A stretch of 50,896 bases of DNA from a virus (Duplodnaviria; Caudoviricetes), in IMG/VR virus record IMGVR_UViG_3300012665_000657, positions 1 through 50,896 of that record; one strand, written 5' to 3'. The notes beneath the pieces were generated by a model. That model searched no databases. It had not been told where the DNA came from and saw nothing but the letters and a program-made list of their open reading frames with translations. Below are positions 1-50,896 of this stretch, piece after piece. Numbering within the stretch: the first letter of the stretch is position 1; each line of letters opens with the position of its first letter. The position numbers and the translations under genes were made by a program.

Positions 1-263
1 CTTGCCCAAATAAGTGTTAGGCTTGTTGCTAGAGTAAAGAAATATAACCACCAAAGGCTAATGCCAAAGATTAAACCGGGGATAATAATAGTAGCCTTGG
101 CAAACCAAGAAAGAAATTCTACAGTATTGTAGTCAGTCCAATACTCTTTTTTAAACCACATGCTATAGCATTCTTTTATTTTATCAAATCCTATATGGCG
201 ATATACTGTACCGGATAGAACCAAGAATGCTAGACATGCTGATAATATTTGTACACTATTCAT
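1..263 (-). CDS. Membrane protein, partial (runs off window start)
   Basis: ATG at 263, open frame MNSVQILSACLAFLVLSG...IIIPGLIFGISLWWLYFFTLATSLTLIWA with hydrophobic segments. Confidence 0.75.
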   Translation of the reverse strand, partial: MNSVQILSACLAFLVLSGTVYRHIGFDKIKECYSMWFKKEYWTDYNTVEFLSWFAKATIIIPGLIFGISLWWLYFFTLATSLTLIWA

Positions 264-264
264 T

Positions 265-642
265 TTACATTTTCCTTTGATATCCTGCTAAGTTTAGCAT
301 AATCGAATATTGTTCGTATGCTTTTTTTACTGCTTCGTTAGTAAACCGATAGTGTGCCTCTTCACGTTCTTTGTCCATAAGCATTTCAAACATATCTCTA
401 TTATGGTCACTGTTTCTAAAATTCATAAAACGGTTTTCCATTTCTATCAGAGTGTTCAATCTACTTTCTGGAATTTCAACGGTGTAGAGCTTTTCGGTCT
501 GTAAATCCATGTGGTCTCGAATAACACTAGCATTTAAAGGTTCTGTGAAGAACTGCGGTCTTCGATATCTTGCAAACCGTTTCTGATCATTAACAATCTT
601 AACTTCGTAGTTCTCACAGAACTTTTTTAATTTTTCAGTCAC
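265..642 (-). CDS. Hypothetical phage protein
   Basis: 125 aa ORF coupled to neighbours; C-terminal NEAVKKAYEQY motif. Confidence 0.75.
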   Translation of the reverse strand: MTEKLKKFCENYEVKIVNDQKRFARYRRPQFFTEPLNASVIRDHMDLQTEKLYTVEIPESRLNTLIEMENRFMNFRNSDHNRDMFEMLMDKEREEAHYRFTNEAVKKAYEQYSIMLNLAGYQRKM

Positions 643-1337
643 TTACGATCGCCAAATAACTGTAACAAGTTTAGGAACAAGTTGATAAAGTCCATGTACA
701 GCGTCAATGCACCTGTTACTTCCACAGCCGGACTAGTGTCAACACTAACTGCTTCACGAATCTGCTGTGTGTCATAAGCTGTTAATCCCAAAAAGATAAT
801 AATTGCCAACGCACTAATAACCATCTGCATCACAGTTGACCCAATAAAGATATTAACAATACTGGCAATAACAATAGCAATTAGTCCTACAAACATAAAC
901 TTGCCAAGACTATCTAGACTACGTTTAGTAAAGTAGCCATATCCGCTCATTACTGCAAACAGAATTGCTGCACCCATAAATGCCGATACGATACTGCCCA
1001 TAGTGAACACAGCAAAGATTGTAGCAAAGCTCAATCCCATCAATGCCGCAAAACCATGTAAGCATAACTGTGCTACACTTTTACTAGGATTGTTACCCAG
1101 TACATAACTGATACCAAAAATAGCCGCAAGTGGCGCAAAGATTACAATCCACTTTAGTACCCCTGTAAAAAAGAATTGTAGTAACTCCGGGCTAGTACCA
1201 ACAAAGTAACTGACCAGCATTGATACAATAACTGCTAGACTCATGTGTCCATAGACACGTCCCATTGCTGAATTAATTTCGCTAGCACTACGAAAAGAAA
1301 TAGTGCCATCACCACCTGTATAATTTACACCAAACAT
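639..1337 (-). CDS. Bax inhibitor-1/YccA family membrane protein
   Basis: About 7 TM helices; GLTAYDTQ and ALTLYMDFINLFLNLLQLFG signatures; AAGGAG RBS. Confidence 0.9.
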   Translation of the reverse strand: MFGVNYTGGDGTISFRSASEINSAMGRVYGHMSLAVIVSMLVSYFVGTSPELLQFFFTGVLKWIVIFAPLAAIFGISYVLGNNPSKSVAQLCLHGFAALMGLSFATIFAVFTMGSIVSAFMGAAILFAVMSGYGYFTKRSLDSLGKFMFVGLIAIVIASIVNIFIGSTVMQMVISALAIIIFLGLTAYDTQQIREAVSVDTSPAVEVTGALTLYMDFINLFLNLLQLFGDRK

Positions 1338-1348
1338 ATCATTCTCCT

Positions 1349-2017
1349 TTAAATATTAGTTAAATTTTCTGCCATCGGAAAGATAGCAGCAATTGCTTTT
1401 GCGCAAGCAATAGCAACAATCTGATGTTCAAGTTGAGTTCCGTTGGCGCTACGTAATTCAATAAAGTGAATCCAACTACGTAGTGTGCCGTTCATATATA
1501 AGCGACTTACTGTATTGCCTTCTGGCAAAATAGCACGAGCTTGTTCTTTAGCAATCCCGTTGTCAATTGCCCATCTATAATTTTCTTTTACAAGGTCAAT
1601 AACGGCCTGCTGTCTACGATCCCATTCTTTTGAAAGTTCAGTATCGTCTGTGGCTATACTGTTTTGTCTGTTTTTGGTATCTTGTAACCGTGCTTCTCTA
1701 AGTACGAATGACAAGTCTTGAGTAGGGTCAGCATATCGTTGGCTGAACTCTTGGAAGCTGAAACTTCTGTGTCTAAGGATCTGTCGGGCAATATCTCTTG
1801 TAGTTTCGATTTCAACACAAGCGGAGACCATTTCAAGTGGGCTCCAGTGGGCGTGTTTAACGAGATATCGAATGAGTTTCTCGGATGTTTCGTTATTAAA
1901 TTGATTAGAGGGATTGGACACACGGGCGCAATACGCAATGAGTTCCTGCGCATCTGTAAGGCCCAAATTTCTAAATTTTTCTGTGGGCTGACTATAGGAT
2001 AAAAGTTCAACATTCAT
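1349..2017 (-). CDS. thyX: FAD-dependent thymidylate synthase
   Basis: RHRSFSFQEFSQRY motif, HWSPLE, EQARAILP; start taken at MNVELL. Confidence 0.95.
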   Translation of the reverse strand: MNVELLSYSQPTEKFRNLGLTDAQELIAYCARVSNPSNQFNNETSEKLIRYLVKHAHWSPLEMVSACVEIETTRDIARQILRHRSFSFQEFSQRYADPTQDLSFVLREARLQDTKNRQNSIATDDTELSKEWDRRQQAVIDLVKENYRWAIDNGIAKEQARAILPEGNTVSRLYMNGTLRSWIHFIELRSANGTQLEHQIVAIACAKAIAAIFPMAENLTNI

Positions 2018-2021
2018 ATAT

Positions 2022-2591
2022 TTACTTTCTAAAAAAGAGTTTTGTTGCAATAGTATACCTAGGATATGTTGCAACTCTAGATGGTGCTATTGCAGAATGG
2101 GGTATTCGAGAGTCAAAAAATATCACTCTCCCGGGTTTGACGGTAACTCCAGATTCTATTTCTGTGCCGTCATCGTCGTAAAATAATGTTTCACCGTGCC
2201 ATGCTGGATCCCATGAATGATTAGCATATTGCAAAATAGTGTAATGATGTTCGTCTGTACTTGCCGAGTCTGTATGTACTTTGTCAACAGTTTCTAACGT
2301 AGCAAAATTAACATGCATTCGTTTAATTTCAAATGGAGAATGTTTTAGTTCGTCGATATTTTTTCTATATTGAGTAAGCAATAGTGAACAAAAACGATCG
2401 TGTTGGTCAAGTTCATAACTCCATTTTAAATCTGTAGGTATATCTTCACCATGGGCTACATCAATGTTATTTCTACGATAGTCGCCTTCAATGGCCAAGG
2501 TATGAACATCTTGACGTTGTTGTACTGTAAACATACCATCATATATGATAAGTTTTTTATCATTAATTTTAATTAGTTTTTTTGAAATCAT
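2022..2591 (-). CDS. 2OG-Fe(II) oxygenase (prolyl-hydroxylase-like)
   Basis: HTD...GETLF...KPGRVIFFD..IPH...R facial-triad pattern. Confidence 0.85.
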   Translation of the reverse strand: MISKKLIKINDKKLIIYDGMFTVQQRQDVHTLAIEGDYRRNNIDVAHGEDIPTDLKWSYELDQHDRFCSLLLTQYRKNIDELKHSPFEIKRMHVNFATLETVDKVHTDSASTDEHHYTILQYANHSWDPAWHGETLFYDDDGTEIESGVTVKPGRVIFFDSRIPHSAIAPSRVATYPRYTIATKLFFRK

Positions 2592-3148
2592 AGATCTCTC
2601 CTATCTATCCTAATGTCAAAATTAACAGCACATCTAGGCCCAGTAGTAGGAATACCGCCACCGTGTTCTATTCTGCCATCAAAAATAATTAATCTTCCTC
2701 TTTTTGGCGAAACACGTTTTACAATCTCGCCGTTATGAAAAAATACAGTATCTCCGTCGCTGTCGTTCACATAATACAATACTACATAGTGATCAAATGG
2801 TAAATCAGTATGCGGAGCATAATGTTTTAGATTTGTATTGTACGGTACTAATACAAATATCCTTGCCAATATAATATCTTTTAGTGTACTATTAATTTCA
2901 GCACAGGCTATTTGCGGTATTAGCCCAAAGTTATCCATATGTGTGCTTAATGCTGTACTTGACTTTAAAACATGCACAAACGACAATGGCAGTTTGCCAT
3001 TTTCTTCGCCTGTACTTTCGTATCGACATTTTAAATCAACAATAGCATGCATTGATTTTTCTTGATCCGTTCCGCGTCCCATGACTGCTAGCTCGTAGTA
3101 GTCAACGAGATGCGGAGGGATTATATCATCAAATACTTCGATAAACAT
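2588..3148 (-). CDS. 2OG-Fe(II) oxygenase
   Basis: PHTD...YYVNDSDGDTVFF...PKRGRLIIFDG..EH...R. Confidence 0.85.
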   Translation of the reverse strand: MFIEVFDDIIPPHLVDYYELAVMGRGTDQEKSMHAIVDLKCRYESTGEENGKLPLSFVHVLKSSTALSTHMDNFGLIPQIACAEINSTLKDIILARIFVLVPYNTNLKHYAPHTDLPFDHYVVLYYVNDSDGDTVFFHNGEIVKRVSPKRGRLIIFDGRIEHGGGIPTTGPRCAVNFDIRIDRRDL

Positions 3149-3753
3149 TATTGTTTCGGTTCTTCAATAGGCTCATCAAAGCATAAACTTTCCATAGTCT
3201 TGTAATGTTCGTAGGCTTTTTTAAGTGCTTCAAACTTTTCAAGTTTCTTTGGATCGGGTACTAGAATAGCAAGGCGCTGTTCCATTTTCTTCATAAACTC
3301 TTTTAGGCTCTGACCATCAATTTTAAGATCAGTGCCAGCTGCCATCTCAATACCATTGGTATTGATTTGAACAGTACTTGGGCTATTAGAAAAACTATAA
3401 CTGTTTCCAGCGCCACTAATAGTATAATTAGTACCGGTATTCCAATTTACTGAATTGTTAGCAGACAGCGATCCGATTTGGCTTGTAGTTAAGGCACCAA
3501 TTTGAGCGGTAGTAACCCCACTAACTGTTGTACCCTGACCGCCATATCCATAGTAGCCAGAACTAGTTGGTAACGTGATAGTACTGATACCACTTAGATC
3601 AATGCTATCTATAGGACTGGAGATAGTAATAGTATCGTTGCCTGCATAATAGCTTGAAGACAGATCCGGATCAACACTAGCACTTCCGAGATCTATAACA
3701 AACTCATCCTCGGAAAGAGGGCCAAGCTCATCAAGTTGATCACGGATTGACAT
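3148..3753 (-). CDS. Hypothetical protein with Ser/Thr/Gly-rich low-complexity middle
   Basis: Start reassigned to MSIRDQ (ATG 3753, next to upstream stop); ends EALKKAYEHYK. Confidence 0.7.
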   Translation of the reverse strand: MSIRDQLDELGPLSEDEFVIDLGSASVDPDLSSSYYAGNDTITISSPIDSIDLSGISTITLPTSSGYYGYGGQGTTVSGVTTAQIGALTTSQIGSLSANNSVNWNTGTNYTISGAGNSYSFSNSPSTVQINTNGIEMAAGTDLKIDGQSLKEFMKKMEQRLAILVPDPKKLEKFEALKKAYEHYKTMESLCFDEPIEEPKQ

Positions 3754-3754
3754 A

Positions 3755-3946
3755 TTAGGCCTTAGCTTCTTTACGAGCGTTCTTTTCTGCTGTAATTTCA
3801 TTACGTCGAGCTTTAACGCCTTTAGCAACATCTTGCAGCGCCTTACGAGCACGAGTACCAGCTGCACCATTGCCTGCTGTGAATTTTGCGTCTTCAGCTA
3901 AGAATGCTTCGAAGTCTGTTTTTAATTGTTCTACGGTATTTGACAT
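3755..3946 (-). CDS. Histone H1-like (Hc1-type) small DNA-binding protein
   Basis: 63 aa, KFTAGNGAAGTRARKAL...ARR motif; AAGGA RBS; TAAGTA at 3973-3978. Confidence 0.75.
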   Translation of the reverse strand: MSNTVEQLKTDFEAFLAEDAKFTAGNGAAGTRARKALQDVAKGVKARRNEITAEKNARKEAKA

Positions 3947-3989
3947 TTTTGTTTCCTTGATAAAAGTTAAAATACTTATTCTTATTACA

Positions 3990-4102
3990 TGGTGTGGCTG
4001 GTAGGTTTCGAACCTACAAAGGCTGCGAACTACGTTCATCGCCCCATCCCCATTCTATACTATGAGTATAGCGGGAGGTCTGCCTATTCCACTCACAGCC
4101 AC
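3990..4102 (-). ncRNA. Oversized tRNA-like RNA (113 nt), CAU loop, extended anticodon and variable arms
   Basis: Acceptor GTGGCTG/CAGCCAC-A-CCA; T-arm GTAGG-TTCGAAA-CCTAC; D-loop GGAATAGGCAGAC; CTATA-CTCATAG-TATAG. Confidence 0.75.
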
Positions 4103-4108
4103 AACTAT

Positions 4109-4137
4109 ATTATATAACCTTAAATGCACTAATGCAA
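4109..4137 (-). promoter_or_regulatory. Sigma70-type promoter for the tRNA-like RNA
   Basis: TTGCAT-17 nt-TATAAT; predicted +1 near 4102. Confidence 0.7.
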
Positions 4138-4149
4138 GATCTTCTTGAG

Positions 4150-4155
4150 TAAATA
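4150..4155 (+). promoter_or_regulatory. T4-like late promoter core
   Basis: TAAATA 10 nt before ATG 4166; same core heads other blocks. Confidence 0.5.
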
Positions 4156-4165
4156 ACTTCATATT

Positions 4166-5143
4166 ATGCACGAAGACTTTCAAAAGATACCATTCCAGAA
4201 TATTGTTCGTTTTGGACAACGAACAATGTTGAGTCGGCCTTTGTTTTCCACAAGTTGGATATTAGGCCGGTTCTGCAATTATTCCTGTTCATACTGTTGG
4301 CCATATGCACGTAGTGACAAATTGGATCATCAATCATTAGATGTGTACAAGCATACAGTAGATCAAATTAAAAGTCAAGCCCGAGCAAATGGATTTAATC
4401 AATTCCATTGGAGCTTCAGCGGCGGCGAACCCACTACTTATAAACAGTTGCCTGACTTAGTAAAACATTTAGACGAACTAGAAAGTAGCTACCAAAGCAT
4501 CCATATGACTACTAACCTAAGTCCGGGGAGTAAGTGGTGGAACACTTGGTGCCGTAATACTGAGATGCTACAACGTCGTAGCATTACAGCTAGTTTTCAC
4601 GATGAGTTTGCCAAGGAGCAAGAATTTGGCGACAAGTGTTTACAGTTAATGTACGAACTTGTTCATGTTACAGTTAATCAAGTAATGGTTCCAGAAAAGT
4701 TCTATGATTTGTACGATCGAATGGAAAGACTACACAAGCGTGGTATTAATGTAACACTTAAACCCATGAGCGATCCAACAGCTAGTGGAATTGTCGAGGG
4801 GTATACTGAAGATATGATACACAAGATGCAAACAGGATTTCCTCAACGTGCCTTTGGCGAAGAGGTTTATCAAATTGCTCTATATGATTCGGCTAATAAA
4901 GAATACCTATTTGACCAAGCAGAGCGATTTAATGCGTTTGGATTTAATAAATTTAAAGACTGGACTTGCAATTCTGGATATCAAAGTGTTATAATAAGAG
5001 GTAACGAAGTGAAACGCAGTTACAGTTGTCACGACCAGCCGTTAGGAACATTGGACCATTTTGATTTATTTAAGGAACCCCAACGCTGTATTACACCTAG
5101 TTGTGTTAGTAGTGCAGACAGCAAAATACCTAAATGCAAATAA
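4166..5143 (+). CDS. Radical SAM protein with C-terminal twitch-like Cys
   Basis: CNYSCSYC, SGGEP, C-terminal CNSG...C...CITPSC. Confidence 0.9.
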   Translation: MHEDFQKIPFQNIVRFGQRTMLSRPLFSTSWILGRFCNYSCSYCWPYARSDKLDHQSLDVYKHTVDQIKSQARANGFNQFHWSFSGGEPTTYKQLPDLVKHLDELESSYQSIHMTTNLSPGSKWWNTWCRNTEMLQRRSITASFHDEFAKEQEFGDKCLQLMYELVHVTVNQVMVPEKFYDLYDRMERLHKRGINVTLKPMSDPTASGIVEGYTEDMIHKMQTGFPQRAFGEEVYQIALYDSANKEYLFDQAERFNAFGFNKFKDWTCNSGYQSVIIRGNEVKRSYSCHDQPLGTLDHFDLFKEPQRCITPSCVSSADSKIPKCK

Positions 5144-5724
5144 ACACTGAACATTTACATCATTGGATGCAGGCTATCCGACAAAGTCCAGATCCTATGC
5201 GGACTATGGATGCTTTTTGGTCTGGACAACTTAAAAGCAAAGAATGGCTGATTACTAACTTACGTAAACACGTGAAGAAATTTGTTAGTATCGATATTCA
5301 CGGCGGCTGGGTAGGAGTATTAGCTAGTATGTTGTTCCAGAGTGATGTACCAGTTCTTAATATTCGTAGTGTTGATATTGATCCTACGTGCGAACCTATT
5401 GCTATCAATATGAATAAGATTGAAGAGATGATTGGTAAGTTCCGTGCTGTTACTGCAGATATGTGCGAACTTCGTAGTGATGCTGATGTTATCATTAACA
5501 CTAGTTGTGAACACATAACGCAAGACCAATACGACTTATGGTTAAGTGGAATGCCTGCTAATAGTTTATTAGTGTTACAAAGTAATAATTATGATATACC
5601 CGAGCACGTTCGCACTGCGGCCTCGTTAGAAGAATTTAAAACTCAATGCGGTATCAATGTTATATGGGCTGGAGAGTTAGAACTTCCGCTGTATACTAGA
5701 TGGATGATTATTGGTAATCAATAA
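5134..5724 (+). CDS. Class I SAM-dependent methyltransferase-like protein
   Basis: DIHGGWVG motif I, SVDID, ADM, INTSCEH. Confidence 0.7.
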   Translation: MQINTEHLHHWMQAIRQSPDPMRTMDAFWSGQLKSKEWLITNLRKHVKKFVSIDIHGGWVGVLASMLFQSDVPVLNIRSVDIDPTCEPIAINMNKIEEMIGKFRAVTADMCELRSDADVIINTSCEHITQDQYDLWLSGMPANSLLVLQSNNYDIPEHVRTAASLEEFKTQCGINVIWAGELELPLYTRWMIIGNQ

Positions 5725-6806
5725 TGTTTAAATTTAATCACTTAAAATCTATACATATAGAGCTAACTAGTAATTGTCAAGCACGGTGCCCAATGTGTGC
5801 TAGAAACAATCACGGCGGACTTCCTAATCCATTATTAAAAATACAACAATGGTCTATGGAAGATTTTAAGTCTATCATCACGCAAGAAATACTAGATACT
5901 ATTGATAAGATTTACTTCTGCGGTAACTTTGGCGATCCTATGTTGCACGACAATTTAATAGAGATATGTCAACACATCAAAGACAACAAGCCGTCATTGA
6001 CTGTAAGTGTACATACCAACGGCGGTGCAAGAAAACCTGAGTGGTGGCAATCATTAGCAAAAGCATTGCCTAAAAATCATTGTGTGCATTTTGCACTAGA
6101 CGGACTTGAAGACACACATCATTTGTATCGTATAGGAACCAAATACGAAACAGTTATTAAAAATGCATCGGCATTTATTGCAGCAGGCGGCAGAGCAGAA
6201 TGGACATTTATTAAATTTAAACATAATGAACACCAAGCAGAAGAATGCCGTCAACGTGCTACTGAGCTAGGATTTGAAAAGTTTGTGCTAAAAAATAGTT
6301 CTAGATTTTTAGTAGAGCCCAAGTACGATGTATTGGATACTCAGGGAAAGTTAACTCACTTGCTCGAACCGCCTAGCGAAACAACTGTAAAATTTCTTCC
6401 AAAAGAAGTTATCAATTCATATAAGGCTGTAGTTGCAGAAGCAGAAATTTCTTGCTTTGTTCAAGAAATAAAAGAAATTTATATTGACGCTTATAAAACT
6501 GTGATGCCCTGTTGCTGGATAAGCTCTATTCCTTATACGCATTATGATCCTAACCATATCAACAGCGATGTTAGCGGAGCAATTAAATCACAATACGATA
6601 AACTTATTAGTGACTTTGGCGGTGCTGATAAATTAGATGCTTCTAAAGGAATCAAGAATATTATTGATTCAGATGAATGGCAATCAATGTGGGATAAAAA
6701 ATGGAACGACGAGAAATTAATTACCTGTGCAAGGGTGTGTGGAAAATTTAAATCTATTGAGATTTCTCAACCCAATGATCAATTTATAGATACTTCGATC
6801 CTCTGA
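5724..6806 (+). CDS. Radical SAM protein (SPASM/twitch)
   Basis: CQARCPMC, CGNFGDP, TNGG, C-terminal C...PCC...CARVC. Confidence 0.9.
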   Translation: MFKFNHLKSIHIELTSNCQARCPMCARNNHGGLPNPLLKIQQWSMEDFKSIITQEILDTIDKIYFCGNFGDPMLHDNLIEICQHIKDNKPSLTVSVHTNGGARKPEWWQSLAKALPKNHCVHFALDGLEDTHHLYRIGTKYETVIKNASAFIAAGGRAEWTFIKFKHNEHQAEECRQRATELGFEKFVLKNSSRFLVEPKYDVLDTQGKLTHLLEPPSETTVKFLPKEVINSYKAVVAEAEISCFVQEIKEIYIDAYKTVMPCCWISSIPYTHYDPNHINSDVSGAIKSQYDKLISDFGGADKLDASKGIKNIIDSDEWQSMWDKKWNDEKLITCARVCGKFKSIEISQPNDQFIDTSIL

Positions 6807-7719
6807 TATCTGTTCCGCACGTACATTCTAACAAGGTACATTTTACAGGAACGTTCAGTTCGTTAGGATCAATGTCTAAGTAATGATCAAACCGTTTTAT
6901 TCCACAGTTGGCCCATATTGCTGAGCCATCGTCAAAAATACAAATAGACTCACGCCCAACACTACATTGCCAGCCAAAAAAACTATTTTGCTTCTTTCTT
7001 ATTAATTCAAATGCATCTAGTTCTTTTAAACTAAGGTCTTCGTATGTACCGGTCGAACTTGTGTCATCTAGCCACATATGCGTTTTTCTTAATTCTGCTT
7101 CTCGTTCGGCAGTAAACAACCATTTAGATTCTGATGTTGATAAAAATGTTAGTTGTTCGTCTGTATATTGAGCTTCGAATTTTGCACCTGCCCAATTGTC
7201 CATAACTCTAATAGGAGTTACTTTCAAGTCCTTCATTTGTTTTAATTGATCAAGCCAGTCGATGGCAACATCCCAATAGTCGGGATCCATCATTACATAT
7301 ACTACTAAAAAAGAATGTTGTGATAATAATTTTAATTTTTTTAAATCTAAAGTATGCTGACTAGGATGCAGGGTGATGCACCAATTATCAACTAAGTGTT
7401 TTACACTATCGTAGAATCGGTAAGTACGGACACTATTGCTATCAACAGATACATTAAAATTTACATCTCTAGCAATCTGTATAACATCTTTAAATTGCGG
7501 ATGTGTTGTACACTCTCCTCCGGTGATTTGTATTGCACCGTCCCTATCTTTAAATTTTAATAAAAATGTTTTTAATTCATCAAGATTTAAATTGCGGTGC
7601 TGACCGGCGTTCAGGGTGTCTGGACAATATCTACAGGAATACGTACAGCTTCTAGTCATAATAAAGTTAATGCGTAACGCATTAGAATTCTTTATTTGTA
7701 TCTTAATCAGTTTTGGCAT
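6784..7719 (-). CDS. Radical SAM protein (twitch)
   Basis: CTYSCRYC, TGGE, C-terminal CSVG...C...CTLLECTC. Confidence 0.9.
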   Translation of the reverse strand: MPKLIKIQIKNSNALRINFIMTRSCTYSCRYCPDTLNAGQHRNLNLDELKTFLLKFKDRDGAIQITGGECTTHPQFKDVIQIARDVNFNVSVDSNSVRTYRFYDSVKHLVDNWCITLHPSQHTLDLKKLKLLSQHSFLVVYVMMDPDYWDVAIDWLDQLKQMKDLKVTPIRVMDNWAGAKFEAQYTDEQLTFLSTSESKWLFTAEREAELRKTHMWLDDTSSTGTYEDLSLKELDAFELIRKKQNSFFGWQCSVGRESICIFDDGSAIWANCGIKRFDHYLDIDPNELNVPVKCTLLECTCGTDIRGSKYL

Positions 7720-8758
7720 TTAATAATCCTTCTATTAAACTGCTTGAATTGTTACACTTACCGCAGATAGCCGAACATATTGCATTTCGTCCTTGATTCA
7801 TTGTTAGATTCCAAGATGCTTTTATTCTATTAAATGTAGGAGATTTTATAATATCCTCAATGGTATTTTTATATAAACTGATCTCATCTTTATCTAATTG
7901 ATCTTTAGCGTCCTTTACCCACGTATATTCAGCAGGCAACAAATTATCGTCTACTAATAGTATACTTGCAGTATGGCAACAAGGAAATACTAATCCGTCC
8001 GCACTAATATACACATTACTTTGTTCTATCGCTTGACAATTTATTTTAACAGAATTTAAATATTTTTCAGTTTGGGGCATTTGAGAAAAATTTAACGGAG
8101 TCCCTTGATGGATGAATCGAGGGTCAGTAGCCATTTCAACTTGATTTATCTCATGTTGTGGTTGTCCTAATAATGTTCTGTGGGATATTTTTATTTTAAA
8201 ATTCTTAAAACCCAATTGCTTAGACAGTGCTTCTGCTTCTTCTACTTGATGTTGGTTATGTTTAAATGGTATAAACTGCCAAGTACTAACAGAGCCCGAA
8301 CGAATAAATTCTTTAATGTTACAAATAGCTTGTTCCCACTTTACATCTACTCTATAAATGTGGTTTGTATCTTCTAATCCGTCTAAGGCAAAAATAACAT
8401 TTCCGTTCTGTCCTATTATTTTTCCTAGCTCGTACCACCAACTAGGTTTTTGTACGCTTCCATTAGTATATACTTCTACAAAGATTTTAGGATTGTGACT
8501 TCTAAACCATTTGATAATGTCCAGTAGATGTTTGTTCATTGCAGGCTCTCCGATATTTCCGCTGAATGATACCATATCTGCATGTGTAACTACATCCTTA
8601 GAAAAATAAATTTCAAAGAAATCTTTTGACAAATTTACTTGTTTGAAAAAACTATAATCCCCTCCACGACTTTCTCGCATACAATGAGGGCACTTTGCAT
8701 TACAATAAGATGTGGGTTCTACATCTATTACTTTTATTTTGTTTTTATAAAAATTCAT
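7703..8758 (-). CDS. Radical SAM protein (SPASM/twitch), paralogue of 5724-6806
   Basis: CNAKCPHC, SGNIGEP, FALDGLEDT, PCC...CSAIC. Confidence 0.9.
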   Translation of the reverse strand: MNFYKNKIKVIDVEPTSYCNAKCPHCMRESRGGDYSFFKQVNLSKDFFEIYFSKDVVTHADMVSFSGNIGEPAMNKHLLDIIKWFRSHNPKIFVEVYTNGSVQKPSWWYELGKIIGQNGNVIFALDGLEDTNHIYRVDVKWEQAICNIKEFIRSGSVSTWQFIPFKHNQHQVEEAEALSKQLGFKNFKIKISHRTLLGQPQHEINQVEMATDPRFIHQGTPLNFSQMPQTEKYLNSVKINCQAIEQSNVYISADGLVFPCCHTASILLVDDNLLPAEYTWVKDAKDQLDKDEISLYKNTIEDIIKSPTFNRIKASWNLTMNQGRNAICSAICGKCNNSSSLIEGLLNAKTD

Positions 8759-9423
8759 TGCGGTGTTAACGAAACGTTAAATCCTTTATCTTCTAATTCT
8801 TTAATATAAGGTGCTAGTACTGTTGTATCGCAATTTATAAGAACTTCTCGCTCGCTCACTTTTTCAAATCCAGTTATTATTTTATTCTTAATTGCACGAT
8901 TAAAAAACGACATAAGGGTTATATATATTTCTTGTTTCCAATCATAGTCGCCGCCTTCTACTTTTAATAAGTATCCGGGCAATATAAATTTTGGTAATGC
9001 TATACGAACATTAAGATGTATTCTAGGCCTTGCTCCAAAGTTCCCCGCAATATGCGTTTTACTAGTATCCATTAACCAAAGTTCACCGTCGGCTGGCATA
9101 TGATACATTTTCTCAGAATCAAAATCTATTAAGAATGAATGTTTATTTGTAGTAATGGCAAGATGTATTCTATCATCGGGATCTGAGTGTGCTGTATAAC
9201 TTTCGCCGCAGTCTAACTTTAGTAATCGTGCTTCTCCGGGATTGTCCAACAGTTCCAACACATTTCCTAATGGAGTTCCGATAAATTCTGCTTTAGTCTT
9301 GTACGGGCCATTAAGTATATTCCCATCGGTGTGATTTATAGCTAAACTTTTGTCGAAGTCTAACGCATTAACTTGCCTCACAACTGGATCAATATCTATT
9401 TTTATGCCCATCTTTTCTATCAT
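8755..9423 (-). CDS. Asp/Asn beta-hydroxylase-like 2OG-Fe(II) oxygenase with C-terminal extension
   Basis: ARLLKL..GESYTAHSD..RIH...THIAGNFG..PRIHL. Confidence 0.7.
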   Translation of the reverse strand: MIEKMGIKIDIDPVVRQVNALDFDKSLAINHTDGNILNGPYKTKAEFIGTPLGNVLELLDNPGEARLLKLDCGESYTAHSDPDDRIHLAITTNKHSFLIDFDSEKMYHMPADGELWLMDTSKTHIAGNFGARPRIHLNVRIALPKFILPGYLLKVEGGDYDWKQEIYITLMSFFNRAIKNKIITGFEKVSEREVLINCDTTVLAPYIKELEDKGFNVSLTPQ

Positions 9424-9428
9424 AAATA

Positions 9429-9459
9429 TATTTATCGCTATTAACTGCGCACATAAATA
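9429..9459. promoter_or_regulatory. Divergent late promoter cores
   Basis: TAAATA on minus strand (9429-9434) and plus strand (9454-9459), each 5 nt from a start codon. Confidence 0.6.
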
Positions 9460-9464
9460 TTCCT

Positions 9465-10322
9465 ATGCGCCAATTAAAAATAGCTACCAAATATTCTTCG
9501 GATTGGTTAGAGACTGAGAGACCAAGTCCGCTATCCGATAATAGGATTGAATCCGTTATACAAGATGTGTTATCTGGAAAATTGGATAAGGATATATCTG
9601 ATACTGTTTATACTAACTTTAAACAAGAAGCAACTAATTGGTTATTCAGCAGTAAACTAAATCAACTTACAGGGTTTGATAAATTTGACCGTGTAGATGT
9701 TATAAATGGTTGTACTCAATTTATCGATAACTTGTATATGCAAGGTCCGGTACAAGTGTTGCGTGGCGATTATAGGTACCACGAAAGATTAGGGTTAGCG
9801 TATGTTAAGGATGTGGGCTCGCTAATTCCAGATATTCCATTAATTATAGCAATGCCGTTTCCTAGCATTGGTGCTCCACATCAAGACATGGAGGAGATTT
9901 TACATGAATGTAAAATTAAAAACATTGCCGTACATATTGACGGTGCTTGGATTAGTTGTTGCCGTGACATCACTTTTGACTTTAACCATGTGGCTATTAG
10001 ATCCGTTGGCATCAGTCTTAGCAAAGGTCTTGGTCTCGGGTGGAATAGGATAGGACTTCGTTGGACTAAAGATACAGCCGCAGATGCTGTTACCATAATG
10101 AATGATTTTAATATGAACATGCGAGCGCCTGTAATGATCGGGTTGCACTTTATAAGAAATTTCGAACCGGATTATTTGTGGAATACACACAGGGAACAAT
10201 ACTATAAAGTATGTGCAGATTTTACACTAACTCCTACCAACTCGATCTATCTAGCACTGAGAGAAGGTCGACCTGTTGGTGTAAGTCCTTTAATACGATA
10301 CCTAGAAAATGAATCAAGTTAA
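9465..10322 (+). CDS. PLP-dependent aminotransferase-fold protein
   Basis: HIDGAW (PLP Asp) and SLSKGLGL..RIG (PLP Lys). Confidence 0.7.
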   Translation: MRQLKIATKYSSDWLETERPSPLSDNRIESVIQDVLSGKLDKDISDTVYTNFKQEATNWLFSSKLNQLTGFDKFDRVDVINGCTQFIDNLYMQGPVQVLRGDYRYHERLGLAYVKDVGSLIPDIPLIIAMPFPSIGAPHQDMEEILHECKIKNIAVHIDGAWISCCRDITFDFNHVAIRSVGISLSKGLGLGWNRIGLRWTKDTAADAVTIMNDFNMNMRAPVMIGLHFIRNFEPDYLWNTHREQYYKVCADFTLTPTNSIYLALREGRPVGVSPLIRYLENESS

Positions 10323-11025
10323 TATTCCGTTTAACAAGGCTTGGAAAAATATTGTTATTAGTGTAAGTGGTGGTGCTGATAGTGCATTACTTGCCTATAT
10401 GGTATGCGAGCTTGCTAAAGAACACGCTATCACTATACATATCATTAATCATGTACGTATGTGGAAGACACGACCATGGCAACAGCATGATGCAGATTGT
10501 GTCTACAATTGGTTATTTCAAAGATTCTATCATACGACCTTTGTTAGACATAAAAATTTTATTGCTCCGGAACTTGAATACGATAATATAGGTCCTTCTT
10601 TAACAGACGAGTACGGTAAGAATGTAAGTGGTGATAATATACAACAACGTGCTTATGCAGAATTTATCTGCAATAACGTGAGTGCTGATGCTTATTTTAA
10701 TGCAGTGACTTGCAATCCGAGATTGGTAGAGTTTAGCGGAATGAGCGAACGTGATATAGAGCGTACAGATAGCAATAAACATTTAGAATACATGATTCAT
10801 ATGGGTAAAGTAGTAAGTCATCCTTTCCGCTTTGTAGATAAGGCTTGGGTGCTGTCACAATACAGGCAACTAAACATTATGGATTTATTCGATCTAACAA
10901 GAAGTTGTGAAGGTGAATTTAAAAATATAAACTATGAAACATACACTCCTGGACAATATGTTCCAGTGTGTGGTAATTGTTTTTGGTGTAAAGAGCGAGA
11001 GTGGGCAATTAATGAATCAAAGTAA
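10309..11025 (+). CDS. QueC-like PP-loop ATPase
   Basis: SVSGGADS, TRSC...CGNCFWCKER Zn motif. Confidence 0.8.
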   Translation: MNQVNIPFNKAWKNIVISVSGGADSALLAYMVCELAKEHAITIHIINHVRMWKTRPWQQHDADCVYNWLFQRFYHTTFVRHKNFIAPELEYDNIGPSLTDEYGKNVSGDNIQQRAYAEFICNNVSADAYFNAVTCNPRLVEFSGMSERDIERTDSNKHLEYMIHMGKVVSHPFRFVDKAWVLSQYRQLNIMDLFDLTRSCEGEFKNINYETYTPGQYVPVCGNCFWCKEREWAINESK

Positions 11026-12271
11026 AACATTTTGTATGCATCCGTTTACGGGACTAGCTACTAGAGAAGATGGTGCTATACAAGTTTGCTGTCGAAGTCA
11101 TCCGATCAGCTTTATTCAACACGAAACTTTAGAACAAGCATGGAATAACGAAAACATGCAAAGGATTCGTAGGCAGGTATTACGAGGAGAGCGTCCTAAA
11201 GAATGTGAGCCTTGTTTTAGTTTAGAAGATCAAGGGGTAGAAAGTTTACGTCAACGTCATATTGCAGGAGTTATACCCGAAGCACGTATTAACTTGTATC
11301 CAGATGCCGTAAGTAAAATGGATCATGATTTTACAATGCCGTTTGAGATTCCCACCATGGAATTAAAATTAAACAATCTATGCAACTTAAAATGTCGTAT
11401 GTGTCATCCTGGGGATAGTACCAGCTGGAATGATTGGAGCGAAGTTAAAGATTTCTATAAAGGTACAGGCAAAGTTATTTTTGATCTTGTAGAAGAACAC
11501 AATCTCGAACGTAAACCGTTATTAGATAAGTTTGAAGATAACCCTAACTGGTGGGCCAGCTTAGAAAAGAACTTGCCCTATTTCCAACGTGTAGAGTTTG
11601 CTGGTGGTGAACCATTAATGGACCCACAACACTATCGTATATTAGATATGCTGAAACCGTATGGCGATAAGATAGAAATTAAGTATGCAACTAACTTAAC
11701 AATGTTAGGCAAAGGCAATCGTAACATATACGAATACTGGCCCCATTTTAAGAGCGTTGCATTAAATGTGAGTATTGACGGTATGAAGGATTCGTATGAA
11801 TACATTCGAGGTAATGCCGAGTGGGACATATTAATTAAGAATATTAAAGAGGTTCAGCCGATTACTAATATTAATAGAATAGTAGGCGCGGTTGCTGTTC
11901 AAGTGTCCAATGTGTTAATATTAGACAAAATGATTGAGTATTTCTTAGATGATTTGGAAATTGTATTCTATACTAATATGGTTAAGTACCCCGATTGTCT
12001 AAGCGTACAAGTATTGCCACAACCTTTAAAGAATTTAGCCAGTGCTAGGTTGCAAATTGTGTCTGAAAAATTACACAATTTTAAAATGATTAAGAAACAT
12101 CCTATGTTATATGATTTAACTATGGGCCAAATTAATGGTGTTTTAAACTTCTTAAAAGCAAAAGACGAAAGTCATTTATGGCCTGATACTATTAATTTCA
12201 ATATGAAATTAGATATTACCAGAAATCAGAGCTTTTTAGATGTGACACCGGAATTCAAAAATTACGTATGA
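11012..12271 (+). CDS. Radical SAM protein with N-terminal twitch/SPASM domain
   Basis: FCMHPF..CC..CEPC, then CNLKCRMC and AGGEP; start MNQSK. Confidence 0.9.
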   Translation: MNQSKTFCMHPFTGLATREDGAIQVCCRSHPISFIQHETLEQAWNNENMQRIRRQVLRGERPKECEPCFSLEDQGVESLRQRHIAGVIPEARINLYPDAVSKMDHDFTMPFEIPTMELKLNNLCNLKCRMCHPGDSTSWNDWSEVKDFYKGTGKVIFDLVEEHNLERKPLLDKFEDNPNWWASLEKNLPYFQRVEFAGGEPLMDPQHYRILDMLKPYGDKIEIKYATNLTMLGKGNRNIYEYWPHFKSVALNVSIDGMKDSYEYIRGNAEWDILIKNIKEVQPITNINRIVGAVAVQVSNVLILDKMIEYFLDDLEIVFYTNMVKYPDCLSVQVLPQPLKNLASARLQIVSEKLHNFKMIKKHPMLYDLTMGQINGVLNFLKAKDESHLWPDTINFNMKLDITRNQSFLDVTPEFKNYV

Positions 12272-13188
12272 AAGAAATTTTCCAAAATGCAGAAGGTTAC
12301 AATTCGCTAGAGATAGTTATTAATTGTCGTGCAGGTGACATTAAACTCAACTATCAACTTAATGATAATCCTGTACAACATATATGGCAGCAGATACATT
12401 TAGGAACTACTGAATATACAACTGGCATCCCTATGAATGCACCGACTGCTAGTGTATTAAAATTAGCAAATGATATTTGCAGCTCGATTAACATTGAAAA
12501 GATTCCGGATAACTTCTCTAAAGATGATTTAAATAAAATACACAGCTTAATGGTAACATTGGCTGTTGACTCTAGCGACAACAGATTGTCTGTATTAAAT
12601 AAGTTGATACATGTTTTAGAAAACAAGATAAACAGCAAATATTCTGAATACAATGCCAACATAGTATTCTACTCTAAAAATAATGAACAGTATATACCCA
12701 TACAAGAAGAATATAAAATATGGTTAGAATCAAATAGCAAATGGGGTGATTTAATTTTAGGGTATGGAACTTTAGGTAAAGATTGGTTAGACTTATCGAT
12801 AGACGATGACGATTATAAAGAGTTAGACATACAAAATACTATTAGTTCAGAGACGTTACTGTACTTTAGACCTGAATATAATTTTCCAAAAGCTAGTGAA
12901 ATTTTCTTTTACCGATGGGCCAAACAATCTAAATTTCATGTTCCGTTACATGACTTAAACAAAATGTCATTGGGAAGATATGTTCTAGGTAAATTGATAA
13001 TTGATCAAACGCTTACGGATTACCACAGTAATATCGGTGATTGGTATATACCAAATCATATATGTAAGTTAATGTGGAATAAAGATATTATCGGTAGTGA
13101 AGTTACTATTAAAAACCTAAGATTTTATAATGGTAATAAATATCACGAAATGTCAATCGACCATGCTCAAATAAGGTCTATACTATGA
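12268..13188 (+). CDS. Hypothetical protein
   Basis: 306 aa ORF with ATGA overlaps on both sides. Confidence 0.75.
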   Translation: MKEIFQNAEGYNSLEIVINCRAGDIKLNYQLNDNPVQHIWQQIHLGTTEYTTGIPMNAPTASVLKLANDICSSINIEKIPDNFSKDDLNKIHSLMVTLAVDSSDNRLSVLNKLIHVLENKINSKYSEYNANIVFYSKNNEQYIPIQEEYKIWLESNSKWGDLILGYGTLGKDWLDLSIDDDDYKELDIQNTISSETLLYFRPEYNFPKASEIFFYRWAKQSKFHVPLHDLNKMSLGRYVLGKLIIDQTLTDYHSNIGDWYIPNHICKLMWNKDIIGSEVTIKNLRFYNGNKYHEMSIDHAQIRSIL

Positions 13189-14084
13189 TGTATAAGATAA
13201 CAAGTTCTTGGCCTCACCAGGATCAAATTAAGATTGAATGGAATCTTGGCAAGCGTTGTAACTACGACTGTAGTTATTGTCCTAGTAGCATACATGATAG
13301 TTATAGCCCGCATACAAATATTAATTTACTAGAAGCAACTGTTGATAAACTGTGCGAAATAGGAAAGCCATTACGGATTAGTCTGACCGGCGGCGAGCCG
13401 TGTGTGCATCCAGACATTGAAAATTTACTTGAATATTTTAAACGAAAAGATATATTCTGGATTAACTTAACTACTAACGGCACCCGAGGGTATCGTTGGT
13501 ATCTAGACCACGAAATGTTTTTTAATCATCTTGTGTTTAGTCTACACTTTGAACAAGACTGGACTCGAATTTTTGATACTATTTTAAAATTTTACGACAG
13601 CACTGAGAGAGATTTCTTTGTTAATGTAATGGCTCATCACAAGTACATGCATAACGTGAAAGTTGTTGTTAAAAAGTTTGACGAATTAGGAATCAAATAT
13701 GCCATTCGTAGAATAAGATGGACCGAAGGCGATCACAATGTGTTTGATGATTTAAAATACGACGGCGAAGATCTTCAATGGATTCTAGATCACGATGCAA
13801 CTGTTAAGCCAAACTGCCGTATTGATGATAGTAAAGTTATGCATAGTAACGATGTAATCAAACTTCATAAGAATCAATTCAAGGGATGGCATTGTAGTGC
13901 TGGACTTGAAAGTCTAATGATTAACTGGGACGGTGATGTACATCGTGCTACTTGCCGAGTAGGAGGTAGTTTAGGTAATATCTATAACGGCACGTTTGCT
14001 ATTCCTAACGAACCTATTGTATGTACTCGAGATTTCTGTACATGCTCTGCAGACATACCAATAACTAAAGAGAAAATAGTATGA
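13185..14084 (+). CDS. Radical SAM protein (twitch)
   Basis: CNYDCSYC, TGGEP, CSAG...C...CTRDFCTC. Confidence 0.9.
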   Translation: MMYKITSSWPHQDQIKIEWNLGKRCNYDCSYCPSSIHDSYSPHTNINLLEATVDKLCEIGKPLRISLTGGEPCVHPDIENLLEYFKRKDIFWINLTTNGTRGYRWYLDHEMFFNHLVFSLHFEQDWTRIFDTILKFYDSTERDFFVNVMAHHKYMHNVKVVVKKFDELGIKYAIRRIRWTEGDHNVFDDLKYDGEDLQWILDHDATVKPNCRIDDSKVMHSNDVIKLHKNQFKGWHCSAGLESLMINWDGDVHRATCRVGGSLGNIYNGTFAIPNEPIVCTRDFCTCSADIPITKEKIV

Positions 14085-14854
14085 ACAAATATTTCTATCC
14101 ACACTTACCCCCCTCGTGGGTAGCTGCACCACCTATGAAGAAAGTCGCAGGTTCCAGTTTTAAATGGGGTAGCGAGTTATGGCCTAAAAGTCCTGATAGC
14201 CCTAAAAATGCTAGATTTGAAGATGATAATATCGTCTACGAAATTAACAGCATGGGTTATAGAGAGAAAGAATTAGAAGAGTCGTATCACCAATACGATG
14301 AATTATTTTTAGGATTTGGTAATAGCTCAACTGCCGGCACCGGTGTATTAGATGATGATATATTCCTTAGGGTAATCGAAAAAACCTTACCTAATGTTAG
14401 AGTGCTAAACTTAGCTATAGCAAAAGCGGCACCTGATACAGTAGCACGAATGGTTGCATGTACTGTACCTTATTTCTTACCTAGGTGTAAAAAACTTAAT
14501 GTAATAATAATGTGGCCCCAAGATGTTAGGAGAGAAGTATTTTTAAATGACTTCCATGAGTCGGTTACTGCATTTTCAGACGAACCGTATGATGGATATT
14601 TCATGGGCATTGATGGTACATCTTGTAAGTATAACAGAGATAAAAATACCCATATGGTGGAACTGGTATGCAAATTACATAACGTTAATTTATATACAGT
14701 TCCTTACCAATTATACAATACCTCGATTGACGAAAAGATAGTAGGAAATGACACTGCGAGAGACGGTGCTAGCCCTAGTCCTAAGTGGCATTTAAAGTTC
14801 GCTGACAGTATTATTAGTCAAATAAATGGGCAAGCTCAGGAAAAATCTGCCTAG
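14081..14854 (+). CDS. SGNH-hydrolase-like protein
   Basis: FGNSSTAG, NLA, RDGASP (the His of the DxxH block is replaced by Ser). Confidence 0.55.
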   Translation: MNKYFYPHLPPSWVAAPPMKKVAGSSFKWGSELWPKSPDSPKNARFEDDNIVYEINSMGYREKELEESYHQYDELFLGFGNSSTAGTGVLDDDIFLRVIEKTLPNVRVLNLAIAKAAPDTVARMVACTVPYFLPRCKKLNVIIMWPQDVRREVFLNDFHESVTAFSDEPYDGYFMGIDGTSCKYNRDKNTHMVELVCKLHNVNLYTVPYQLYNTSIDEKIVGNDTARDGASPSPKWHLKFADSIISQINGQAQEKSA

Positions 14855-16202
14855 CATCGGTAGCCCTAACAGCATCTAACTTGTTAATGTAATCTTTGAA
14901 ATCAGGTAAAAGGTGGGTGTGATCTTCAGCTTCGACGAAGGTTAGTATAGCTTCCCATCTTTTCCATCCATACGGATTAGTATTCCAGAAATCATCACTT
15001 TGGGTATAGTTGTCCCATAGCCATTGTTTAAACTCTGCAAACTGTTGTCTAATTTCTTCTTTATCTTTCTTTGGAAGAATACGAGCACTTAAAAATGTAG
15101 GAATATATAATAGATGTAGGTTAATTATTCCACCGCCTGTTTCAAAATCATCTAATTTAAACTTATTAATCTTTTTAAAATTCTGACTTAATTTCCACTT
15201 AGCAAAATCAACTATATGTTTTATGTTGAGAACTTGCACTGCACACGCAACAGCGCAATGTATATGCTCAGGAGCGTCGTCCATCAATCTTAAACTTTGC
15301 TCAATTTCTTGCCAATCGGCAGGGTATCTGATATAGTGATTTCTTTCAAAGGTTGCATCTATACTAAATGCATATCGAACTTGTTTAAAGTTTTTCCAAA
15401 CGTTAATGATATCATCATTAACGAACAATCCATTGCTATTATATCTTAAACTTATATTTTTAGCATAACCTCTTTTAATGATTTCGTCTAAGAATCTACG
15501 ATGTTCTTTAATCATTAATGGTTCTCCGCCTGCAAAATACAACTGTGTTATATGCGGAATCTGCTCAAAAACTTCATCCCAGAATTCTGGTTTCTCGTAC
15601 CATTTGTTATTAAATGTGGTCTTGTCAAAATCAATTTGAAACTTAACAACCTTACTTTCTAAAGTTTCCATCATTTTATCATAGTCCTGCAACCATCTAC
15701 TACTGTCGTGGGGACTACACATTACACATTTTAAATTACAAGTATGTCCTAATCGCAAGTCCATATATCTTATAATTGGAGGGATAGTACCGTCTTCTTT
15801 AGTACTGCTTATTAATTCGTTGAAATCTAAACCTTCTTTGTTCCATTCATACAATTCCCACAGACGTTTACTAACAACTCCGTTACTTTCTTCTTCAAAG
15901 CATTTAGTACAGCTTGCAGGTATCTTCCCCTCTAGCATCGTGGTGCGAACGCTTTTCATGTAATCGTTATTGAATGCACTTAACAGTGAATCTTTACCAA
16001 AGTTAGCAGGAGTGCCATTTTCCTTTTTTACTAATCCGACTTTATGATCCCCGGTGCTTGCGCCCGATGCATTTGTAACACAACACAATCTAACATCACC
16101 GTTGGGCCTAGTAGCCAAATGTATCCATGGTAATGCACAAAAAGTTGGAGTACCAGTTCGTTCAGTTATGTCTTTAATGTACGCTACAATACGTTCTTTC
16201 AT
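14814..16202 (-). CDS. Radical SAM protein with N-terminal twitch domain, paralogue of 11012-12271
   Basis: FCALPW..CC..CTKC, CNLKCVMC, AGGEP. Confidence 0.9.
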   Translation of the reverse strand: MKERIVAYIKDITERTGTPTFCALPWIHLATRPNGDVRLCCVTNASGASTGDHKVGLVKKENGTPANFGKDSLLSAFNNDYMKSVRTTMLEGKIPASCTKCFEEESNGVVSKRLWELYEWNKEGLDFNELISSTKEDGTIPPIIRYMDLRLGHTCNLKCVMCSPHDSSRWLQDYDKMMETLESKVVKFQIDFDKTTFNNKWYEKPEFWDEVFEQIPHITQLYFAGGEPLMIKEHRRFLDEIIKRGYAKNISLRYNSNGLFVNDDIINVWKNFKQVRYAFSIDATFERNHYIRYPADWQEIEQSLRLMDDAPEHIHCAVACAVQVLNIKHIVDFAKWKLSQNFKKINKFKLDDFETGGGIINLHLLYIPTFLSARILPKKDKEEIRQQFAEFKQWLWDNYTQSDDFWNTNPYGWKRWEAILTFVEAEDHTHLLPDFKDYINKLDAVRATDARQIFPELAHLFD

Positions 16203-16220
16203 ATCTCTTCCCTTGTACAG

Positions 16221-16237
16221 TAATTAGCCTATAAATA
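16221..16237. promoter_or_regulatory. Late promoter cores between divergent genes
   Basis: TATAAATA at 16230-16237 (+), an exact T4 late consensus; TAATTA at 16221-16226. Confidence 0.6.
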
Positions 16238-16254
16238 GTGAGCGAGGCTAATAT

Positions 16255-16923
16255 ATGAATATAGATAGTTGGAATCTATACTACAAACAACACGAAACTG
16301 AAAACCGATTGACATCTACTCAAATGTGCTACGAACCCCGAATCAATTCGGAAGGTACAATTTTCTGTATGAACTTTTGTTTTCCATCTAATTACCAATC
16401 TTCACAACCTAGATATTCGTACACTTCGGAATTAGTTGACTTTATGTTTAATCGAGAAGTTAAGTACTTGCAAATATTTAAAGACTATAAATGGGCGCCG
16501 GAGATTTTAGATATTACGGATAATAAAATTTTTATTAAATGGTACGGAAAAACTTGTAACGATTTACTCTATAAAGAAAACAATCTGCCAAATACATGGA
16601 AGCGGGATATAGAAGAAATTATTTTAGATCAGAACAATGCAGGATACTATAAACCTTCGGTGTACCCACACAGTCATTACTACGATAATTATGGTAATAT
16701 GAGAGCAATTGATTTTTACACATGTGTTGAAAAAACAAACACACACTTGAACTATAATGACATCAAGGGAATAGTAGGGACAGACACTACTCGATTTTCA
16801 GATGCTACTAACAATGAACTAGTTGATGTTTCTCTAATATTTAAATCAGGATTATTAGAATATAGTAAATGGCCAGAAAATTTAACAGATGTATACAAAC
16901 AGATTTTTTCACATGAACAATAA
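16255..16923 (+). CDS. Protein-kinase-fold-like protein (probable pseudokinase)
   Basis: REVKYL..APEIL, YKPSVYPHS, RAIDF; paralogue of 25496-26185. Confidence 0.55.
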   Translation: MNIDSWNLYYKQHETENRLTSTQMCYEPRINSEGTIFCMNFCFPSNYQSSQPRYSYTSELVDFMFNREVKYLQIFKDYKWAPEILDITDNKIFIKWYGKTCNDLLYKENNLPNTWKRDIEEIILDQNNAGYYKPSVYPHSHYYDNYGNMRAIDFYTCVEKTNTHLNYNDIKGIVGTDTTRFSDATNNELVDVSLIFKSGLLEYSKWPENLTDVYKQIFSHEQ

Positions 16924-18922
16924 AAAGAAAATATGGTTCTTCAGATGGGACATACAGCAACACATCTATCTTTTCTTGCCGCTTGTATGGTTTGAATTTA
17001 AAAGATATTATGAACTAAATGGACGTAATCCAGATAATTGGGAATGGATAGAGCCCGTTGTGGATTATTCAAGTATGACGTTTGACGATATCGTTGAGGA
17101 AGCTATAGATTCTGATGCAGATGTTTATATGTTTAGTAGCTATATGTGGAGTTGGGACATTGTTAAAATTATGGCGCTTGCTATTCGAGAAGCTAAACCT
17201 AATGCAATAATAGTACTAGGTGGTCCTAATCAACGAACAACATACACTGAACCAATGTTTTGGTTTAAAGATCATCCTTACTTTGATGCAACCTGTCATC
17301 CGTTAGAATACGGTGAATATTTTATTACAGACATGCTAGATAACATTGCAGAAAAAGATGATCCGGATTGGTCTACAGTGAGAAACAGCTACCACAGGAA
17401 TGGCCGCGGTCCGTACGGAGATAAGAAACAGTTTTTCTATCCAACTGGCATGCTTTCTAGTAATATGGATCTTTGTAAGGAATATTCAAAATACGCAGAA
17501 GAGAACAAAAGAATTTTAGTGACCCTTTATGAAACTAATCGGGGATGTCCGTATAGCTGCACTTATTGTGAGTGGGGCGGTGGGACAGGCACTAAAGTAC
17601 GAGCTAAGGCTATGGAAGATATTAAAGATGATTTTTCATATTTTAGGGACTTAAATGTAGGTTCTATTTTTATTACAGATGCCAACTTTGGTATTCTTCC
17701 TAGAGATGTTGAAATATCTCATATGATAGCTGACATGAAAGATCATATTAAGTTTGTAGGAATAATGGGCCTAGCTAAAACTAGTGCAGAAAAGAAAAAA
17801 GCAGTGCTAGAGCCAATGTTTGAGGCTGGAGTAATGCAATTTTATCAAGTTAGTTTACAAAGTATTGATCCTGAAGTATTGAAGAATGTTGAACGTACTG
17901 ATATCCCCGCAGAAGAAAATATTAAACTAGCAAAATATTTTATTGAAAAATACGATGCCGAAACTCTTATAGAATTAATCATTGGACTACCCGGTTCGAC
18001 TATTCCAGTTTTTTATGAAGAAATGGAAGTAGAGGATGCAGTGTTTAATAAAATTAAACCAGTATCTCATCATGTGCCGTTATACGTATTGCCAGATGCA
18101 CCGGTTGCTGATCCTAAGTATATTGAAAAGCATAAGATGAAATTAGCCGGTATCAATATGGAAACAATTGACTTAATTAAAAAATATAGTGATTCCAAAT
18201 ACGTAATTAATTTTAAAACAAAGTTTTCAAAAAAAGAATATCCAATGTATATTCCAATATCAACAAGTTCGTATACTACTGACGATTGGAAAGAAATGTT
18301 CTTAATGAATGATATGAAAATACCATTGATTAATAATCAATTAATGAAACCTCTAGTTGATTTTTTACATTATCATAGAAGCATGCTACCTAGATATTCT
18401 TACAAAAAAATCTATAATGCAATGGTAAGGTCTGAGAAGTTTTACGGAAAAATTAACGAATATTTAGAAGGCATTATTAATCAAACACGAGATGATGATC
18501 CCTGGAGAGAACTCAGGGTAGGCCCAGTCAAGGGAGATTTTTCTATTCTCCAGGGAATCATATGGTTATGGGTTAATGCAAGAACTGAACTTTTTGTAAA
18601 TCTGAGATCTGAATTTAGTGATGTAATGGATTATGAGATTAACGACCTGTTTACATATTTAGAAAATAGTACGTTTAGAGCTGACGGCGAAACAGATGTT
18701 AGTTGGACTAGCAAGTATCGCTGGGATTTATACGAAGAACGAAATGTAAAAGCAGAAGCTCCTATTGAAGAATCGATTGCTCTTAAGACAATAAGTGAGA
18801 AAGTTTCCCAGTGGCATGATTACATGAAGCTTGTACGTAATATGCACACCGTGAGAGTTTTTGACGGATCTAAGATACAAAATAAAATATTCGATCTTAA
18901 TAAAATTAGAGGATCAGAGTGA
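16913..18922 (+). CDS. Cobalamin-binding-type radical SAM protein (class B methyltransferase-like)
   Basis: N-domain FSSYMWS..IVLGGP..GE; ETNRGCPYSCTYC; DANFG; IIGLPG. Confidence 0.85.
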   Translation: MNNKKKIWFFRWDIQQHIYLFLPLVWFEFKRYYELNGRNPDNWEWIEPVVDYSSMTFDDIVEEAIDSDADVYMFSSYMWSWDIVKIMALAIREAKPNAIIVLGGPNQRTTYTEPMFWFKDHPYFDATCHPLEYGEYFITDMLDNIAEKDDPDWSTVRNSYHRNGRGPYGDKKQFFYPTGMLSSNMDLCKEYSKYAEENKRILVTLYETNRGCPYSCTYCEWGGGTGTKVRAKAMEDIKDDFSYFRDLNVGSIFITDANFGILPRDVEISHMIADMKDHIKFVGIMGLAKTSAEKKKAVLEPMFEAGVMQFYQVSLQSIDPEVLKNVERTDIPAEENIKLAKYFIEKYDAETLIELIIGLPGSTIPVFYEEMEVEDAVFNKIKPVSHHVPLYVLPDAPVADPKYIEKHKMKLAGINMETIDLIKKYSDSKYVINFKTKFSKKEYPMYIPISTSSYTTDDWKEMFLMNDMKIPLINNQLMKPLVDFLHYHRSMLPRYSYKKIYNAMVRSEKFYGKINEYLEGIINQTRDDDPWRELRVGPVKGDFSILQGIIWLWVNARTELFVNLRSEFSDVMDYEINDLFTYLENSTFRADGETDVSWTSKYRWDLYEERNVKAEAPIEESIALKTISEKVSQWHDYMKLVRNMHTVRVFDGSKIQNKIFDLNKIRGSE

Positions 18923-19431
18923 TGATAAATTGGAATACTGTTGTTGATGCATTAATTTCGCAACCAGGCGAAGTTAGAACCATCGGCGAAAATTTCTATG
19001 AAAATGTTGATGGCAGATTTAATGAGATTATACATCTATGGAACAATGCTGGATATACTGCTCAAAAGGTTGAATGGATAAATTACTATCCCGAAAAACA
19101 TTTTAGTAATGATATAGTTGAAAAATTTGCAAAAGCGCATAATCTAACTACTGCTCGTGCTTGGATTAGTAAAGTCCGTCCGGGAAAGTCTGCACCATGG
19201 CATCAAGACATAGACGATAATTTAGAAAAATATGAAACTCTAGGAAAATTAAAAAGATACACATGTCAAATTAGCAAGCCGGCACACGGGCAGGTGTTTC
19301 TAATAGAAAAAGAATCGTATTACATGCTGCTGCAGGGAACGACAGTTCTATGGAATGACCATATGGCTTGGCATGGCGCATCAAATTGTGGATTTACGGA
19401 TCATTACCTTTTCCATTTTATAGGATATTAA
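18922..19431 (+). CDS. Asp/Asn beta-hydroxylase-like 2OG-Fe(II) oxygenase
   Basis: WISKVRPG.SAPWHQD...WHGASNCG. Confidence 0.75.
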   Translation: MINWNTVVDALISQPGEVRTIGENFYENVDGRFNEIIHLWNNAGYTAQKVEWINYYPEKHFSNDIVEKFAKAHNLTTARAWISKVRPGKSAPWHQDIDDNLEKYETLGKLKRYTCQISKPAHGQVFLIEKESYYMLLQGTTVLWNDHMAWHGASNCGFTDHYLFHFIGY

Positions 19432-20921
19432 TGTCTACTTTTGATGTTATAATGCTTACAGATACTGCTACCTTCCCTCATTGGTCAAGGGGATATGGTG
19501 CTCACCGAATCGCTGATCATTTAAGACAGCACGGGTTCAGTGTACTTGTATTAGATTTTTCATCAGCACTAACATTTGATGTATGGCAGCAGATATGCAA
19601 CTTAGCTATAGGTGATAATACACAAATGGTTGGATTTTCTTCTACTTGGTGGCCCTACAGAACTCCGTTTGAGAAAAATAAAAATCCTGAATTTAGAATA
19701 TCTAATATTGATTGGTTAGCAGAAATAGGTAGCAGCCCTAATATACTCAAAGACACACTTACTTTTAGTGCAATTCAAGGTGATTGCCAACCGTGGATTG
19801 ATGTTGTTAAAGTTAAAAATAAAAAAATAAAAATAGTGCTAGGCGGTCCTAAATTAGATTGGTATTTAGATTTTCCTGCTGATTATTTTATTAATGGATT
19901 GGGAGAGAATCAAATTATTGATTTACTAACTCAACCCAAACGCATCTGGCCTCCTGTACTACAGCATGATATAAATTCTAATCTTAGAGAATGGGGTTGG
20001 AGAGAAAGCTGTACTAGATATACAAAATATGATCAAATAAAATCAGATGAAATTTTAAATTTAGAAATAGCCAGAGGCTGTAAGTTTAAATGCAACTTTT
20101 GTTCGTTTCCTTTAATAGGCCAAAAAGACGTTGCTGGTTATTTAAAAACAGAAGAAACTATATATCAAGAACTACTGCGTAATTACGAGCAATGGGGAGT
20201 TACAAAATACTTTGTAGCGGATGACACTTTTAACGACTCTATTGAAAAATTAGAAATGATGGTAAGGATACAAAATCGATTACCATTTAATTTTGAATTC
20301 AAAGCCTATATAAGAGTTGATGTGATTGCTACACAGCCTGCACAGATAGAACTATTATATGCAGCAGGTCTAAGATCATGCTATATAGGTATAGAATCAT
20401 TTCATCCTAGTGCATCTAAATTTGCCGGTAAAGGCATGGATCCTACCAAGCGAAAACAAGCATTATATGCTATGCAAAAGGCTTGGGGAGATCGTGTATC
20501 CATCAACGGAGGATACATCGTAGGACTGTTAGGTGAAGACGAGGCATTTTTAAGACAAGAAGCAGAATGGTTTGCTCAGTTAGACTGCCCAGTTAATTAC
20601 GGAGTTTCTTTTATCGGACTAGTAATACATCCGGTTAAAGAAGGCTCGTATACATATCCCAGTGCCATTGACAAAGATCCCGGGTCATTCGGGTATACAT
20701 TCCCTGATAGTTCTCGACCTAGTCATTGGGTTAAGGATGATGGCACAGATATAACTAATTACAAACGTGCAGTAGAATTAGCAGACGAATTAAACACATA
20801 TGTTTGGGGAGTTCGTGGTCCTACTCGCGATAATGTTGATTACAAAGAAGGTGCTATTGTAGATCCTCTGAGTGATTATTTTATGCCTTTGATAAAAATG
20901 CTGGAAGATATTAATGACTAA
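19431..20921 (+). CDS. Cobalamin-binding-type radical SAM protein
   Basis: VGFSST, IVLGGP, GLGE, EIARGCKFKCNFC, DDTFN, GIES, YIVGL. Confidence 0.85.
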   Translation: MSTFDVIMLTDTATFPHWSRGYGAHRIADHLRQHGFSVLVLDFSSALTFDVWQQICNLAIGDNTQMVGFSSTWWPYRTPFEKNKNPEFRISNIDWLAEIGSSPNILKDTLTFSAIQGDCQPWIDVVKVKNKKIKIVLGGPKLDWYLDFPADYFINGLGENQIIDLLTQPKRIWPPVLQHDINSNLREWGWRESCTRYTKYDQIKSDEILNLEIARGCKFKCNFCSFPLIGQKDVAGYLKTEETIYQELLRNYEQWGVTKYFVADDTFNDSIEKLEMMVRIQNRLPFNFEFKAYIRVDVIATQPAQIELLYAAGLRSCYIGIESFHPSASKFAGKGMDPTKRKQALYAMQKAWGDRVSINGGYIVGLLGEDEAFLRQEAEWFAQLDCPVNYGVSFIGLVIHPVKEGSYTYPSAIDKDPGSFGYTFPDSSRPSHWVKDDGTDITNYKRAVELADELNTYVWGVRGPTRDNVDYKEGAIVDPLSDYFMPLIKMLEDIND

Positions 20922-21468
20922 GTTTTTAGGAAATACAAGTAGAATCATAGATTGGGACAGTGTTATCAATACTGTTGCTCATCAAGTTCCTGCGTATATT
21001 GGTCCGAGGCATTCTAAAGAAGATAACATCGTAGGTATACAAGAGATGGACAAGCTCTGGAATGATGCAGGATTTATATCAATTAACAATGGCGGCAATT
21101 CCGGCTGGGATATGTTTTTTCCAGGGCAGCACTTTGACCAATCAGTTGTAGATATATTTTCAGACTTTGTAAATGCAACTCCTATGAGCTGTTGGATTAG
21201 TAGAATACATCCTGGAAACATGACCCCTTGGCATTGGGACTGCAATGACAATGAAGACGAATATCGAAAGATGCCTAAAATGATTAGATTAACATGTCAT
21301 ATAAGCAAACCACAAGTAGGACATGTATCTATGATAGAAGATACATGCTTATATTTTCAAGAGCAAGGAAATGTATGGCAGTGGCCAGATCGTACTAGTT
21401 GGCATGGTGGTACCAACTGCGGATTTACTCCTAAGTATCTTTTTAACTTTTTTGGAACGTTGAGATGA
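20914..21468 (+). CDS. Asp/Asn beta-hydroxylase-like 2OG-Fe(II) oxygenase
   Basis: WISRIHPGNMTPWHWD...SWHGGTNCG. Confidence 0.75.
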   Translation: MTKFLGNTSRIIDWDSVINTVAHQVPAYIGPRHSKEDNIVGIQEMDKLWNDAGFISINNGGNSGWDMFFPGQHFDQSVVDIFSDFVNATPMSCWISRIHPGNMTPWHWDCNDNEDEYRKMPKMIRLTCHISKPQVGHVSMIEDTCLYFQEQGNVWQWPDRTSWHGGTNCGFTPKYLFNFFGTLR

Positions 21469-22025
21469 AGTACATAGGAACTACTAACAATATTATTAAT
21501 TGGCAAAGTATAGTAAAGAAGTTAGATACTATGACCCCTGCGCATACTGGACCAGACAATAGCCTAGGCGATGAATCGATAGTCGATGGTTTTAAAATAG
21601 AAAAACTATGGAAAGATGCAGGAGTAAAATCAGTATCAGCAGGCGGTAGTAATCAGTGGGACATGTTTATAATAAACGACCATTTTGACAAATCAATCGT
21701 TGACGTGTTCTGTAACTTTGTTAATGCTGATGTTACCCACTGTTGGATTAGCCGACTCGAACCCGGAAACATGGCACACTGGCATTGGGATACCAGTAGT
21801 ATTTCTCAACAAGCAGAGTTTGATAAAGTAACTAATATGGTTAGATATTGTTGTTTTATAACTAAGCCGCAACCCGGACATGTGTTTATGATAGAAGATT
21901 ATTGTTTTTATAATCAAGAACAGGGAGCGGTATGGCAGTGGCCTAGTCGCACAAGTTGGCACGCCGGTACTAACTTTGGATTTGAAAACAAATATCTTTT
22001 TAACTTTTTCGGGCCAGCAAGATGA
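21465..22025 (+). CDS. Asp/Asn beta-hydroxylase-like 2OG-Fe(II) oxygenase (tandem duplicate)
   Basis: WISRLEPGNMAHWHWD...SWHAGTNFG; co-linear with the previous gene. Confidence 0.75.
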   Translation: MKYIGTTNNIINWQSIVKKLDTMTPAHTGPDNSLGDESIVDGFKIEKLWKDAGVKSVSAGGSNQWDMFIINDHFDKSIVDVFCNFVNADVTHCWISRLEPGNMAHWHWDTSSISQQAEFDKVTNMVRYCCFITKPQPGHVFMIEDYCFYNQEQGAVWQWPSRTSWHAGTNFGFENKYLFNFFGPAR

Positions 22026-22582
22026 AATGTATTGTAACAGGACATACTAGCGGAGTAGGCAAAGCAATCTACGATCACTTTCTATCTAAAGGATGGGATG
22101 TTCGGGGAATGAGCCGAAGCAACGGATATGATATTAGTATTGATCAAGGTCGTATTGTTAGTGAAACAACAGGATGCGATATATTTGTAAATTGTGCGTA
22201 TGCAGGCGATGCTCAAACAGAACTATTAGACAAGCTGAAAGATAAGGTAAAGAGCATAATTGTTATAGGATCGGTTGCTGCTGACTGGGCAATAATATGG
22301 AAAGACTACGGCAAGTGCAAAGAGAGGTTACAAGATAAGTGTAAAGAGATATCGCTTGAAGATAATATAGCGTATGCTAACATCTTTTATCTTAAACTAG
22401 CATTTTGCGAAAATACAGAATGGCCTATATTTGTTGACGACAAATATAAAGTATCATTTGTTGATTTAATGAAAATAATAGATATGTGGATTGAAGTTCC
22501 AAAGATATTTTCAGTGGAGTTTACCTTAAAGAAAACTTCAGAAATAATGGATTACGCTAGGAGTAAAAATCCACATGACTAA
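22022..22582 (+). CDS. Short-chain dehydrogenase/reductase
   Basis: TGHTSGVG Rossmann motif, FVNCA, IGS, YGKCK (YxxxK). Confidence 0.85.
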   Translation: MKCIVTGHTSGVGKAIYDHFLSKGWDVRGMSRSNGYDISIDQGRIVSETTGCDIFVNCAYAGDAQTELLDKLKDKVKSIIVIGSVAADWAIIWKDYGKCKERLQDKCKEISLEDNIAYANIFYLKLAFCENTEWPIFVDDKYKVSFVDLMKIIDMWIEVPKIFSVEFTLKKTSEIMDYARSKNPHD

Positions 22583-24152
22583 AATTATAATTGTAGGCGG
22601 CGGCACAGCCGGTTGGATGACGGCGGCATGGTTGATTAAAAAAAATAAAAATGTTTCAATAACAGTAATTGAAAGTCCCGAAATTCCAAAGATCGGAGTA
22701 GGAGAAAGTGTAACACCGCATGTAGCTAATTTCTTTATGGGACTAGATGTTCCCGAGGAACACTGGATGTACCACACTGGCGCTATCTATAAATTAGCTA
22801 ATAAGTTTGTTAATTGGAAAACAAACACCAGTGACGCTGAATATTTTAGCTTTAACTACACAAGTGACTCTCGACTATTTTACAAAGAAAATAGTGTACC
22901 ATTAACGATGACTGATTGGCAAATTAAAAATCTAAGATCATCGGATGTACTATTAGACTTATGTAATCAAGGTAAGATTAATAAGTTTGGTGATCATTTC
23001 CATACGCAGTATCATTACATGGAACAGAATCGTGCACCGTTTATTAATAACGAATATTTACTTAACCCATTGCTTAGTTGGAGCCACCATATAAATGCTG
23101 AGTTGACTGCAGAATACATTCGAGATCATATCGCCGTTCCGTCGGGTGTTACTCATATTAAGGCCAAAGTAGTAGATGCTAGTACGCAAGGTGAAAACAT
23201 TACATCAGTTAGTTTAGAAGACGGCAGAGTAATTGACGGTGATGTATTTGTAGATTGTACAGGGTTTAGAAGATTACTAGCAACTAAGTTAGGATGGAAA
23301 ATTAAAGAGTACAATGATGCCGCAGTCGATCGAGCATGGGTTTGTCAAATCGATTATAATGATCGAGAGAACGAAATGGTTAATTATAGTCAAACTATTG
23401 CACAACCCCATGGATGGATGTTTAGAATTAGTCTATATCATCGAATGGGCACTGGATATATTTTTAGTTCTAATCATACTACTGAAGAAAAAGCCAGGGA
23501 ACACTTTCTTGATCAAATAGGTGACATGGATCGTAGGTTTGATCCTAAGTTAATTAAATGGACTCCTAGTAGATTAGAACATGCTGCTAAAGGAAATACA
23601 GTAGCAGTGGGTTTGAGTTTTGGTTTTGTTGAGCCTATGGAGGCCAATGCACTTTACACTATTATTACTACTATTGGTAAGTTAAGTGAAGCACTAGATA
23701 ATAACTTAGACTTTACTTTACTAAACAAGAATGTGTGTTATAGTATGGACGATATTGCCGACTTCGCAATGGTACACTACAGTCTAAGTCAACGTACTGG
23801 TACTGATTTTTGGAGTGATATGAGAAGTCGTAATGTTAGTAATAGTCATATCGATCTACTGCATAGTAAGTATACTAGTCCTATGCACTCGATGTCTAGT
23901 TGTATCGACGGCACTACCTTATTTCCTGATTACATGTGGGCTCACTTAGCACAAGCATGGGGAGTTGATACAAGTTCGTGGAACATCAAAGCCGACAAAG
24001 TAACACAGGATCTTGCTAGACTCTATTATGAATACCAGTATAGTAAACACAAGTTGGCTAGTAGTATGTGTGATAACAATTATGTGTGGTTAAAAAAGAA
24101 TCGATTTAAAGACTTAAACCCTCAAGAATGGGAACGCTTAATAAGAAGTTAG
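22575..24152 (+). CDS. Flavin-dependent halogenase (tryptophan halogenase family)
   Basis: GGGTAG, IGVGES, AIYK, FVDCTG, GWMFRI, FVEPMEA. Confidence 0.9.
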   Translation: MTKIIIVGGGTAGWMTAAWLIKKNKNVSITVIESPEIPKIGVGESVTPHVANFFMGLDVPEEHWMYHTGAIYKLANKFVNWKTNTSDAEYFSFNYTSDSRLFYKENSVPLTMTDWQIKNLRSSDVLLDLCNQGKINKFGDHFHTQYHYMEQNRAPFINNEYLLNPLLSWSHHINAELTAEYIRDHIAVPSGVTHIKAKVVDASTQGENITSVSLEDGRVIDGDVFVDCTGFRRLLATKLGWKIKEYNDAAVDRAWVCQIDYNDRENEMVNYSQTIAQPHGWMFRISLYHRMGTGYIFSSNHTTEEKAREHFLDQIGDMDRRFDPKLIKWTPSRLEHAAKGNTVAVGLSFGFVEPMEANALYTIITTIGKLSEALDNNLDFTLLNKNVCYSMDDIADFAMVHYSLSQRTGTDFWSDMRSRNVSNSHIDLLHSKYTSPMHSMSSCIDGTTLFPDYMWAHLAQAWGVDTSSWNIKADKVTQDLARLYYEYQYSKHKLASSMCDNNYVWLKKNRFKDLNPQEWERLIRS

Positions 24153-24938
24153 GTGATCAATTCCAAGTTTCTTGCGGAATGCTTCTGTAAACTTTCCATC
24201 AATACGCAGGCTATAACTCTGTTCCATAATTTTTTCACCACCGTGCCAGTCTACATCATTCCACCAAGCGGCCCTGGTATTAAGATATACTTTGTTTTTA
24301 TTCTCTGGATCCCACAAGTAAAAGGCTTTCTTAGTGTTGGGACGAACGTGTATAAATTCATTTCGATGCGGCTTAACAATATTAACACCGTTTTTAGCAT
24401 CTAAGTCTCTGTGTTCAAAAGGAATACCATCTGCTTCACAGTGAAAGAATATAACACGGCCAATATCCTCAAATACAGTACCTACTAGACTCTCAACCCA
24501 CTTAACCACATTAGGAAAGTACGCAGCCTCATCTGTGAGTTTGCGAGGTGCAGTGCGATCATCCCAAGATCCTTCTTCCCAAAGGAAATAGTATATGTAA
24601 GGATCGTAAGCACCCATTGCCATTTTTAGATAACGAGTGAATTTATTACGTTGTTTGTAGTTATTAAAATCTTTAAAAAGATCTATACCGCCTTGATAGA
24701 TAGGATCGTCTTTAGGTAACGCCATAAACTCATCCATGGCTTGATATATAGGCTTCCAAGATAATTTATAGCTCATGTTATCAAAGGTAAATCCAGGCTT
24801 CATCCATGTACCTTCTTTAGCAAACTCACGTGCTTCTGCGAACCCACGTAGAATCTCTGGTTGCATTTTTTCAAATGCTCTCATGTCTAAGTGTTGTTCC
24901 ATATCGAAATATGGTTGATTGTTAATTCCCTGTATCAT
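24138..24938 (-). CDS. 2OG-Fe(II)/cupin oxygenase-like protein
   Basis: GRVIFF..PFEHRD...DWHGG..SLRIDG. Confidence 0.6.
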   Translation of the reverse strand: MIQGINNQPYFDMEQHLDMRAFEKMQPEILRGFAEAREFAKEGTWMKPGFTFDNMSYKLSWKPIYQAMDEFMALPKDDPIYQGGIDLFKDFNNYKQRNKFTRYLKMAMGAYDPYIYYFLWEEGSWDDRTAPRKLTDEAAYFPNVVKWVESLVGTVFEDIGRVIFFHCEADGIPFEHRDLDAKNGVNIVKPHRNEFIHVRPNTKKAFYLWDPENKNKVYLNTRAAWWNDVDWHGGEKIMEQSYSLRIDGKFTEAFRKKLGIDHLTSY

Positions 24939-24943
24939 GATTA

Positions 24944-24974
24944 TATTTAGTATGTGGTATTGCCTTCATAAATA
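24944..24974. promoter_or_regulatory. Divergent late promoter cores
   Basis: TAAATA on minus strand 24944-24949 and plus strand 24969-24974. Confidence 0.6.
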
Positions 24975-24995
24975 CTTCGTGAATAAGGACTATGC

Positions 24996-25496
24996 ATGTC
25001 AGCTTTGAGATTTATTGGAAATTACGCAGATTGGATTAATCCAGAATGGATTGATTATTTTAAAAATAATCAAGGACAAGCTAGACCTCCTTCTTGCCCG
25101 GTAGATGAATACCATACTCTTGTGTATAAAAAAGCAAGCGAATCTGGGTATGATATGAATGCTGTACATTTTTGGTATTTTAAACATACTGATGTTCCCT
25201 TTGATATTAAACCGCCTTGGTTGACTAGTGACAATTATTATTGGTGGATGGTAAAAATGATGCCAGCTCAATACATGAATATGCATAAAGATCCCGATGT
25301 AGAAAAGAATGTTATTCGATATTGGATGCCTTGGACTGACTACGAAGAAGGCCATGTTTTTATAATCAATAATGAACTAGTGACTAACTACAAAGCCGGC
25401 GATGTATTCGCATACACCGAACAAGATGCATATCACGGATCTTCTAATATTGGATATACAACTAGATATGTATTTCAGGTTTCGGAGTTTTTTTAA
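24996..25496 (+). CDS. Asp/Asn beta-hydroxylase-like 2OG-Fe(II) oxygenase
   Basis: KMMPAQYMNMHKD...GHVF...YHGSSNIG..R. Confidence 0.7.
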   Translation: MSALRFIGNYADWINPEWIDYFKNNQGQARPPSCPVDEYHTLVYKKASESGYDMNAVHFWYFKHTDVPFDIKPPWLTSDNYYWWMVKMMPAQYMNMHKDPDVEKNVIRYWMPWTDYEEGHVFIINNELVTNYKAGDVFAYTEQDAYHGSSNIGYTTRYVFQVSEFF

Positions 25497-26185
25497 TGGC
25501 AGATTACGAATATTATTATAATAATGTGCCCGGCCATGGCCCGTGTAGAAATAACTTAATATATACAAGTCTTATATCTAGAGATAAAAAGACATTCGTA
25601 CAGTGGTATCATAATGATACCGAATATCACAAGGGACAGAACCAAGTAGTTGATCCTTCTCAAATGGAAGCTAAGTGGTTACGTGAAATTAACTATCTTA
25701 CACAGATGCGCAACAGATACCCGCATCTAGTTCCTACTATAAAAAATATTGATCTAGCATCACGAAAATTATATTTAGAAATAGACGGACCGGACTTCTG
25801 GGAACAAGCGGGCTGTTTAACTGAAAACTATGATAGTGTTTTACCTGATTGGCAAGATCAAATGATCGATATTATTAAAGCACATAAAAGTTTAGGGTTA
25901 TACAAGTACAGTATGCATCCTAGCAGTTATTTTATAGTGGATGGAAAACTAAAAAGTATTAACTATTTTTTCTGTTATAAAAATACTGAGACTAATTTTA
26001 GTATCAAAGATGTTGAAAGTCATATCTATTCAACTCGCCAATCTGAAATGCGAAAACATATAGAAAGTTTAGGAATAGAATGGGACACACCCCAATCGTT
26101 TGAATTGTTGGAACAACTATGCTGGACTAGTTTTAGAACTAACTATCCTGCAGACTTTATAGAGAGGGTAAAATGTTTAGAATAG
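25496..26185 (+). CDS. Protein-kinase-fold-like protein (probable pseudokinase)
   Basis: REINYL..LVPTI, YKYSMHPSSYF..KSINYF. Confidence 0.55.
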   Translation: MADYEYYYNNVPGHGPCRNNLIYTSLISRDKKTFVQWYHNDTEYHKGQNQVVDPSQMEAKWLREINYLTQMRNRYPHLVPTIKNIDLASRKLYLEIDGPDFWEQAGCLTENYDSVLPDWQDQMIDIIKAHKSLGLYKYSMHPSSYFIVDGKLKSINYFFCYKNTETNFSIKDVESHIYSTRQSEMRKHIESLGIEWDTPQSFELLEQLCWTSFRTNYPADFIERVKCLE

Positions 26186-26739
26186 TGCCCTGGTCTTCTG
26201 ATTTAGATCTGACACAGTTTTATCTAGAAGCTTCTAAACGAGGATTTGAAAATAACGCTACAGAAAAAATGCTAGTTGACAGTTTTAATAATGAACGTGA
26301 AAAGCAAGTATGGATTTTATATTCTAACAACGATCCGATAGGTAGTGTAGCTGCACACAGTTTTGATGAAGTTATGGGTATTAATTCATACCGTATTGCT
26401 GCACGTACATGTGTGTTTACGGACAAGATAAAAAATAGTTACGGAACGGCCTTGAGGACAAAAAATGTTATTATCGAAAATCAAAATCCAACTGCTCAAT
26501 TTTTAATACCCGCTTGTATAGAGTGGGCTCCTAAAGGCAGTAGACTTTATATTACAAGCAATCAAAGTAATGTAGGAACACAGCGTAGGGTACATAACAT
26601 ATTTGGTCCTCTGATGGAACGGCAAGGAATGATGAAACGAATTAAAGAGATTGAATACCGGGGACATTTACAAACTATTTGGGAATTATTTCCAGATAAA
26701 TTTTATGAAATATTGAACAAGTATCCGAGGTGGGAATAA
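26173..26739 (+). CDS. Hypothetical protein, possible GNAT-fold
   Basis: WILY...IGSVAAH..YRIAARTC strand pattern; coupled ORF. Confidence 0.5.
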   Translation: MFRIVPWSSDLDLTQFYLEASKRGFENNATEKMLVDSFNNEREKQVWILYSNNDPIGSVAAHSFDEVMGINSYRIAARTCVFTDKIKNSYGTALRTKNVIIENQNPTAQFLIPACIEWAPKGSRLYITSNQSNVGTQRRVHNIFGPLMERQGMMKRIKEIEYRGHLQTIWELFPDKFYEILNKYPRWE

Positions 26740-27335
26740 TGAAAAAATATAAAGTATTTGATTATAAGATAGCAAGAACACATTGTGATGATGAATTAAT
26801 ATACAAGAATCCTAAAATAGTCTCGGGATTAGATAAGTTATTTTCTGATCCTAACCTGTGTCCATGTTTGGATGATCAAAATGGAGAAGGAATTAGTACT
26901 TTTAGACTTAATGATTATTTTTTGTTTAATGACGTAGACGGTATTGATCCTTTCAAACAGTGGTTCGAGGAACAGGCATTAGCAGTATGTGAATATTTCA
27001 ATCAACCAGATGCAACAGGAATTACTTATTTTAGAGCATGGACAAATAAAATATTCAAAGGATGTTCTGGAAATGTACATGATCACGATCCGGATAGTCA
27101 TGCAATGGCATTATTTTATCCCTTGGCTCCGCACGGTAGTGCAGATTTTGGATTAGTAAAAGACGGCTGGCCTCACGCAAAAAATAATGAAATACTTCCT
27201 GAAAATATTGCTTGGCAGGAAGTTCGAGAAGGAGACTTACTGTTCCACGAAACTACTGCATGGCATACTGTCTCAGAACATACCGCTGAAGATCCTAGAA
27301 TAGTTTTTGTAATAGAGTTTAGTTATACAAAATAA
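26739..27335 (+). CDS. Putative 2OG-Fe(II) oxygenase (HxH type)
   Basis: AWTN..G..VHDH...EGDLLF..WHTV..RIV. Confidence 0.8.
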   Translation: MKKYKVFDYKIARTHCDDELIYKNPKIVSGLDKLFSDPNLCPCLDDQNGEGISTFRLNDYFLFNDVDGIDPFKQWFEEQALAVCEYFNQPDATGITYFRAWTNKIFKGCSGNVHDHDPDSHAMALFYPLAPHGSADFGLVKDGWPHAKNNEILPENIAWQEVREGDLLFHETTAWHTVSEHTAEDPRIVFVIEFSYTK

Positions 27336-27336
27336 A

Positions 27337-28488
27337 ATGACAATTATTCAAAATATTAACCAGTTCAAACCTCATTTGATAGAAAAAATTATCGATGAGG
27401 TAAAAAGAGTTTCAGGTAAGCTATTGTTGCCAACTGTTAGCTTATGTGAGCATTGTCATTATCATGTTCCTGCATATAGATACGAGTTAGATAATAAAAT
27501 CTATATTTGCAAGCATTGTGCAATACACGGATTTAGTCACAATCAGATTGAAAGTGATGCTGAGTTTTACTACAAATTAGAATACACTACTGGAACTATG
27601 TGGAACTTTGATAATTATATCCTTACCGAAGTTACTGATCGATGCAATCTCGAATGTCCGCATTGTTATCACTTACCCGATAATAAAATAAAAGATGAAT
27701 CCCTTACTAGTATCCTTGAAAGAGTTAAGCAATATCATCCTAGTATATATCATGTTATTTTAGCAGGTGCAGAATCTAGCTTAAGAAAAGACATCGATCA
27801 ACTAGTGACTGAAATTTATAAATTAGGACGCTTGCCGCAAATACTAACTAATGGTGTTAGATTTGCAGATGAGAATTTTGTAAAAGGATTAGCGGCAACT
27901 AATGCAGGAATGACGGTGACATTTGGGCTCAATCACCCTTCGTATCTAAACAACGAAACTATACGAAACAAACAAATTAGAGGAATATTAAATGTAAGAG
28001 ATCAGCTTGACGCTGTATCATATGTAGGATATACTATGGTTTCTCTAGACGAACTTGATTATATTTTAACAGAAATTACAACAACTGATTGGTGCGATCA
28101 TTCTAGGATTAGATCCGGTAGTGAGATAGGGCGGAATGCAACCGAAGGGCCTATTTTTGTAAGCGATGTTTTTAAAGCAGCAAAACAATGGGCAGAAACT
28201 AATAACCGATCGTTTGAAGTTCTGCCAGCCGACAACAATATATATCATGTGGTGGTTAAAATTGGCAGTAAGACTATTCGACTTATACACTGGTGTGATG
28301 AAACTAATATCGATATGGAAGAACTGCGGACCGGACCTTGGTGCGATTTTGTGCCAGACGGCATTACTAATTTCTTACATCAGGTCATACGAAGAGATGT
28401 CTGGAAAAATAATAAAATAATTTTACCTGATTCGCCACCTTTACGATATCAGCTGGAACATTTTAAAAATAATGATCCGATATTTTAG
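27337..28488 (+). CDS. Radical SAM protein with Tes/MJ0619-like N-terminal metal ribbon
   Basis: SLCEHC...IYICKHCAIHG, EVTDRCNLECPHC, TNG. Confidence 0.85.
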   Translation: MTIIQNINQFKPHLIEKIIDEVKRVSGKLLLPTVSLCEHCHYHVPAYRYELDNKIYICKHCAIHGFSHNQIESDAEFYYKLEYTTGTMWNFDNYILTEVTDRCNLECPHCYHLPDNKIKDESLTSILERVKQYHPSIYHVILAGAESSLRKDIDQLVTEIYKLGRLPQILTNGVRFADENFVKGLAATNAGMTVTFGLNHPSYLNNETIRNKQIRGILNVRDQLDAVSYVGYTMVSLDELDYILTEITTTDWCDHSRIRSGSEIGRNATEGPIFVSDVFKAAKQWAETNNRSFEVLPADNNIYHVVVKIGSKTIRLIHWCDETNIDMEELRTGPWCDFVPDGITNFLHQVIRRDVWKNNKIILPDSPPLRYQLEHFKNNDPIF

Positions 28489-28492
28489 TCAT

Positions 28493-28520
28493 AAAAAAAG
28501 GCAACTTAAAGTTGCCTTTT
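28493..28520. terminator. Bidirectional intrinsic terminator
   Basis: AAAAAAAGGCAACT-TAA-AGTTGCCTTTT between convergent genes. Confidence 0.85.
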
Positions 28521-28523
28521 ATA

Positions 28524-30221
28524 TTATGCAGCCGCTGCAATTTCTCGCCACGTTCCGCCTAAGTAAACTACCATAGTTTGTTTTCCATTAGACATTGGAT
28601 TCCATGTAGTACCATCAGCAATTGCAATTATACCGTTAACAGGTGACGCAGGCGCCGCGGTTAATATCGCAAGTTTAGCAAATCCGTTAACATCTAATGT
28701 TGCTTCGGCCGGAGATACTCCTTTGTTAATTCCAACAAAGCCTCTAGAGTCAATTACAACACCTTTGAAGTTAGCAGGATTACCATCAGTAAATGTACTT
28801 AATGAAATTGTTCCAGGAACAGTAGTCCCGTTGATAGTGCCACCCGGATCAACAAAGTGATTTATCGCAGTAGTTAGCTGATATGTAGTGCCATTGTGGC
28901 CAACAACGTTAGTCCCATAGATAATATCGCCTAACTGTAAGATTGCCGGAGCAGAAAGTGTTCCTCTAGATACAAAGTTATTTTCTCCAGTACCGGTTGA
29001 GCCGTTGGAGATTGCATACGATTCTGTATGATTTCCTGACTCTGGAACATATCGACGAACAGTAGTTGTGCGTATAGGATTTGCATTAACAATATCTAGA
29101 TAAGCTCTATTGGTAGTAATTGATTCAGTTTCAATTGCATCAAAGTTTCCGTCGGGTGCATTTACACTACCGCCGACAGTAATAACCTGTGTAGCAGCAT
29201 CAATAATAACTGTACTGTCGTCACCAATCATGCTACCAATAAACTGATTTGCTCTTACTGTTCCGCCAGGAACCGCTAAATCGGCATACATAGTAATGCC
29301 AACATCAGGTGTAACTGTCAATGCAGTTACATTGCCGCCGAGCGTAGTTCTTGTAAAGATAGTGAGCGGATTGTTTAGATCAGCATAGATACTAGTAAAG
29401 TTACCGTTACCAGTTACATCACCCTGTAGATTTCCAGTTACATTACCTTGTAGATTTCCGGTTACATCACCCTGTAGATTTCCAGTTACATTACCTTGTA
29501 GATTTCCAGTTACATCACCGATAAATCCACCCGATGCTGTTATAATTTCAGTATCAGAATTGATCATTAATGAACTGTCGTCAGCAGCAATGTTTATCTT
29601 ATAAGTGCTTCCTTCAATAACCCCATCACCTGTACCTGTACCTGTGCCTGTGCCAATAACAACACCGCCAATTGTACTTCCTGCAGGGAGTTCTACAACA
29701 CCGCCAGACGATGTAATAGTTGCGTCGCCTAAATGTAAGCTAGTGCCGCTTAAATACAGATCTCTAAATTTCAACCCAGATGAGCCAATATCATATGCTG
29801 AATCTGAATCTGGTATAATATTACCCTTAACTGTTCCGTTTAAGTTAATGCTAGCACGGATAGCGTCAACTAACGGTTCTCCGCCTAAACTAGAATCATC
29901 TGGAAATACTGAACCTTCAAACGCATCGGCTCTAATAGTTCCTGCATAATTTGAAAGTACAATATCCACTGTAGCGTTAATATATGTACCGTCGTAAGCA
30001 AAGGATATCCCTCCACTGTGGGTTCCCTCAGTGAACATTGTTCCAGTAATGTTTTTTATACCAGATTCGGTGAGATTTGCTACGGCAGTTCCGCCGAGGG
30101 TGTCACCATCACCGATATACAGGGTTCCTGTATTGGTTACATAAAGCAGCTCCCCGCTTGCTAAGGGCTCCACCATTGCTGTACGTTGCGTTTCAGTTCC
30201 GCGTCTAACCTGCAAAGGCAT
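28524..30221 (-). CDS. Tail fibre/virion appendage protein
   Basis: N-terminal LQVRRGT...GELLYVT..LYIGDG head motif; G/N/T-rich repeats; TAAATA at 30252-30257. Confidence 0.75.
   Translation of the reverse strand: MPLQVRRGTETQRTAMVEPLASGELLYVTNTGTLYIGDGDTLGGTAVANLTESGIKNITGTMFTEGTHSGGISFAYDGTYINATVDIVLSNYAGTIRADAFEGSVFPDDSSLGGEPLVDAIRASINLNGTVKGNIIPDSDSAYDIGSSGLKFRDLYLSGTSLHLGDATITSSGGVVELPAGSTIGGVVIGTGTGTGTGDGVIEGSTYKINIAADDSSLMINSDTEIITASGGFIGDVTGNLQGNVTGNLQGDVTGNLQGNVTGNLQGDVTGNGNFTSIYADLNNPLTIFTRTTLGGNVTALTVTPDVGITMYADLAVPGGTVRANQFIGSMIGDDSTVIIDAATQVITVGGSVNAPDGNFDAIETESITTNRAYLDIVNANPIRTTTVRRYVPESGNHTESYAISNGSTGTGENNFVSRGTLSAPAILQLGDIIYGTNVVGHNGTTYQLTTAINHFVDPGGTINGTTVPGTISLSTFTDGNPANFKGVVIDSRGFVGINKGVSPAEATLDVNGFAKLAILTAAPASPVNGIIAIADGTTWNPMSNGKQTMVVYLGGTWREIAAAA
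29409..29519 (-). repeat. Tandem 24-nt repeat encoding G(D/N)VTGNLQ
   Basis: About 4.5 units alternating GDVT/GNVT (48-nt period). Confidence 0.9.
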
Positions 30222-30280
30222 AAAATATTCTCCTACGATCTTTTTATCGTGTATTTATGCCAACTGCAGATAACTGTATT

Positions 30281-30856
30281 TTATTGATATTCGATATCAG
30301 CAGCTAATATATATCTATATTTTTCGCTTTGTACTATGCCCGGGCGGTGCCATTGATTAGACGGATAAATTAACCATGTAAAATCGCTGGGTTTTACAAA
30401 GAATTTTCCGGGCTGATCAATGCCGTTTGGAGCCATTTCTGTACCGCAATAGTCGCGATCTTTTACATCTTCGGGTATGTGCAGATAGAAGATTCCGCTC
30501 ATCATTTTGCTGTTAGGGTTTTTCGGATGCCAATGATTGTGCCACAGCGTTTCTCGATCTTCGGCACCCTCAAGATTTGTCATAAAACTCCAGGCCATCA
30601 TGTTGCTGACTTTTACTTCACGGCCTAAGTACATAAACAGAGAAAATAAAAAGCTCATACGATACTTTAACCATACAGGCTCGGGCCTAGCAAAAATGTT
30701 TTCTTTGGTTTGAAATTTGGGAGAATTTTCGAAATAATTTCCCGATGATACAATATCTGTTACTATTGATATTGCTTGTTGATTGTCGGCTTGCGTTATT
30801 GTAGAACTGAAATCAAATTTTCTAAAGGTGTCATCGCTATCTATAACTGTCATCAT
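30281..30856 (-). CDS. Putative 2OG-Fe(II) oxygenase (HxH type)
   Basis: WHNH..MSGIFYL...IYPS.QWH..R. Confidence 0.75.
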   Translation of the reverse strand: MMTVIDSDDTFRKFDFSSTITQADNQQAISIVTDIVSSGNYFENSPKFQTKENIFARPEPVWLKYRMSFLFSLFMYLGREVKVSNMMAWSFMTNLEGAEDRETLWHNHWHPKNPNSKMMSGIFYLHIPEDVKDRDYCGTEMAPNGIDQPGKFFVKPSDFTWLIYPSNQWHRPGIVQSEKYRYILAADIEYQ

Positions 30857-30857
30857 A

Positions 30858-31415
30858 TTATATAAAATTAAATGCTATTGATATTCTAGACTCGTCAGCT
30901 TGACTCATTTCTACCTGATGCCTAACATAACTAGGAAAAGTTACCATTAGCCCTTTTCTAGGCTCTTGAATTATTCTTCCTATATTATTCTCGTTCGGAG
31001 AATATTGATAGATGTGTTTATGAAAATCATCAGGTCTCTCAATTACTAATGCACCGGAATTTAATGGTGCAGTAATATATAACACTGAAGAAATTAAACA
31101 GCCGGGATGAGTATGACTGGTATTGTAGCTGTATTTGTTGTTTACATTGAACCAGTAATTTCCTAATTTAGGTGTAGTTGTAATTCCTAAATCATCATAC
31201 ACCTGCTGTATTTCTTTTAATACTTCCTTCATTAACTCATTCATAAAAAGTTTACTTTGCGTAAACGGTTTACTTTGCCATCCATATCTATTACTGCGTT
31301 GCTCAGTAAGTGGATTATGATCCTTAAAGTCTAAAATAGACTGTTCTAGTTGATCAAGGGGAGTAGTTAAATCTGAAAAATAAAGGGAAGTAAAAAACGG
31401 TGTAGACTTTTGCAT
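30858..31415 (-). CDS. Putative 2OG-Fe(II) oxygenase (HxH type)
   Basis: WFNVN..SHTHP..SSVLY...FPSYVRHQV..RISIAFN. Confidence 0.85.
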   Translation of the reverse strand: MQKSTPFFTSLYFSDLTTPLDQLEQSILDFKDHNPLTEQRSNRYGWQSKPFTQSKLFMNELMKEVLKEIQQVYDDLGITTTPKLGNYWFNVNNKYSYNTSHTHPGCLISSVLYITAPLNSGALVIERPDDFHKHIYQYSPNENNIGRIIQEPRKGLMVTFPSYVRHQVEMSQADESRISIAFNFI

Positions 31416-31431
31416 ACTGTCTTACAAATTA

Positions 31432-31505
31432 TGGAGCGGAGTGAGAGAATCGAACTCTCGACCGAAGATTGGAAATCTGCTGTTTTGCCATTAAACTAAC
31501 CCCGC
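31432..31505 (-). tRNA. tRNA-Gly(TCC)
   Basis: Cloverleaf, loop TT-TCC-AA, encoded CCA. Confidence 0.95.
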
Positions 31506-31511
31506 ACTAAC

Positions 31512-32084
31512 TTAGATCAATCCTTCCGATTGCAATGTATTTACAACATCATCACTTAAAGGGATCTCAGTTTTGATATTTGCTTCAAGCACTTCGTCGT
31601 TAAGTGATTGCTTTTGTTTCTTGAGATTTTGAATCTCGGCTTTTGCCTGCTTAATCTGCTCTTGGTCAACAACACTAGTTGACACTGTATCTTCACGACC
31701 ATACAAACTTGCACGGCTGTCATCTTTGCGATCACGAATTTTTGACAGCTTGCCTATAATTACAGGTAGATCTAATACTTCCTTGGCGCTGGCAATTTGC
31801 TCCAATTGGACAATACGTTTGTCTACGAATGCTGCCTTTGCCAAAGCCAAGTCAATGCCAGATGCATTATTGGCAGTACCTACCAAGCCTCGGATATTAT
31901 ACAAGGCTAATAGCAATCGTTGACGTCGACCATCATTTTCAAACAATTTTGAATTTGCAGCAGCTAGAGCACTTAGTGGTTCTTGAAATTCGTTGATTTC
32001 AATAGAGGTGCTGATATCAATGGTTCGGATAGCCTCATTGATAGCGTTTTGGATAGCGTTAGCTTTGCGTAAAGAGATCTTCAT
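31512..32084 (-). CDS. Coiled-coil protein, possibly DIP1984-like
   Basis: Helical; N-terminal MKISLRKA, C-terminal LNDEVLEANIKTEI; family match from memory only. Confidence 0.55.
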   Translation of the reverse strand: MKISLRKANAIQNAINEAIRTIDISTSIEINEFQEPLSALAAANSKLFENDGRRQRLLLALYNIRGLVGTANNASGIDLALAKAAFVDKRIVQLEQIASAKEVLDLPVIIGKLSKIRDRKDDSRASLYGREDTVSTSVVDQEQIKQAKAEIQNLKKQKQSLNDEVLEANIKTEIPLSDDVVNTLQSEGLI

Positions 32085-32085
32085 A

Positions 32086-32316
32086 TTACATACGTCCTTT
32101 TAAATTCTTCTTCATCATCTTTTCTAAAAACTCAGTTTTTGTGTATAGACCCTCTTCGATTTCTCTTAGGGCCGTTACAATGGCGGTAGCGTCAGTGTGC
32201 TCGAGTCGAGCCTTGGAACCATTTTTTAATTCTCTTGCTCGTTGGCTAGCAATGATTACTAGATCAAATCTACCACCAACCATCTCTGCTGCTTTTTCTG
32301 ATGTAAATCGTGCCAT
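32086..32316 (-). CDS. rpoZ: RNA polymerase omega subunit homologue
   Basis: MARFT...RFDLVIIASQRAREL...VTALREIEEG; AAGGA RBS. Confidence 0.9.
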   Translation of the reverse strand: MARFTSEKAAEMVGGRFDLVIIASQRARELKNGSKARLEHTDATAIVTALREIEEGLYTKTEFLEKMMKKNLKGRM

Positions 32317-32342
32317 TTTAATTCCTTTTATTTTTAACATGA

Positions 32343-32578
32343 CGGGTCAACGAAAGGTCAAGTAATAGACCGGACAATAGACAATGAAGAGTTGTAATCT
32401 TCGTTGACAATGTGCAAAGTACAATACACAGAGGCCTATATATTTCCGATTAACAAATGACATTCTATTAGGGTCGGATCACATAAACACGGTCCAATTT
32501 CAAGTTGGATTGTAAGTTCGGAGTAAGCATGAAGCTCACTTCGGTGTGTCTATCCTCATCTACCTTTCATCTCACCGG
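32343..32578 (-). ncRNA. Putative ~235-nt multibranch structured RNA
   Basis: GATGAAAGGT/ACCTTTCGTT and ATAGAC/GTCTAT close it; several internal hairpins; promoter directly upstream. Confidence 0.55.
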
Positions 32579-32605
32579 TTAAGTTATTTCTAACCTAACA
32601 AACTT

Positions 32606-32634
32606 ATTATACAACACTTATCTTATAAAGTCAA
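32606..32634 (-). promoter_or_regulatory. Sigma70-type promoter
   Basis: TTGACT-17-TATAAT. Confidence 0.85.
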
Positions 32635-32666
32635 CCTTTATTTGCATAATAGATTGACTTGATATT

Positions 32667-32756
32667 TGGCGGAACGAAAGAGACTCGAACTCTTAAACCG
32701 ACTTTCGCCGATCGACGGATTAGCAATCCGCTCCAATACCATTATGGGACCGTTCC
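32667..32756 (-). tRNA. tRNA-Ser(GCT)
   Basis: Class II cloverleaf, TT-GCT-AA, CCA. Confidence 0.95.
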
Positions 32757-32764
32757 AATTATTC

Positions 32765-32848
32765 TGGTGCGCAAGGAGAGACTCGAACTCTCAATCCTTT
32801 CGGCAGTGGCTTCTAAGACCACCGTGTATACCATTCCACCACTTGCGC
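32765..32848 (-). tRNA. tRNA-Leu(TAG)
   Basis: Class II, CT-TAG-AA, CCA. Confidence 0.95.
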
Positions 32849-32890
32849 AAAATTTTACTTCTAACATTGCTAATTGCTTAGTATGTAACT

Positions 32891-32919
32891 ATTATATAGT
32901 CTAATCTTTTGTGTGTCAA
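32891..32919 (-). promoter_or_regulatory. Sigma70-type promoter
   Basis: TTGACA-17-TATAAT. Confidence 0.9.
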
Positions 32920-32926
32920 CATATTT

Positions 32927-33000
32927 TGGTGCTCTAACGTAGAATCGAACTACGATTACTGTCATACCAAGACAGTGTTCTGCCATTAAACTATAAGAGC
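32927..33000 (-). tRNA. tRNA-Thr(GGT)
   Basis: CTGTC-TT-GGT-AT-GACAG, CCA. Confidence 0.9.
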
Positions 33001-33002
33001 AC

Positions 33003-33077
33003 TGGTCTCGCCTGCAGGAATCGAACCCACATTCGTAGGGTAGAAGCCTACTGTATTATCCATTATACGAAGGCGAG
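33003..33077 (-). tRNA. tRNA-Arg(TCT)
   Basis: GTAGG-CT-TCT-AC-CCTAC, CCA. Confidence 0.95.
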
Positions 33078-33084
33078 AATAGGT

Positions 33085-33233
33085 TTTCAAAGTGCCCAAC
33101 TATCTTTCTCAAGGACTCGCTGGATTGTCTCGAATAGCAGAGTTTAAACTACCTTGTACAGCTACTGGTGTGTCATGCTCAAGAATAGGGCACTAGCATA
33201 CAAGGGACTCAACACTATCGTCTATCTTCGAAA
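33085..33233 (-). ncRNA. Putative ~150-nt structured RNA between tRNAs
   Basis: TTTCGAAG/CTTTGAAA ends, AGTGCCC/GGGCACT, CCTTGTA/TACAAGG. Confidence 0.45.
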
Positions 33234-33235
33234 CT

Positions 33236-33319
33236 TGGTATGAGCGGAGGGACTTGAACCCTCAATCCCGAAGGCGGCAGATTTTAAGTCTGCTGTGTAT
33301 ACCATTCCACCACGCTCAC
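33236..33319 (-). tRNA. tRNA-Leu(TAA)
   Basis: Class II, CT-TAA-AA, CCA. Confidence 0.95.
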
Positions 33320-33416
33320 ATATAAGTAAACACACTAGCCATCGTCAAAAGGACAATGCCGCAGGCTACGCCCTAAAAGCTATGCTCGTTCTTTCACTAG
33401 AGTGTTTACATATATG
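33319..33416 (-). repeat. Conserved-stem hairpin cassette A
   Basis: CATATATGTAAACAC...GTGTTTACTTATATG enclosing a variable loop. Confidence 0.6.
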
Positions 33417-33495
33417 GTACCCCGGGCGGGAGTTGAACCCGCATTTAAATTTCTCTTTTTGAGAGAGACGACTTTGCCAATTTGTCTACCGGGGC
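33415..33495 (-). tRNA. tRNA-Leu(CAA)
   Basis: TCTCT-CT-CAA-AA-AGAGA, short variable arm, CCA. Confidence 0.9.
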
Positions 33496-33501
33496 ATTGT
33501 T

Positions 33502-33577
33502 TGGTGCAACCTCCAGGGATCGAACCTGGTTCAATGGCTCTTCAGACCACCGCTATGACCACATCAGCTAAAGTTGC
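33502..33577 (-). tRNA. tRNA-Phe(GAA)
   Basis: CT-GAA-GA loop, CCA. Confidence 0.95.
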
Positions 33578-33579
33578 AT

Positions 33580-33671
33580 TGGTACCAGCGGAGGGGATCG
33601 AACCCTCTCAAGAACGCTAATCTGGCGCTAAAAGGTTTATAAAACCTCTCTGACTACCAAGTCTCGCTGGC
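33580..33671 (-). tRNA. Non-canonical tRNA(TAT), Ile anticodon, short D-arm and long variable arm
   Basis: GCCAGCG/CGCTGGT-A-CCA; GACT-TGGT-AGTC; AGAGGT-TT-TAT-AA-ACCTTT; V-arm AGCGC/GCGTT. Confidence 0.8.
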
Positions 33672-33721
33672 AAAAGAAAAACTCTACAGCATCAACTATG
33701 TTGAACGAGTAGAGCCATGTT

Positions 33722-33795
33722 TGGGGTGAAGGGGAGAATCGAACTCTCTCTTACTGTTTCACAGACAGCCGTGCAGCCATTACACTACCGACACC
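33722..33795 (-). tRNA. tRNA-His(GTG)
   Basis: G-1:C73, CT-GTG-AA; two acceptor mismatches. Confidence 0.85.
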
Positions 33796-33957
33796 ATTAA
33801 CTTTTTTAAGAGCATCCTTACGCATCATGAAAGGACGCGGATTGTCTTGTTTGTGTACTACGAGATAGTCTACTCCGTCGATGACCTGAACGGCACGGAC
33901 ATCTTCGCATACTACCTGTTCACCGTTTCTTTCATTTACAAATGTCATTGATTTCAT
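33751..33957 (-). CDS. Small hypothetical protein whose 3' end overlaps tRNA-His
   Basis: AAAGGAG RBS, 68 aa. Confidence 0.65.
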   Translation of the reverse strand: MKSMTFVNERNGEQVVCEDVRAVQVIDGVDYLVVHKQDNPRPFMMRKDALKKVNGVGSVMAARLSVKQ

Positions 33958-33974
33958 AACTATCTCCTTTAATA

Positions 33975-34051
33975 TGGCCGGCCCTGAGAGACTCGAACTC
34001 CCAACTTCCAGTTTCGAAGACTGGCACTCTATCCATTTGAGTTAAGGACCG
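33975..34051 (-). tRNA. tRNA-Arg(TCG)
   Basis: CCAGT-CT-TCG-AA-ACTGG, CCA. Confidence 0.95.
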
Positions 34052-34513
34052 TTAATTTTTAAATGTTCGCCAATCGTCTATGTTTGGCTTTTCGTTTTCG
34101 TCGTATGTCCATCCTAGCGCCTTCATCATACGATGCTTGACTAACAGATTCGGACTGCGAAACCTTTCGGTATCGTTGAAGCCCAACATAACTCCAACTT
34201 CGCATACTGCACCGCTGCGACAAATTCCTGCAAAGCAATGAACAACAACGTTCATTCTATTTTCTAGAGCATGTTGCAGTAATCGAACAAGCTCGTTAGC
34301 TTGCTCCTGACTACAGCGCATGGCTTCATCTAATGCAAAGTCGTCCTTTTCGATGTCAAGAAACTCAAAGTTATGACGCTCTTTAAAAGTGTGCTTAGCC
34401 TCAGGCCTCCAGCTGGCCGGATCTACGATGCTAATCAACATACTGTTAGGGCCAGCATCGTGATGAAACCCAATTGGAATATCAGCCGCCGCTACATTTT
34501 CGATCCATGGCAT
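34052..34513 (-). CDS. Tyrosine/dual-specificity phosphatase-like protein
   Basis: VHCFAGICRS (CX5R); AAAGGAG RBS. Confidence 0.85.
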   Translation of the reverse strand: MPWIENVAAADIPIGFHHDAGPNSMLISIVDPASWRPEAKHTFKERHNFEFLDIEKDDFALDEAMRCSQEQANELVRLLQHALENRMNVVVHCFAGICRSGAVCEVGVMLGFNDTERFRSPNLLVKHRMMKALGWTYDENEKPNIDDWRTFKN

Positions 34514-34530
34514 TTTATTTCTCCTTTAAT

Positions 34531-34604
34531 TGGCACCCGGAGTAGGAATCGAACCTACAATAGCAGAGTCAAAGTCTGTTGTGTTACCACTACACTATCC
34601 GGGA
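34531..34604 (-). tRNA. tRNA-Gln(TTG)
   Basis: CT-TTG-AC loop, G73, CCA. Confidence 0.95.
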
Positions 34605-34614
34605 ATAAATTGAA

Positions 34615-34827
34615 TTTGTAAGTAGTTGCGTCCCTCATATCGCAACCATTTTCCCTTGTAATAAAGCCGGCAGGGTCAAGATACGTCACTCGGGATAACA
34701 GTCCAGTATGGCAACCAATCTGCGAGGATCTTCCGATCCTCTGGGAGTTGAACCCACTAACCTTCTACTGTCTTGGTAGTTCGAACTTACCTCGACAGCG
34801 TGACTCTCTCTTGCTGACACTTACAAA
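34615..34827 (-). ncRNA. Putative ~210-nt structured RNA with two T-loop-like hairpins
   Basis: TTTGTAAGT/ACTTACAAA ends; GTCAC/GTGAC; TGGG-TTCAACT-CCCA; GAGGATC-GGAA-GATCCTC. Confidence 0.6.
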
Positions 34828-34830
34828 ACT

Positions 34831-34911
34831 TGGTGCAGCCAAAGGACTCGAACCTTTGTGGCAACTAGTATTAGATGCTCTATACAGGGCACCCGCCTTC
34901 TCCATTGCTGC
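34831..34911 (-). ncRNA. Aberrant tRNA-like RNA (GTA loop, no D-stem)
   Basis: GCAGC/GCTGC-A-CCA, CAAAGG-TTCGAGT-CCTTTG, bulged anticodon stem. Confidence 0.6.
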
Positions 34912-34918
34912 GTAAACT

Positions 34919-34994
34919 TGGTGGTAATAGTTGGACTCGAACCAACGATAGGCTGCGTATGAAGCAACTGCATTAGCCACTATGCTATATTACC
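34919..34994 (-). tRNA. tRNA(CAT), elongator Met or Ile2
   Basis: GTTGC-TT-CAT-AC-GCAGC, paired 1:72, CCA. Confidence 0.9.
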
Positions 34995-35077
34995 AAACTT
35001 GTTATGGCTGTGCGAGCCCATCTGCACACTTAGGCTTTTTGTCTTCTCCTACCCGGGTAGTTACGACAGTGGCGTCA

Positions 35078-35170
35078 CCATATAGAAACACACTCAGGCG
35101 TAGTAGTTCTTTAGCCCACTAAGATACACGACTACCACTCGTGTCATTAGTTGAATGTGTTTTTATATGG
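35078..35170 (-). repeat. Conserved-stem hairpin cassette B
   Basis: CCATATAAAAACACATT...AGTGTGTTTCTATATGG. Confidence 0.7.
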
Positions 35171-35246
35171 CAAACTCATTGTAGGTTGGATTCGAACCAA
35201 CGTTGCCCCTTACCGAGGATTCCTACCACTAGAAGACTACGAGTTC
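35168..35246 (-). ncRNA. Aberrant tRNA-like RNA (long bulged acceptor, short anticodon arm)
   Basis: GAACTC-GTAG/CTAC-AAT-GAGTTT-G-CCA; D-arm TTCT-AGTGGT-AGGA; T-arm GTTGG-TTCGAAT-CCAAC. Confidence 0.65.
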
Positions 35247-35295
35247 TTGAGAGTAATTACTTCCCAATATGGTTGCTACCTGCAGATAACATTAA

Positions 35296-35374
35296 CCATA
35301 TAGAAACACACTAACAACAAATGCTATGCACTCTGGTTCTCAATCCCAGCTGTGGTTAATATGTTTTTATATGG
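35296..35374 (-). repeat. Conserved-stem hairpin cassette C
   Basis: CCATATAAAAACATATT...AGTGTGTTTCTATATGG; 17-nt 3' arm identical to cassette B. Confidence 0.7.
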
Positions 35375-35446
35375 TAGGGGCACAGAGAATCGAACTCTGA
35401 TTAATAGGTTAAAAGCCTACTACTTTAGCCGTTAAGTTATACCCCC
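35372..35446 (-). tRNA. tRNA-Lys(TTT)
   Basis: GTAGG-CT-TTT-AA-CCTAT, CCA. Confidence 0.95.
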
Positions 35447-35494
35447 GACATCTTATCACTCTTGTCACTATTCATGACAGATCTCCTTTTAAAA

Positions 35495-35887
35495 TTAAAC
35501 TTTCTCGTAACCTAGATCTACGCTTTCGCTGTAGTATCCGTTGCTTTCACCTAACCATCTCACGTCTACATAACCCTTACGAGTAGCAAACTTGTAAAAT
35601 GTCCAAGTACCCGATTCATTAAACTCTTGGTCAATGCTCTTGATCATATCAAACAGATTGTGTGTTTCTTCTGCCTTTAAAAGTACTACACCTTCTAAGT
35701 CAGATAAGTCACCTGTAATATCTTCAATACGAACATGTTCGCAACAGTCTTGCGAATGAAAAAATACATAACGCTCTGTGTCGTTTTCAAACACTAGTTC
35801 AGTACCGTCTACATTCTTTACGGAAGTAAACACTTTACCTACCATGTCTTCTATCTTAGCAGAGCTATTCCAGTCATAATAAGACAT
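35495..35887 (-). CDS. Conserved phage hypothetical protein
   Basis: HSQDCCE...TWTFYKFAT.KG.VDVRW.GESNGYYSE; AAAGGA RBS. Confidence 0.8.
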   Translation of the reverse strand: MSYYDWNSSAKIEDMVGKVFTSVKNVDGTELVFENDTERYVFFHSQDCCEHVRIEDITGDLSDLEGVVLLKAEETHNLFDMIKSIDQEFNESGTWTFYKFATRKGYVDVRWLGESNGYYSESVDLGYEKV

Positions 35888-35910
35888 AATAGTTCCTTTC
35901 TATTAATAAT

Positions 35911-35985
35911 TGGTAGCCAATGATGGGAACGATCCATCGACCCTCGCCTTATCAAGACGATGCTCTACCACTGAGCTAATTGGCT
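35911..35985 (-). tRNA. tRNA-Ile(GAT)
   Basis: TT-GAT-AA loop; atypical T-loop ATCGTTC. Confidence 0.9.
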
Positions 35986-35990
35986 GTATT

Positions 35991-36080
35991 TGGCGGAAGT
36001 GGTGAGATTCGAACTCACGGCCCCTTGCGGGACGACAGTTTTCAAGACTGCTGCCTTAAACCGGGCTCAGCCACACTTCC
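35991..36080 (-). tRNA. tRNA-Ser(TGA)
   Basis: Class II, CT-TGA-AA, G73, CCA. Confidence 0.95.
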
Positions 36081-36089
36081 AAAAAAAGA

Positions 36090-36185
36090 GCACTAGTAGA
36101 AAGAGTGAGTCGTTCCAATCTACCGACCAAGCAAACCCGACTATGTCTTGGGCTTCCTTCTTATCGCCGACCTTACGGCTAGTGC
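36090..36185 (-). ncRNA. Putative 96-nt four-way-junction RNA
   Basis: GCACTAG/CTAGTGC closing stem, three internal hairpins, followed by a U7 run. Confidence 0.45.
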
Positions 36186-36189
36186 ATAC

Positions 36190-36267
36190 TGGAGTGGCGG
36201 GTGAGATTTGAACTCACGGTTTTACGGATTTGCAATCCGTTGCAATGGACCTCTCTGCCACCGCCAC
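36190..36267 (-). tRNA. tRNA-Cys(GCA)
   Basis: TT-GCA-AA, U73, CCA. Confidence 0.95.
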
Positions 36268-36271
36268 ATTG

Positions 36272-36877
36272 TTACATTGTAGGACCGTTGCCGTTCCTAA
36301 AGCCAACACTTCCACCTTCTGCTTCGATACGCTTGATAACGTCTTCGAATAAGATAGGAGCAAAGTCAGGAGTTTGTTCTACGCAAACACAGTGATAACG
36401 AACATCAATTTCGTTGCTGTATAATGTAGCACCTGTTTTAGCATCCACACCACGAGCTTTTAACACACGATTTGTATGTAAGTGTCCGTGAATGTTAACG
36501 CCAAAACGTCCTAAACTTGCTTCGTGTAAAGGTATATGGCTTAAAATCATTCCGTTCATTACATGATAAGCACGTAACTCACGGAAGTAAGTTCTGTACT
36601 CGTCGTCACGAAAGATGTCGTGGTTGCCACGGATTAATACCTTGTCGCCGTTTAAACGGGCTAACGTGGGTAATGCCTTGCGGTTAATAACAACATCACC
36701 TAAGTGATATACTTTGTCGTTCGGACGAACACGATCGTTCCAAGCAGCAATCATGGCTTCATCCATTTCATCCGGATCAGTCCATGGTCGAATCTTTGTT
36801 ACTCCGTCTGATTCTGTGAAGCGGCAAACACCCGAGTGACCAAAGTGTGTATCGCTTACTAAAAATACACTAGGCAT
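36272..36877 (-). CDS. Calcineurin-like metallophosphoesterase
   Basis: SDTHFGH, LGD, GNHD, SH, HGHLH. Confidence 0.9.
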   Translation of the reverse strand: MPSVFLVSDTHFGHSGVCRFTESDGVTKIRPWTDPDEMDEAMIAAWNDRVRPNDKVYHLGDVVINRKALPTLARLNGDKVLIRGNHDIFRDDEYRTYFRELRAYHVMNGMILSHIPLHEASLGRFGVNIHGHLHTNRVLKARGVDAKTGATLYSNEIDVRYHCVCVEQTPDFAPILFEDVIKRIEAEGGSVGFRNGNGPTM

Positions 36878-36905
36878 CTTGCCCTCCTTTCTAAGTTAAT
36901 GTGTT

Positions 36906-36934
36906 ATTATACAATCAATTGCTCAAAATGTCAA
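36906..36934 (-). promoter_or_regulatory. Sigma70-type promoter
   Basis: TTGACA-17-TATAAT. Confidence 0.9.
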
Positions 36935-37703
36935 TCAATTTTTTATGCATTTTTCCTGCTAGTTCTATATGCGATTCGACCGGCGGATGACCGAACGCAC
37001 ATTTTTGCTCTTTTCCGTTTACAACCGGAAGTTGTAAATATTCTTCAGGTAGTACCATACTACCAATGTTAGTTTTCCAAATTGTATCAGCAAAAAGTCT
37101 ACTATGTATTAGCTCAAGTTTGTCAAGCTGATTCATATCATTGACCATAGGTTGCATTAACAAGTTTATATTTGATCTAAGACTAGCTAGTAGACTTAGG
37201 GTTTTAAAATATTGAAATACTATAAAATCATCGTTGAAAATATCTAACAGTAGTTTACTTCCTATATCGTATGGAATGTTCTTAGAAGTTAATGTTCTAA
37301 TTTTTTCTTTTGATCGAAAATCAATTATACGATTCATAGAGGTCAAACCCACTAATACCAGGTCAGTGTCTAGAATCAGTCCTTGAGTATAATCACTGTG
37401 AATTTGAAAATACTGTGCATCCAGGCCGCTGCCGTTAGTTGCTCTATTTTCAAACTCGAGATTTAATAGTTTAGCCAGTTGACCAGCCCAAGAACTACTT
37501 CTATGTAAAGGCTCGTCCCATCTTATTTTAAAGTCTTCTTTAAACTGTGTAGAACGAGCTAAGGATGCCTTACCATTTACATATGCCATCTTATGTTGAT
37601 TGCATTCTTCAAAAGTCATCCCCAAAACTATGTGATCCATAATTTCGTCTCCAGCAGTATCACTACTCCCGTATGCTAAAATTCGTTTGATATTTTTATT
37701 CAT
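36915..37703 (-). CDS. SGNH-hydrolase-like protein
   Basis: YGSSDTAG, ENRATNGSG, FGHP..SH; TAAGTA upstream. Confidence 0.65.
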   Translation of the reverse strand: MNKNIKRILAYGSSDTAGDEIMDHIVLGMTFEECNQHKMAYVNGKASLARSTQFKEDFKIRWDEPLHRSSSWAGQLAKLLNLEFENRATNGSGLDAQYFQIHSDYTQGLILDTDLVLVGLTSMNRIIDFRSKEKIRTLTSKNIPYDIGSKLLLDIFNDDFIVFQYFKTLSLLASLRSNINLLMQPMVNDMNQLDKLELIHSRLFADTIWKTNIGSMVLPEEYLQLPVVNGKEQKCAFGHPPVESHIELAGKMHKKLIDILSN

Positions 37704-37721
37704 ATCATTACTTATCAGGTC

Positions 37722-37795
37722 TGGAGCGGGATACGAGAATCGAACTCGTGACTAAACCTTGGCAAGGTTTCGTTTGACCATTAAACTAATCCCGC
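37722..37795 (-). tRNA. tRNA-Gly(GCC)
   Basis: TT-GCC-AA, U73, CCA. Confidence 0.95.
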
Positions 37796-37801
37796 GGTGG
37801 A

Positions 37802-38242
37802 TTATTTTTTTATAACTTGATATTCGTAGTTTACAGTATTTTCGTTTTCACGAAATATTTCAGCACCGTTTCTAAGATGGAACTTTCGAGCCATGTCAGT
37901 TTTAGGACTTAGTGTTACGAATCGTTTTACTGTAGGATACAGTTTTTGTATTTGCTCTACAGTTTGAAATAACAGATCTGATGCTGCGCCCGGCGCATAA
38001 CTCCAGATAGTGTAAAAAATAGCTGTAGTAGGATCGTCTGCATCTTTGCTAAGATCATCAACAGATCCCGGAACAAAGTCATGCAAGCTAACACATACCA
38101 TTGCTTGAGGTTTATCTTCAACTAAAGCACTCACAAATTTATTTTTAGACACACGGAAATCAACAGGGATTTCTGGTCTAACAGGATCATCCTTGATATA
38201 CTCAAGTAATGGGTCTGTGATGTTTGTGATAAAGTTTAGCAT
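37802..38242 (-). CDS. Hypothetical protein, GNAT-like fold
   Basis: AIFYTIWSY.PGA, FVTLSPKT..ARKFHLRNGA. Confidence 0.65.
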   Translation of the reverse strand: MLNFITNITDPLLEYIKDDPVRPEIPVDFRVSKNKFVSALVEDKPQAMVCVSLHDFVPGSVDDLSKDADDPTTAIFYTIWSYAPGAASDLLFQTVEQIQKLYPTVKRFVTLSPKTDMARKFHLRNGAEIFRENENTVNYEYQVIKK

Positions 38243-38315
38243 GGTGTCCTCAAAGATATTTTTGTTTATATGCGTACTTATCTCTGCACGTCAATATTAA
38301 TCATTTTGTAATAAT

Positions 38316-38390
38316 TGGAAGAGCCAAGGGGAGTCGAACCCCTCTTCTCAGGATGAAAACCTGATGTCCTAACCGATAGACGATGGCTCC
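38316..38390 (-). tRNA. tRNA-Glu(TTC)
   Basis: TT-TTC-AT loop, CCA. Confidence 0.95.
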
Positions 38391-38399
38391 ATAATACTA

Positions 38400-38473
38400 T
38401 GGTGGAGGTTAAGAGAATCGAACTCTTACGAAGACCTTGCAAAGGTCCCAGGCTACCATTACATCAAACCCCC
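38400..38473 (-). tRNA. tRNA-Ala(TGC)
   Basis: G3:U70, TT-TGC-AA, CCA. Confidence 0.95.
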
Positions 38474-38478
38474 ATAAT

Positions 38479-38554
38479 TGGCTCCCCAGCGTGGGATCGA
38501 ACCACGGACACCTTGATTAACAGTCAAGTGCAACTACCGCTGTGCTACTGGGGA
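38479..38554 (-). tRNA. tRNA-Asn(GTT)
   Basis: CT-GTT-AA, G73, CCA. Confidence 0.95.
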
Positions 38555-38561
38555 ATAAATC

Positions 38562-38783
38562 TTATTTTGCTGTGCTTGCGGTTCCAGTGTCATTCATCTG
38601 GTAACCGGTATTGCCTCGTGGCGCATTCCTGTCACGTGGAGCAGATTTAACAACAATACCCGATGCTAGTTCTGCTTGAATCATTGCACGTTTGAATGCA
38701 TTACGTTGTTCTGCATTAACAAACGTAGCCATGAATCGCTTTGTTTGCTTGCTAAGAACAAATGTTTTACCTGGTTTTAACAT
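38562..38783 (-). CDS. Small basic hypothetical protein
   Basis: Start MLKPGK after AAAGGA RBS; sits between two tRNAs. Confidence 0.7.
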   Translation of the reverse strand: MLKPGKTFVLSKQTKRFMATFVNAEQRNAFKRAMIQAELASGIVVKSAPRDRNAPRGNTGYQMNDTGTASTAK

Positions 38784-38804
38784 ATTATATCCTTTGTGGT
38801 TATT

Positions 38805-38880
38805 TGGTAGGACCTGCCAGGTTCGAACTGACGACATTCTGCGTGTAAGGCAGACGCTCTACCAACTGAGCTAAGGTCCT
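38805..38880 (-). tRNA. tRNA-Val(TAC)
   Basis: CT-TAC-AC, CCA. Confidence 0.95.
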
Positions 38881-38881
38881 G

Positions 38882-39076
38882 TTATTCTTCTTCAACATCT
38901 GTCACCGGAGCTCTATCAATTTTCTTTCTTGGTGCTCCCCATGCAGAGTAACTTTGGCCTTCTACTCGACCACTAACGTTTCTTCCAACTTTCTGAATAA
39001 CGCCACCCTTGGCTAAAAACTCTATAATTGCTGGATCTGTTTCTACGTGTTGCTCTACTGCTTTTTCTTTTGACAT
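38882..39076 (-). CDS. Small hypothetical protein
   Basis: AGGA RBS; IIEFLAKGGVIQK motif. Confidence 0.7.
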   Translation of the reverse strand: MSKEKAVEQHVETDPAIIEFLAKGGVIQKVGRNVSGRVEGQSYSAWGAPRKKIDRAPVTDVEEE

Positions 39077-39088
39077 ATATTTCCTAAT

Positions 39089-39165
39089 TGGTCGGAGTAC
39101 AAGGATTCGAACCTTGGACCCCCTGGTCCCAAACCAGGTGCGCTACCAGACTGCGCTACACTCCG
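39089..39165 (-). tRNA. tRNA-Pro(TGG)
   Basis: TT-TGG-GA, CCA. Confidence 0.95.
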
Positions 39166-39173
39166 AAATGAAC

Positions 39174-39249
39174 TGGTGCCGGTTGTCGGATTCGAACTGA
39201 CCACATCCGCCTTACAAGAGCGGCGCTCTACCTAATGAGCTAAACCGGC
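39174..39249 (-). tRNA. tRNA-Thr(TGT)
   Basis: CT-TGT-AA, CCA. Confidence 0.95.
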
Positions 39250-39273
39250 ATAAACTTTTACTGAACAACAATT

Positions 39274-39302
39274 AGTATAGCAGTCTATTTATAAACTGTC
39301 AA
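39274..39302 (-). promoter_or_regulatory. Sigma70-type promoter
   Basis: TTGACA-17-TATACT. Confidence 0.8.
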
Positions 39303-39324
39303 GTACTATCTTTGTAATAATGAC

Positions 39325-39400
39325 TGGCGTACCCTCAGGGCCTCGAACCCCGAACCTCTGGTTTTGGAGACCAGCACTCTGCCAATTGAGCTAAGGATAC
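39325..39400 (-). tRNA. tRNA-Trp(CCA)
   Basis: CT-CCA-AA, G73, CCA. Confidence 0.95.
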
Positions 39401-39406
39401 ATTAAA

Positions 39407-39526
39407 AGGTACTCGCTGTCCGAATCGAACGGAACTGTCTAACTCCTTATCTTCCTGAACCTTTCACGTAGTAGTCGACTTATACGCTTCTCATCGGTAT
39501 TCAGTGTAGTTAAACTTCAGCAAGTA
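39407..39526 (-). ncRNA. tRNA-like-domain RNA (acceptor + T-arm; long helix replaces D and anticodon arms)
   Basis: TACTTGCTG/CAGCGAGTA-CC; TCCG-TTCGATT-CGGA; GTTTAACT/AGTTAGAC; CTGAAT/GTTCAG. Confidence 0.6.
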
Positions 39527-39530
39527 TAAC

Positions 39531-39609
39531 TGGTTGCGGAGGCAGGATTCGCACCTGCGATCTCTAGCTTATGAGACTAGCGAGGACGACTGGACTCCTC
39601 TACTCCGCT
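39531..39609 (-). tRNA. tRNA-Met(CAT), initiator-like
   Basis: A1xA72 mismatch, CT-CAT-AA; lacks the 3 G-C anticodon pairs; T-loop TGCGAAT. Confidence 0.85.
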
Positions 39610-39615
39610 ATAACT

Positions 39616-39690
39616 TGGCGGTCCCAAGGGGTAACGATCCCCTTCTTCGACAGTGACAGTGTCGTGTGCGTCCATGAACACTTTGAGACC
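39616..39690 (-). tRNA. tRNA-Asp(GTC)
   Basis: CT-GTC-AC, G73; T-loop ATCGTTA. Confidence 0.9.
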
Positions 39691-39696
39691 TAAACT

Positions 39697-39783
39697 TGGT
39701 GGAGGAAGTAAGATTCGAACCTACTAGTCCCTAAGAAAACAGATTTACAGTCTGCCGCACCCCTCCAACTGTGCCGTTCCTCC
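39697..39783 (-). tRNA. tRNA-Tyr(GTA)
   Basis: Class II, CT-GTA-AA, CCA. Confidence 0.95.
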
Positions 39784-39793
39784 ATTAAACTAA

Positions 39794-39927
39794 TTATAAC
39801 ACACTCCCGGCCGCTTGTCAACAACCCGATGAAAACTATGTTTTCAATTTAAGGAATGTGTGTATTAAAATGTTCTCCGCTATGCGTTTAGACACTGTCA
39901 AAGAGTGAATGAAGAACACTTTAATAC
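39794..39927 (-). repeat. Conserved-stem hairpin cassettes D and E
   Basis: ACACATTCC/GGAGTGTGT and GTATTAAAGTGTTCT/AGAACATTTTAATAC. Confidence 0.55.
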
Positions 39928-40039
39928 GCTGTAATTTTTCCCTACACAAGAGTAGTTCCATCCTACAGGCCGCCCGTTTGCTCTATGTTTTAAGTGCGGA
40001 GCGAGGTCCTCGTTACCTCTTATTGCACTTCACTAAATG

Positions 40040-40073
40040 AAAAACCCCAGGGTTTTTAATCCTAGGGTTCTTT
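40040..40073 (-). terminator. Intrinsic terminator/attenuator ahead of the tRNA array
   Basis: AGAACCCTAGG-ATTAAAAAC-CCTGGGGTTTTT. Confidence 0.75.
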
Positions 40074-40095
40074 AAGTTTAAGTAGTGTCTGCTAT

Positions 40096-40263
40096 TTAAG
40101 CGTAACCACTTCCCTCCAAGAACCCCGAGCTAATATAGCCCTCTGGTGTGCGATCATATGATAAACTTCCACAATTAATCGCGAGCCAACCGGAGGCTAT
40201 AAAGCCTGCCTGTTTAGGCATCGTATTAAATGTATGTTGTCTATTAAACGATTGCATTTTCAT
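40096..40263 (-). CDS. Putative leader peptide (55 aa)
   Basis: AAGGA RBS; lies between promoter and terminator; contains anti-terminator strand GGGGTTCTT. Confidence 0.6.
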   Translation of the reverse strand: MKMQSFNRQHTFNTMPKQAGFIASGWLAINCGSLSYDRTPEGYISSGFLEGSGYA

Positions 40264-40303
40264 TTTCCTTTTTATAAACAGCAACCCTGCTGTCTATGTT
40301 TTA

Positions 40304-40332
40304 ATTATACAGTTATTTAGTCTCTGTGTCAA
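40304..40332 (-). promoter_or_regulatory. Sigma70-type promoter P1 of the tRNA array
   Basis: TTGACA-17-TATAAT. Confidence 0.9.
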
Positions 40333-40389
40333 CCACTATTTGCATTTCTGACAAAATAAATTTTGACGCCTTCCTAACCAACTGTATGT

Positions 40390-40418
40390 ATTGTATTGCC
40401 TTTTTATTTAGCCGTCAA
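40390..40418 (-). promoter_or_regulatory. Sigma70-type promoter P2
   Basis: TTGACG-17-TACAAT. Confidence 0.7.
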
Positions 40419-40456
40419 CTAAAATATGGCTACTTAATGTGGTATTTTTACAACAT

Positions 40457-40717
40457 TTAATCAAAATATGTTTCACCACTGATCAATATGTGTTTGCCAA
40501 TTTCAAACAGGCCAATGCCACCAGGGAGATCCATTGCAGCCACATGTATCTGGCACTCTCCGCCTGTGTCAATTGAGCAGGCTACAAATTCTTTGATGTT
40601 GCCTTTTTCAATTGAGTCCTTAATGAAGTCGATAACTTGTAGCATAGCCTTCTTCTGTTCTTCTTCTTGAACTTGTTCTTTACGTTTAGTATTGATGCTA
40701 ACGACTTCCATATTCAA
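40457..40717 (-). CDS. Hypothetical protein
   Basis: 86 aa ORF directly downstream of clpP. Confidence 0.75.
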   Translation of the reverse strand: MNMEVVSINTKRKEQVQEEEQKKAMLQVIDFIKDSIEKGNIKEFVACSIDTGGECQIHVAAMDLPGGIGLFEIGKHILISGETYFD

Positions 40718-40720
40718 CCT

Positions 40721-41278
40721 TTATAGTAGATGATCTGCAACACCAAGGTCAATTGCTTCTTGTGGTGTAAGATAAACATCGCTGGCAGGCAAAAGTTTTT
40801 TCTTGATTACACTAGGAGCAAGTCCTGTGGCTTCTTTCAATACAGCTACCATCATTTCATTGCTCATCTCATTGCCTTTCATAGTAGCTTTGAGATCGTG
40901 GTATTTGCCTTCTGTATTTTCTGTAAATTGATGACACATAAACGAAGCATTTTTTCCTGCGTATCTTTCACCGTGAGTTCCAGAAACCGCAATTAAAAAT
41001 GCTGCACTCATTGCTGAACCAATAGTGATAGTTCGAATAGGATGGCTACTAGATTTCATAATATCAACTAGGGCAAGTGCAGAGTATAAATCACCGCCTG
41101 TTGAGTTGATATACAGAGTTAGAGTTTTTTCTCGGGTGTCAAAGTTTTCATAAACAATCCATTTAATGCATTCATTGACGTTTTCGTCAGTAATTTCACC
41201 TGACAGGAAATGGACAGAATTTTCTAGTAATTTTAGGTCAATCCGATCGCTGGCGTTAAATTCGTCTATCTTTTTCAC
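40721..41278 (-). CDS. clpP: ClpP-like protease subunit
   Basis: LYINSTGG, AMSAA (Ser), FMCHQ (His), DVYLTPQEA..G; GTG start after AAGGAG. Confidence 0.9.
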   Translation of the reverse strand: MKKIDEFNASDRIDLKLLENSVHFLSGEITDENVNECIKWIVYENFDTREKTLTLYINSTGGDLYSALALVDIMKSSSHPIRTITIGSAMSAAFLIAVSGTHGERYAGKNASFMCHQFTENTEGKYHDLKATMKGNEMSNEMMVAVLKEATGLAPSVIKKKLLPASDVYLTPQEAIDLGVADHLL

Positions 41279-41325
41279 TGCTGCTCCTTGGATACTATTA
41301 CTTATCATATCTAGTAATTATACTA

Positions 41326-41697
41326 TCAGTTAATAGCAATTGCCCCTACGATCCAGCCAATAATAGCAATATAGGTAAGATAATGCAGAGCTTGATCTAG
41401 TCCAAACCAAATCCAAAATTTACGATCTGCAGGAGTTAGCCCTTTGTTTAACTGTTGTTTAGCCCAATCAATGTGATAGTGTGCTGCCATATCAAACAAT
41501 GCAGGAAATACAGCCATTGTACCTAAAAACGGTAAAAGAATAAACCAAGTCCAAATGCCATGCATAGTAGCATGATGTATGCCGCCTTCTGCTCCGTAGA
41601 TTCCCTTCTGTGAAATCATGTAAGGAAACTGCAATAGAAAATCACAGATAAAATGCTTAATTCCAAATAGAGCTAATAATAAGATAACGGTGCTCAT
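41326..41697 (-). CDS. DUF3307-like membrane protein
   Basis: HFICDFLLQ, HYHID, DQALH. Confidence 0.8.
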   Translation of the reverse strand: MSTVILLLALFGIKHFICDFLLQFPYMISQKGIYGAEGGIHHATMHGIWTWFILLPFLGTMAVFPALFDMAAHYHIDWAKQQLNKGLTPADRKFWIWFGLDQALHYLTYIAIIGWIVGAIAIN

Positions 41698-41879
41698 TCT
41701 GGTACCGGGCTAAATCTACTTAAAAAACTTTCTTGATAACAACTGTATTCTCTAATTTCACCATCTGGTGCATTTTCTTTAATATAATGCACCCATGTAT
41801 GGCCTTCTAGTTCTATTACATGTATAACATGAAATTTATCATTATTACTACCTACCCACCTTGACCCTTCTTTAACCAT
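41694..41879 (-). CDS. Small hypothetical protein
   Basis: Start MVKEG after AGGAG. Confidence 0.7.
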   Translation of the reverse strand: MVKEGSRWVGSNNDKFHVIHVIELEGHTWVHYIKENAPDGEIREYSCYQESFLSRFSPVPE

Positions 41880-41889
41880 AGCTTGTCTC

Positions 41890-42291
41890 CTATTTAAAAG
41901 TTTCCAACGCTTCTGTATCAACGTTCTCAGTCATATGTAGCATAAAACGGTAACCGTCCCAGGCTTTCTTGACTGCGTCATTCTCTGACAACTCTGTAGG
42001 AAACATATCAACCCAAATGCTATTAGCAGGTTGTTTGTGGCGATGGATACCTTCGCGGCGCGGCTGAATCAATTTATTGTTTTCCCAAAGACTCTGGGCA
42101 ACACGCTGACATTCAGCTTCGTCGAGTCCCTGAAGATAATCATGTCGAAACATATAATCGGTGATAACGGGGCCTAACTGTTCAGGTTCGCGGATACAAG
42201 TTGCTGTAATAATAAAAGCAACATCATCCTCACTGACTTTTCCAATAACAATATCACGAATACAACGACCTAGGCTAAATCCAATTTTCAT
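41890..42291 (-). CDS. Hypothetical protein
   Basis: MKIGFSLGRCIRDI; C-terminal NDAVKKAWDGY. Confidence 0.75.
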   Translation of the reverse strand: MKIGFSLGRCIRDIVIGKVSEDDVAFIITATCIREPEQLGPVITDYMFRHDYLQGLDEAECQRVAQSLWENNKLIQPRREGIHRHKQPANSIWVDMFPTELSENDAVKKAWDGYRFMLHMTENVDTEALETFK

Positions 42292-42644
42292 GCTTCTACT
42301 CCAGTTATTAGTTTTTCTTCTTTAAGGGTACGCAATAGTTGTCTATTACGTTCTTTTTGTTCGGCCGCCGCACGTTTCTCATCACTGCTGATCTTGCACA
42401 TGCGATCGTATTGGCGAGCCCACTCAACACCAGATAACCAAGTTTCAAGCATTTCTAAGCTGCCTACAAACAATTCAGCATCTCGACTATACATAGGTAA
42501 TGCATTATGATCTTTTGGTACAAGGCTTAGCGCACCGTGATCTTCGGTCCAATCACTATGCTTGCTTTTGGCAAACTTAAAGCCTAGCTTATCGATTTGT
42601 TCTTCGATACGTTTAATTCTTTGAATTGCATTCCAACCGCTCAT
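42288..42644 (-). CDS. Hypothetical protein
   Basis: First ORF after the 42674 promoter. Confidence 0.75.
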   Translation of the reverse strand: MSGWNAIQRIKRIEEQIDKLGFKFAKSKHSDWTEDHGALSLVPKDHNALPMYSRDAELFVGSLEMLETWLSGVEWARQYDRMCKISSDEKRAAAEQKERNRQLLRTLKEEKLITGVEA

Positions 42645-42673
42645 TTGATTTGCCTGTTTGTTGACGATATACT

Positions 42674-42702
42674 ATTATAACATCGATGAACTAAAAAGTC
42701 AA
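42674..42702 (-). promoter_or_regulatory. Sigma70-type promoter
   Basis: TTGACT-17-TATAAT. Confidence 0.85.
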
Positions 42703-42703
42703 G

Positions 42704-42925
42704 TTACTTCCATTTTAATTCAAACCACATAGCATCTTTTGAATCAGTAAATTTATATTCAGCAACGTTATCGCAGATGTAAGAACAGTCCGAAACGTCT
42801 TGCACATGATAATCTATAAAACTAGAGCATTGTGTCTTTGCCCAATCTGCAGCGGTTTTAAAATGTTCGTGGGTCTGTTCGTAAGGAATCTTTTCGTCGG
42901 TCAGATAAACAATTTTTAAGACCAT
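42704..42925 (-). CDS. Small paralogue family member 1
   Basis: WAKTQC...FTDSKDAMWFELKW. Confidence 0.75.
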   Translation of the reverse strand: MVLKIVYLTDEKIPYEQTHEHFKTAADWAKTQCSSFIDYHVQDVSDCSYICDNVAEYKFTDSKDAMWFELKWK

Positions 42926-43185
42926 TTTAGTGCAAACATACTTGCGTCTTGCTCATTTTGGAAGTACCACGCTCTGCCAGATATATCACTCAGGTCTCTA
43001 AATTTACCTTGACAGTGCTCAAGACACCATGTAAGTTTTTCTGCAAAGTCTTCATCGGGCAACATTATCATGCTGTATGTACCTAACAACTCCATAAGTC
43101 TCTGATCAACCTTTAAATGATTCTCAGCTCTCACAGCTTTAAATAAATTTTCAGTTAGCATCTCGGAAGGAGTAGGATTACCCAT
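42916..43185 (-). CDS. Small paralogue family member 2
   Basis: WCLEHC...FQNEQDASMFALKW. Confidence 0.75.
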   Translation of the reverse strand: MGNPTPSEMLTENLFKAVRAENHLKVDQRLMELLGTYSMIMLPDEDFAEKLTWCLEHCQGKFRDLSDISGRAWYFQNEQDASMFALKWS

Positions 43186-43529
43186 TATTGTTTCCTTAAT
43201 AGCCACTCTGTTAACCGTGCGCCTTGCAGTTTGGCACGTATGACAAATTGGTATCCGTGATTATAAGGATCTGCTTGCCGATGCCAACATGGAGGTTCCA
43301 CTGCATTTTCCATAATCCATTTGCCTGCATCGCTTTCCTGCCATTCCCATAACGGTTGGGCTGCATACAGATCTGGATCCTCGACATCGCCCATTCTGAA
43401 TTCGTGAACAACTACTTCTTTAGTTTCTTCCACTCGGTCTCCTACTACGGTATATCTATATGTATCCTGTGTAGGTTTTGGACCTAGCCAACCTTGGCTA
43501 CTATCCCAATTGAGACGATCAATTGCCAT
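43185..43529 (-). CDS. Small paralogue family member 3 (divergent)
   Basis: WIMEN...LTEWLLRK. Confidence 0.7.
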   Translation of the reverse strand: MAIDRLNWDSSQGWLGPKPTQDTYRYTVVGDRVEETKEVVVHEFRMGDVEDPDLYAAQPLWEWQESDAGKWIMENAVEPPCWHRQADPYNHGYQFVIRAKLQGARLTEWLLRKQ

Positions 43530-43782
43530 ATTTTAACGTAAAGAGGGTGGCTTCTTTGTCGTTCAAAATAGTCACTGTCCACATAGGATTGCCGCTATTG
43601 AAACGATGTGTATAATCTGCTGTAGGACAATGTCTTGCCATCCAAATTTCAAACTCGTGATCGTCTTCGGGATATACCCAACAACTCCAACTACGTGGCA
43701 GAACAGTTTCTCCAAACCGATTTCCGGGATTAATCGGCGTAACTCCGTCATTAAATCTCCAATGATGCACTAATGTTTTCAT
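43519..43782 (-). CDS. Small paralogue family member 4
   Basis: WMARHC...KEATLFTLKY. Confidence 0.75.
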   Translation of the reverse strand: MKTLVHHWRFNDGVTPINPGNRFGETVLPRSWSCWVYPEDDHEFEIWMARHCPTADYTHRFNSGNPMWTVTILNDKEATLFTLKYGN

Positions 43783-44036
43783 CGCCATCTCATAATGAAG
43801 TTTACAGCGTCTCCAGAATTTTCAAAGATAACTTCGCTGCCCTTGCGTTCGTAGGGATTCTTACAGTTATCTGCTAACCAAGTGATAACATCAACAGAAT
43901 GTTCGCGACTATTAAATCTAGGTAATAGTACGCGAGTCCACCCTATTCCGACTAACATACCCCAAAGTATTTCTTTGTCAATTTCACTTTGCATCTGTGA
44001 GCCTAGCTCGTCTAAGATTTCTTTTTCCAAATTCAT
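43779..44036 (-). CDS. Small paralogue family member 5
   Basis: WLADNC...FENSGDAVNFIMRW. Confidence 0.75.
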   Translation of the reverse strand: MNLEKEILDELGSQMQSEIDKEILWGMLVGIGWTRVLLPRFNSREHSVDVITWLADNCKNPYERKGSEVIFENSGDAVNFIMRWR

Positions 44037-44425
44037 CGCCATTTTAGAACAAAAATAGTCCTATCCATTTCTTCGCGAAACCAAAATCGTCTATCATTCA
44101 TGTACCATCGGGCATTAGGATGAGGCGCCTTATCCTTGTCCCAGGCACTTCCGTTGGATCCAAATGTATCTAAACACCATGTCTCCATACGTAACCAACT
44201 ACCCCCCACTGGCTCTACACAGTAATAACGGGAACCGTAGACTTTGCCCTCACTTAGTTTTAAATCTTCTACAGGTCTGTTATGTATATCGTCCCATAAC
44301 CTTTGAAAAGCCTGACCGGAAAAAACACTCTTGCCCATCTGGCGGCCAGTCATTTGAACTAGTCCCTTGCCTTTGTATTTTGTCATCTTATCTAACAACT
44401 CCAATTGCCAAGGTTGTACATTCAT
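44033..44425 (-). CDS. Small paralogue family member 6
   Basis: WCLDTF...FREEMDRTIFVLKW. Confidence 0.75.
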   Translation of the reverse strand: MNVQPWQLELLDKMTKYKGKGLVQMTGRQMGKSVFSGQAFQRLWDDIHNRPVEDLKLSEGKVYGSRYYCVEPVGGSWLRMETWCLDTFGSNGSAWDKDKAPHPNARWYMNDRRFWFREEMDRTIFVLKWR

Positions 44426-44685
44426 GACCACCTCAATACCATAATGGTATAGACAGTAGGGTGAAGATCAAAAGTATTCATATTCACCATCCATTTATCA
44501 TCTATGTTTTGAAACCACAATTTATCTTCGCCGGGTTGCAATCTAAGCCAGGAACTAACTTCCGGTTTGCATTGTACTGTATGCCAAAGTTCTCCGTCCA
44601 CAGTTGCAGTGGTTAGAGATCTAAATTTCTTATCTTTTAGATCTAGAGGCAAAATCTTCCAATTAGATTTCATTACCACATTCAT
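44422..44685 (-). CDS. Small paralogue family member 7 (divergent)
   Basis: WLRLQ...YTIMVLRW. Confidence 0.7.
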   Translation of the reverse strand: MNVVMKSNWKILPLDLKDKKFRSLTTATVDGELWHTVQCKPEVSSWLRLQPGEDKLWFQNIDDKWMVNMNTFDLHPTVYTIMVLRWS

Positions 44686-44933
44686 ACGTTACCTCTTCCG
44701 CCAAATTTTAGCATAAACATTACAGCATCTCGATCATCTACAAATTGAAAGTATAAAGCGTGATAGTGTTCTTCTCGCCATAGATCTTTACAATTATCAA
44801 TACACCAAATGCTCATTTCTTCAATTTGATTGCGTGTAATGTTATCAAAATTTACACGATGTGGAAATTTAATCTTAGCACGAGTTACTAAGATTTCATC
44901 CAATGTGGCTATTCTAGTTCCTGCCATTACCAT
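44682..44933 (-). CDS. Small paralogue family member 8
   Basis: WCIDNC...FVDDRDAVMFMLKF. Confidence 0.75.
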   Translation of the reverse strand: MVMAGTRIATLDEILVTRAKIKFPHRVNFDNITRNQIEEMSIWCIDNCKDLWREEHYHALYFQFVDDRDAVMFMLKFGGRGNV

Positions 44934-45225
44934 ATTTTAACAAAAACATTGTGCGTTTCTGCTCATCATAAAAATCCAAACGGACAGTATGCACATTTGT
45001 CTTACCTTCGTACCAACCCAACGGTACTATATTGAACCACTCGCCGTCTTCCGGAGGTCTGGTGTAATCAGGATCTTTCACATACTCGCGATGATCTCTT
45101 ACAGTAAAGCCCAGTACCTCTTTCATCTTGTTGCGACTCAAATAGACGCTGGGCTTTTCGCGCTTCTTGATTTCTGCAAGAACGCCGGCCCACTGACTAG
45201 GAGACATCACCACAGGCTTACTCAT
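44914..45225 (-). CDS. Small paralogue family member 9
   Basis: FYDEQKRTMFLLKY. Confidence 0.75.
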   Translation of the reverse strand: MSKPVVMSPSQWAGVLAEIKKREKPSVYLSRNKMKEVLGFTVRDHREYVKDPDYTRPPEDGEWFNIVPLGWYEGKTNVHTVRLDFYDEQKRTMFLLKYGNGRN

Positions 45226-45542
45226 CGCCACGTCCTATGCTTTTCAGCTACCCACTCGTTGCCGTCGTACTCTTCAATAGTCCATTCTACCCCTGCAGGA
45301 ATTTCTACGATTCTTAGGTCGGCGTAGCTGCCATTCGCATCGCTTTCCATTTCACGTACAATCTTTACAAGGTAAGGGTCGTCACGACTGACATTTCGAT
45401 CATACCAATCTGGATCAGTAATGCCTGCCATTTCTTTATAGCGTTCACTAGCAGAATTGCTAAGGCCAAAGCCGCCGTAGCAGTTGTTGATCACAACATA
45501 TTGAATCCCTTTGAGGGTATCAATCAATTTCTCGTGTGTCAT
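45222..45542 (-). CDS. Conserved phage hypothetical protein
   Basis: VVINNCYGGFGLS, RDDPYLV, IEEYDG.EWV. Confidence 0.8.
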   Translation of the reverse strand: MTHEKLIDTLKGIQYVVINNCYGGFGLSNSASERYKEMAGITDPDWYDRNVSRDDPYLVKIVREMESDANGSYADLRIVEIPAGVEWTIEEYDGNEWVAEKHRTWR

Positions 45543-46095
45543 TGTTATCTTTCTTTGTTACAGGAAAAGGAATATCATTCAGCATATGATGTTGGTCAAT
45601 TGCATCTCGTAGAGCAATTTCAACTAACTGGTTAAACGTGATGTCACGCTCATGTGCTATTTTCATATATTGAAACAGTTCTTCATCTGAAAAGTCAACT
45701 GGTACTTGCACACGAGTATCATATGTTTCACCTGCTCGGATAGCAAGTGCTTTTTGAATGAAATCGTCGACAACATCCAAATCCATGTAGTCAACACAAT
45801 CCCACGCTTCGTTTAAATTAACTCCGCGGTCTGTTGCTTCTTTAGCATGTTTCTTTTGAAACTTTGGATTAATCATACGATAAGCACGTTCGTTCGTGTA
45901 ATCACACACACTTACTTCGTAGACCTTTTGGCTTTTAGTACTAAAGATAATACTAAAACTGTATCCACCCTTACCATGAACACCGTTCCAACTATCTAAT
46001 GTATAACTGTAAGGACCGTAACACGACCAACCATAATCACTACCTTCGGTAATTTTATAGTCAACTAGTTCCATCCATTCTTTAATCGTAATCAT
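45520..46095 (-). CDS. Hypothetical protein
   Basis: 191 aa; C-terminal AHERDITFNQLV resembles a ribbon-helix-helix. Confidence 0.75.
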   Translation of the reverse strand: MITIKEWMELVDYKITEGSDYGWSCYGPYSYTLDSWNGVHGKGGYSFSIIFSTKSQKVYEVSVCDYTNERAYRMINPKFQKKHAKEATDRGVNLNEAWDCVDYMDLDVVDDFIQKALAIRAGETYDTRVQVPVDFSDEELFQYMKIAHERDITFNQLVEIALRDAIDQHHMLNDIPFPVTKKDNNDTREID

Positions 46096-46319
46096 TTTTT
46101 ATCCTTTGTTTCTAACGTAGGTTCTTCTGACTTAGCAAATTGTTCGCCTGTCTTTGGATCATAGAATACCGGCTTGTACTCGTACTTGAACCAAGTTACT
46201 GGTTTCCAATATTTGTGAACTAAGTTATTAATTAAAATTACACCGGCTGCAATTACAACCATACCCATAGTAACTAGAATGCTGCCTGCAAAAAATACCG
46301 CGAGTTTGTCCATGTCCAT
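46092..46319 (-). CDS. Small membrane protein
   Basis: N-terminal hydrophobic helix. Confidence 0.7.
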   Translation of the reverse strand: MDMDKLAVFFAGSILVTMGMVVIAAGVILINNLVHKYWKPVTWFKYEYKPVFYDPKTGEQFAKSEEPTLETKDKK

Positions 46320-46320
46320 T

Positions 46321-46569
46321 TTAAAGTTCTTTTAGAAGTTGTTTAATGTCTTTATGTTTAACTATTATAAACGAAGTTAGCCCATCTGTCAACTTCATCG
46401 GTAAGTCTAAATGAATAGTTATTTCCGGGCCGTCTATATTGTTGATCAATCTATCATTACCCACTGTTCCAATGAATGGGATCTTTTTATACTTGCCAAA
46501 TACACGATCACCTATATTATAGGTATGCTTGTATCCAATCTTGTTAAAGTAATCAGTTAGACTTGCCAT
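46321..46569 (-). CDS. Hypothetical protein
   Basis: 82 aa, IGDRV SH3-like pattern. Confidence 0.7.
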   Translation of the reverse strand: MASLTDYFNKIGYKHTYNIGDRVFGKYKKIPFIGTVGNDRLINNIDGPEITIHLDLPMKLTDGLTSFIIVKHKDIKQLLKEL

Positions 46570-47020
46570 TATGATCTTTTGTTAATTCACACATTAACAT
46601 AAAATGATCGTAGGCTTTACGAACACTTTCATTCTGCATGAGCTTGTTAGCTTCTTCTTGCATAGCCTTTAGCCCTGCTTCTGCACAGTCGTGTATGCTA
46701 AGACCTTGTAGTGTACAAAGCTCGTCGCCAAACGCTGCCGCCAATGCTTCCCAGGCTTTTTTCTGTTTAGCTGTAATGGGTGCGCGGGGCGGCCGAAGCT
46801 CGGCAGCTTTTGAAATAGCACGACAGATAGCATCTTCGGCGACCCGGCCAGCGGCAATCATTGGAGCATATGCAGGTTCAACATTATACCGGCGACTTTG
46901 TCCGCCAGGATAGACCATTACAAGATGAGTGCCTTTTGAAAATGCATCAATGAATTCATTATCGTACTCGTATGCAGGCACATACTTACGACCTTCTTTG
47001 ATATAAAATATTTTTTTCAT
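46553..47020 (-). CDS. Hypothetical protein
   Basis: 155 aa; C-terminal NESVRKAYDHF. Confidence 0.75.
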   Translation of the reverse strand: MKKIFYIKEGRKYVPAYEYDNEFIDAFSKGTHLVMVYPGGQSRRYNVEPAYAPMIAAGRVAEDAICRAISKAAELRPPRAPITAKQKKAWEALAAAFGDELCTLQGLSIHDCAEAGLKAMQEEANKLMQNESVRKAYDHFMLMCELTKDHNGKSN

Positions 47021-47150
47021 CTAGTGCTTCTCTACATTCTATCAACAAATCTCTCACCGCAAGATGATTGGCAAGTTCAGGATTAAACAGTCCGCCTGTT
47101 GCTAGGTAATCTGTAATCCTGTTAATCAGATCCTGAACCTGCTGATCCAT
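46986..47150 (-). CDS. Small hypothetical protein (54 aa, not in ORF track)
   Basis: MDQQVQDLINRITDYLATGGLFNPELANH...; ATG 1 nt after the SPFH stop. Confidence 0.6.
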   Translation of the reverse strand: MDQQVQDLINRITDYLATGGLFNPELANHLAVRDLLIECREALDEKNILYQRRS

Positions 47151-47151
47151 A

Positions 47152-47946
47152 TTACTTGTTCATCATCAGTGCATTAAAGTTACTTGGAACAACAATAGTC
47201 TGCACCTTGCCGTTCTTAATACCTTCGGAGATATTCAACATAGCCTGTGCTTGCATAAATGCAATCGAACTACCTGAGTTGTTAGCCAATGCTGCCATAC
47301 GACGTGATTCAGCTTCGGCAGTCTTAACTTCAACTTCCTTTTGCTTCAATTCATTCTTTGAACGAACTAGTGCATTAGCTGATTCAACTACGGAGTCTGC
47401 TGGCACAACATTACGAATCAACACTTGGCTGATCATGATAGTACCGTCCAACTTTTCTTCTGCCAAGTTGCGAACAATTTCATCTTGAATGAACTTTTCC
47501 ATTTCACTACGCTTGTCTGCCATATCCAGTGCTTCGTACTTACGAGCAGCCTTGTAGATAGCATTACGAGCATTTTGCACAATGTAATTATACATCACAT
47601 AAGTATCGCCTTTAAACTCAGCGTGGAATGCCTTGTTCTTAGTTGAATACAGTTCTGCCACTTGTTGTGGGTTGATGTTGTAGACAACTACAGCATCGAA
47701 GTCTTTCATGGTGCTGTTATCACTAGCCACTGGAGTCATGTCATTAAGTGTGACATTAACGTCTTTGATAGGGAATGTAAGCACATCTCCAATCAGTACT
47801 TGGTTAAAAGAGCCAGGTAGCAGTTCGCCGGACTGTACCTGTTTGTCAAAACCAACCCGTACACCAACTTCGCCGGTTTCGATACGAGTACAACCTGTTG
47901 CCAAAACAGCAGCAGCCAAAATAGAGAGAGTCAAAATACGTTTCAT
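47152..47946 (-). CDS. SPFH/Band-7 (prohibitin-like) lipoprotein
   Basis: Lipobox LATGC, IETGEVGV, coiled-coil AEAE region. Confidence 0.85.
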   Translation of the reverse strand: MKRILTLSILAAAVLATGCTRIETGEVGVRVGFDKQVQSGELLPGSFNQVLIGDVLTFPIKDVNVTLNDMTPVASDNSTMKDFDAVVVYNINPQQVAELYSTKNKAFHAEFKGDTYVMYNYIVQNARNAIYKAARKYEALDMADKRSEMEKFIQDEIVRNLAEEKLDGTIMISQVLIRNVVPADSVVESANALVRSKNELKQKEVEVKTAEAESRRMAALANNSGSSIAFMQAQAMLNISEGIKNGKVQTIVVPSNFNALMMNK

Positions 47947-47955
47947 GTGTGCCCT

Positions 47956-48132
47956 TTAAAATAAAACTACGATAAACATCATTACTACTATTGCTAGCAG
48001 TGCAACAATTATACTATAGGTTAGGCTTTTTGTCAAGGTCCAACGCTCAGATCCTGACATCTTTTGCCAAGCCATAATACCAAAATGAATCAACGCTGCC
48101 AAAATGGCAAATACAAATACAAATCTAATCAT
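47956..48132 (-). CDS. Small 2-TM membrane protein (58 aa)
   Basis: MIRFVFVFAILAALIHFG...IIVALLAIVVMMFIVVLF. Confidence 0.65.
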   Translation of the reverse strand: MIRFVFVFAILAALIHFGIMAWQKMSGSERWTLTKSLTYSIIVALLAIVVMMFIVVLF

Positions 48133-48320
48133 TCTTCAACTCCAAAATGTTCTCGAATCAAATCACCCTGTGTCTTACCACCTTCGGCAAGTATCCAATC
48201 AACTTTGCCAGCACATTCCCGCACAATCATCTCGGCAAACTTTTGATATTCAACTTCGCCTACAGGCCAACCTGTTAGTAGTCTAGCCTCACGGGCAAGT
48301 TCTTTAAATCGTTCGTTCAT
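48129..48320 (-). CDS. Small hypothetical protein
   Basis: MNERFKELA...KFAEMIVREC...IREHFGVEE. Confidence 0.75.
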   Translation of the reverse strand: MNERFKELAREARLLTGWPVGEVEYQKFAEMIVRECAGKVDWILAEGGKTQGDLIREHFGVEE

Positions 48321-48421
48321 ACTATTGCCACCATAAAGATAATAACAGCCGCGATAGGATGCCCGAACAGCAAAGCCATCATAGCTAGGATAGTTCCGAA
48401 GAATGCTTTATCATCACTCAT
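48317..48421 (-). CDS. Small membrane peptide (34 aa)
   Basis: ATGA overlaps on both sides; hydrophobic. Confidence 0.55.
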   Translation of the reverse strand: MSDDKAFFGTILAMMALLFGHPIAAVIIFMVAIV

Positions 48422-48615
48422 TTAATATCTCCGATGTGAGTTTTCCAAAGTCTAATAGCCTGTTGCAATTGATCCATTTGTTCGAGTCTAATATCGTCCA
48501 TTAGGCCCATACCAATAAACTCGCAGTTCATATTAGTCTGTGTCATCTTCCACAATTTATCATGGTGCTTTTGTAATGTGTCAATGACTACATCAAATTC
48601 TTCATCTTCGTCCAT
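48418..48615 (-). CDS. Small hypothetical protein
   Basis: 65 aa ORF abutting neighbours. Confidence 0.65.
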   Translation of the reverse strand: MDEDEEFDVVIDTLQKHHDKLWKMTQTNMNCEFIGMGLMDDIRLEQMDQLQQAIRLWKTHIGDIK

Positions 48616-49458
48616 TTAAACCTCAAATGTAAAGTTAAAATCAAAACTGTCGTTTTCGCCAGGATAGCCATGCGGGTTACAAACTACACGAGTGTCGCCA
48701 ATCTTGTAATCAAAGTTGTTGTGCATATGTCCGTGTGTCCATACTTTAATTCTAGGGCGATCCAAAATGAACTCACTCATGTCAGTGCTATATCCGCCGT
48801 TCATTAGTGTGTCGTGTTTGTAGATTTCATGTATACTCAAATGACTCGGAGCATGGTGGCTACAAATAATCACTTTTGCATCTTCGGGCAAGTTACCAAT
48901 CACACTTTTAAAGTAATCACGGGTCTTGTTATGTTCCATAACAGTACGTGCAGGCAAAAACTTTTTAAAGTTTTCACTAGCAACACGAATAACACGGAAG
49001 TCGTTCATACACTGTTCCAAATGATACAAGGTTAATGCATCGCCTTTGTTACAGTCAGTCCACATAGTTCCACCGATAAAGTGAACATCGTCAATTAGTT
49101 TAGTATCGCGATCAAGCAAATGGATATTATGGATATTTAGGTATCCAAGAGTTTCACGGATAATGTCTGCACTACGATCAAACTTACCGTGATAGTGTTC
49201 GTGATTACCCATAACGTAGATCACGTGTTTGAACTGAAAACTTATACGTTGAAAAAAATCTCTGTAGCGCATAGCACGTTTAGCACGGCCAAAACCTTCT
49301 TCGGGGAGAGCCTCCCAAGCAAGACTTGCAGGTTGATTGCGCAGATCGTCAGCCACAAGGATGTCACCGGACAGTATCAGCACATCTGCGTTTGATTCGT
49401 TTTTGATGAATACATCTGCAAACTCAAGATGTAGATCACTAGCAAGTTGTATTTTCAT
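48616..49458 (-). CDS. Calcineurin-like metallophosphoesterase
   Basis: SDLHLE, SGDI, GNHE, HHAP, HGHMH, CNPHGY. Confidence 0.9.
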   Translation of the reverse strand: MKIQLASDLHLEFADVFIKNESNADVLILSGDILVADDLRNQPASLAWEALPEEGFGRAKRAMRYRDFFQRISFQFKHVIYVMGNHEHYHGKFDRSADIIRETLGYLNIHNIHLLDRDTKLIDDVHFIGGTMWTDCNKGDALTLYHLEQCMNDFRVIRVASENFKKFLPARTVMEHNKTRDYFKSVIGNLPEDAKVIICSHHAPSHLSIHEIYKHDTLMNGGYSTDMSEFILDRPRIKVWTHGHMHNNFDYKIGDTRVVCNPHGYPGENDSFDFNFTFEV

Positions 49459-49486
49459 AGTTTTATCTAAGGAGTTTTATGTGTAT

Positions 49487-49515
49487 ATTATAGCACCTGT
49501 TTATGATTGTGTCAA
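49487..49515 (-). promoter_or_regulatory. Sigma70-type promoter for the early small-gene operon
   Basis: TTGACA-17-TATAAT. Confidence 0.9.
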
Positions 49516-49556
49516 ACGGTTAAATACTCATATTACACCAACCCGGGAGCGAAACG

Positions 49557-49838
49557 ATGGGCGATATTTTCAAAATAATTGGTGATTTAGGCATGCCAGT
49601 TGCCGCAGCATTAGCAGGTGGGTATTTTGTATACTTAACTATTAAGTTGCTGTTACAAGGCGTGCTCGGATCAATCAAAGGCATGGCAGGCATTATCACT
49701 GCCCTAGATAATCGTGTTAAAACCATGAATCACGATGTTATCCGCATTGACACTGTAGTATCAAATGCGCTAGGTTTACGCCCTGACGTAGATCGTATTA
49801 GTCGAGCTGATGGCAAGAACGATGCGAGAAGGGATTAA
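49557..49838 (+). CDS. Small membrane protein with coiled-coil tail
   Basis: GGAG RBS, TM helix; TAAATA at 49521-49526. Confidence 0.75.
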   Translation: MGDIFKIIGDLGMPVAAALAGGYFVYLTIKLLLQGVLGSIKGMAGIITALDNRVKTMNHDVIRIDTVVSNALGLRPDVDRISRADGKNDARRD

Positions 49839-49840
49839 CA

Positions 49841-50023
49841 ATGTTACATTTTGATTATACATGGGACCTAAGCCCGGATGGTATCAAGTTAGACGAAGAA
49901 CTCAATGTAGATAAATTAGGATGGAAAGGCGGAGACTATTTCCAGTTAGTTAACATTAATGGAAGATGCTACCTTAAAAAAGTAGACCCACTAGTAAAAT
50001 TTTTAAAGGACGGTGAAAAATGA
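49841..50023 (+). CDS. Small hypothetical protein (AbrB-like pattern)
   Basis: KLGWKGGD motif. Confidence 0.65.
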   Translation: MLHFDYTWDLSPDGIKLDEELNVDKLGWKGGDYFQLVNINGRCYLKKVDPLVKFLKDGEK

Positions 50024-50169
50024 ACAAGTGGGATAAATGGCACGATAGTCTGCCAGCACACACTAAAGAGTATTTAAAGAATCAACCCTTATGGCACGAT
50101 AAAGATATTGCTTTATTTTGCAGTATTGCTATAGTGGTTGGATTTTTCTTTGGCTATGTTGCCGGATAA
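50020..50169 (+). CDS. Small membrane protein (49 aa)
   Basis: ATGA overlap, C-terminal TM. Confidence 0.6.
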   Translation: MNKWDKWHDSLPAHTKEYLKNQPLWHDKDIALFCSIAIVVGFFFGYVAG

Positions 50170-50175
50170 GAAATT

Positions 50176-50896
50176 ATGGTTAATGTAACTCTTACATTCG
50201 ATGTTAACGGATATGGATATGTTAAAGCTAACGGTCAGAATGCAGTTCCTGCACAGGTGTCTCGTACTACAGCAATAGCAAATATAATTAGGGAAGAGAT
50301 TGTGAATCAAGAAACTATATTAAACTATTATGATACGCTGAGTATCACGGATCGAGCAACATTAACAGCATCACTACGCACAACTGAGTTGGCTATTATA
50401 GCACGTGAAAAGGCCGCACTTAAAGCACGTAATCTAGCACTGGGATTAAACACTGGATTGACTAGAGACGAATACAGCACCAGTGCTTGGCAAATCAAAC
50501 AAGACTATCCAGACAGTGAAGATGGTGTATACTGGATTCGTAATGACGATTTCAACAACGGAGATCCTGTACAGGTCTATTGTGATATGACTACGTTAGG
50601 TGGTGGCTGGACACTAGTTGTTCAGAACTCCGGTAGTAGTTGGACTCCGGAGCAAGTGTATAGTCGTAGTACTACAACACCTCCTGCTGAGTTAGTTGGC
50701 TGGGATGTACAATCAGCAGACCATAACTACAGTATTCTAAGTTGGGCTGACAAGATTAAACGAGCAGAGACAGGATTTGATTTTATGATTACTGCTCGTG
50801 AACACGCTTCACTAGGTGGTGCGTGGACTGCTAACGAAGCATACTCATTTACTCAGACTCTTGTTGATGGTGCTGCCTTTGGTGATGAACTGTTGG
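50176..50896 (+). CDS. Fibrinogen-C-like domain protein, partial (possible virion adhesin)
   Basis: DGVYWI...VYCDMTTLGGGWTLV; open to the window end. Confidence 0.8.
   Translation, partial: MVNVTLTFDVNGYGYVKANGQNAVPAQVSRTTAIANIIREEIVNQETILNYYDTLSITDRATLTASLRTTELAIIAREKAALKARNLALGLNTGLTRDEYSTSAWQIKQDYPDSEDGVYWIRNDDFNNGDPVQVYCDMTTLGGGWTLVVQNSGSSWTPEQVYSRSTTTPPAELVGWDVQSADHNYSILSWADKIKRAETGFDFMITAREHASLGGAWTANEAYSFTQTLVDGAAFGDELL

Follow-up and report, generated by a model that had tools for sequence, protein, structure and literature searches.

What would a phage make with ten radical SAM enzymes encoded almost side by side? The question is raised by the window, a 51-kb fragment (50,896 nucleotides) of an uncultured giant phage, a T4-like jumbo phage, in which an earlier note had delimited an enzyme island of ~29 kb at 2022..31415. 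The enzyme block is real, but the true unit is 4166-28488, where 27 ORFs, named here by their first coordinate, lie back to back over 24.3 kb and encode 10 radical SAM enzymes and 7 oxygenases. We trimmed the island because a leftward unit outside the core (2022-4102), a gene at 28524-30221 and oxygenases at 30281-31415 also fall within the interval as separate features, so that the flanking oxygenases stand apart. Minus-strand ORFs inside the island include 6784, 7703, 8755 and 14814, a correction to the earlier note. The island is bordered by 28 tRNAs and ThyX; Rfam gave no match for a tRNA-like element. The flanks and one internal spacer are as follows.

2022..3148, minus strand: two 2OG-Fe(II) oxygenases (phrog_274), part of the separate leftward unit, not core
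9424..9464, no strand: divergent spacer, 41 bp, TAAATA on both strands
28524..30221, minus strand: tail-fibre-like protein (Mtd_N), TAAATA at -36; candidate acceptor
30281..31415, minus strand: two outer 2OG-Fe(II) oxygenases behind tRNA-Gly; peripheral

The CxxxCxxC motif reported for ten ORFs is present in all ten, compared with a mean of 0.08 ORFs and a maximum of 2 in 2000 shuffles. PF04055 matches the same ten, nine above the cut-off and 7703 at 26.5 versus 29.5, and the enzymes fall in at least five sequence groups. Two of them, 11012 and 14814, pass NF033640 (N_Twi_rSAM; cut-off 170 bits, N-terminal twitch Cys), with the other eight below. The B12-binding domain PF02310 scores 29 and 19 bits on the two B12-type enzymes against a cut-off of 32. 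Among solved structures, TW5 comes closest to SkfB, a peptide enzyme (E 1e-4), and BtrN is not among its matches. Identities as viperin, MoaA, NirJ or Tes were rejected, the best scores being 34-68 bits against NCBIfam equivalog cut-offs of 180-515.

4166..5143, plus strand: rS1, radical SAM with C-terminal Cys; unit head, TAAATA at -16; homologues in Bdellovibrionales
5724..6806, plus strand: rS2, radical SAM, paralogue of 7703
6784..7719, minus strand: rS3, radical SAM, paralogue of 13185 and 4166
7703..8758, minus strand: rS4, radical SAM with a SPASM/twitch match at the C-terminus
11012..12271, plus strand: TW5, N-terminal-twitch radical SAM (NF033640, 335 bits)
13185..14084, plus strand: rS6, radical SAM; core, 63/66 loci
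14814..16202, minus strand: TW7, N-terminal-twitch radical SAM (NF033640, 391 bits); no TAAATA within 60 nt
16913..18922, plus strand: B12-binding radical SAM, nearest KedN5-type C-methyltransferases (131 bits vs 700)
19431..20921, plus strand: second B12-type radical SAM
27337..28488, plus strand: rS10, radical SAM, Tes/TrsS-like in architecture with an HMPTM zinc ribbon at the N-terminus; scores below cut-offs

For the oxygenases, the HxD/HxH...H pattern claimed in eleven ORFs holds as a metal triad in 11/11, and the triad is at least 90% conserved in all seven that have three or more homologues. Pfam assigns six (2022, 2588, 8755, 26730, 30281 and 30858); 20914 and 24138 resemble Asp/Asn beta-hydroxylase clusters as Atlas leads only, and 18919, 21465 and 24996 are paralogues of 20914. 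An AspH-like appearance is shared by 6 of the 11, in a family best known for peptide substrates. The halogenase call was borne out by PF04820 at 300 bits, with similarity to RebH (E 3e-58) and VirX1 (E 1e-55), a GxGxxG motif and a putative catalytic Lys, which we assign from a motif presumed to be that of the family. At position 281 the ORF reads WMFRIS, which departs from what we take to be the tryptophan-halogenase motif, WxWxIP.

8755..9423, minus strand: Ox3, Asp/Asn beta-hydroxylase-family oxygenase (H79, D81, H124); unit head
18919..19431, plus strand: Ox4, oxygenase (H95, D97, H152)
20914..21468, plus strand: Ox5, oxygenase (H107, D109, H164); AspH-like lead
21465..22025, plus strand: Ox6, oxygenase, 53% identity to Ox5
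22575..24152, plus strand: flavin-dependent halogenase family, RebH/VirX1-like; accessory, 2/66 loci, missing in the syntenic relative G002
24138..24938, minus strand: Ox7, oxygenase (H176, D178, H232); unit head; relatives' median identity 79%, no match among 50,697 phage records
24996..25496, plus strand: Ox8, oxygenase (H97, D99, H147); unit head
26730..27335, plus strand: Ox9, 2OG-Fe(II) oxygenase (phrog_81)

Between these enzymes lie a PLP enzyme, a QueC-like protein and seven further genes.

5134..5724, plus strand: putative SAM-dependent methyltransferase, motif only; 52/66 loci
9465..10322, plus strand: PLP fold-type-I enzyme, D159 and K187 invariant
10309..11025, plus strand: QueC-like PP-loop ATPase, four invariant C-terminal Cys
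12268..13188, plus strand: protein with conserved His/Glu; accessory, 10/66 loci
14081..14854, plus strand: SGNH-like protein, motif-based label
16255..16923, plus strand: Kin1, protein-kinase-like, without the catalytic-loop Asp; unit head
22022..22582, plus strand: short SDR/epimerase-like Rossmann protein
25496..26185, plus strand: Kin2, protein-kinase-like fold, without the catalytic-loop Asp
26173..26739, plus strand: GNAT-like protein, label from the earlier note

The PLP fold, as claimed earlier, is seen on the predicted model (Foldseek E 9e-10 to CobD; Z 18.0, rmsd 4.2, 270 aligned), whose nearest structures are the amino-acid enzymes CobD, MalY, OvoB and RohP and not DegT-type sugar aminotransferases. 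The QueC-like protein keeps SGGxDS and its four Cys, but it reaches just 17.3 bits with PF06508 (cut-off 22) and has weak TilS/TtuA similarity. Solved-structure sequence searches with either protein gave nothing significant, and the PLP enzyme has no match among the 50,697 phage records. The MoaA, NirJ, viperin and QueC models all score well below cut-off, and the island maps to no known cofactor pathway. A QueC-like or twitch-enzyme gene comes next downstream of the PLP gene in 61 of 70 distinct loci, PLP and N-twitch radical SAM domains are fused in three protein clusters, and PLP is fused to a PhyH oxygenase in one. By analogy, the PLP/twitch fusions look like a radical-oxidation/amination pair. 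The kinase-like genes proposed earlier have the fold on predicted models (pLDDT 93; Z 12.2, rmsd 3.4 and 189 aligned with IRAK3; Z 12.1 with Rio1) but lack the catalytic-loop Asp (HxD) and Asn, both positions being Ser in the family consensus aligned to TTK. Of the remaining labels, SDR has weak matches only, whereas methyltransferase, GNAT and SGNH have no family match.

The island core recurs in 142 viral loci, which are non-independent, and in Bdellovibrionales chromosomes, where up to seven paralogues stand in tandem. Gene content and order are freely reshuffled among close relatives, and a fibre gene follows the GNAT end in just 5 of 25 distinct loci. Among the genes found inside related islands are those for sulfotransferases, GT8, a DegT aminotransferase, a PIG-L deacetylase, SGNH-like proteins and an epimerase of NDP-sugars; other frequent embedded families are about 440 and 400 aa long. 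Fe-S assembly genes accompany the island in two relatives, IscU/IscA adjoining it in G001 and SufBD in G010, a 99% complete genome. The only cultured phages with distant twitch enzymes are one Ralstonia and two Vibrio phages, in which the rest of the core is not nearby.

Expression timing is suggested by TAAATA, which stands at 7 of 8 transcription-unit heads in the window, on both strands of spacer 24939-24995 and on one strand of spacer 16203-16254. G001 has it at 10/10 island heads, 12/18 structural heads and 1/12 small-gene heads (background 0.04), and the 142 loci at 246/323 divergent heads versus 33/898 internal starts, counts that AT-rich intergenic sequence inflates. A sigma-70 scan flagged nothing. 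In the available part of PMC5259590, ATAAATA is predicted as the late motif of Rak2-like jumbo phages, and the G001 capsid is 65-68% identical to that group's. The motif also precedes ThyX in the window and a DHFR/ThyA unit in G001, and is therefore not specific to virion genes. From these sequence patterns, the island is predicted to sit behind a late promoter and to be expressed late.

The earlier note had seen no NRPS/PKS, glycosyltransferase or obvious precursor, and none was found in the interval by Pfam on its 33 ORFs or by the precursor search. The missing scaffold enzyme or glycosyltransferase reflects the 51-kb fragment, since both glycosyltransferases and nucleotide-sugar enzymes are encoded in larger relatives. 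In G010 we count at least seven glycosyltransferase genes alongside RmlB/C/D-like enzymes, a pair of carbamoyltransferases and one sulfotransferase, some of these sugar-related genes coming right after its fibre genes, and 3 of the 5 Bdellovibrionales clusters examined have glycosyltransferases inside or adjoining. Jumbo phages often have glycosyltransferases without such an island. In 10 of 44 distinct loci the gene immediately ahead of rS1, in the same orientation, is GT2-like. Its GT2 assignment is weak: PF00535 falls on 9 of 120 listed homologues and glycosyltransferase names on 4, with no solved-structure match. A single one of the 50,697 phage records contains the family, and just 4 records, this one included, have a twitch relative; neither of the two Vibrio records that encode twitch enzymes matches it. 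It is absent from the window, from its two closest partial relatives (G002 and G006), from 3 of 5 other partial phages and from 2 of 5 bacterial genomes.

Taking as observed the enzyme families and folds, their conservation, the promoter motif, the radical SAM-PLP fusions and the GT2-like linkage in relatives, we favour, with somewhat less than even confidence, glycan tailoring that takes place late: the island would build or edit an unusual sugar for attachment by phage glycosyltransferases, probably to the fibres of the virion. The twitch radical SAM enzymes would first act on a sugar or nucleotide-sugar, which they might oxidise, dehydrate or epimerise, leaving their product for the PLP enzyme to aminate or deaminate. 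The twitch enzyme BtrN oxidises an aminocyclitol, according to the available part of PMC9012708. The B12 radical SAM enzymes and the methyltransferase may methylate the sugar and the oxygenases hydroxylate it, while the PP-loop ATPase, GNAT-like and SGNH-like proteins would add or remove acyl or amide groups. The halogenase and the accessory sulfo- and carbamoyltransferases could vary the sugar from phage to phage, and glycosyltransferases encoded elsewhere would load it on late-made virion proteins. Points that weigh against this reading are the amino-acid-enzyme resemblance of the PLP model, the AspH-like look of six oxygenases, the SkfB similarity of TW5, the motif's presence ahead of ThyX and the DHFR/ThyA unit, the rarity of a fibre gene at the GNAT end, the patchy spread and weak assignment of the GT2-like family, and the glycosyltransferases of jumbo phages that have no such island.

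The earlier note's own proposal, that the enzymes directly modify side chains of large virion proteins by RiPP-like chemistry, would suit the AspH-like oxygenases, the kinase folds, the halogenase and the SkfB similarity, together with the late motif and the adjacent fibre gene. Bacterial beta-hydroxylases are linked to tail-collar and collagen-like proteins in the available part of PMC2938197, and G010 encodes six Gly-X-Y proteins. These, however, contain only 1-3% Pro, and the window, G001, G002 and G006 have none. No PqqD/RRE, leader protease or exporter was detected by Pfam among the 33 interval ORFs, a search that a divergent RRE could escape. The 658 free bases hold no fitting precursor and the 142 loci no conserved small ORF inside the island, the small ORFs that recur being a presumably histone-like protein, an IF-1-like ORF and other flank genes only. 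Because neither precursor nor recognition domain was found, the RiPP-like label is weak and gains no support; a linked precursor was not encountered, and a distant one may exist. What stands of the earlier interpretation is an uncharacterised, co-occurring, co-regulated modification system with a plausible surface or virion target. As the same core is also found in bacterial chromosomes and the PLP-radical SAM fusion would better fit a diffusible amine or carbonyl, we consider direct protein modification unlikely. Modified sugars might instead be destined for host LPS, lipid A or capsule and block superinfection or grazing, as the available parts of PMC7029224 and PMC7824862 propose for related phage clusters. 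Consistent with this, G001 has heptose-pathway (HldE), GT9 and GT25 genes and one Bdellovibrionales cluster carries a Kdo-hydroxylase-like gene, but the island shares the late motif with structural genes, its enzymes lack any strongly hydrophobic segment (the 19-residue maximum is 1.68) and no flippase or polymerase was found near the bacterial clusters, which leaves a host-surface product quite unlikely.

It appears very unlikely that the island makes a diffusible small molecule, such as an aminocyclitol, nucleoside or amino-acid-derived antibiotic, a signal or a defence inhibitor. The enzyme mix does resemble that of secondary-metabolite clusters, the matches of the PLP model are to amino-acid enzymes, and relatives have ATP-grasp-like, AMP-binding and class III aminotransferase accessory genes. 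Against it stand the missing scaffold synthase and exporter and the shuffled gene content and order, and the tandem Bdellovibrionales paralogues would better fit surface diversification. Hypermodification of phage DNA or tRNA is highly improbable. PLP and radical SAM pairs act in thymidine hypermodification, and the bordering tRNAs and ThyX, the TilS/TtuA similarity of the PP-loop enzyme, and FolE, QueD and a possible QueE in G010 point the same way. Yet ThyX or ThyA is present in its ordinary form, QueC is missing from G010, and a TGT-family model (PF01702, not DpdA-specific) found no gene in 5/5 records, including G010, with its control at 14/14. Searches with PF18723 and Tet/JBP (0/5 records) are uninformative because their controls gave no match either.

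If the product decorates virions, abundant jumbo phages would diversify their surface chemically, beyond fibre sequence, with a toolkit common to phages and predatory bacteria. A bolder and, in our view, doubtful possibility is that freshwater jumbo phages have in common with predatory Bdellovibrionales a radical pathway not yet described. Its parts would be pairs of N-twitch radical SAM and PLP enzymes together with enzymes of pseudokinase fold, and its product a hypervariable decoration of new chemistry, covering the particle or surface of the predator itself and serving in host recognition or camouflage. Ten radical SAM enzymes kept by many lake phages amount to a large store of unexplored chemistry, and NF033640, a family without assigned function, gains from the fusions and the linked GT2-like gene a testable partner and substrate class.

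In full-text literature, with subscription papers and supplements outside coverage, we found no paper characterising this island, and published mentions of such clusters are descriptive only. NF033640 itself, which 11012 and 14814 pass and which forms arrays in Bdellovibrionales, is a family without known reaction, whereas the island embeds it in a co-regulated block of 27 genes. The T4-like environmental genome TARA_ERS488813_N000010 has 12 radical SAM genes and an Fe-S carrier (PMC5332604), and such genomes share with ours many radical SAM and Fe-S assembly genes; the available part of that paper reads the radical SAM genes as Fe-S metabolism and contains no pathway, subfamily, promoter or partner analysis. 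Cyanophage and pelagimyophage clusters, in the available parts of PMC2938197, PMC7824862 and PMC7029224, likewise place tandem 2OG oxygenases, halogenase and carbamoyl-/glycosyltransferases by fibre genes, and radical SAM cassettes are noted in pelagimyophages by this group of papers ('radical SAM' is absent from the main text of PMC7824862); here, by comparison, radical SAM enzymes dominate and a fixed PLP/QueC-like/twitch core is shared with Bdellovibrionales. BtrN with its aminotransferase, in the butirosin pathway, similarly combines a radical SAM enzyme bearing one auxiliary cluster domain with a PLP enzyme, but in the island the twitch is N-terminal and the PLP subtype differs. In mycobacteriophages, virion glycosylation relies on glycosyltransferases and is not known to involve a radical SAM array. 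That system (Freeman 2023, as cited in PMC12691614) provides the precedent for phage-encoded particle glycans.

The island is real and widespread, its biochemistry is unexplored, and it is best read as a phage tailoring island, not a RiPP cluster. Coding density across 2022–31415 is 98%, with 658 bases free, and the tight island spans 4166–28488. The CxxxCxxC motif that had suggested ten radical SAM enzymes to the earlier note is present in all 10 named ORFs, against 0.08 expected from shuffles, and PF04055 matches all 10, nine exceeding the Pfam cut-off. ORFs 11012 and 14814 (TW5 and TW7) are members of the N-terminal-twitch family NF033640 (NCBIfam), and radical SAM N-termini are B12-binding-like in two ORFs and an HMPTM zinc ribbon in one. 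Metal triads are likewise found in each of the 11 proposed oxygenases, and the halogenase call is borne out at 300 bits; strong transmembrane segments are absent from all island enzymes. To the left, the oxygenases at 2022–3148 belong to a leftward unit that includes a 113-nt tRNA-like RNA (3990–4102, − strand), with an acceptor stem and CCA, an extended anticodon arm and a fold z of −2.5, undetected by ARAGORN and unmatched in Rfam. Also encoded here are a small basic protein (3755–3946, − strand; in 22 of 142 loci), which we take to be histone-H1-like, and a protein (3148–3753, − strand) that is rich in Ser, Thr and Gly and shows a weak ALTTAQ repeat. To the right of the tight island lie a fibre-like gene and two further oxygenases.

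The 51-kb record also carries ThyX and the following genes.

639–1337, − strand, Bax-inhibitor (YccA-like) protein
31432–39783, − strand, tRNA array, 28 genes, all 20 amino acids covered
32086–32340, − strand, RNA polymerase omega-like protein
34052–34513, − strand, dual-specificity phosphatase
36915–37703, − strand, second SGNH-looking protein, among the tRNAs
37802–38242, − strand, malonyl-CoA decarboxylase C-terminal-like protein, among the tRNAs
40721–41308, − strand, ClpP

A truncated fibrinogen-C/COLFI-domain protein (50176–50896, + strand) is probably a virion fibre. The window has no capsid gene, so its placement depends on relatives. The closest syntenic one, G002, has ThyX, the island, a fibre gene and tRNAs, and lacks the halogenase at the syntenic position. 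G001 (221 kb, 61% complete) shares the island in nearly identical order, with IscU/IscA adjoining it, and encodes a T4-like portal and capsid, the capsid being 65–68% identical to its counterparts in PA5oct, Paride and comparable jumbo phages (285–470 kb). Adjoining its tail genes, G001 has a second cluster (9721–22579), which combines four twitch radical SAM genes with genes of carbamoyltransferase, SGNH-like and GT2-like type. The cultured Vibrio phage K566 (14890–21626 of locus L112), a possible experimental model, encodes four distantly related twitch enzymes of the radical SAM type.

Scanning with TW5 gave 66 viral loci, and scanning with the PLP enzyme gave 250, of which 80 were retained; loci were trimmed to 10 kb either side. 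Best matches in these 66 loci were to TW5 (66), the radical SAM enzymes rS2 (65) and rS6 (63), TW7 (61), the oxygenase Ox3 (58), the methyltransferase (52), QueC-like protein (46), PLP enzyme (44) and radical SAM enzyme rS1 (41), with the halogenase rare (2) and oxygenases Ox1 and Ox9 absent; the loci were selected via the island's own genes, paralogue assignment is loose, and the loci are non-independent (clustering the 128 TW5 copies yields 74 groups at 95% identity and 26 at 80%). Gene order and accessory content are reshuffled between loci. Among 49 accessory-scan proteins (46 embedded accessory families and three others), AspH-type oxygenases are the most frequent named matches; sulfotransferases, GT8, DegT, epimerase and PIG-L deacetylase mostly occur in few loci each.

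In the window, 7 of 8 transcription-unit heads have the motif TAAATA within 60 nt, often on both strands of the 41–57-bp divergent spacers. Across 142 loci it marks 246 of 323 divergent heads versus 33 of 898 internal starts; in G001 it marks 10/10 island and 12/18 structural heads, 1/12 small-gene heads, 0/5 heads of the GT/RNR block and 10/25 elsewhere. ATAAATA is the predicted late promoter of Rak2-like phages in the part of PMC5259590 available. TAAATA also stands upstream of thymidylate synthase genes, and late timing of the island is a prediction from the motif.

The PLP protein has a type I fold, nearest to CobD, MalY, OvoB and RohP, in a family of 521 clusters (E ≤ 0.001). The best 150 of these include three long fusions with N-twitch radical SAM enzymes and one with a PhyH oxygenase, so the fused partners are likely to work successively on a single substrate. 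Of the known twitch enzymes, BtrN acts on an aminocyclitol and MoaA on GTP, whereas peptides are the substrates of many SPASM enzymes, according to the portion of PMC9012708 available. Both kinase-like proteins (16255–16923 and 25496–26185) keep the kinase fold and lack the catalytic Asp, making ordinary phosphorylation doubtful; their reaction may be of another kind than a kinase's. The QueC-like protein retains the ATP loop and four Cys and scores under the QueC cut-off.

The absence of glycosyltransferases stands for the window, but this is only a fragment, and relatives encode them: G001 has GT2, GT9, GT25, HldE and epimerases (119 ORFs scanned), and G010 (353 kb, 99% complete) has GT1, GT2, GT9, GT17, two GT34 and one DXD-type enzyme, with RmlB/C/D-like enzymes, DegT, a sulfotransferase and carbamoyltransferases (the scan took in 177 of 477 ORFs; the others are <130 aa, had a homology-based label beforehand or were passed over). 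G010 also carries FolE, QueD and a possible QueE (162895–191559), with no match there to QueC or the TGT family. In 10 of 44 distinct loci, a weakly labelled GT2-like family with DxD motifs (PF00535 on 9 of 120 homologues listed; no solved-structure match) lies upstream of rS1 and is co-oriented with it. Of 50,697 phage records a single one carries this family, and that record has a twitch enzyme as well; the family is also present in 2 of 5 additional partial phages and in 3 of 5 bacterial genomes that bear twitch arrays.

From the observed families, folds, motif, fusions and linkage we infer a substrate, reaction order and acceptor: island enzymes would tailor a sugar late, in the cytoplasm, and phage glycosyltransferases would then put it onto virion fibres. 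This reading is tentative, and we prefer it to four others. Direct hypermodification of proteins is unlikely, and the RiPP-like system once proposed here is unsupported, with no precursor present or conserved and no RRE found. Host-surface change by these enzymes is less likely again, and a diffusible metabolite as their product is improbable. Least probable is nucleic-acid modification, at long odds. No DNA-modification partners were found, in searches for which one control of three was informative.

The best non-fragment matches among bacterial genomes are Bdellovibrionales, where rS1, rS2, TW5, TW7 and the PLP enzyme are found together. The clusters sit between housekeeping genes (fusA, dnaG and biotin genes, for example), and their twitch arrays reach seven enzymes. 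On one such chromosome (G018:C1:791541-803016, locus L232), six or seven N-twitch radical SAM genes stand in tandem after rS1, adjoining UDP-glucose dehydrogenase, GT2 and amidotransferase genes. The available text of earlier papers, supplements aside, neither defines nor tests this core; it describes 12 radical SAM genes in a marine genome of T4-like type (PMC5332604), cyanophage oxygenase–halogenase clusters (PMC2938197, PMC7824862), pelagimyophage host-recognition islands with glycosyltransferases and radical SAM cassettes (PMC7029224), a cyanophage PLP/radical SAM trio (PMC12801897) and, as cited in PMC12691614, virion glycosylation.

What the first reader, a model, noticed from the sequence alone, without database searches (positions are those of the whole stretch)
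33377..39886. Recurring C-AUA-G triloop hairpin in six non-tRNA elements
Seen (minus strand): GAGC-ATA-GCTT (33377), TCAAC-ATA-GTTGA (33692), GAGTGC-ATA-GCATTT (35319), GAC-ATA-GTC (36139), TGAAAAC-ATA-GTTTTCA (39830), CGC-ATA-GCG (39878). Variant C-GTA-G loops occur in cassette A and the 3990 RNA. Stems differ while loop and closing pair are fixed, like covariation within one genome. Inference: a multi-copy binding site or decoy for one protein (nuclease/toxin, antiterminator or processing factor).
Basis: seen in the sequence. Interest (0 to 1): 0.75.

Follow-up and report, generated by a model that had tools for sequence, protein, structure and literature searches.

The report
Shared RNA triloop across phage RNAs
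Many unrelated small RNA genes lying between the tRNA genes of giant lake phages carry the same tiny three-base hairpin loop (usually C-AUA-G) on stems that change freely, so the loop is likely a shared handle for one still unknown binding partner.

Summary
All six hairpins are at the stated places: 6 in 2,483 nt of spacer against 0.18 expected, and no 5-mer reached 6 in 1,000 shuffles. In related freshwater phages the motif widens to Y(RUA)R: a pyrimidine-purine closing pair (C-G, U-A or U-G) capping A/G-U-A. It is kept in 124 of 128 members of 16 families chosen for carrying it, while stems covary. A census that did not choose by motif found it in 14 of 66 family groups; the next pattern reached 7. 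It makes 83 of 372 predicted triloops in array spacers, 8 of 389 elsewhere, and 1 of 25 in four cultured phages. One terminator-like family has it in 23 of 28 tRNA-adjacent copies and 0 of 27 others. Best reading (0.5): a handle for one protein; main rival (0.3): an RNA tertiary docking loop. No partner was identified and expression was not shown. The scan had already noted the clamp-closed cassettes and the leader attenuator on other DNA; my look-ups found no note on this loop.

The parts
31432..39783 (-). tRNA array, 28 tRNA genes, with structured spacers and small ORFs
33319..33416 (-). E1: clamp-closed cassette; motif hairpin at 33377-33387; second hairpin 33363-33373 (GTA loop, not conserved)
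   Evidence: (5 members: C[AUA]G 4, U[GUA]A 1)
33672..33721 (-). E2: rod-shaped, terminator-like hairpin with U-tract between tRNA-His and tRNA-Ile(TAT); motif at its tip, 33692-33704
35295..35375 (-). E3: clamp-closed cassette behind tRNA-Lys; motif hairpin 35319-35333
   Evidence: L113, GUA loop; L615, AUA loop
36081..36189 (-). E4: multibranched RNA ending in a U-tract; motif hairpin 36139-36147
   Evidence: 5 members, three different stems, one GUA loop
39800..39862 (-). E5: three-way junction; motif hairpin 39830-39846; its 3' half is also a 12/12 sigma-70-type promoter match (39821-39793)
   Evidence: (3 members; L402 has two compensated pairs)
39860..39930 (-). E6: clamp-closed three-way junction; conserved 2-pair mini-hairpin 39879-39885
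   Evidence: 32 matches, CAUA invariant; pair under the closing pair G-C 19, A-U 3, U-A 3 of 25 distinct
3990..4103 (-). tRNA-like RNA upstream of the Hc1-like gene; C[GUA]G arm loop is not conserved, probably not part of the motif
33751..33957 (-). Array-encoded small SH3-like beta-barrel protein directly upstream of tRNA-His and E2; weak candidate partner only
40040..40332 (-). Promoter match (40332-40304), leader ORF (40263-40096) and attenuator-like hairpin ahead of E6/E5; context
   Evidence: earlier scan notes

Best explanation
The six hairpins are copies of a recurring RNA loop motif, Y(RUA)R, found on many unrelated small RNA genes between the tRNA genes of a group of large freshwater phages, and the loop likely serves as a sequence-specific handle for one protein. 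Shown: the loop and the polarity of its closing pair are kept while stems covary, and it is confined to the arrays. Inferred: the RNAs are cut out of the tRNA precursor; one host or phage protein reads A/G-U-A on top of a Y:R pair; binding either escorts the RNAs as small RNPs or titrates that protein. I favour a handle over a pure decoy because most RNAs carry one copy within a scaffold that has other conserved parts.
For: Family-weighted consensus C71/U29, A75/G21, U99, A100, G80/A20 over 16 families (the FA column was mis-anchored there and re-read, 11 of 12, total unchanged at 124 of 128). None of the four exceptions is a GNRA or UUCG cap. E2 closing pair C-G 17, U-A 4, U-G 2 of 23. Stems run from 2 to 9 pairs in different scaffolds, so no common geometry. 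E2 is a 45-nt rod whose tip cannot dock within itself; loop-blind retrieval gives the motif in 23 of 28 tRNA-adjacent copies and 0 of 27 others, in both internal-loop subtypes. 83 of 372 predicted triloops in array spacers versus 8 of 389 in other intergenic DNA. G-U versus A-C asymmetry 5:0 points to the transcribed strand.
Against: No binding partner found. No array gene tracks motif number; the SH3-like gene gives p=0.12 on 15 whole arrays. No such hairpin recurs in front of one phage gene, as autoregulation would give. Only 14 of 66 family groups pass the blind test, so it is not a tag on all spacer RNAs, and that test's control patterns reach 7. E2 copies are related, so 23 of 28 versus 0 of 27 is not 55 independent events, and 2 of the 23 (L518, L542) are doubtful. 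The Y:R closure equals that of a known tertiary-docking triloop. Expression and ends of these RNAs were not shown. The host is unknown.
Confidence: 0.5

Rival explanations
1. The loop is an RNA tertiary module, a variant of the Y(u/gNR)R triloop, that docks into a helix or receptor within the same RNA, on the neighbouring tRNA in the precursor, or on another RNA molecule.
For: Same Y:R closure with C:G, U:A and U:G variants as the rRNA and RNase P triloops in PMC3035441 (passages). Stem length is steady within a family, and many copies sit at junctions or beside pseudoknot-like parts. It is about as common as GNRA among conserved hairpins (10 of 20 triloops; about 7 of 25 tetraloops). Array RNAs GOLLD and ROOL use loop-mediated contacts between molecules (PMC12286853, passages).
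Against: First loop base is A in about 75%, not U or G, and the middle base is U, whereas the docking examples in that paper are UAA/GAA. E2 has no place for an internal receptor and lies before or behind different tRNAs. Rare in T4, T5, KVP40 and Gravdalen spacers (1 of 25, a small sample).
Confidence: 0.3
2. It is only a favoured cap in this phage lineage, spread by shared ancestry or shuffling of modules, with no specific partner.
For: All families come from one phage group, and modules are visibly exchanged between clamps. Real loop stabilities are not in the folding model, so special stability is untested (63 of 64 loops score alike in RNA, all 64 in DNA).
Against: U and A stay fixed while neighbouring pairs change on both sides. 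No generic caps replace it in 128 members. Relatives of E2 away from tRNAs use other loops, UUCG among them.
Confidence: 0.1
3. The hairpins are decoys that mimic a tRNA feature cut by an anti-phage nuclease, in particular the short triloop-capped variable arm of tRNA-Tyr attacked by Septu and retron PtuAB.
For: Septu and retron-Eco7 cleave the tRNA-Tyr variable loop (PMC13096335, passages). Bacterial tRNA-Tyr variable arms are mostly C-G-closed triloops on 3-pair stems. Many tRNA-Tyr genes of these phages have an unpaired variable region.
Against: 0 of 133 tRNA-Tyr matches from 132 of 161 sampled genomes have an AUA or GUA triloop; they read mostly UCA/UCU/UCC (read by eye; the true host may not be in the sample). 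The motif is not among the ten commonest variable loops of the phages' own Ser, Leu or Tyr tRNAs. In PMC11555353 rescue needed a functional tRNA (passages).
Confidence: 0.07
4. The hairpins act in DNA (single-stranded mini-hairpins or palindromic operator sites).
For: E5's hairpin is a 7-pair palindrome just upstream of a consensus -35 box. d(GNA) triloops are stable in DNA (PMC3201870, abstract start).
Against: The loop prefers A over G at position 1 and fixes T in the middle, unlike d(GNA). G-U pairs fall on the transcribed strand. Most copies are embedded in covarying RNA junctions.
Confidence: 0.03

Closest known systems
Y(u/gNR)R (lonepair-type) triloops of 23S rRNA (L70, H42-H44, H90-H92) and RNase P; Geary et al., PMC3035441 (passages read)
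   Same: Three-base loop closed by a pyrimidine-purine pair with C:G, U:A or U:G; recurs in unrelated RNAs; ends in a purine.
   Different: Here the loop is A/G-U-A with A first in about 75%; the described loops start with U or G and dock by UAA/GAA. No receptor was identified here.
Brome mosaic virus stem C apical AUA triloop (replicase promoter); bioRxiv 10.1101/2020.09.18.302638 (passages read)
   Same: An AUA triloop that acts as a protein-recognition signal in a tRNA-related RNA. Its C-G closure and 'clamped adenine' fold are recalled, not read in that paper.
   Different: One copy per plant-virus genome end, read by the viral replicase; no homology. Here many scaffolds, GUA allowed, DNA phages of bacteria.
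CsrB/RsmYZ GGA-loop sponges and L7Ae K-loops (recalled)
   Same: One short loop motif on variable stems read by one protein across many RNAs.
   Different: Different loop; CsrB-type RNAs repeat the motif many times in one RNA, here mostly once per RNA. No Rfam match.
Small stable RNAs of phage tRNA clusters (T4 rnaC/rnaD; T5 RNA I, III, IV), GOLLD and ROOL
   Same: Structured non-tRNA RNAs of unknown function between phage tRNA genes (annotations; PMC12286853 passages).
   Different: No sequence match; the motif is 1 of 25 predicted triloops in four cultured phages; the E6 model finds nothing in their loci.

Membership tests
Y(u/gNR)R A-minor triloop | Pyrimidine-purine closing pair (C:G, U:A, U:G) | tested here: met
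Y(u/gNR)R A-minor triloop | U or G at first loop position | tested here: not met
   A about 75%, G about 21%
Y(u/gNR)R A-minor triloop | U-turn fold and A-minor contact to a helix or receptor | not testable with these tools
   needs probing or structure
CsrB/RsmYZ-type sponge RNA | GGA in hairpin loops, many repeats per RNA (features recalled) | tested here: not met
   loop is RUA, mostly one per RNA; no Rfam hit
tRNA-Tyr variable-arm mimic | Short stem with C-G-closed triloop | tested here: met
   shape matches most arms
tRNA-Tyr variable-arm mimic | Loop sequence equal to the host tRNA-Tyr variable loop | tested here: inconclusive
   0 of 133 sampled matches read AUA/GUA, but the host is unknown and may not be sampled
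BMV stem C replicase promoter | Part of a viral 3' tRNA-like structure read by an RNA replicase | tested here: not met
   DNA phage tRNA array; no such Rfam family matched
Any Rfam 15 family (YrlA, GOLLD, ROOL, ribozymes) | Score at gathering threshold | tested here: not met
   only tRNA passes in the window; YrlA best 21.4 of 69 bits; none for 20 E2-type loci
DNA GNA mini-hairpin | G first, any middle base | tested here: not met
   A first preferred, middle T fixed
Protein-binding RNA tag | Loop-dependent binding of a protein | not testable with these tools
   needs pull-down or gel shift

The most novel reading that the evidence does not exclude
Y(RUA)R is a clade-wide address tag: one protein, possibly the small SH3-like protein encoded inside the array, binds it on dozens of unrelated RNAs released from tRNA precursors, making a whole class of phage small RNPs or a distributed sponge against one host RNA-binding defence factor.
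Probability: 0.25. Interest if true: 0.8.

Novelty: new variant of a known kind. Interest (0 to 1): 0.62.

Why it matters
The small stable RNAs inside phage tRNA clusters have had no assigned function for decades. A loop shared by at least 16 unrelated families gives them a common feature and a clean experiment: wild-type loop versus loop mutant versus compensated closing pair. It would reveal either a shared protein partner or a new tertiary RNA module about as frequent as GNRA in these RNAs.

Tried and rejected
Rfam: only tRNAs. Cultured relatives: none by protein; only tRNA-level DNA matches and one unannotated 5-kb river record. RNA runs: 13 rows held at most 7% of the words; four laid runs were contigs of relatives with no ends, so no statement on expression. 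Loop-blind E2 search with the first pattern gave mostly chance hits. E2-with-loop pattern in bacterial genomes: 7 hits, none a convincing E2 fold. Gene co-occurrence: top correlates reflect how loci were fetched. SH3-like protein: best VIA Z 6.2 (rmsd 1.7, 47 aligned) to generic SH3 domains, Foldseek E 0.34 to a WYL domain, no Pfam, PHROG or PDB sequence match, Atlas under 0.9; no function follows. Autoregulatory copy before a gene: not found. Folding energies do not separate loops. TATAA enrichment is partly promoter sequence, so I relied on family alignments for U-A closure. Literature searches for the motif returned only the plant-virus AUA loop and general triloop papers. In PMC10690425 six supplements held no motif string, but three files could not be searched and may hold models of these families.
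Full report
Setting. The window is a 50.9-kb phage contig with radical SAM and 2OG-Fe(II) genes, an RNA polymerase omega subunit, and 28 minus-strand tRNA genes at 31432-39783. Relatives are IMG/VR and metagenome contigs of up to about 360 kb; the sequencing runs sharing words with the array are mostly freshwater. No cultured relative was found, and the host is unknown.

Observation. In 2,483 nt of spacer there are 6 CATAG with at least 3 Watson-Crick pairs; 1,000 shuffles gave mean 0.18, max 3, and no 5-mer of any kind reached 6; the remaining 42.9 kb have 3 per strand. Each hairpin lies inside a larger fold: clamp-closed cassettes (E1, E3, E6), a rod with U-tract (E2), a branched RNA with U-tract (E4) and a junction overlapping a promoter match (E5). 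The E6 hairpin is absent from the predicted fold of the window copy. Rfam finds only tRNAs.

Homologues. E1 has 5 members, E4 5 and E5 3, all keeping the loop with changed stems; E1 includes U[GUA]A and E4 C[GUA]G. E3 has two relatives, one AUA and one GUA. For E2, 23 aligned sequences give closing pair C-G 17, U-A 4, U-G 2, with loop U and A invariant and 0 of 500 shuffles reaching the covariation score; most rows were gathered by similarity that included the loop. For E6, a model found 32 matches in 49 sources; CAUA is invariant and the pair beneath varies G-C 19, A-U 3, U-A 3 of 25 distinct rows (that alignment leans to the model, but the plain alignment of 20 also gave G-C 17, U-A 3). The motif is therefore Y(RUA)R, not strictly CAUAG.

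Other families. I clustered 1,151 spacer segments from 274 loci. Of 20 conserved triloop hairpins, 10 were Y(RUA)R; about 7 of 25 conserved tetraloops were GNRA. In 16 families picked because they carry the motif, 124 of 128 distinct members keep it (FA corrected); the exceptions are two C-A closures, one CUA and one UUA loop, never a generic tetraloop. In a test that did not pick by motif, 14 of 66 merged groups carried it against 7 for the next of 64 equally degenerate patterns. 40 of 42 non-redundant arrays have at least one C-closed copy; the window has the most, 7, so it is the extreme case.

Specificity. The motif makes 83 of 372 predicted triloops in array spacers and 8 of 389 in intergenic DNA over 800 nt from tRNAs; that control is mostly unstructured DNA and so is weak. 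In T4, T5, KVP40 and Gravdalen spacers it is 1 of 25. The sharpest test was loop-blind: searching only E2's arms gave 70 distinct sequences, 55 with a sound basal stem (15 dropped); the motif is in 23 of 28 copies with a tRNA nearby, nearly all within 8 nt, and 0 of 27 without, in both internal-loop subtypes. Two of the 23 are doubtful and the copies are related, so the contrast overstates independence. G-U pairs outnumber A-C 5:0 on the transcribed strand, and CATAG hairpins number 20 there against 6 on the reverse, which points to RNA.

The two C-GTA-G examples are not conserved, though GUA does replace AUA at homologous sites elsewhere. Most spacer families lack the motif.

Mechanism. Shown: fixed loop, fixed pair polarity, free stems, confinement to arrays. 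Inferred: release from tRNA precursors and recognition in trans. A protein handle (0.5) best explains conservation at the tip of a 45-nt rod and on stems of 2 to 9 pairs. Tertiary docking (0.3) is a serious rival: the closure matches Y(u/gNR)R triloops (PMC3035441, passages), and array RNAs GOLLD and ROOL use contacts between molecules (PMC12286853, passages), but the loop begins with A and has U in the middle. A tRNA-Tyr variable-arm decoy was suggested by Septu and retron cleavage there (PMC13096335 and PMC11555353, passages); 0 of 133 sampled bacterial tRNA-Tyr matches have this loop (one row is from G119, flagged unpublished, and the result stands without it). The array's 54-residue protein folds confidently as an SH3-like barrel (pLDDT 91), but its matches are generic and its presence does not track motif number. 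RNA libraries held only relatives' contigs, so expression is not shown.

Novelty. Searches found no description of this motif in phage RNAs; the library lacks most subscription papers. The nearest sequence precedent is the brome mosaic virus AUA triloop (bioRxiv 10.1101/2020.09.18.302638, passages). PMC10690425 (passages) lists thousands of viral candidates, and three of its supplements could not be searched, so single families may be catalogued there. PMC5737381 and PMC6009582 (passages) gave nothing on it. Earlier scan notes describe the clamp cassettes and the attenuator on other genomes; look-ups by words, sequence and place found none on this loop.

Verdict. Real, conserved and apparently undescribed as a shared motif; partner unknown. 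New variant of a known kind, interest 0.62.

Noticed in passing
window 33672-33721; L487-L599: E2 belongs to a wider family of terminator-like hairpins with a conserved AACAYGGC start and two internal-loop subtypes, also found behind protein genes; no Rfam match. In the window it lies mid-array with no promoter match before the next tRNAs, so read-through is needed.
   Followed up: partly
window 3990-4103; L009, L024, L030, L043: Family of class II tRNA-like RNAs with a Leu-type D-loop and a long, variable anticodon arm; the window copy shows a CUCAUAG 7-nt loop.
   Followed up: partly
L207:11500-11566 and 11 relatives (family FA; absent from the window): Besides the triloop, a 5-pair stem with a conserved CYCAUAG loop resembling a Met/Ile2 anticodon loop.
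   Followed up: no
window 34605-34835: Conserved 230-nt structured RNA; relatives' contigs reach very high depth in one RNA library (run X7), which does not by itself show expression.
   Followed up: no
window 39403-39528, 35168-35246, 33078-33235, 32400-32600, 39935-40040: Further conserved, uncatalogued RNAs without the motif; two are tRNA-like with T arms.
   Followed up: partly
window 40040-40332: Promoter match, short leader ORF and alternative hairpin with U-tract ahead of the array; E6 and E5 lie between it and the next promoter match.
   Followed up: no
tRNA-Tyr genes in related loci: Many have an unpaired variable region, which may evade variable-arm nucleases such as Septu or PtuAB.
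   Followed up: no
L352, L364, L422, L430, L484: Two E6 paralogues in tandem, the second overlapping a -35-like box.
   Followed up: no
L212:12968-13030, L207:13425-13513, L145, L157: Cassette families in which the triloop hairpin sits beside pseudoknot-like pairings seen by eye.
   Followed up: no
window 33751-33957: The ORF for the SH3-like protein runs into the 5' end of tRNA-His; in relatives it usually follows tRNA-Arg.
   Followed up: partly

Follow-up and report, generated by a model that had tools for sequence, protein, structure and literature searches.

Why phages carry arrays of tRNA genes has been an open question for more than 50 years, and one answer, set out in the accessible part of PMC10264068, is that the arrays offset depletion of host tRNAs. 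The 50,896-nt stretch analysed here (the window, to whose positions all coordinates of the leader locus refer) is a virus contig that carries 28 tRNA genes. The initial annotation had proposed that a leader-peptide attenuator switches on the tRNA array when translation fails. A control element with one codon of each kind at the head of an array would mean that array output is tuned to decoding failure, and the hypothesis of host tRNA depletion would become testable by a simple reporter.

Anatomy of the leader locus

All elements of the locus are located on the minus strand (Table 1). The two sigma70 promoters, the ribosome-binding site and the 55-aa ORF described initially were all recovered, as was the terminator, said to follow 22 nt after the stop codon: its stem (40072-40061/40051-40040, 9-nt loop, −16.3 kcal/mol) starts 22-23 nt past the ORF stop and is followed by UUUUUCAUUU. 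The stock hairpin scan omitted this terminator because its loop exceeds 8 nt. The transcript from the proximal promoter would start near 40297. The second ATG, at 40257, is the likelier start of the leader, since it lies 8 nt from the Shine-Dalgarno sequence (2 nt for the ATG at 40263) and relatives begin with MQS. The peptide uses 19 amino acids, Val being absent, and a profile search gave no Pfam or PHROG match; an Rfam search of the locus returned only tRNAs above threshold. A ClpP-like gene (40721-41308, minus strand) is found just upstream of the leader.

Table 1. Elements of the leader locus, the downstream RNA and the tRNA array (window coordinates).
Feature	Position	Strand	Remarks
Distal sigma70-like promoter	40390..40418	−	10/12; TAAATA in spacer
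Proximal sigma70 promoter	40304..40332	−	12/12; TAAATA in spacer
Predicted 5′ hairpin	40274..40297	−	5′ of ribosome-binding site
Shine-Dalgarno sequence	40266..40269	−	AGGA
Leader ORF	40096..40263	−	55 aa (53 aa from ATG 40257)
Conserved GATCGCACACCAGAG	40141..40155	−	Reads DRTPE; nucleotide-level conservation; predicted pairing back on start region
Antiterminator 5′ arm	40118..40126	−	GGGGTTCTT; within ORF
Intrinsic terminator	40035..40072	−	U-tract to 40035
Structured RNA	39930..40029	−	Pseudoknot 40029-39980 followed by GGGCGG and another domain; reached first after terminator
Bypass promoter	39793..39821	−	12/12 with extended −10; 9 nt 5′ of tRNA-Tyr
tRNA array	31432..39783	−	28 tRNA genes, all 20 amino acids, small ORFs interspersed
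Internal promoter	39274..39302	−	11/12; TATAAATA in spacer; 5′ of tRNA-Thr
Further internal promoter matches in array	36934, 33090, 32919, 32634	−	

The 5′ arm of the terminator, 40072-40061, is common to the terminator and the antiterminator. Complementarity between the 3′ part of the ORF and this arm had been noticed from the letters, and it holds up: 40126-40118 pairs with 40072-40064 in a rod of −26.4 kcal/mol as compared to −16.3 for the terminator, and when the 70 nt upstream were shuffled, an equally good duplex arose in only 7 of 2000 cases. Among the 14 terminator-like hairpins in the window, the leader terminator is the only one at which a short ORF is combined with a duplex that reaches −8 or beyond. 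The leader RNA as a whole folds far better than shuffled sequences (z = −5.6).

In the equilibrium fold of the window RNA the antiterminator reaches 0.91 when the RNA is free, and it also forms with a ribosome at least 18 nt before the arm, while the terminator reaches 1.0 once the arm is covered, an outcome that is partly built into the folding model in which the arm is masked. Across the family the behaviour of the free RNA is mixed (11/25). With an upstream ribosome the antiterminator wins over the terminator in 14 of 25 diverse leaders in the equilibrium model, and bacterial controls mostly fail too, which marks the model as crude. Because the model fails in many leaders and in most of these controls, the order of folding during transcription probably matters. 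The earlier proposal of mutually exclusive hairpins is borne out by the shared arm and the covariation described below.

Conservation of the switch across relatives

Relatives were sought in viral, metagenome and bacterial collections with a pattern that describes only the antiterminator and terminator RNA and is blind to the peptide. Counts from these scans refer to the matches listed, and flanks were taken for 80 loci per scan; loci were counted if they were distinct and had at least 1 kb of downstream and 150 nt of upstream sequence, and they are called tRNA-linked if a tRNA lies within 1.5 kb downstream of the switch, which applies to 47 of the 67 viral loci listed. The ORF rule asked for an ATG ORF that spans the arm and stops before the terminator. 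Such an ORF ends inside the switch in 45 of the 47 listed tRNA-linked loci, as compared to 5 of the 20 other viral loci (p = 5e-9), and the difference between tRNA-linked and other listed loci was replicated twice (23/26 vs 1/13 and 12/14 vs 5/37). In all 103 leaders the ORF stop lies 9-34 nt past the start of the arm, in all three frames relative to it, the rule itself having demanded a stop before the terminator. In 69 of 70 listed loci of the window's subfamily that were not found by peptide query, an ATG opens the frame in which the conserved GAT is read; each other frame is open in 0 of the same 70. The gaps that separate Trp from DRTP likewise come in multiples of three.

Both helices show signs of selection on pairing. 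At the one pair position left free by the pattern, the 47 listed tRNA-linked viral loci have C:G in 26, T:A in 18, T:G in 3 and C:A in 0 cases, and the listed tRNA-linked metagenome loci have 9, 4, 1 and 0, respectively; a C-A mismatch at this position is therefore found in 0 of 61 listed tRNA-linked loci, as compared to 7 of 28 other listed non-T-arm metagenome loci. Flanking positions that the pattern leaves unspecified are paired above shuffles in both helices, and the upper terminator stem is Watson-Crick paired at 75-98% in the 103 listed relatives vs 36-59% when shuffled. These counts are anchored on the motif because a MAFFT alignment shifts the arm by one column between subgroups.

A promoter of at least 10/12 lies within 150 nt upstream in 99 of the 126 leaders listed, as compared to 6% in shuffles, and in 34 of these 126 the ATG follows the −10 box by 5-9 nt, i.e., at the predicted transcription start. 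Leader lengths vary from 21 to 56 aa, peptide identities go down to chance level and the C-termini are written in three frames. The check suggested at the outset was thus run on relatives: ORF, antiterminator and terminator keep their layout, the helices show covariation, and the peptides have diverged.

The same RNA pattern in bacterial genomes retrieved leaders with runs of Leu, Phe or Trp, which serve as a positive control for the geometry; the genes behind them, recognised from their N-termini, are presumably leuA, chorismate mutase, trpE and ilvC. Two contigs from Verrucomicrobia MAGs (L183 and L240, about 1336-1570) carry leaders of 58 codons that use 20 and 19 amino acids, together with the same kind of switch, at a distance of about 700 nt from tRNA-Trp/Asn, on its 5′ side; these are possibly a cellular or integrated version of it. 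In seven freshwater sequencing runs, one of them probably DNA, assembled contigs of relatives cover the leader, some pieces stopping at 40039-40040 and others continuing; RNA ends and levels are not readable from contigs, and contig stops cannot show RNA ends. A blastn search of the window locus against cultured phages gave chance matches only, and the second leader subfamily matched cultured phages only through its tRNA-Trp.

Amino-acid and codon coverage of the leaders

The idea of a sensor for all amino acids is strongly backed by the statistics of the family, not by those of the single peptide. For the window peptide alone, 19 amino acids without Val had been called suggestive but statistically weak, and this is confirmed (P = 0.37 for at least 19 amino acids in 55 residues, relative to fragments of phage genes). 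Coverage was assessed for 103 distinct tRNA-linked leaders among the matches listed, from which greedy sets of 25 at <35% identity were drawn because single-linkage clustering at 35-40% chained by chance. These sets cover 17.4-17.7 amino acids as compared to 15.7-16.4 across both nulls (0/400), for example 17.4 vs 15.7 for phage genes and 15.9 for pooled codons. The excess is unchanged by position-stratified shuffles and also holds in the subset found only in later scans (n = 12). It amounts to +1.5 to +1.8 amino acids in the coding frame, as compared to −0.04 to +0.3 when the frame is shifted. Antisense frames in register with the ORF reflect its own pattern and do not count as an independent control. 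Among listed leaders of at least 40 aa, 44 of 52 use at least 19 amino acids and 32 of 52 use all 20, and at least 19 are used by 2 of 45 listed small ORFs directly downstream of leaders. The most frequent residue has a median share of 13%, so that no run of a single amino acid is present, and Ala makes up about 5% of leader residues. The leaders may share remote ancestry, in which case the permutation counts overstate certainty.

The window's own family (29 dereplicated members, counted within the sensing zone) shows how coverage is kept. Cys occurs exactly once in 24 of 29 peptides and never twice, its position being spread over 12 alignment columns; a single internal Met is found in 27 of 29, in 8 different columns; His is present in 29/29 and Tyr in 25/29. 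Shuffling within columns never reaches the observed coverage (0/1000). Presence of a residue that is kept while its position shifts is the pattern predicted by selection for one codon of each kind. All 20 amino acids, including the Val absent from the window peptide, occur in 14 of its 15 closest relatives among the matches listed.

With the peptide held fixed, the codons fall into 22.7 decoding classes vs 21.9 expected (1/400), ordinary genes being less varied (a negative value). This is the weaker result, since shifted frames show part of the effect (+0.04 to +0.35 vs +0.6 to +0.9 classes in frame); the over-diversified synonymous codons nevertheless point to sensing at the level of tRNAs. 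In short leaders the codons agree with the tRNAs that follow (0.39 vs 0.24, 4/5000, n = 8). Three short leaders (L082, L097 and L427) are written largely in amino acids of the tRNAs just behind.

Control of the array and related systems

Our main reading, which we regard as probable, is that the leader ORF and the antiterminator/terminator pair form a ribosome-coupled transcription attenuator that samples nearly the whole tRNA pool, shortage of any tRNA raising transcription of the tRNA region. Folding predicts that the antiterminator stays when a ribosome is held in the first ~41 codons or when no ribosome is present, and that the terminator forms when a ribosome reaches the last ~13 codons and covers the antiterminator arm, so that the sensing zone would comprise roughly the first 41-42 codons. 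Fast translation would then give termination and a stall in the first ~41 codons read-through, the signal being slow decoding due to tRNA that is cleaved, depleted or not charged; the tRNAs of the phage itself would close a negative feedback loop.

In the window the read-through transcript would first enter the structured RNA, which has a pseudoknot with an AACGAGG loop and a GGGCGG linker. Its motif lies 5′ of the first tRNA in 62 of the 126 leaders listed, and helices 1-4 are 83-95% paired, with compensatory changes in four helices (46 sequences); no Rfam match was found for 40029-39930. Guessed pairing columns for its second domain were only 22-28% paired and were rejected. Long stems close 39930-39790 (minus strand), 5′ of tRNA-Tyr, where the bypass promoter overlaps one arm. 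Directly past the terminator, a lysine/glutamate-rich ORF of ~50 aa is found at L009:2227-2403 and in about 45 relatives, with no PHROG match; it would be the first gene that the switch induces in those relatives, and it is absent from the window. Four small ORFs downstream of leaders had no Pfam or PHROG match. Within the array, a small ORF (38882-39076, minus strand) has a weak match, below cut-off, to a SutA RNA-polymerase-binding domain. Elsewhere, the window harbors, at 10934-24152, a cluster of radical SAM genes and a tryptophan-halogenase-family gene.

The proposal that the leader switches on the tRNA array stands as regards the gating layout, not as regards a sole on-switch in this genome. 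A promoter of at least 11/12 between the terminator and the first tRNA is found in 17 of 126 listed leader loci, the window included, and one of this strength within 1.4 kb past the terminator in 33 of 93 listed loci; at least one tRNA is reached before any strong promoter in 77 of these 93. Judging from this layout, the switch probably gates the first tRNA block in most relatives. In the window genome the bypass promoter separates the first tRNA from the terminator, and five more matches lie inside the array, all six of them overlooked in the initial annotation; because these six (39821, 39302, 36934, 33090, 32919 and 32634) are past the terminator, the switch cannot alone turn the array on. 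It is predicted to gate the structured RNA 40029-39930 and only to add read-through to the array, as a booster and not an on/off gate, with the downstream promoters giving a basal level independent of the switch. TAAATA is found in the spacer of 53 of 86 listed leader promoters vs 0 of 17 bypass promoters. If TATAAATA corresponds to a T4 late promoter, which we take it to be, the attenuated transcript would also be a late transcript.

These promoters lead to the view that the family is an attenuator which is here irrelevant to the tRNAs, gating the structured RNA only while the array runs on its own promoters. Besides the 12/12 promoter in front of tRNA-Tyr and the five further ones, the missing Val codon, unlike in nearly all of the listed closest relatives, and the missing small helical ORF past the terminator would fit this view. 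However, the ORF, both helices and the promoter are intact in the window, a terminator scan of the window found no strong terminator between 40035 and tRNA-Tyr, so that read-through should reach the tRNAs, and the 77 of 93 listed loci in which a tRNA precedes any strong promoter do not fit; we consider this view unlikely. Alternatively, the leader might sense only general ribosome speed or coupling, as affected by antibiotics, ribosome shortage or host shut-off, with the codon diversity as a by-product. In the folding model a stall anywhere upstream gives the same fold, and multi-purpose antibiotic-sensing uORFs exist, going by the accessible text on toiL (PMC12121999). Such a sensor is quite unlikely here, as Cys, Met, His and Tyr kept once at shifting positions, the frame-specific excess of coverage and the codon-matched short leaders all need codon-specific selection.

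Two further explanations were considered. A functional small protein encoded by the ORF, with an ordinary terminator behind it, or a switch made of RNA only is very unlikely, although in the window's subfamily Trp is invariant and DRxP is conserved, and although the leader RNA folds strongly: the variation in length, identity and C-terminal frame described above and the compensatory changes in the antiterminator speak against this explanation, and an RNA-only switch would not need the observed frame constraint. That DRTP is a nascent-chain arrest motif sensing one ligand or factor is highly improbable. The motif does lie 9-21 nt 5′ of the antiterminator arm, where a stall would free the arm, but it occurs in just 29 of the 103 leaders listed, the spacing from W to D ranges between 7 and 16 codons, and synonymous variation is absent both at Asp, which is GAT in 74 of 74 cases, and at Thr. 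Moreover, 55 of 75 whole-leader folds show GAUCG of this stretch paired to the start region. Conservation of DRTPE thus appears to reflect a constraint on nucleotides, with pairing to the start region as the favoured cause. A hairpin between the W codon and the Pro codon was also considered as the cause of DRTP and was rejected; it appears in local folds but in only 9 of 75 whole-leader folds.

The probable reading as a ribosome-coupled attenuator places the locus near the leaders of amino-acid operons. The trpL, leuL, pheL, hisL and ilv leaders are leader-peptide transcription attenuators of amino-acid operons, and the phage locus resembles them in its promoter, the short ORF over the antiterminator arm, the shared terminator arm and the stop shortly past the arm; the retrieved bacterial leaders even carry the same GGGUCC/GGACCC arms. 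Unlike these, which have 10-14 distinct residues at short starts, the phage leaders show near-complete coverage without a single-residue run, thereby inverting the textbook attenuator code by coverage instead of runs. The target here is a structured RNA and tRNA genes, not a biosynthetic operon, and for window RNA that carries no ribosome the fold predicts read-through, without the behaviour of a protector (1:2) hairpin. T-box riboswitches also tie antitermination to tRNA status; each recognises a single uncharged tRNA by direct binding and lacks a translated leader, and a Rfam search with the T-box model gave no match in 30000-42000 at E ≤ 5. Arrest-peptide leaders of the TnaC/SecM type differ in that their motif is kept at the level of residues, leaves synonymous sites free to vary and has a fixed spacing.

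Among uORFs, that of whiB7/wblC in mycobacteria is similar in sensing translation stress by stalling coupled to an antiterminator. According to the accessible text of PMC10274678, a single Trp codon suffices for sensing of Trp shortage, loss of the start codon raises expression, and the M. smegmatis uORF uses 19 amino acids. It differs in having 25-40% Ala and in controlling a transcription factor (PMC10274678, same part), whereas the phage leaders are low in Ala and have no whiB7; here coverage itself appears to be selected and the output is tRNA, which would close the loop directly. The uORF toiL of E. coli topAI is alike in that one uORF senses stalls at different positions, and unlike in acting on translation initiation and Rho-dependent termination, in responding to antibiotics and in having no control of tRNA, as far as the accessible part of PMC12121999 goes. 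The trn L-array of Anabaena, with 26 tRNA genes, is likewise horizontally spread and induced when translation is impaired, and its control is by the repressor TrcR on promoter repeats (accessible parts of PMC8421152 and PMC10272220); the strings 'attenuat' and 'leader' are absent from the text of PMC8421152. The literature searched (titles and the start of abstracts, with most subscription journals and supplements outside) held no account of tRNA-gene attenuation by such a leader. The phage locus has structural features of ribosome-mediated attenuators, i.e., promoter and ORF, mutually exclusive covarying helices, an arm under the finishing ribosome and a frame constraint. It is likened to leader-peptide attenuators because these structural features of the kind are present, while the particular features of trp/leu, whiB7, arrest-peptide and T-box elements are not. 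Sequence comparison shows the switch to be real and conserved, and the function assigned to it here is a prediction.

Tentatively, we suggest that in many tRNA-rich phages such a 'pangram' leader audits the entire tRNA pool, one codon after another, detects tRNA-cleaving host defences whichever tRNA is hit and transcribes the replacements. With similar reserve, this suggestion could span freshwater T4-like giants, cultured vibriophages of the KVP40 clade and Atu_ph07, as an inducible counter-defence and tRNA feedback loop made of RNA and ribosome alone. The cultured-phage leaders are candidates, to be taken as leads and not as demonstrated homologues. None of 5 cultured genomes contains the exact RNA pattern of the family. 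The tRNA regions of 15 cultured phages were scanned, several of these regions lacking the array head; background matches were numerous at relaxed thresholds, and no convincing leader was found in the scanned regions of phi92, phiCbK, Bajun, RHph_TM3_3_6, Aes012, IME260, K4, GAP32, pEt-SU, XacN1, Aeh1 and 2.275.O. In the array of S-PM2 (L546:4369-4526), a 34-codon ORF and a strong terminator lie after the first tRNA and before the second, a weak candidate since its antiterminator is weak and the terminator wins in all folds. In Atu_ph07 (MF403008.1, about 339246-339118; L541:10119-10247, minus strand) a 42-codon ORF using 18 amino acids is combined with a long antiterminator rod and a terminator 126 nt before a block of 17 tRNAs; it was picked after the fact from the scan at relaxed thresholds, and no relatives of it were found in the collection searched.

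When six cultured tRNA regions were scanned without a motif, one match was obtained, in Vibrio phage V09, where an unannotated 37-codon ORF and a terminator precede tRNA-Pro at the head of the main cluster. Leaders of this type are conserved in 50 Vibrio phage records. In nine aligned genomes the start, the stop and the UAGUCC/GGAC arms are invariant, so that covariation is absent, and the antiterminator does not exceed the terminator in strength. The peptides use 19 amino acids in 8 of 9 cases, Gly missing in some lineages and Cys in others, each with P = 0.055 under the null, the peptides not being independent. The KVP40 leader ORF is located at NC_005083.2 178917-178804, where the record annotates a gene on the opposite strand. 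The 37-38-codon leaders of the KVP40 clade (L518:7555-7715 and L523-L530) include those of phages nt-1 and QD01, which grow on Vibrio natriegens and make infection tests feasible.
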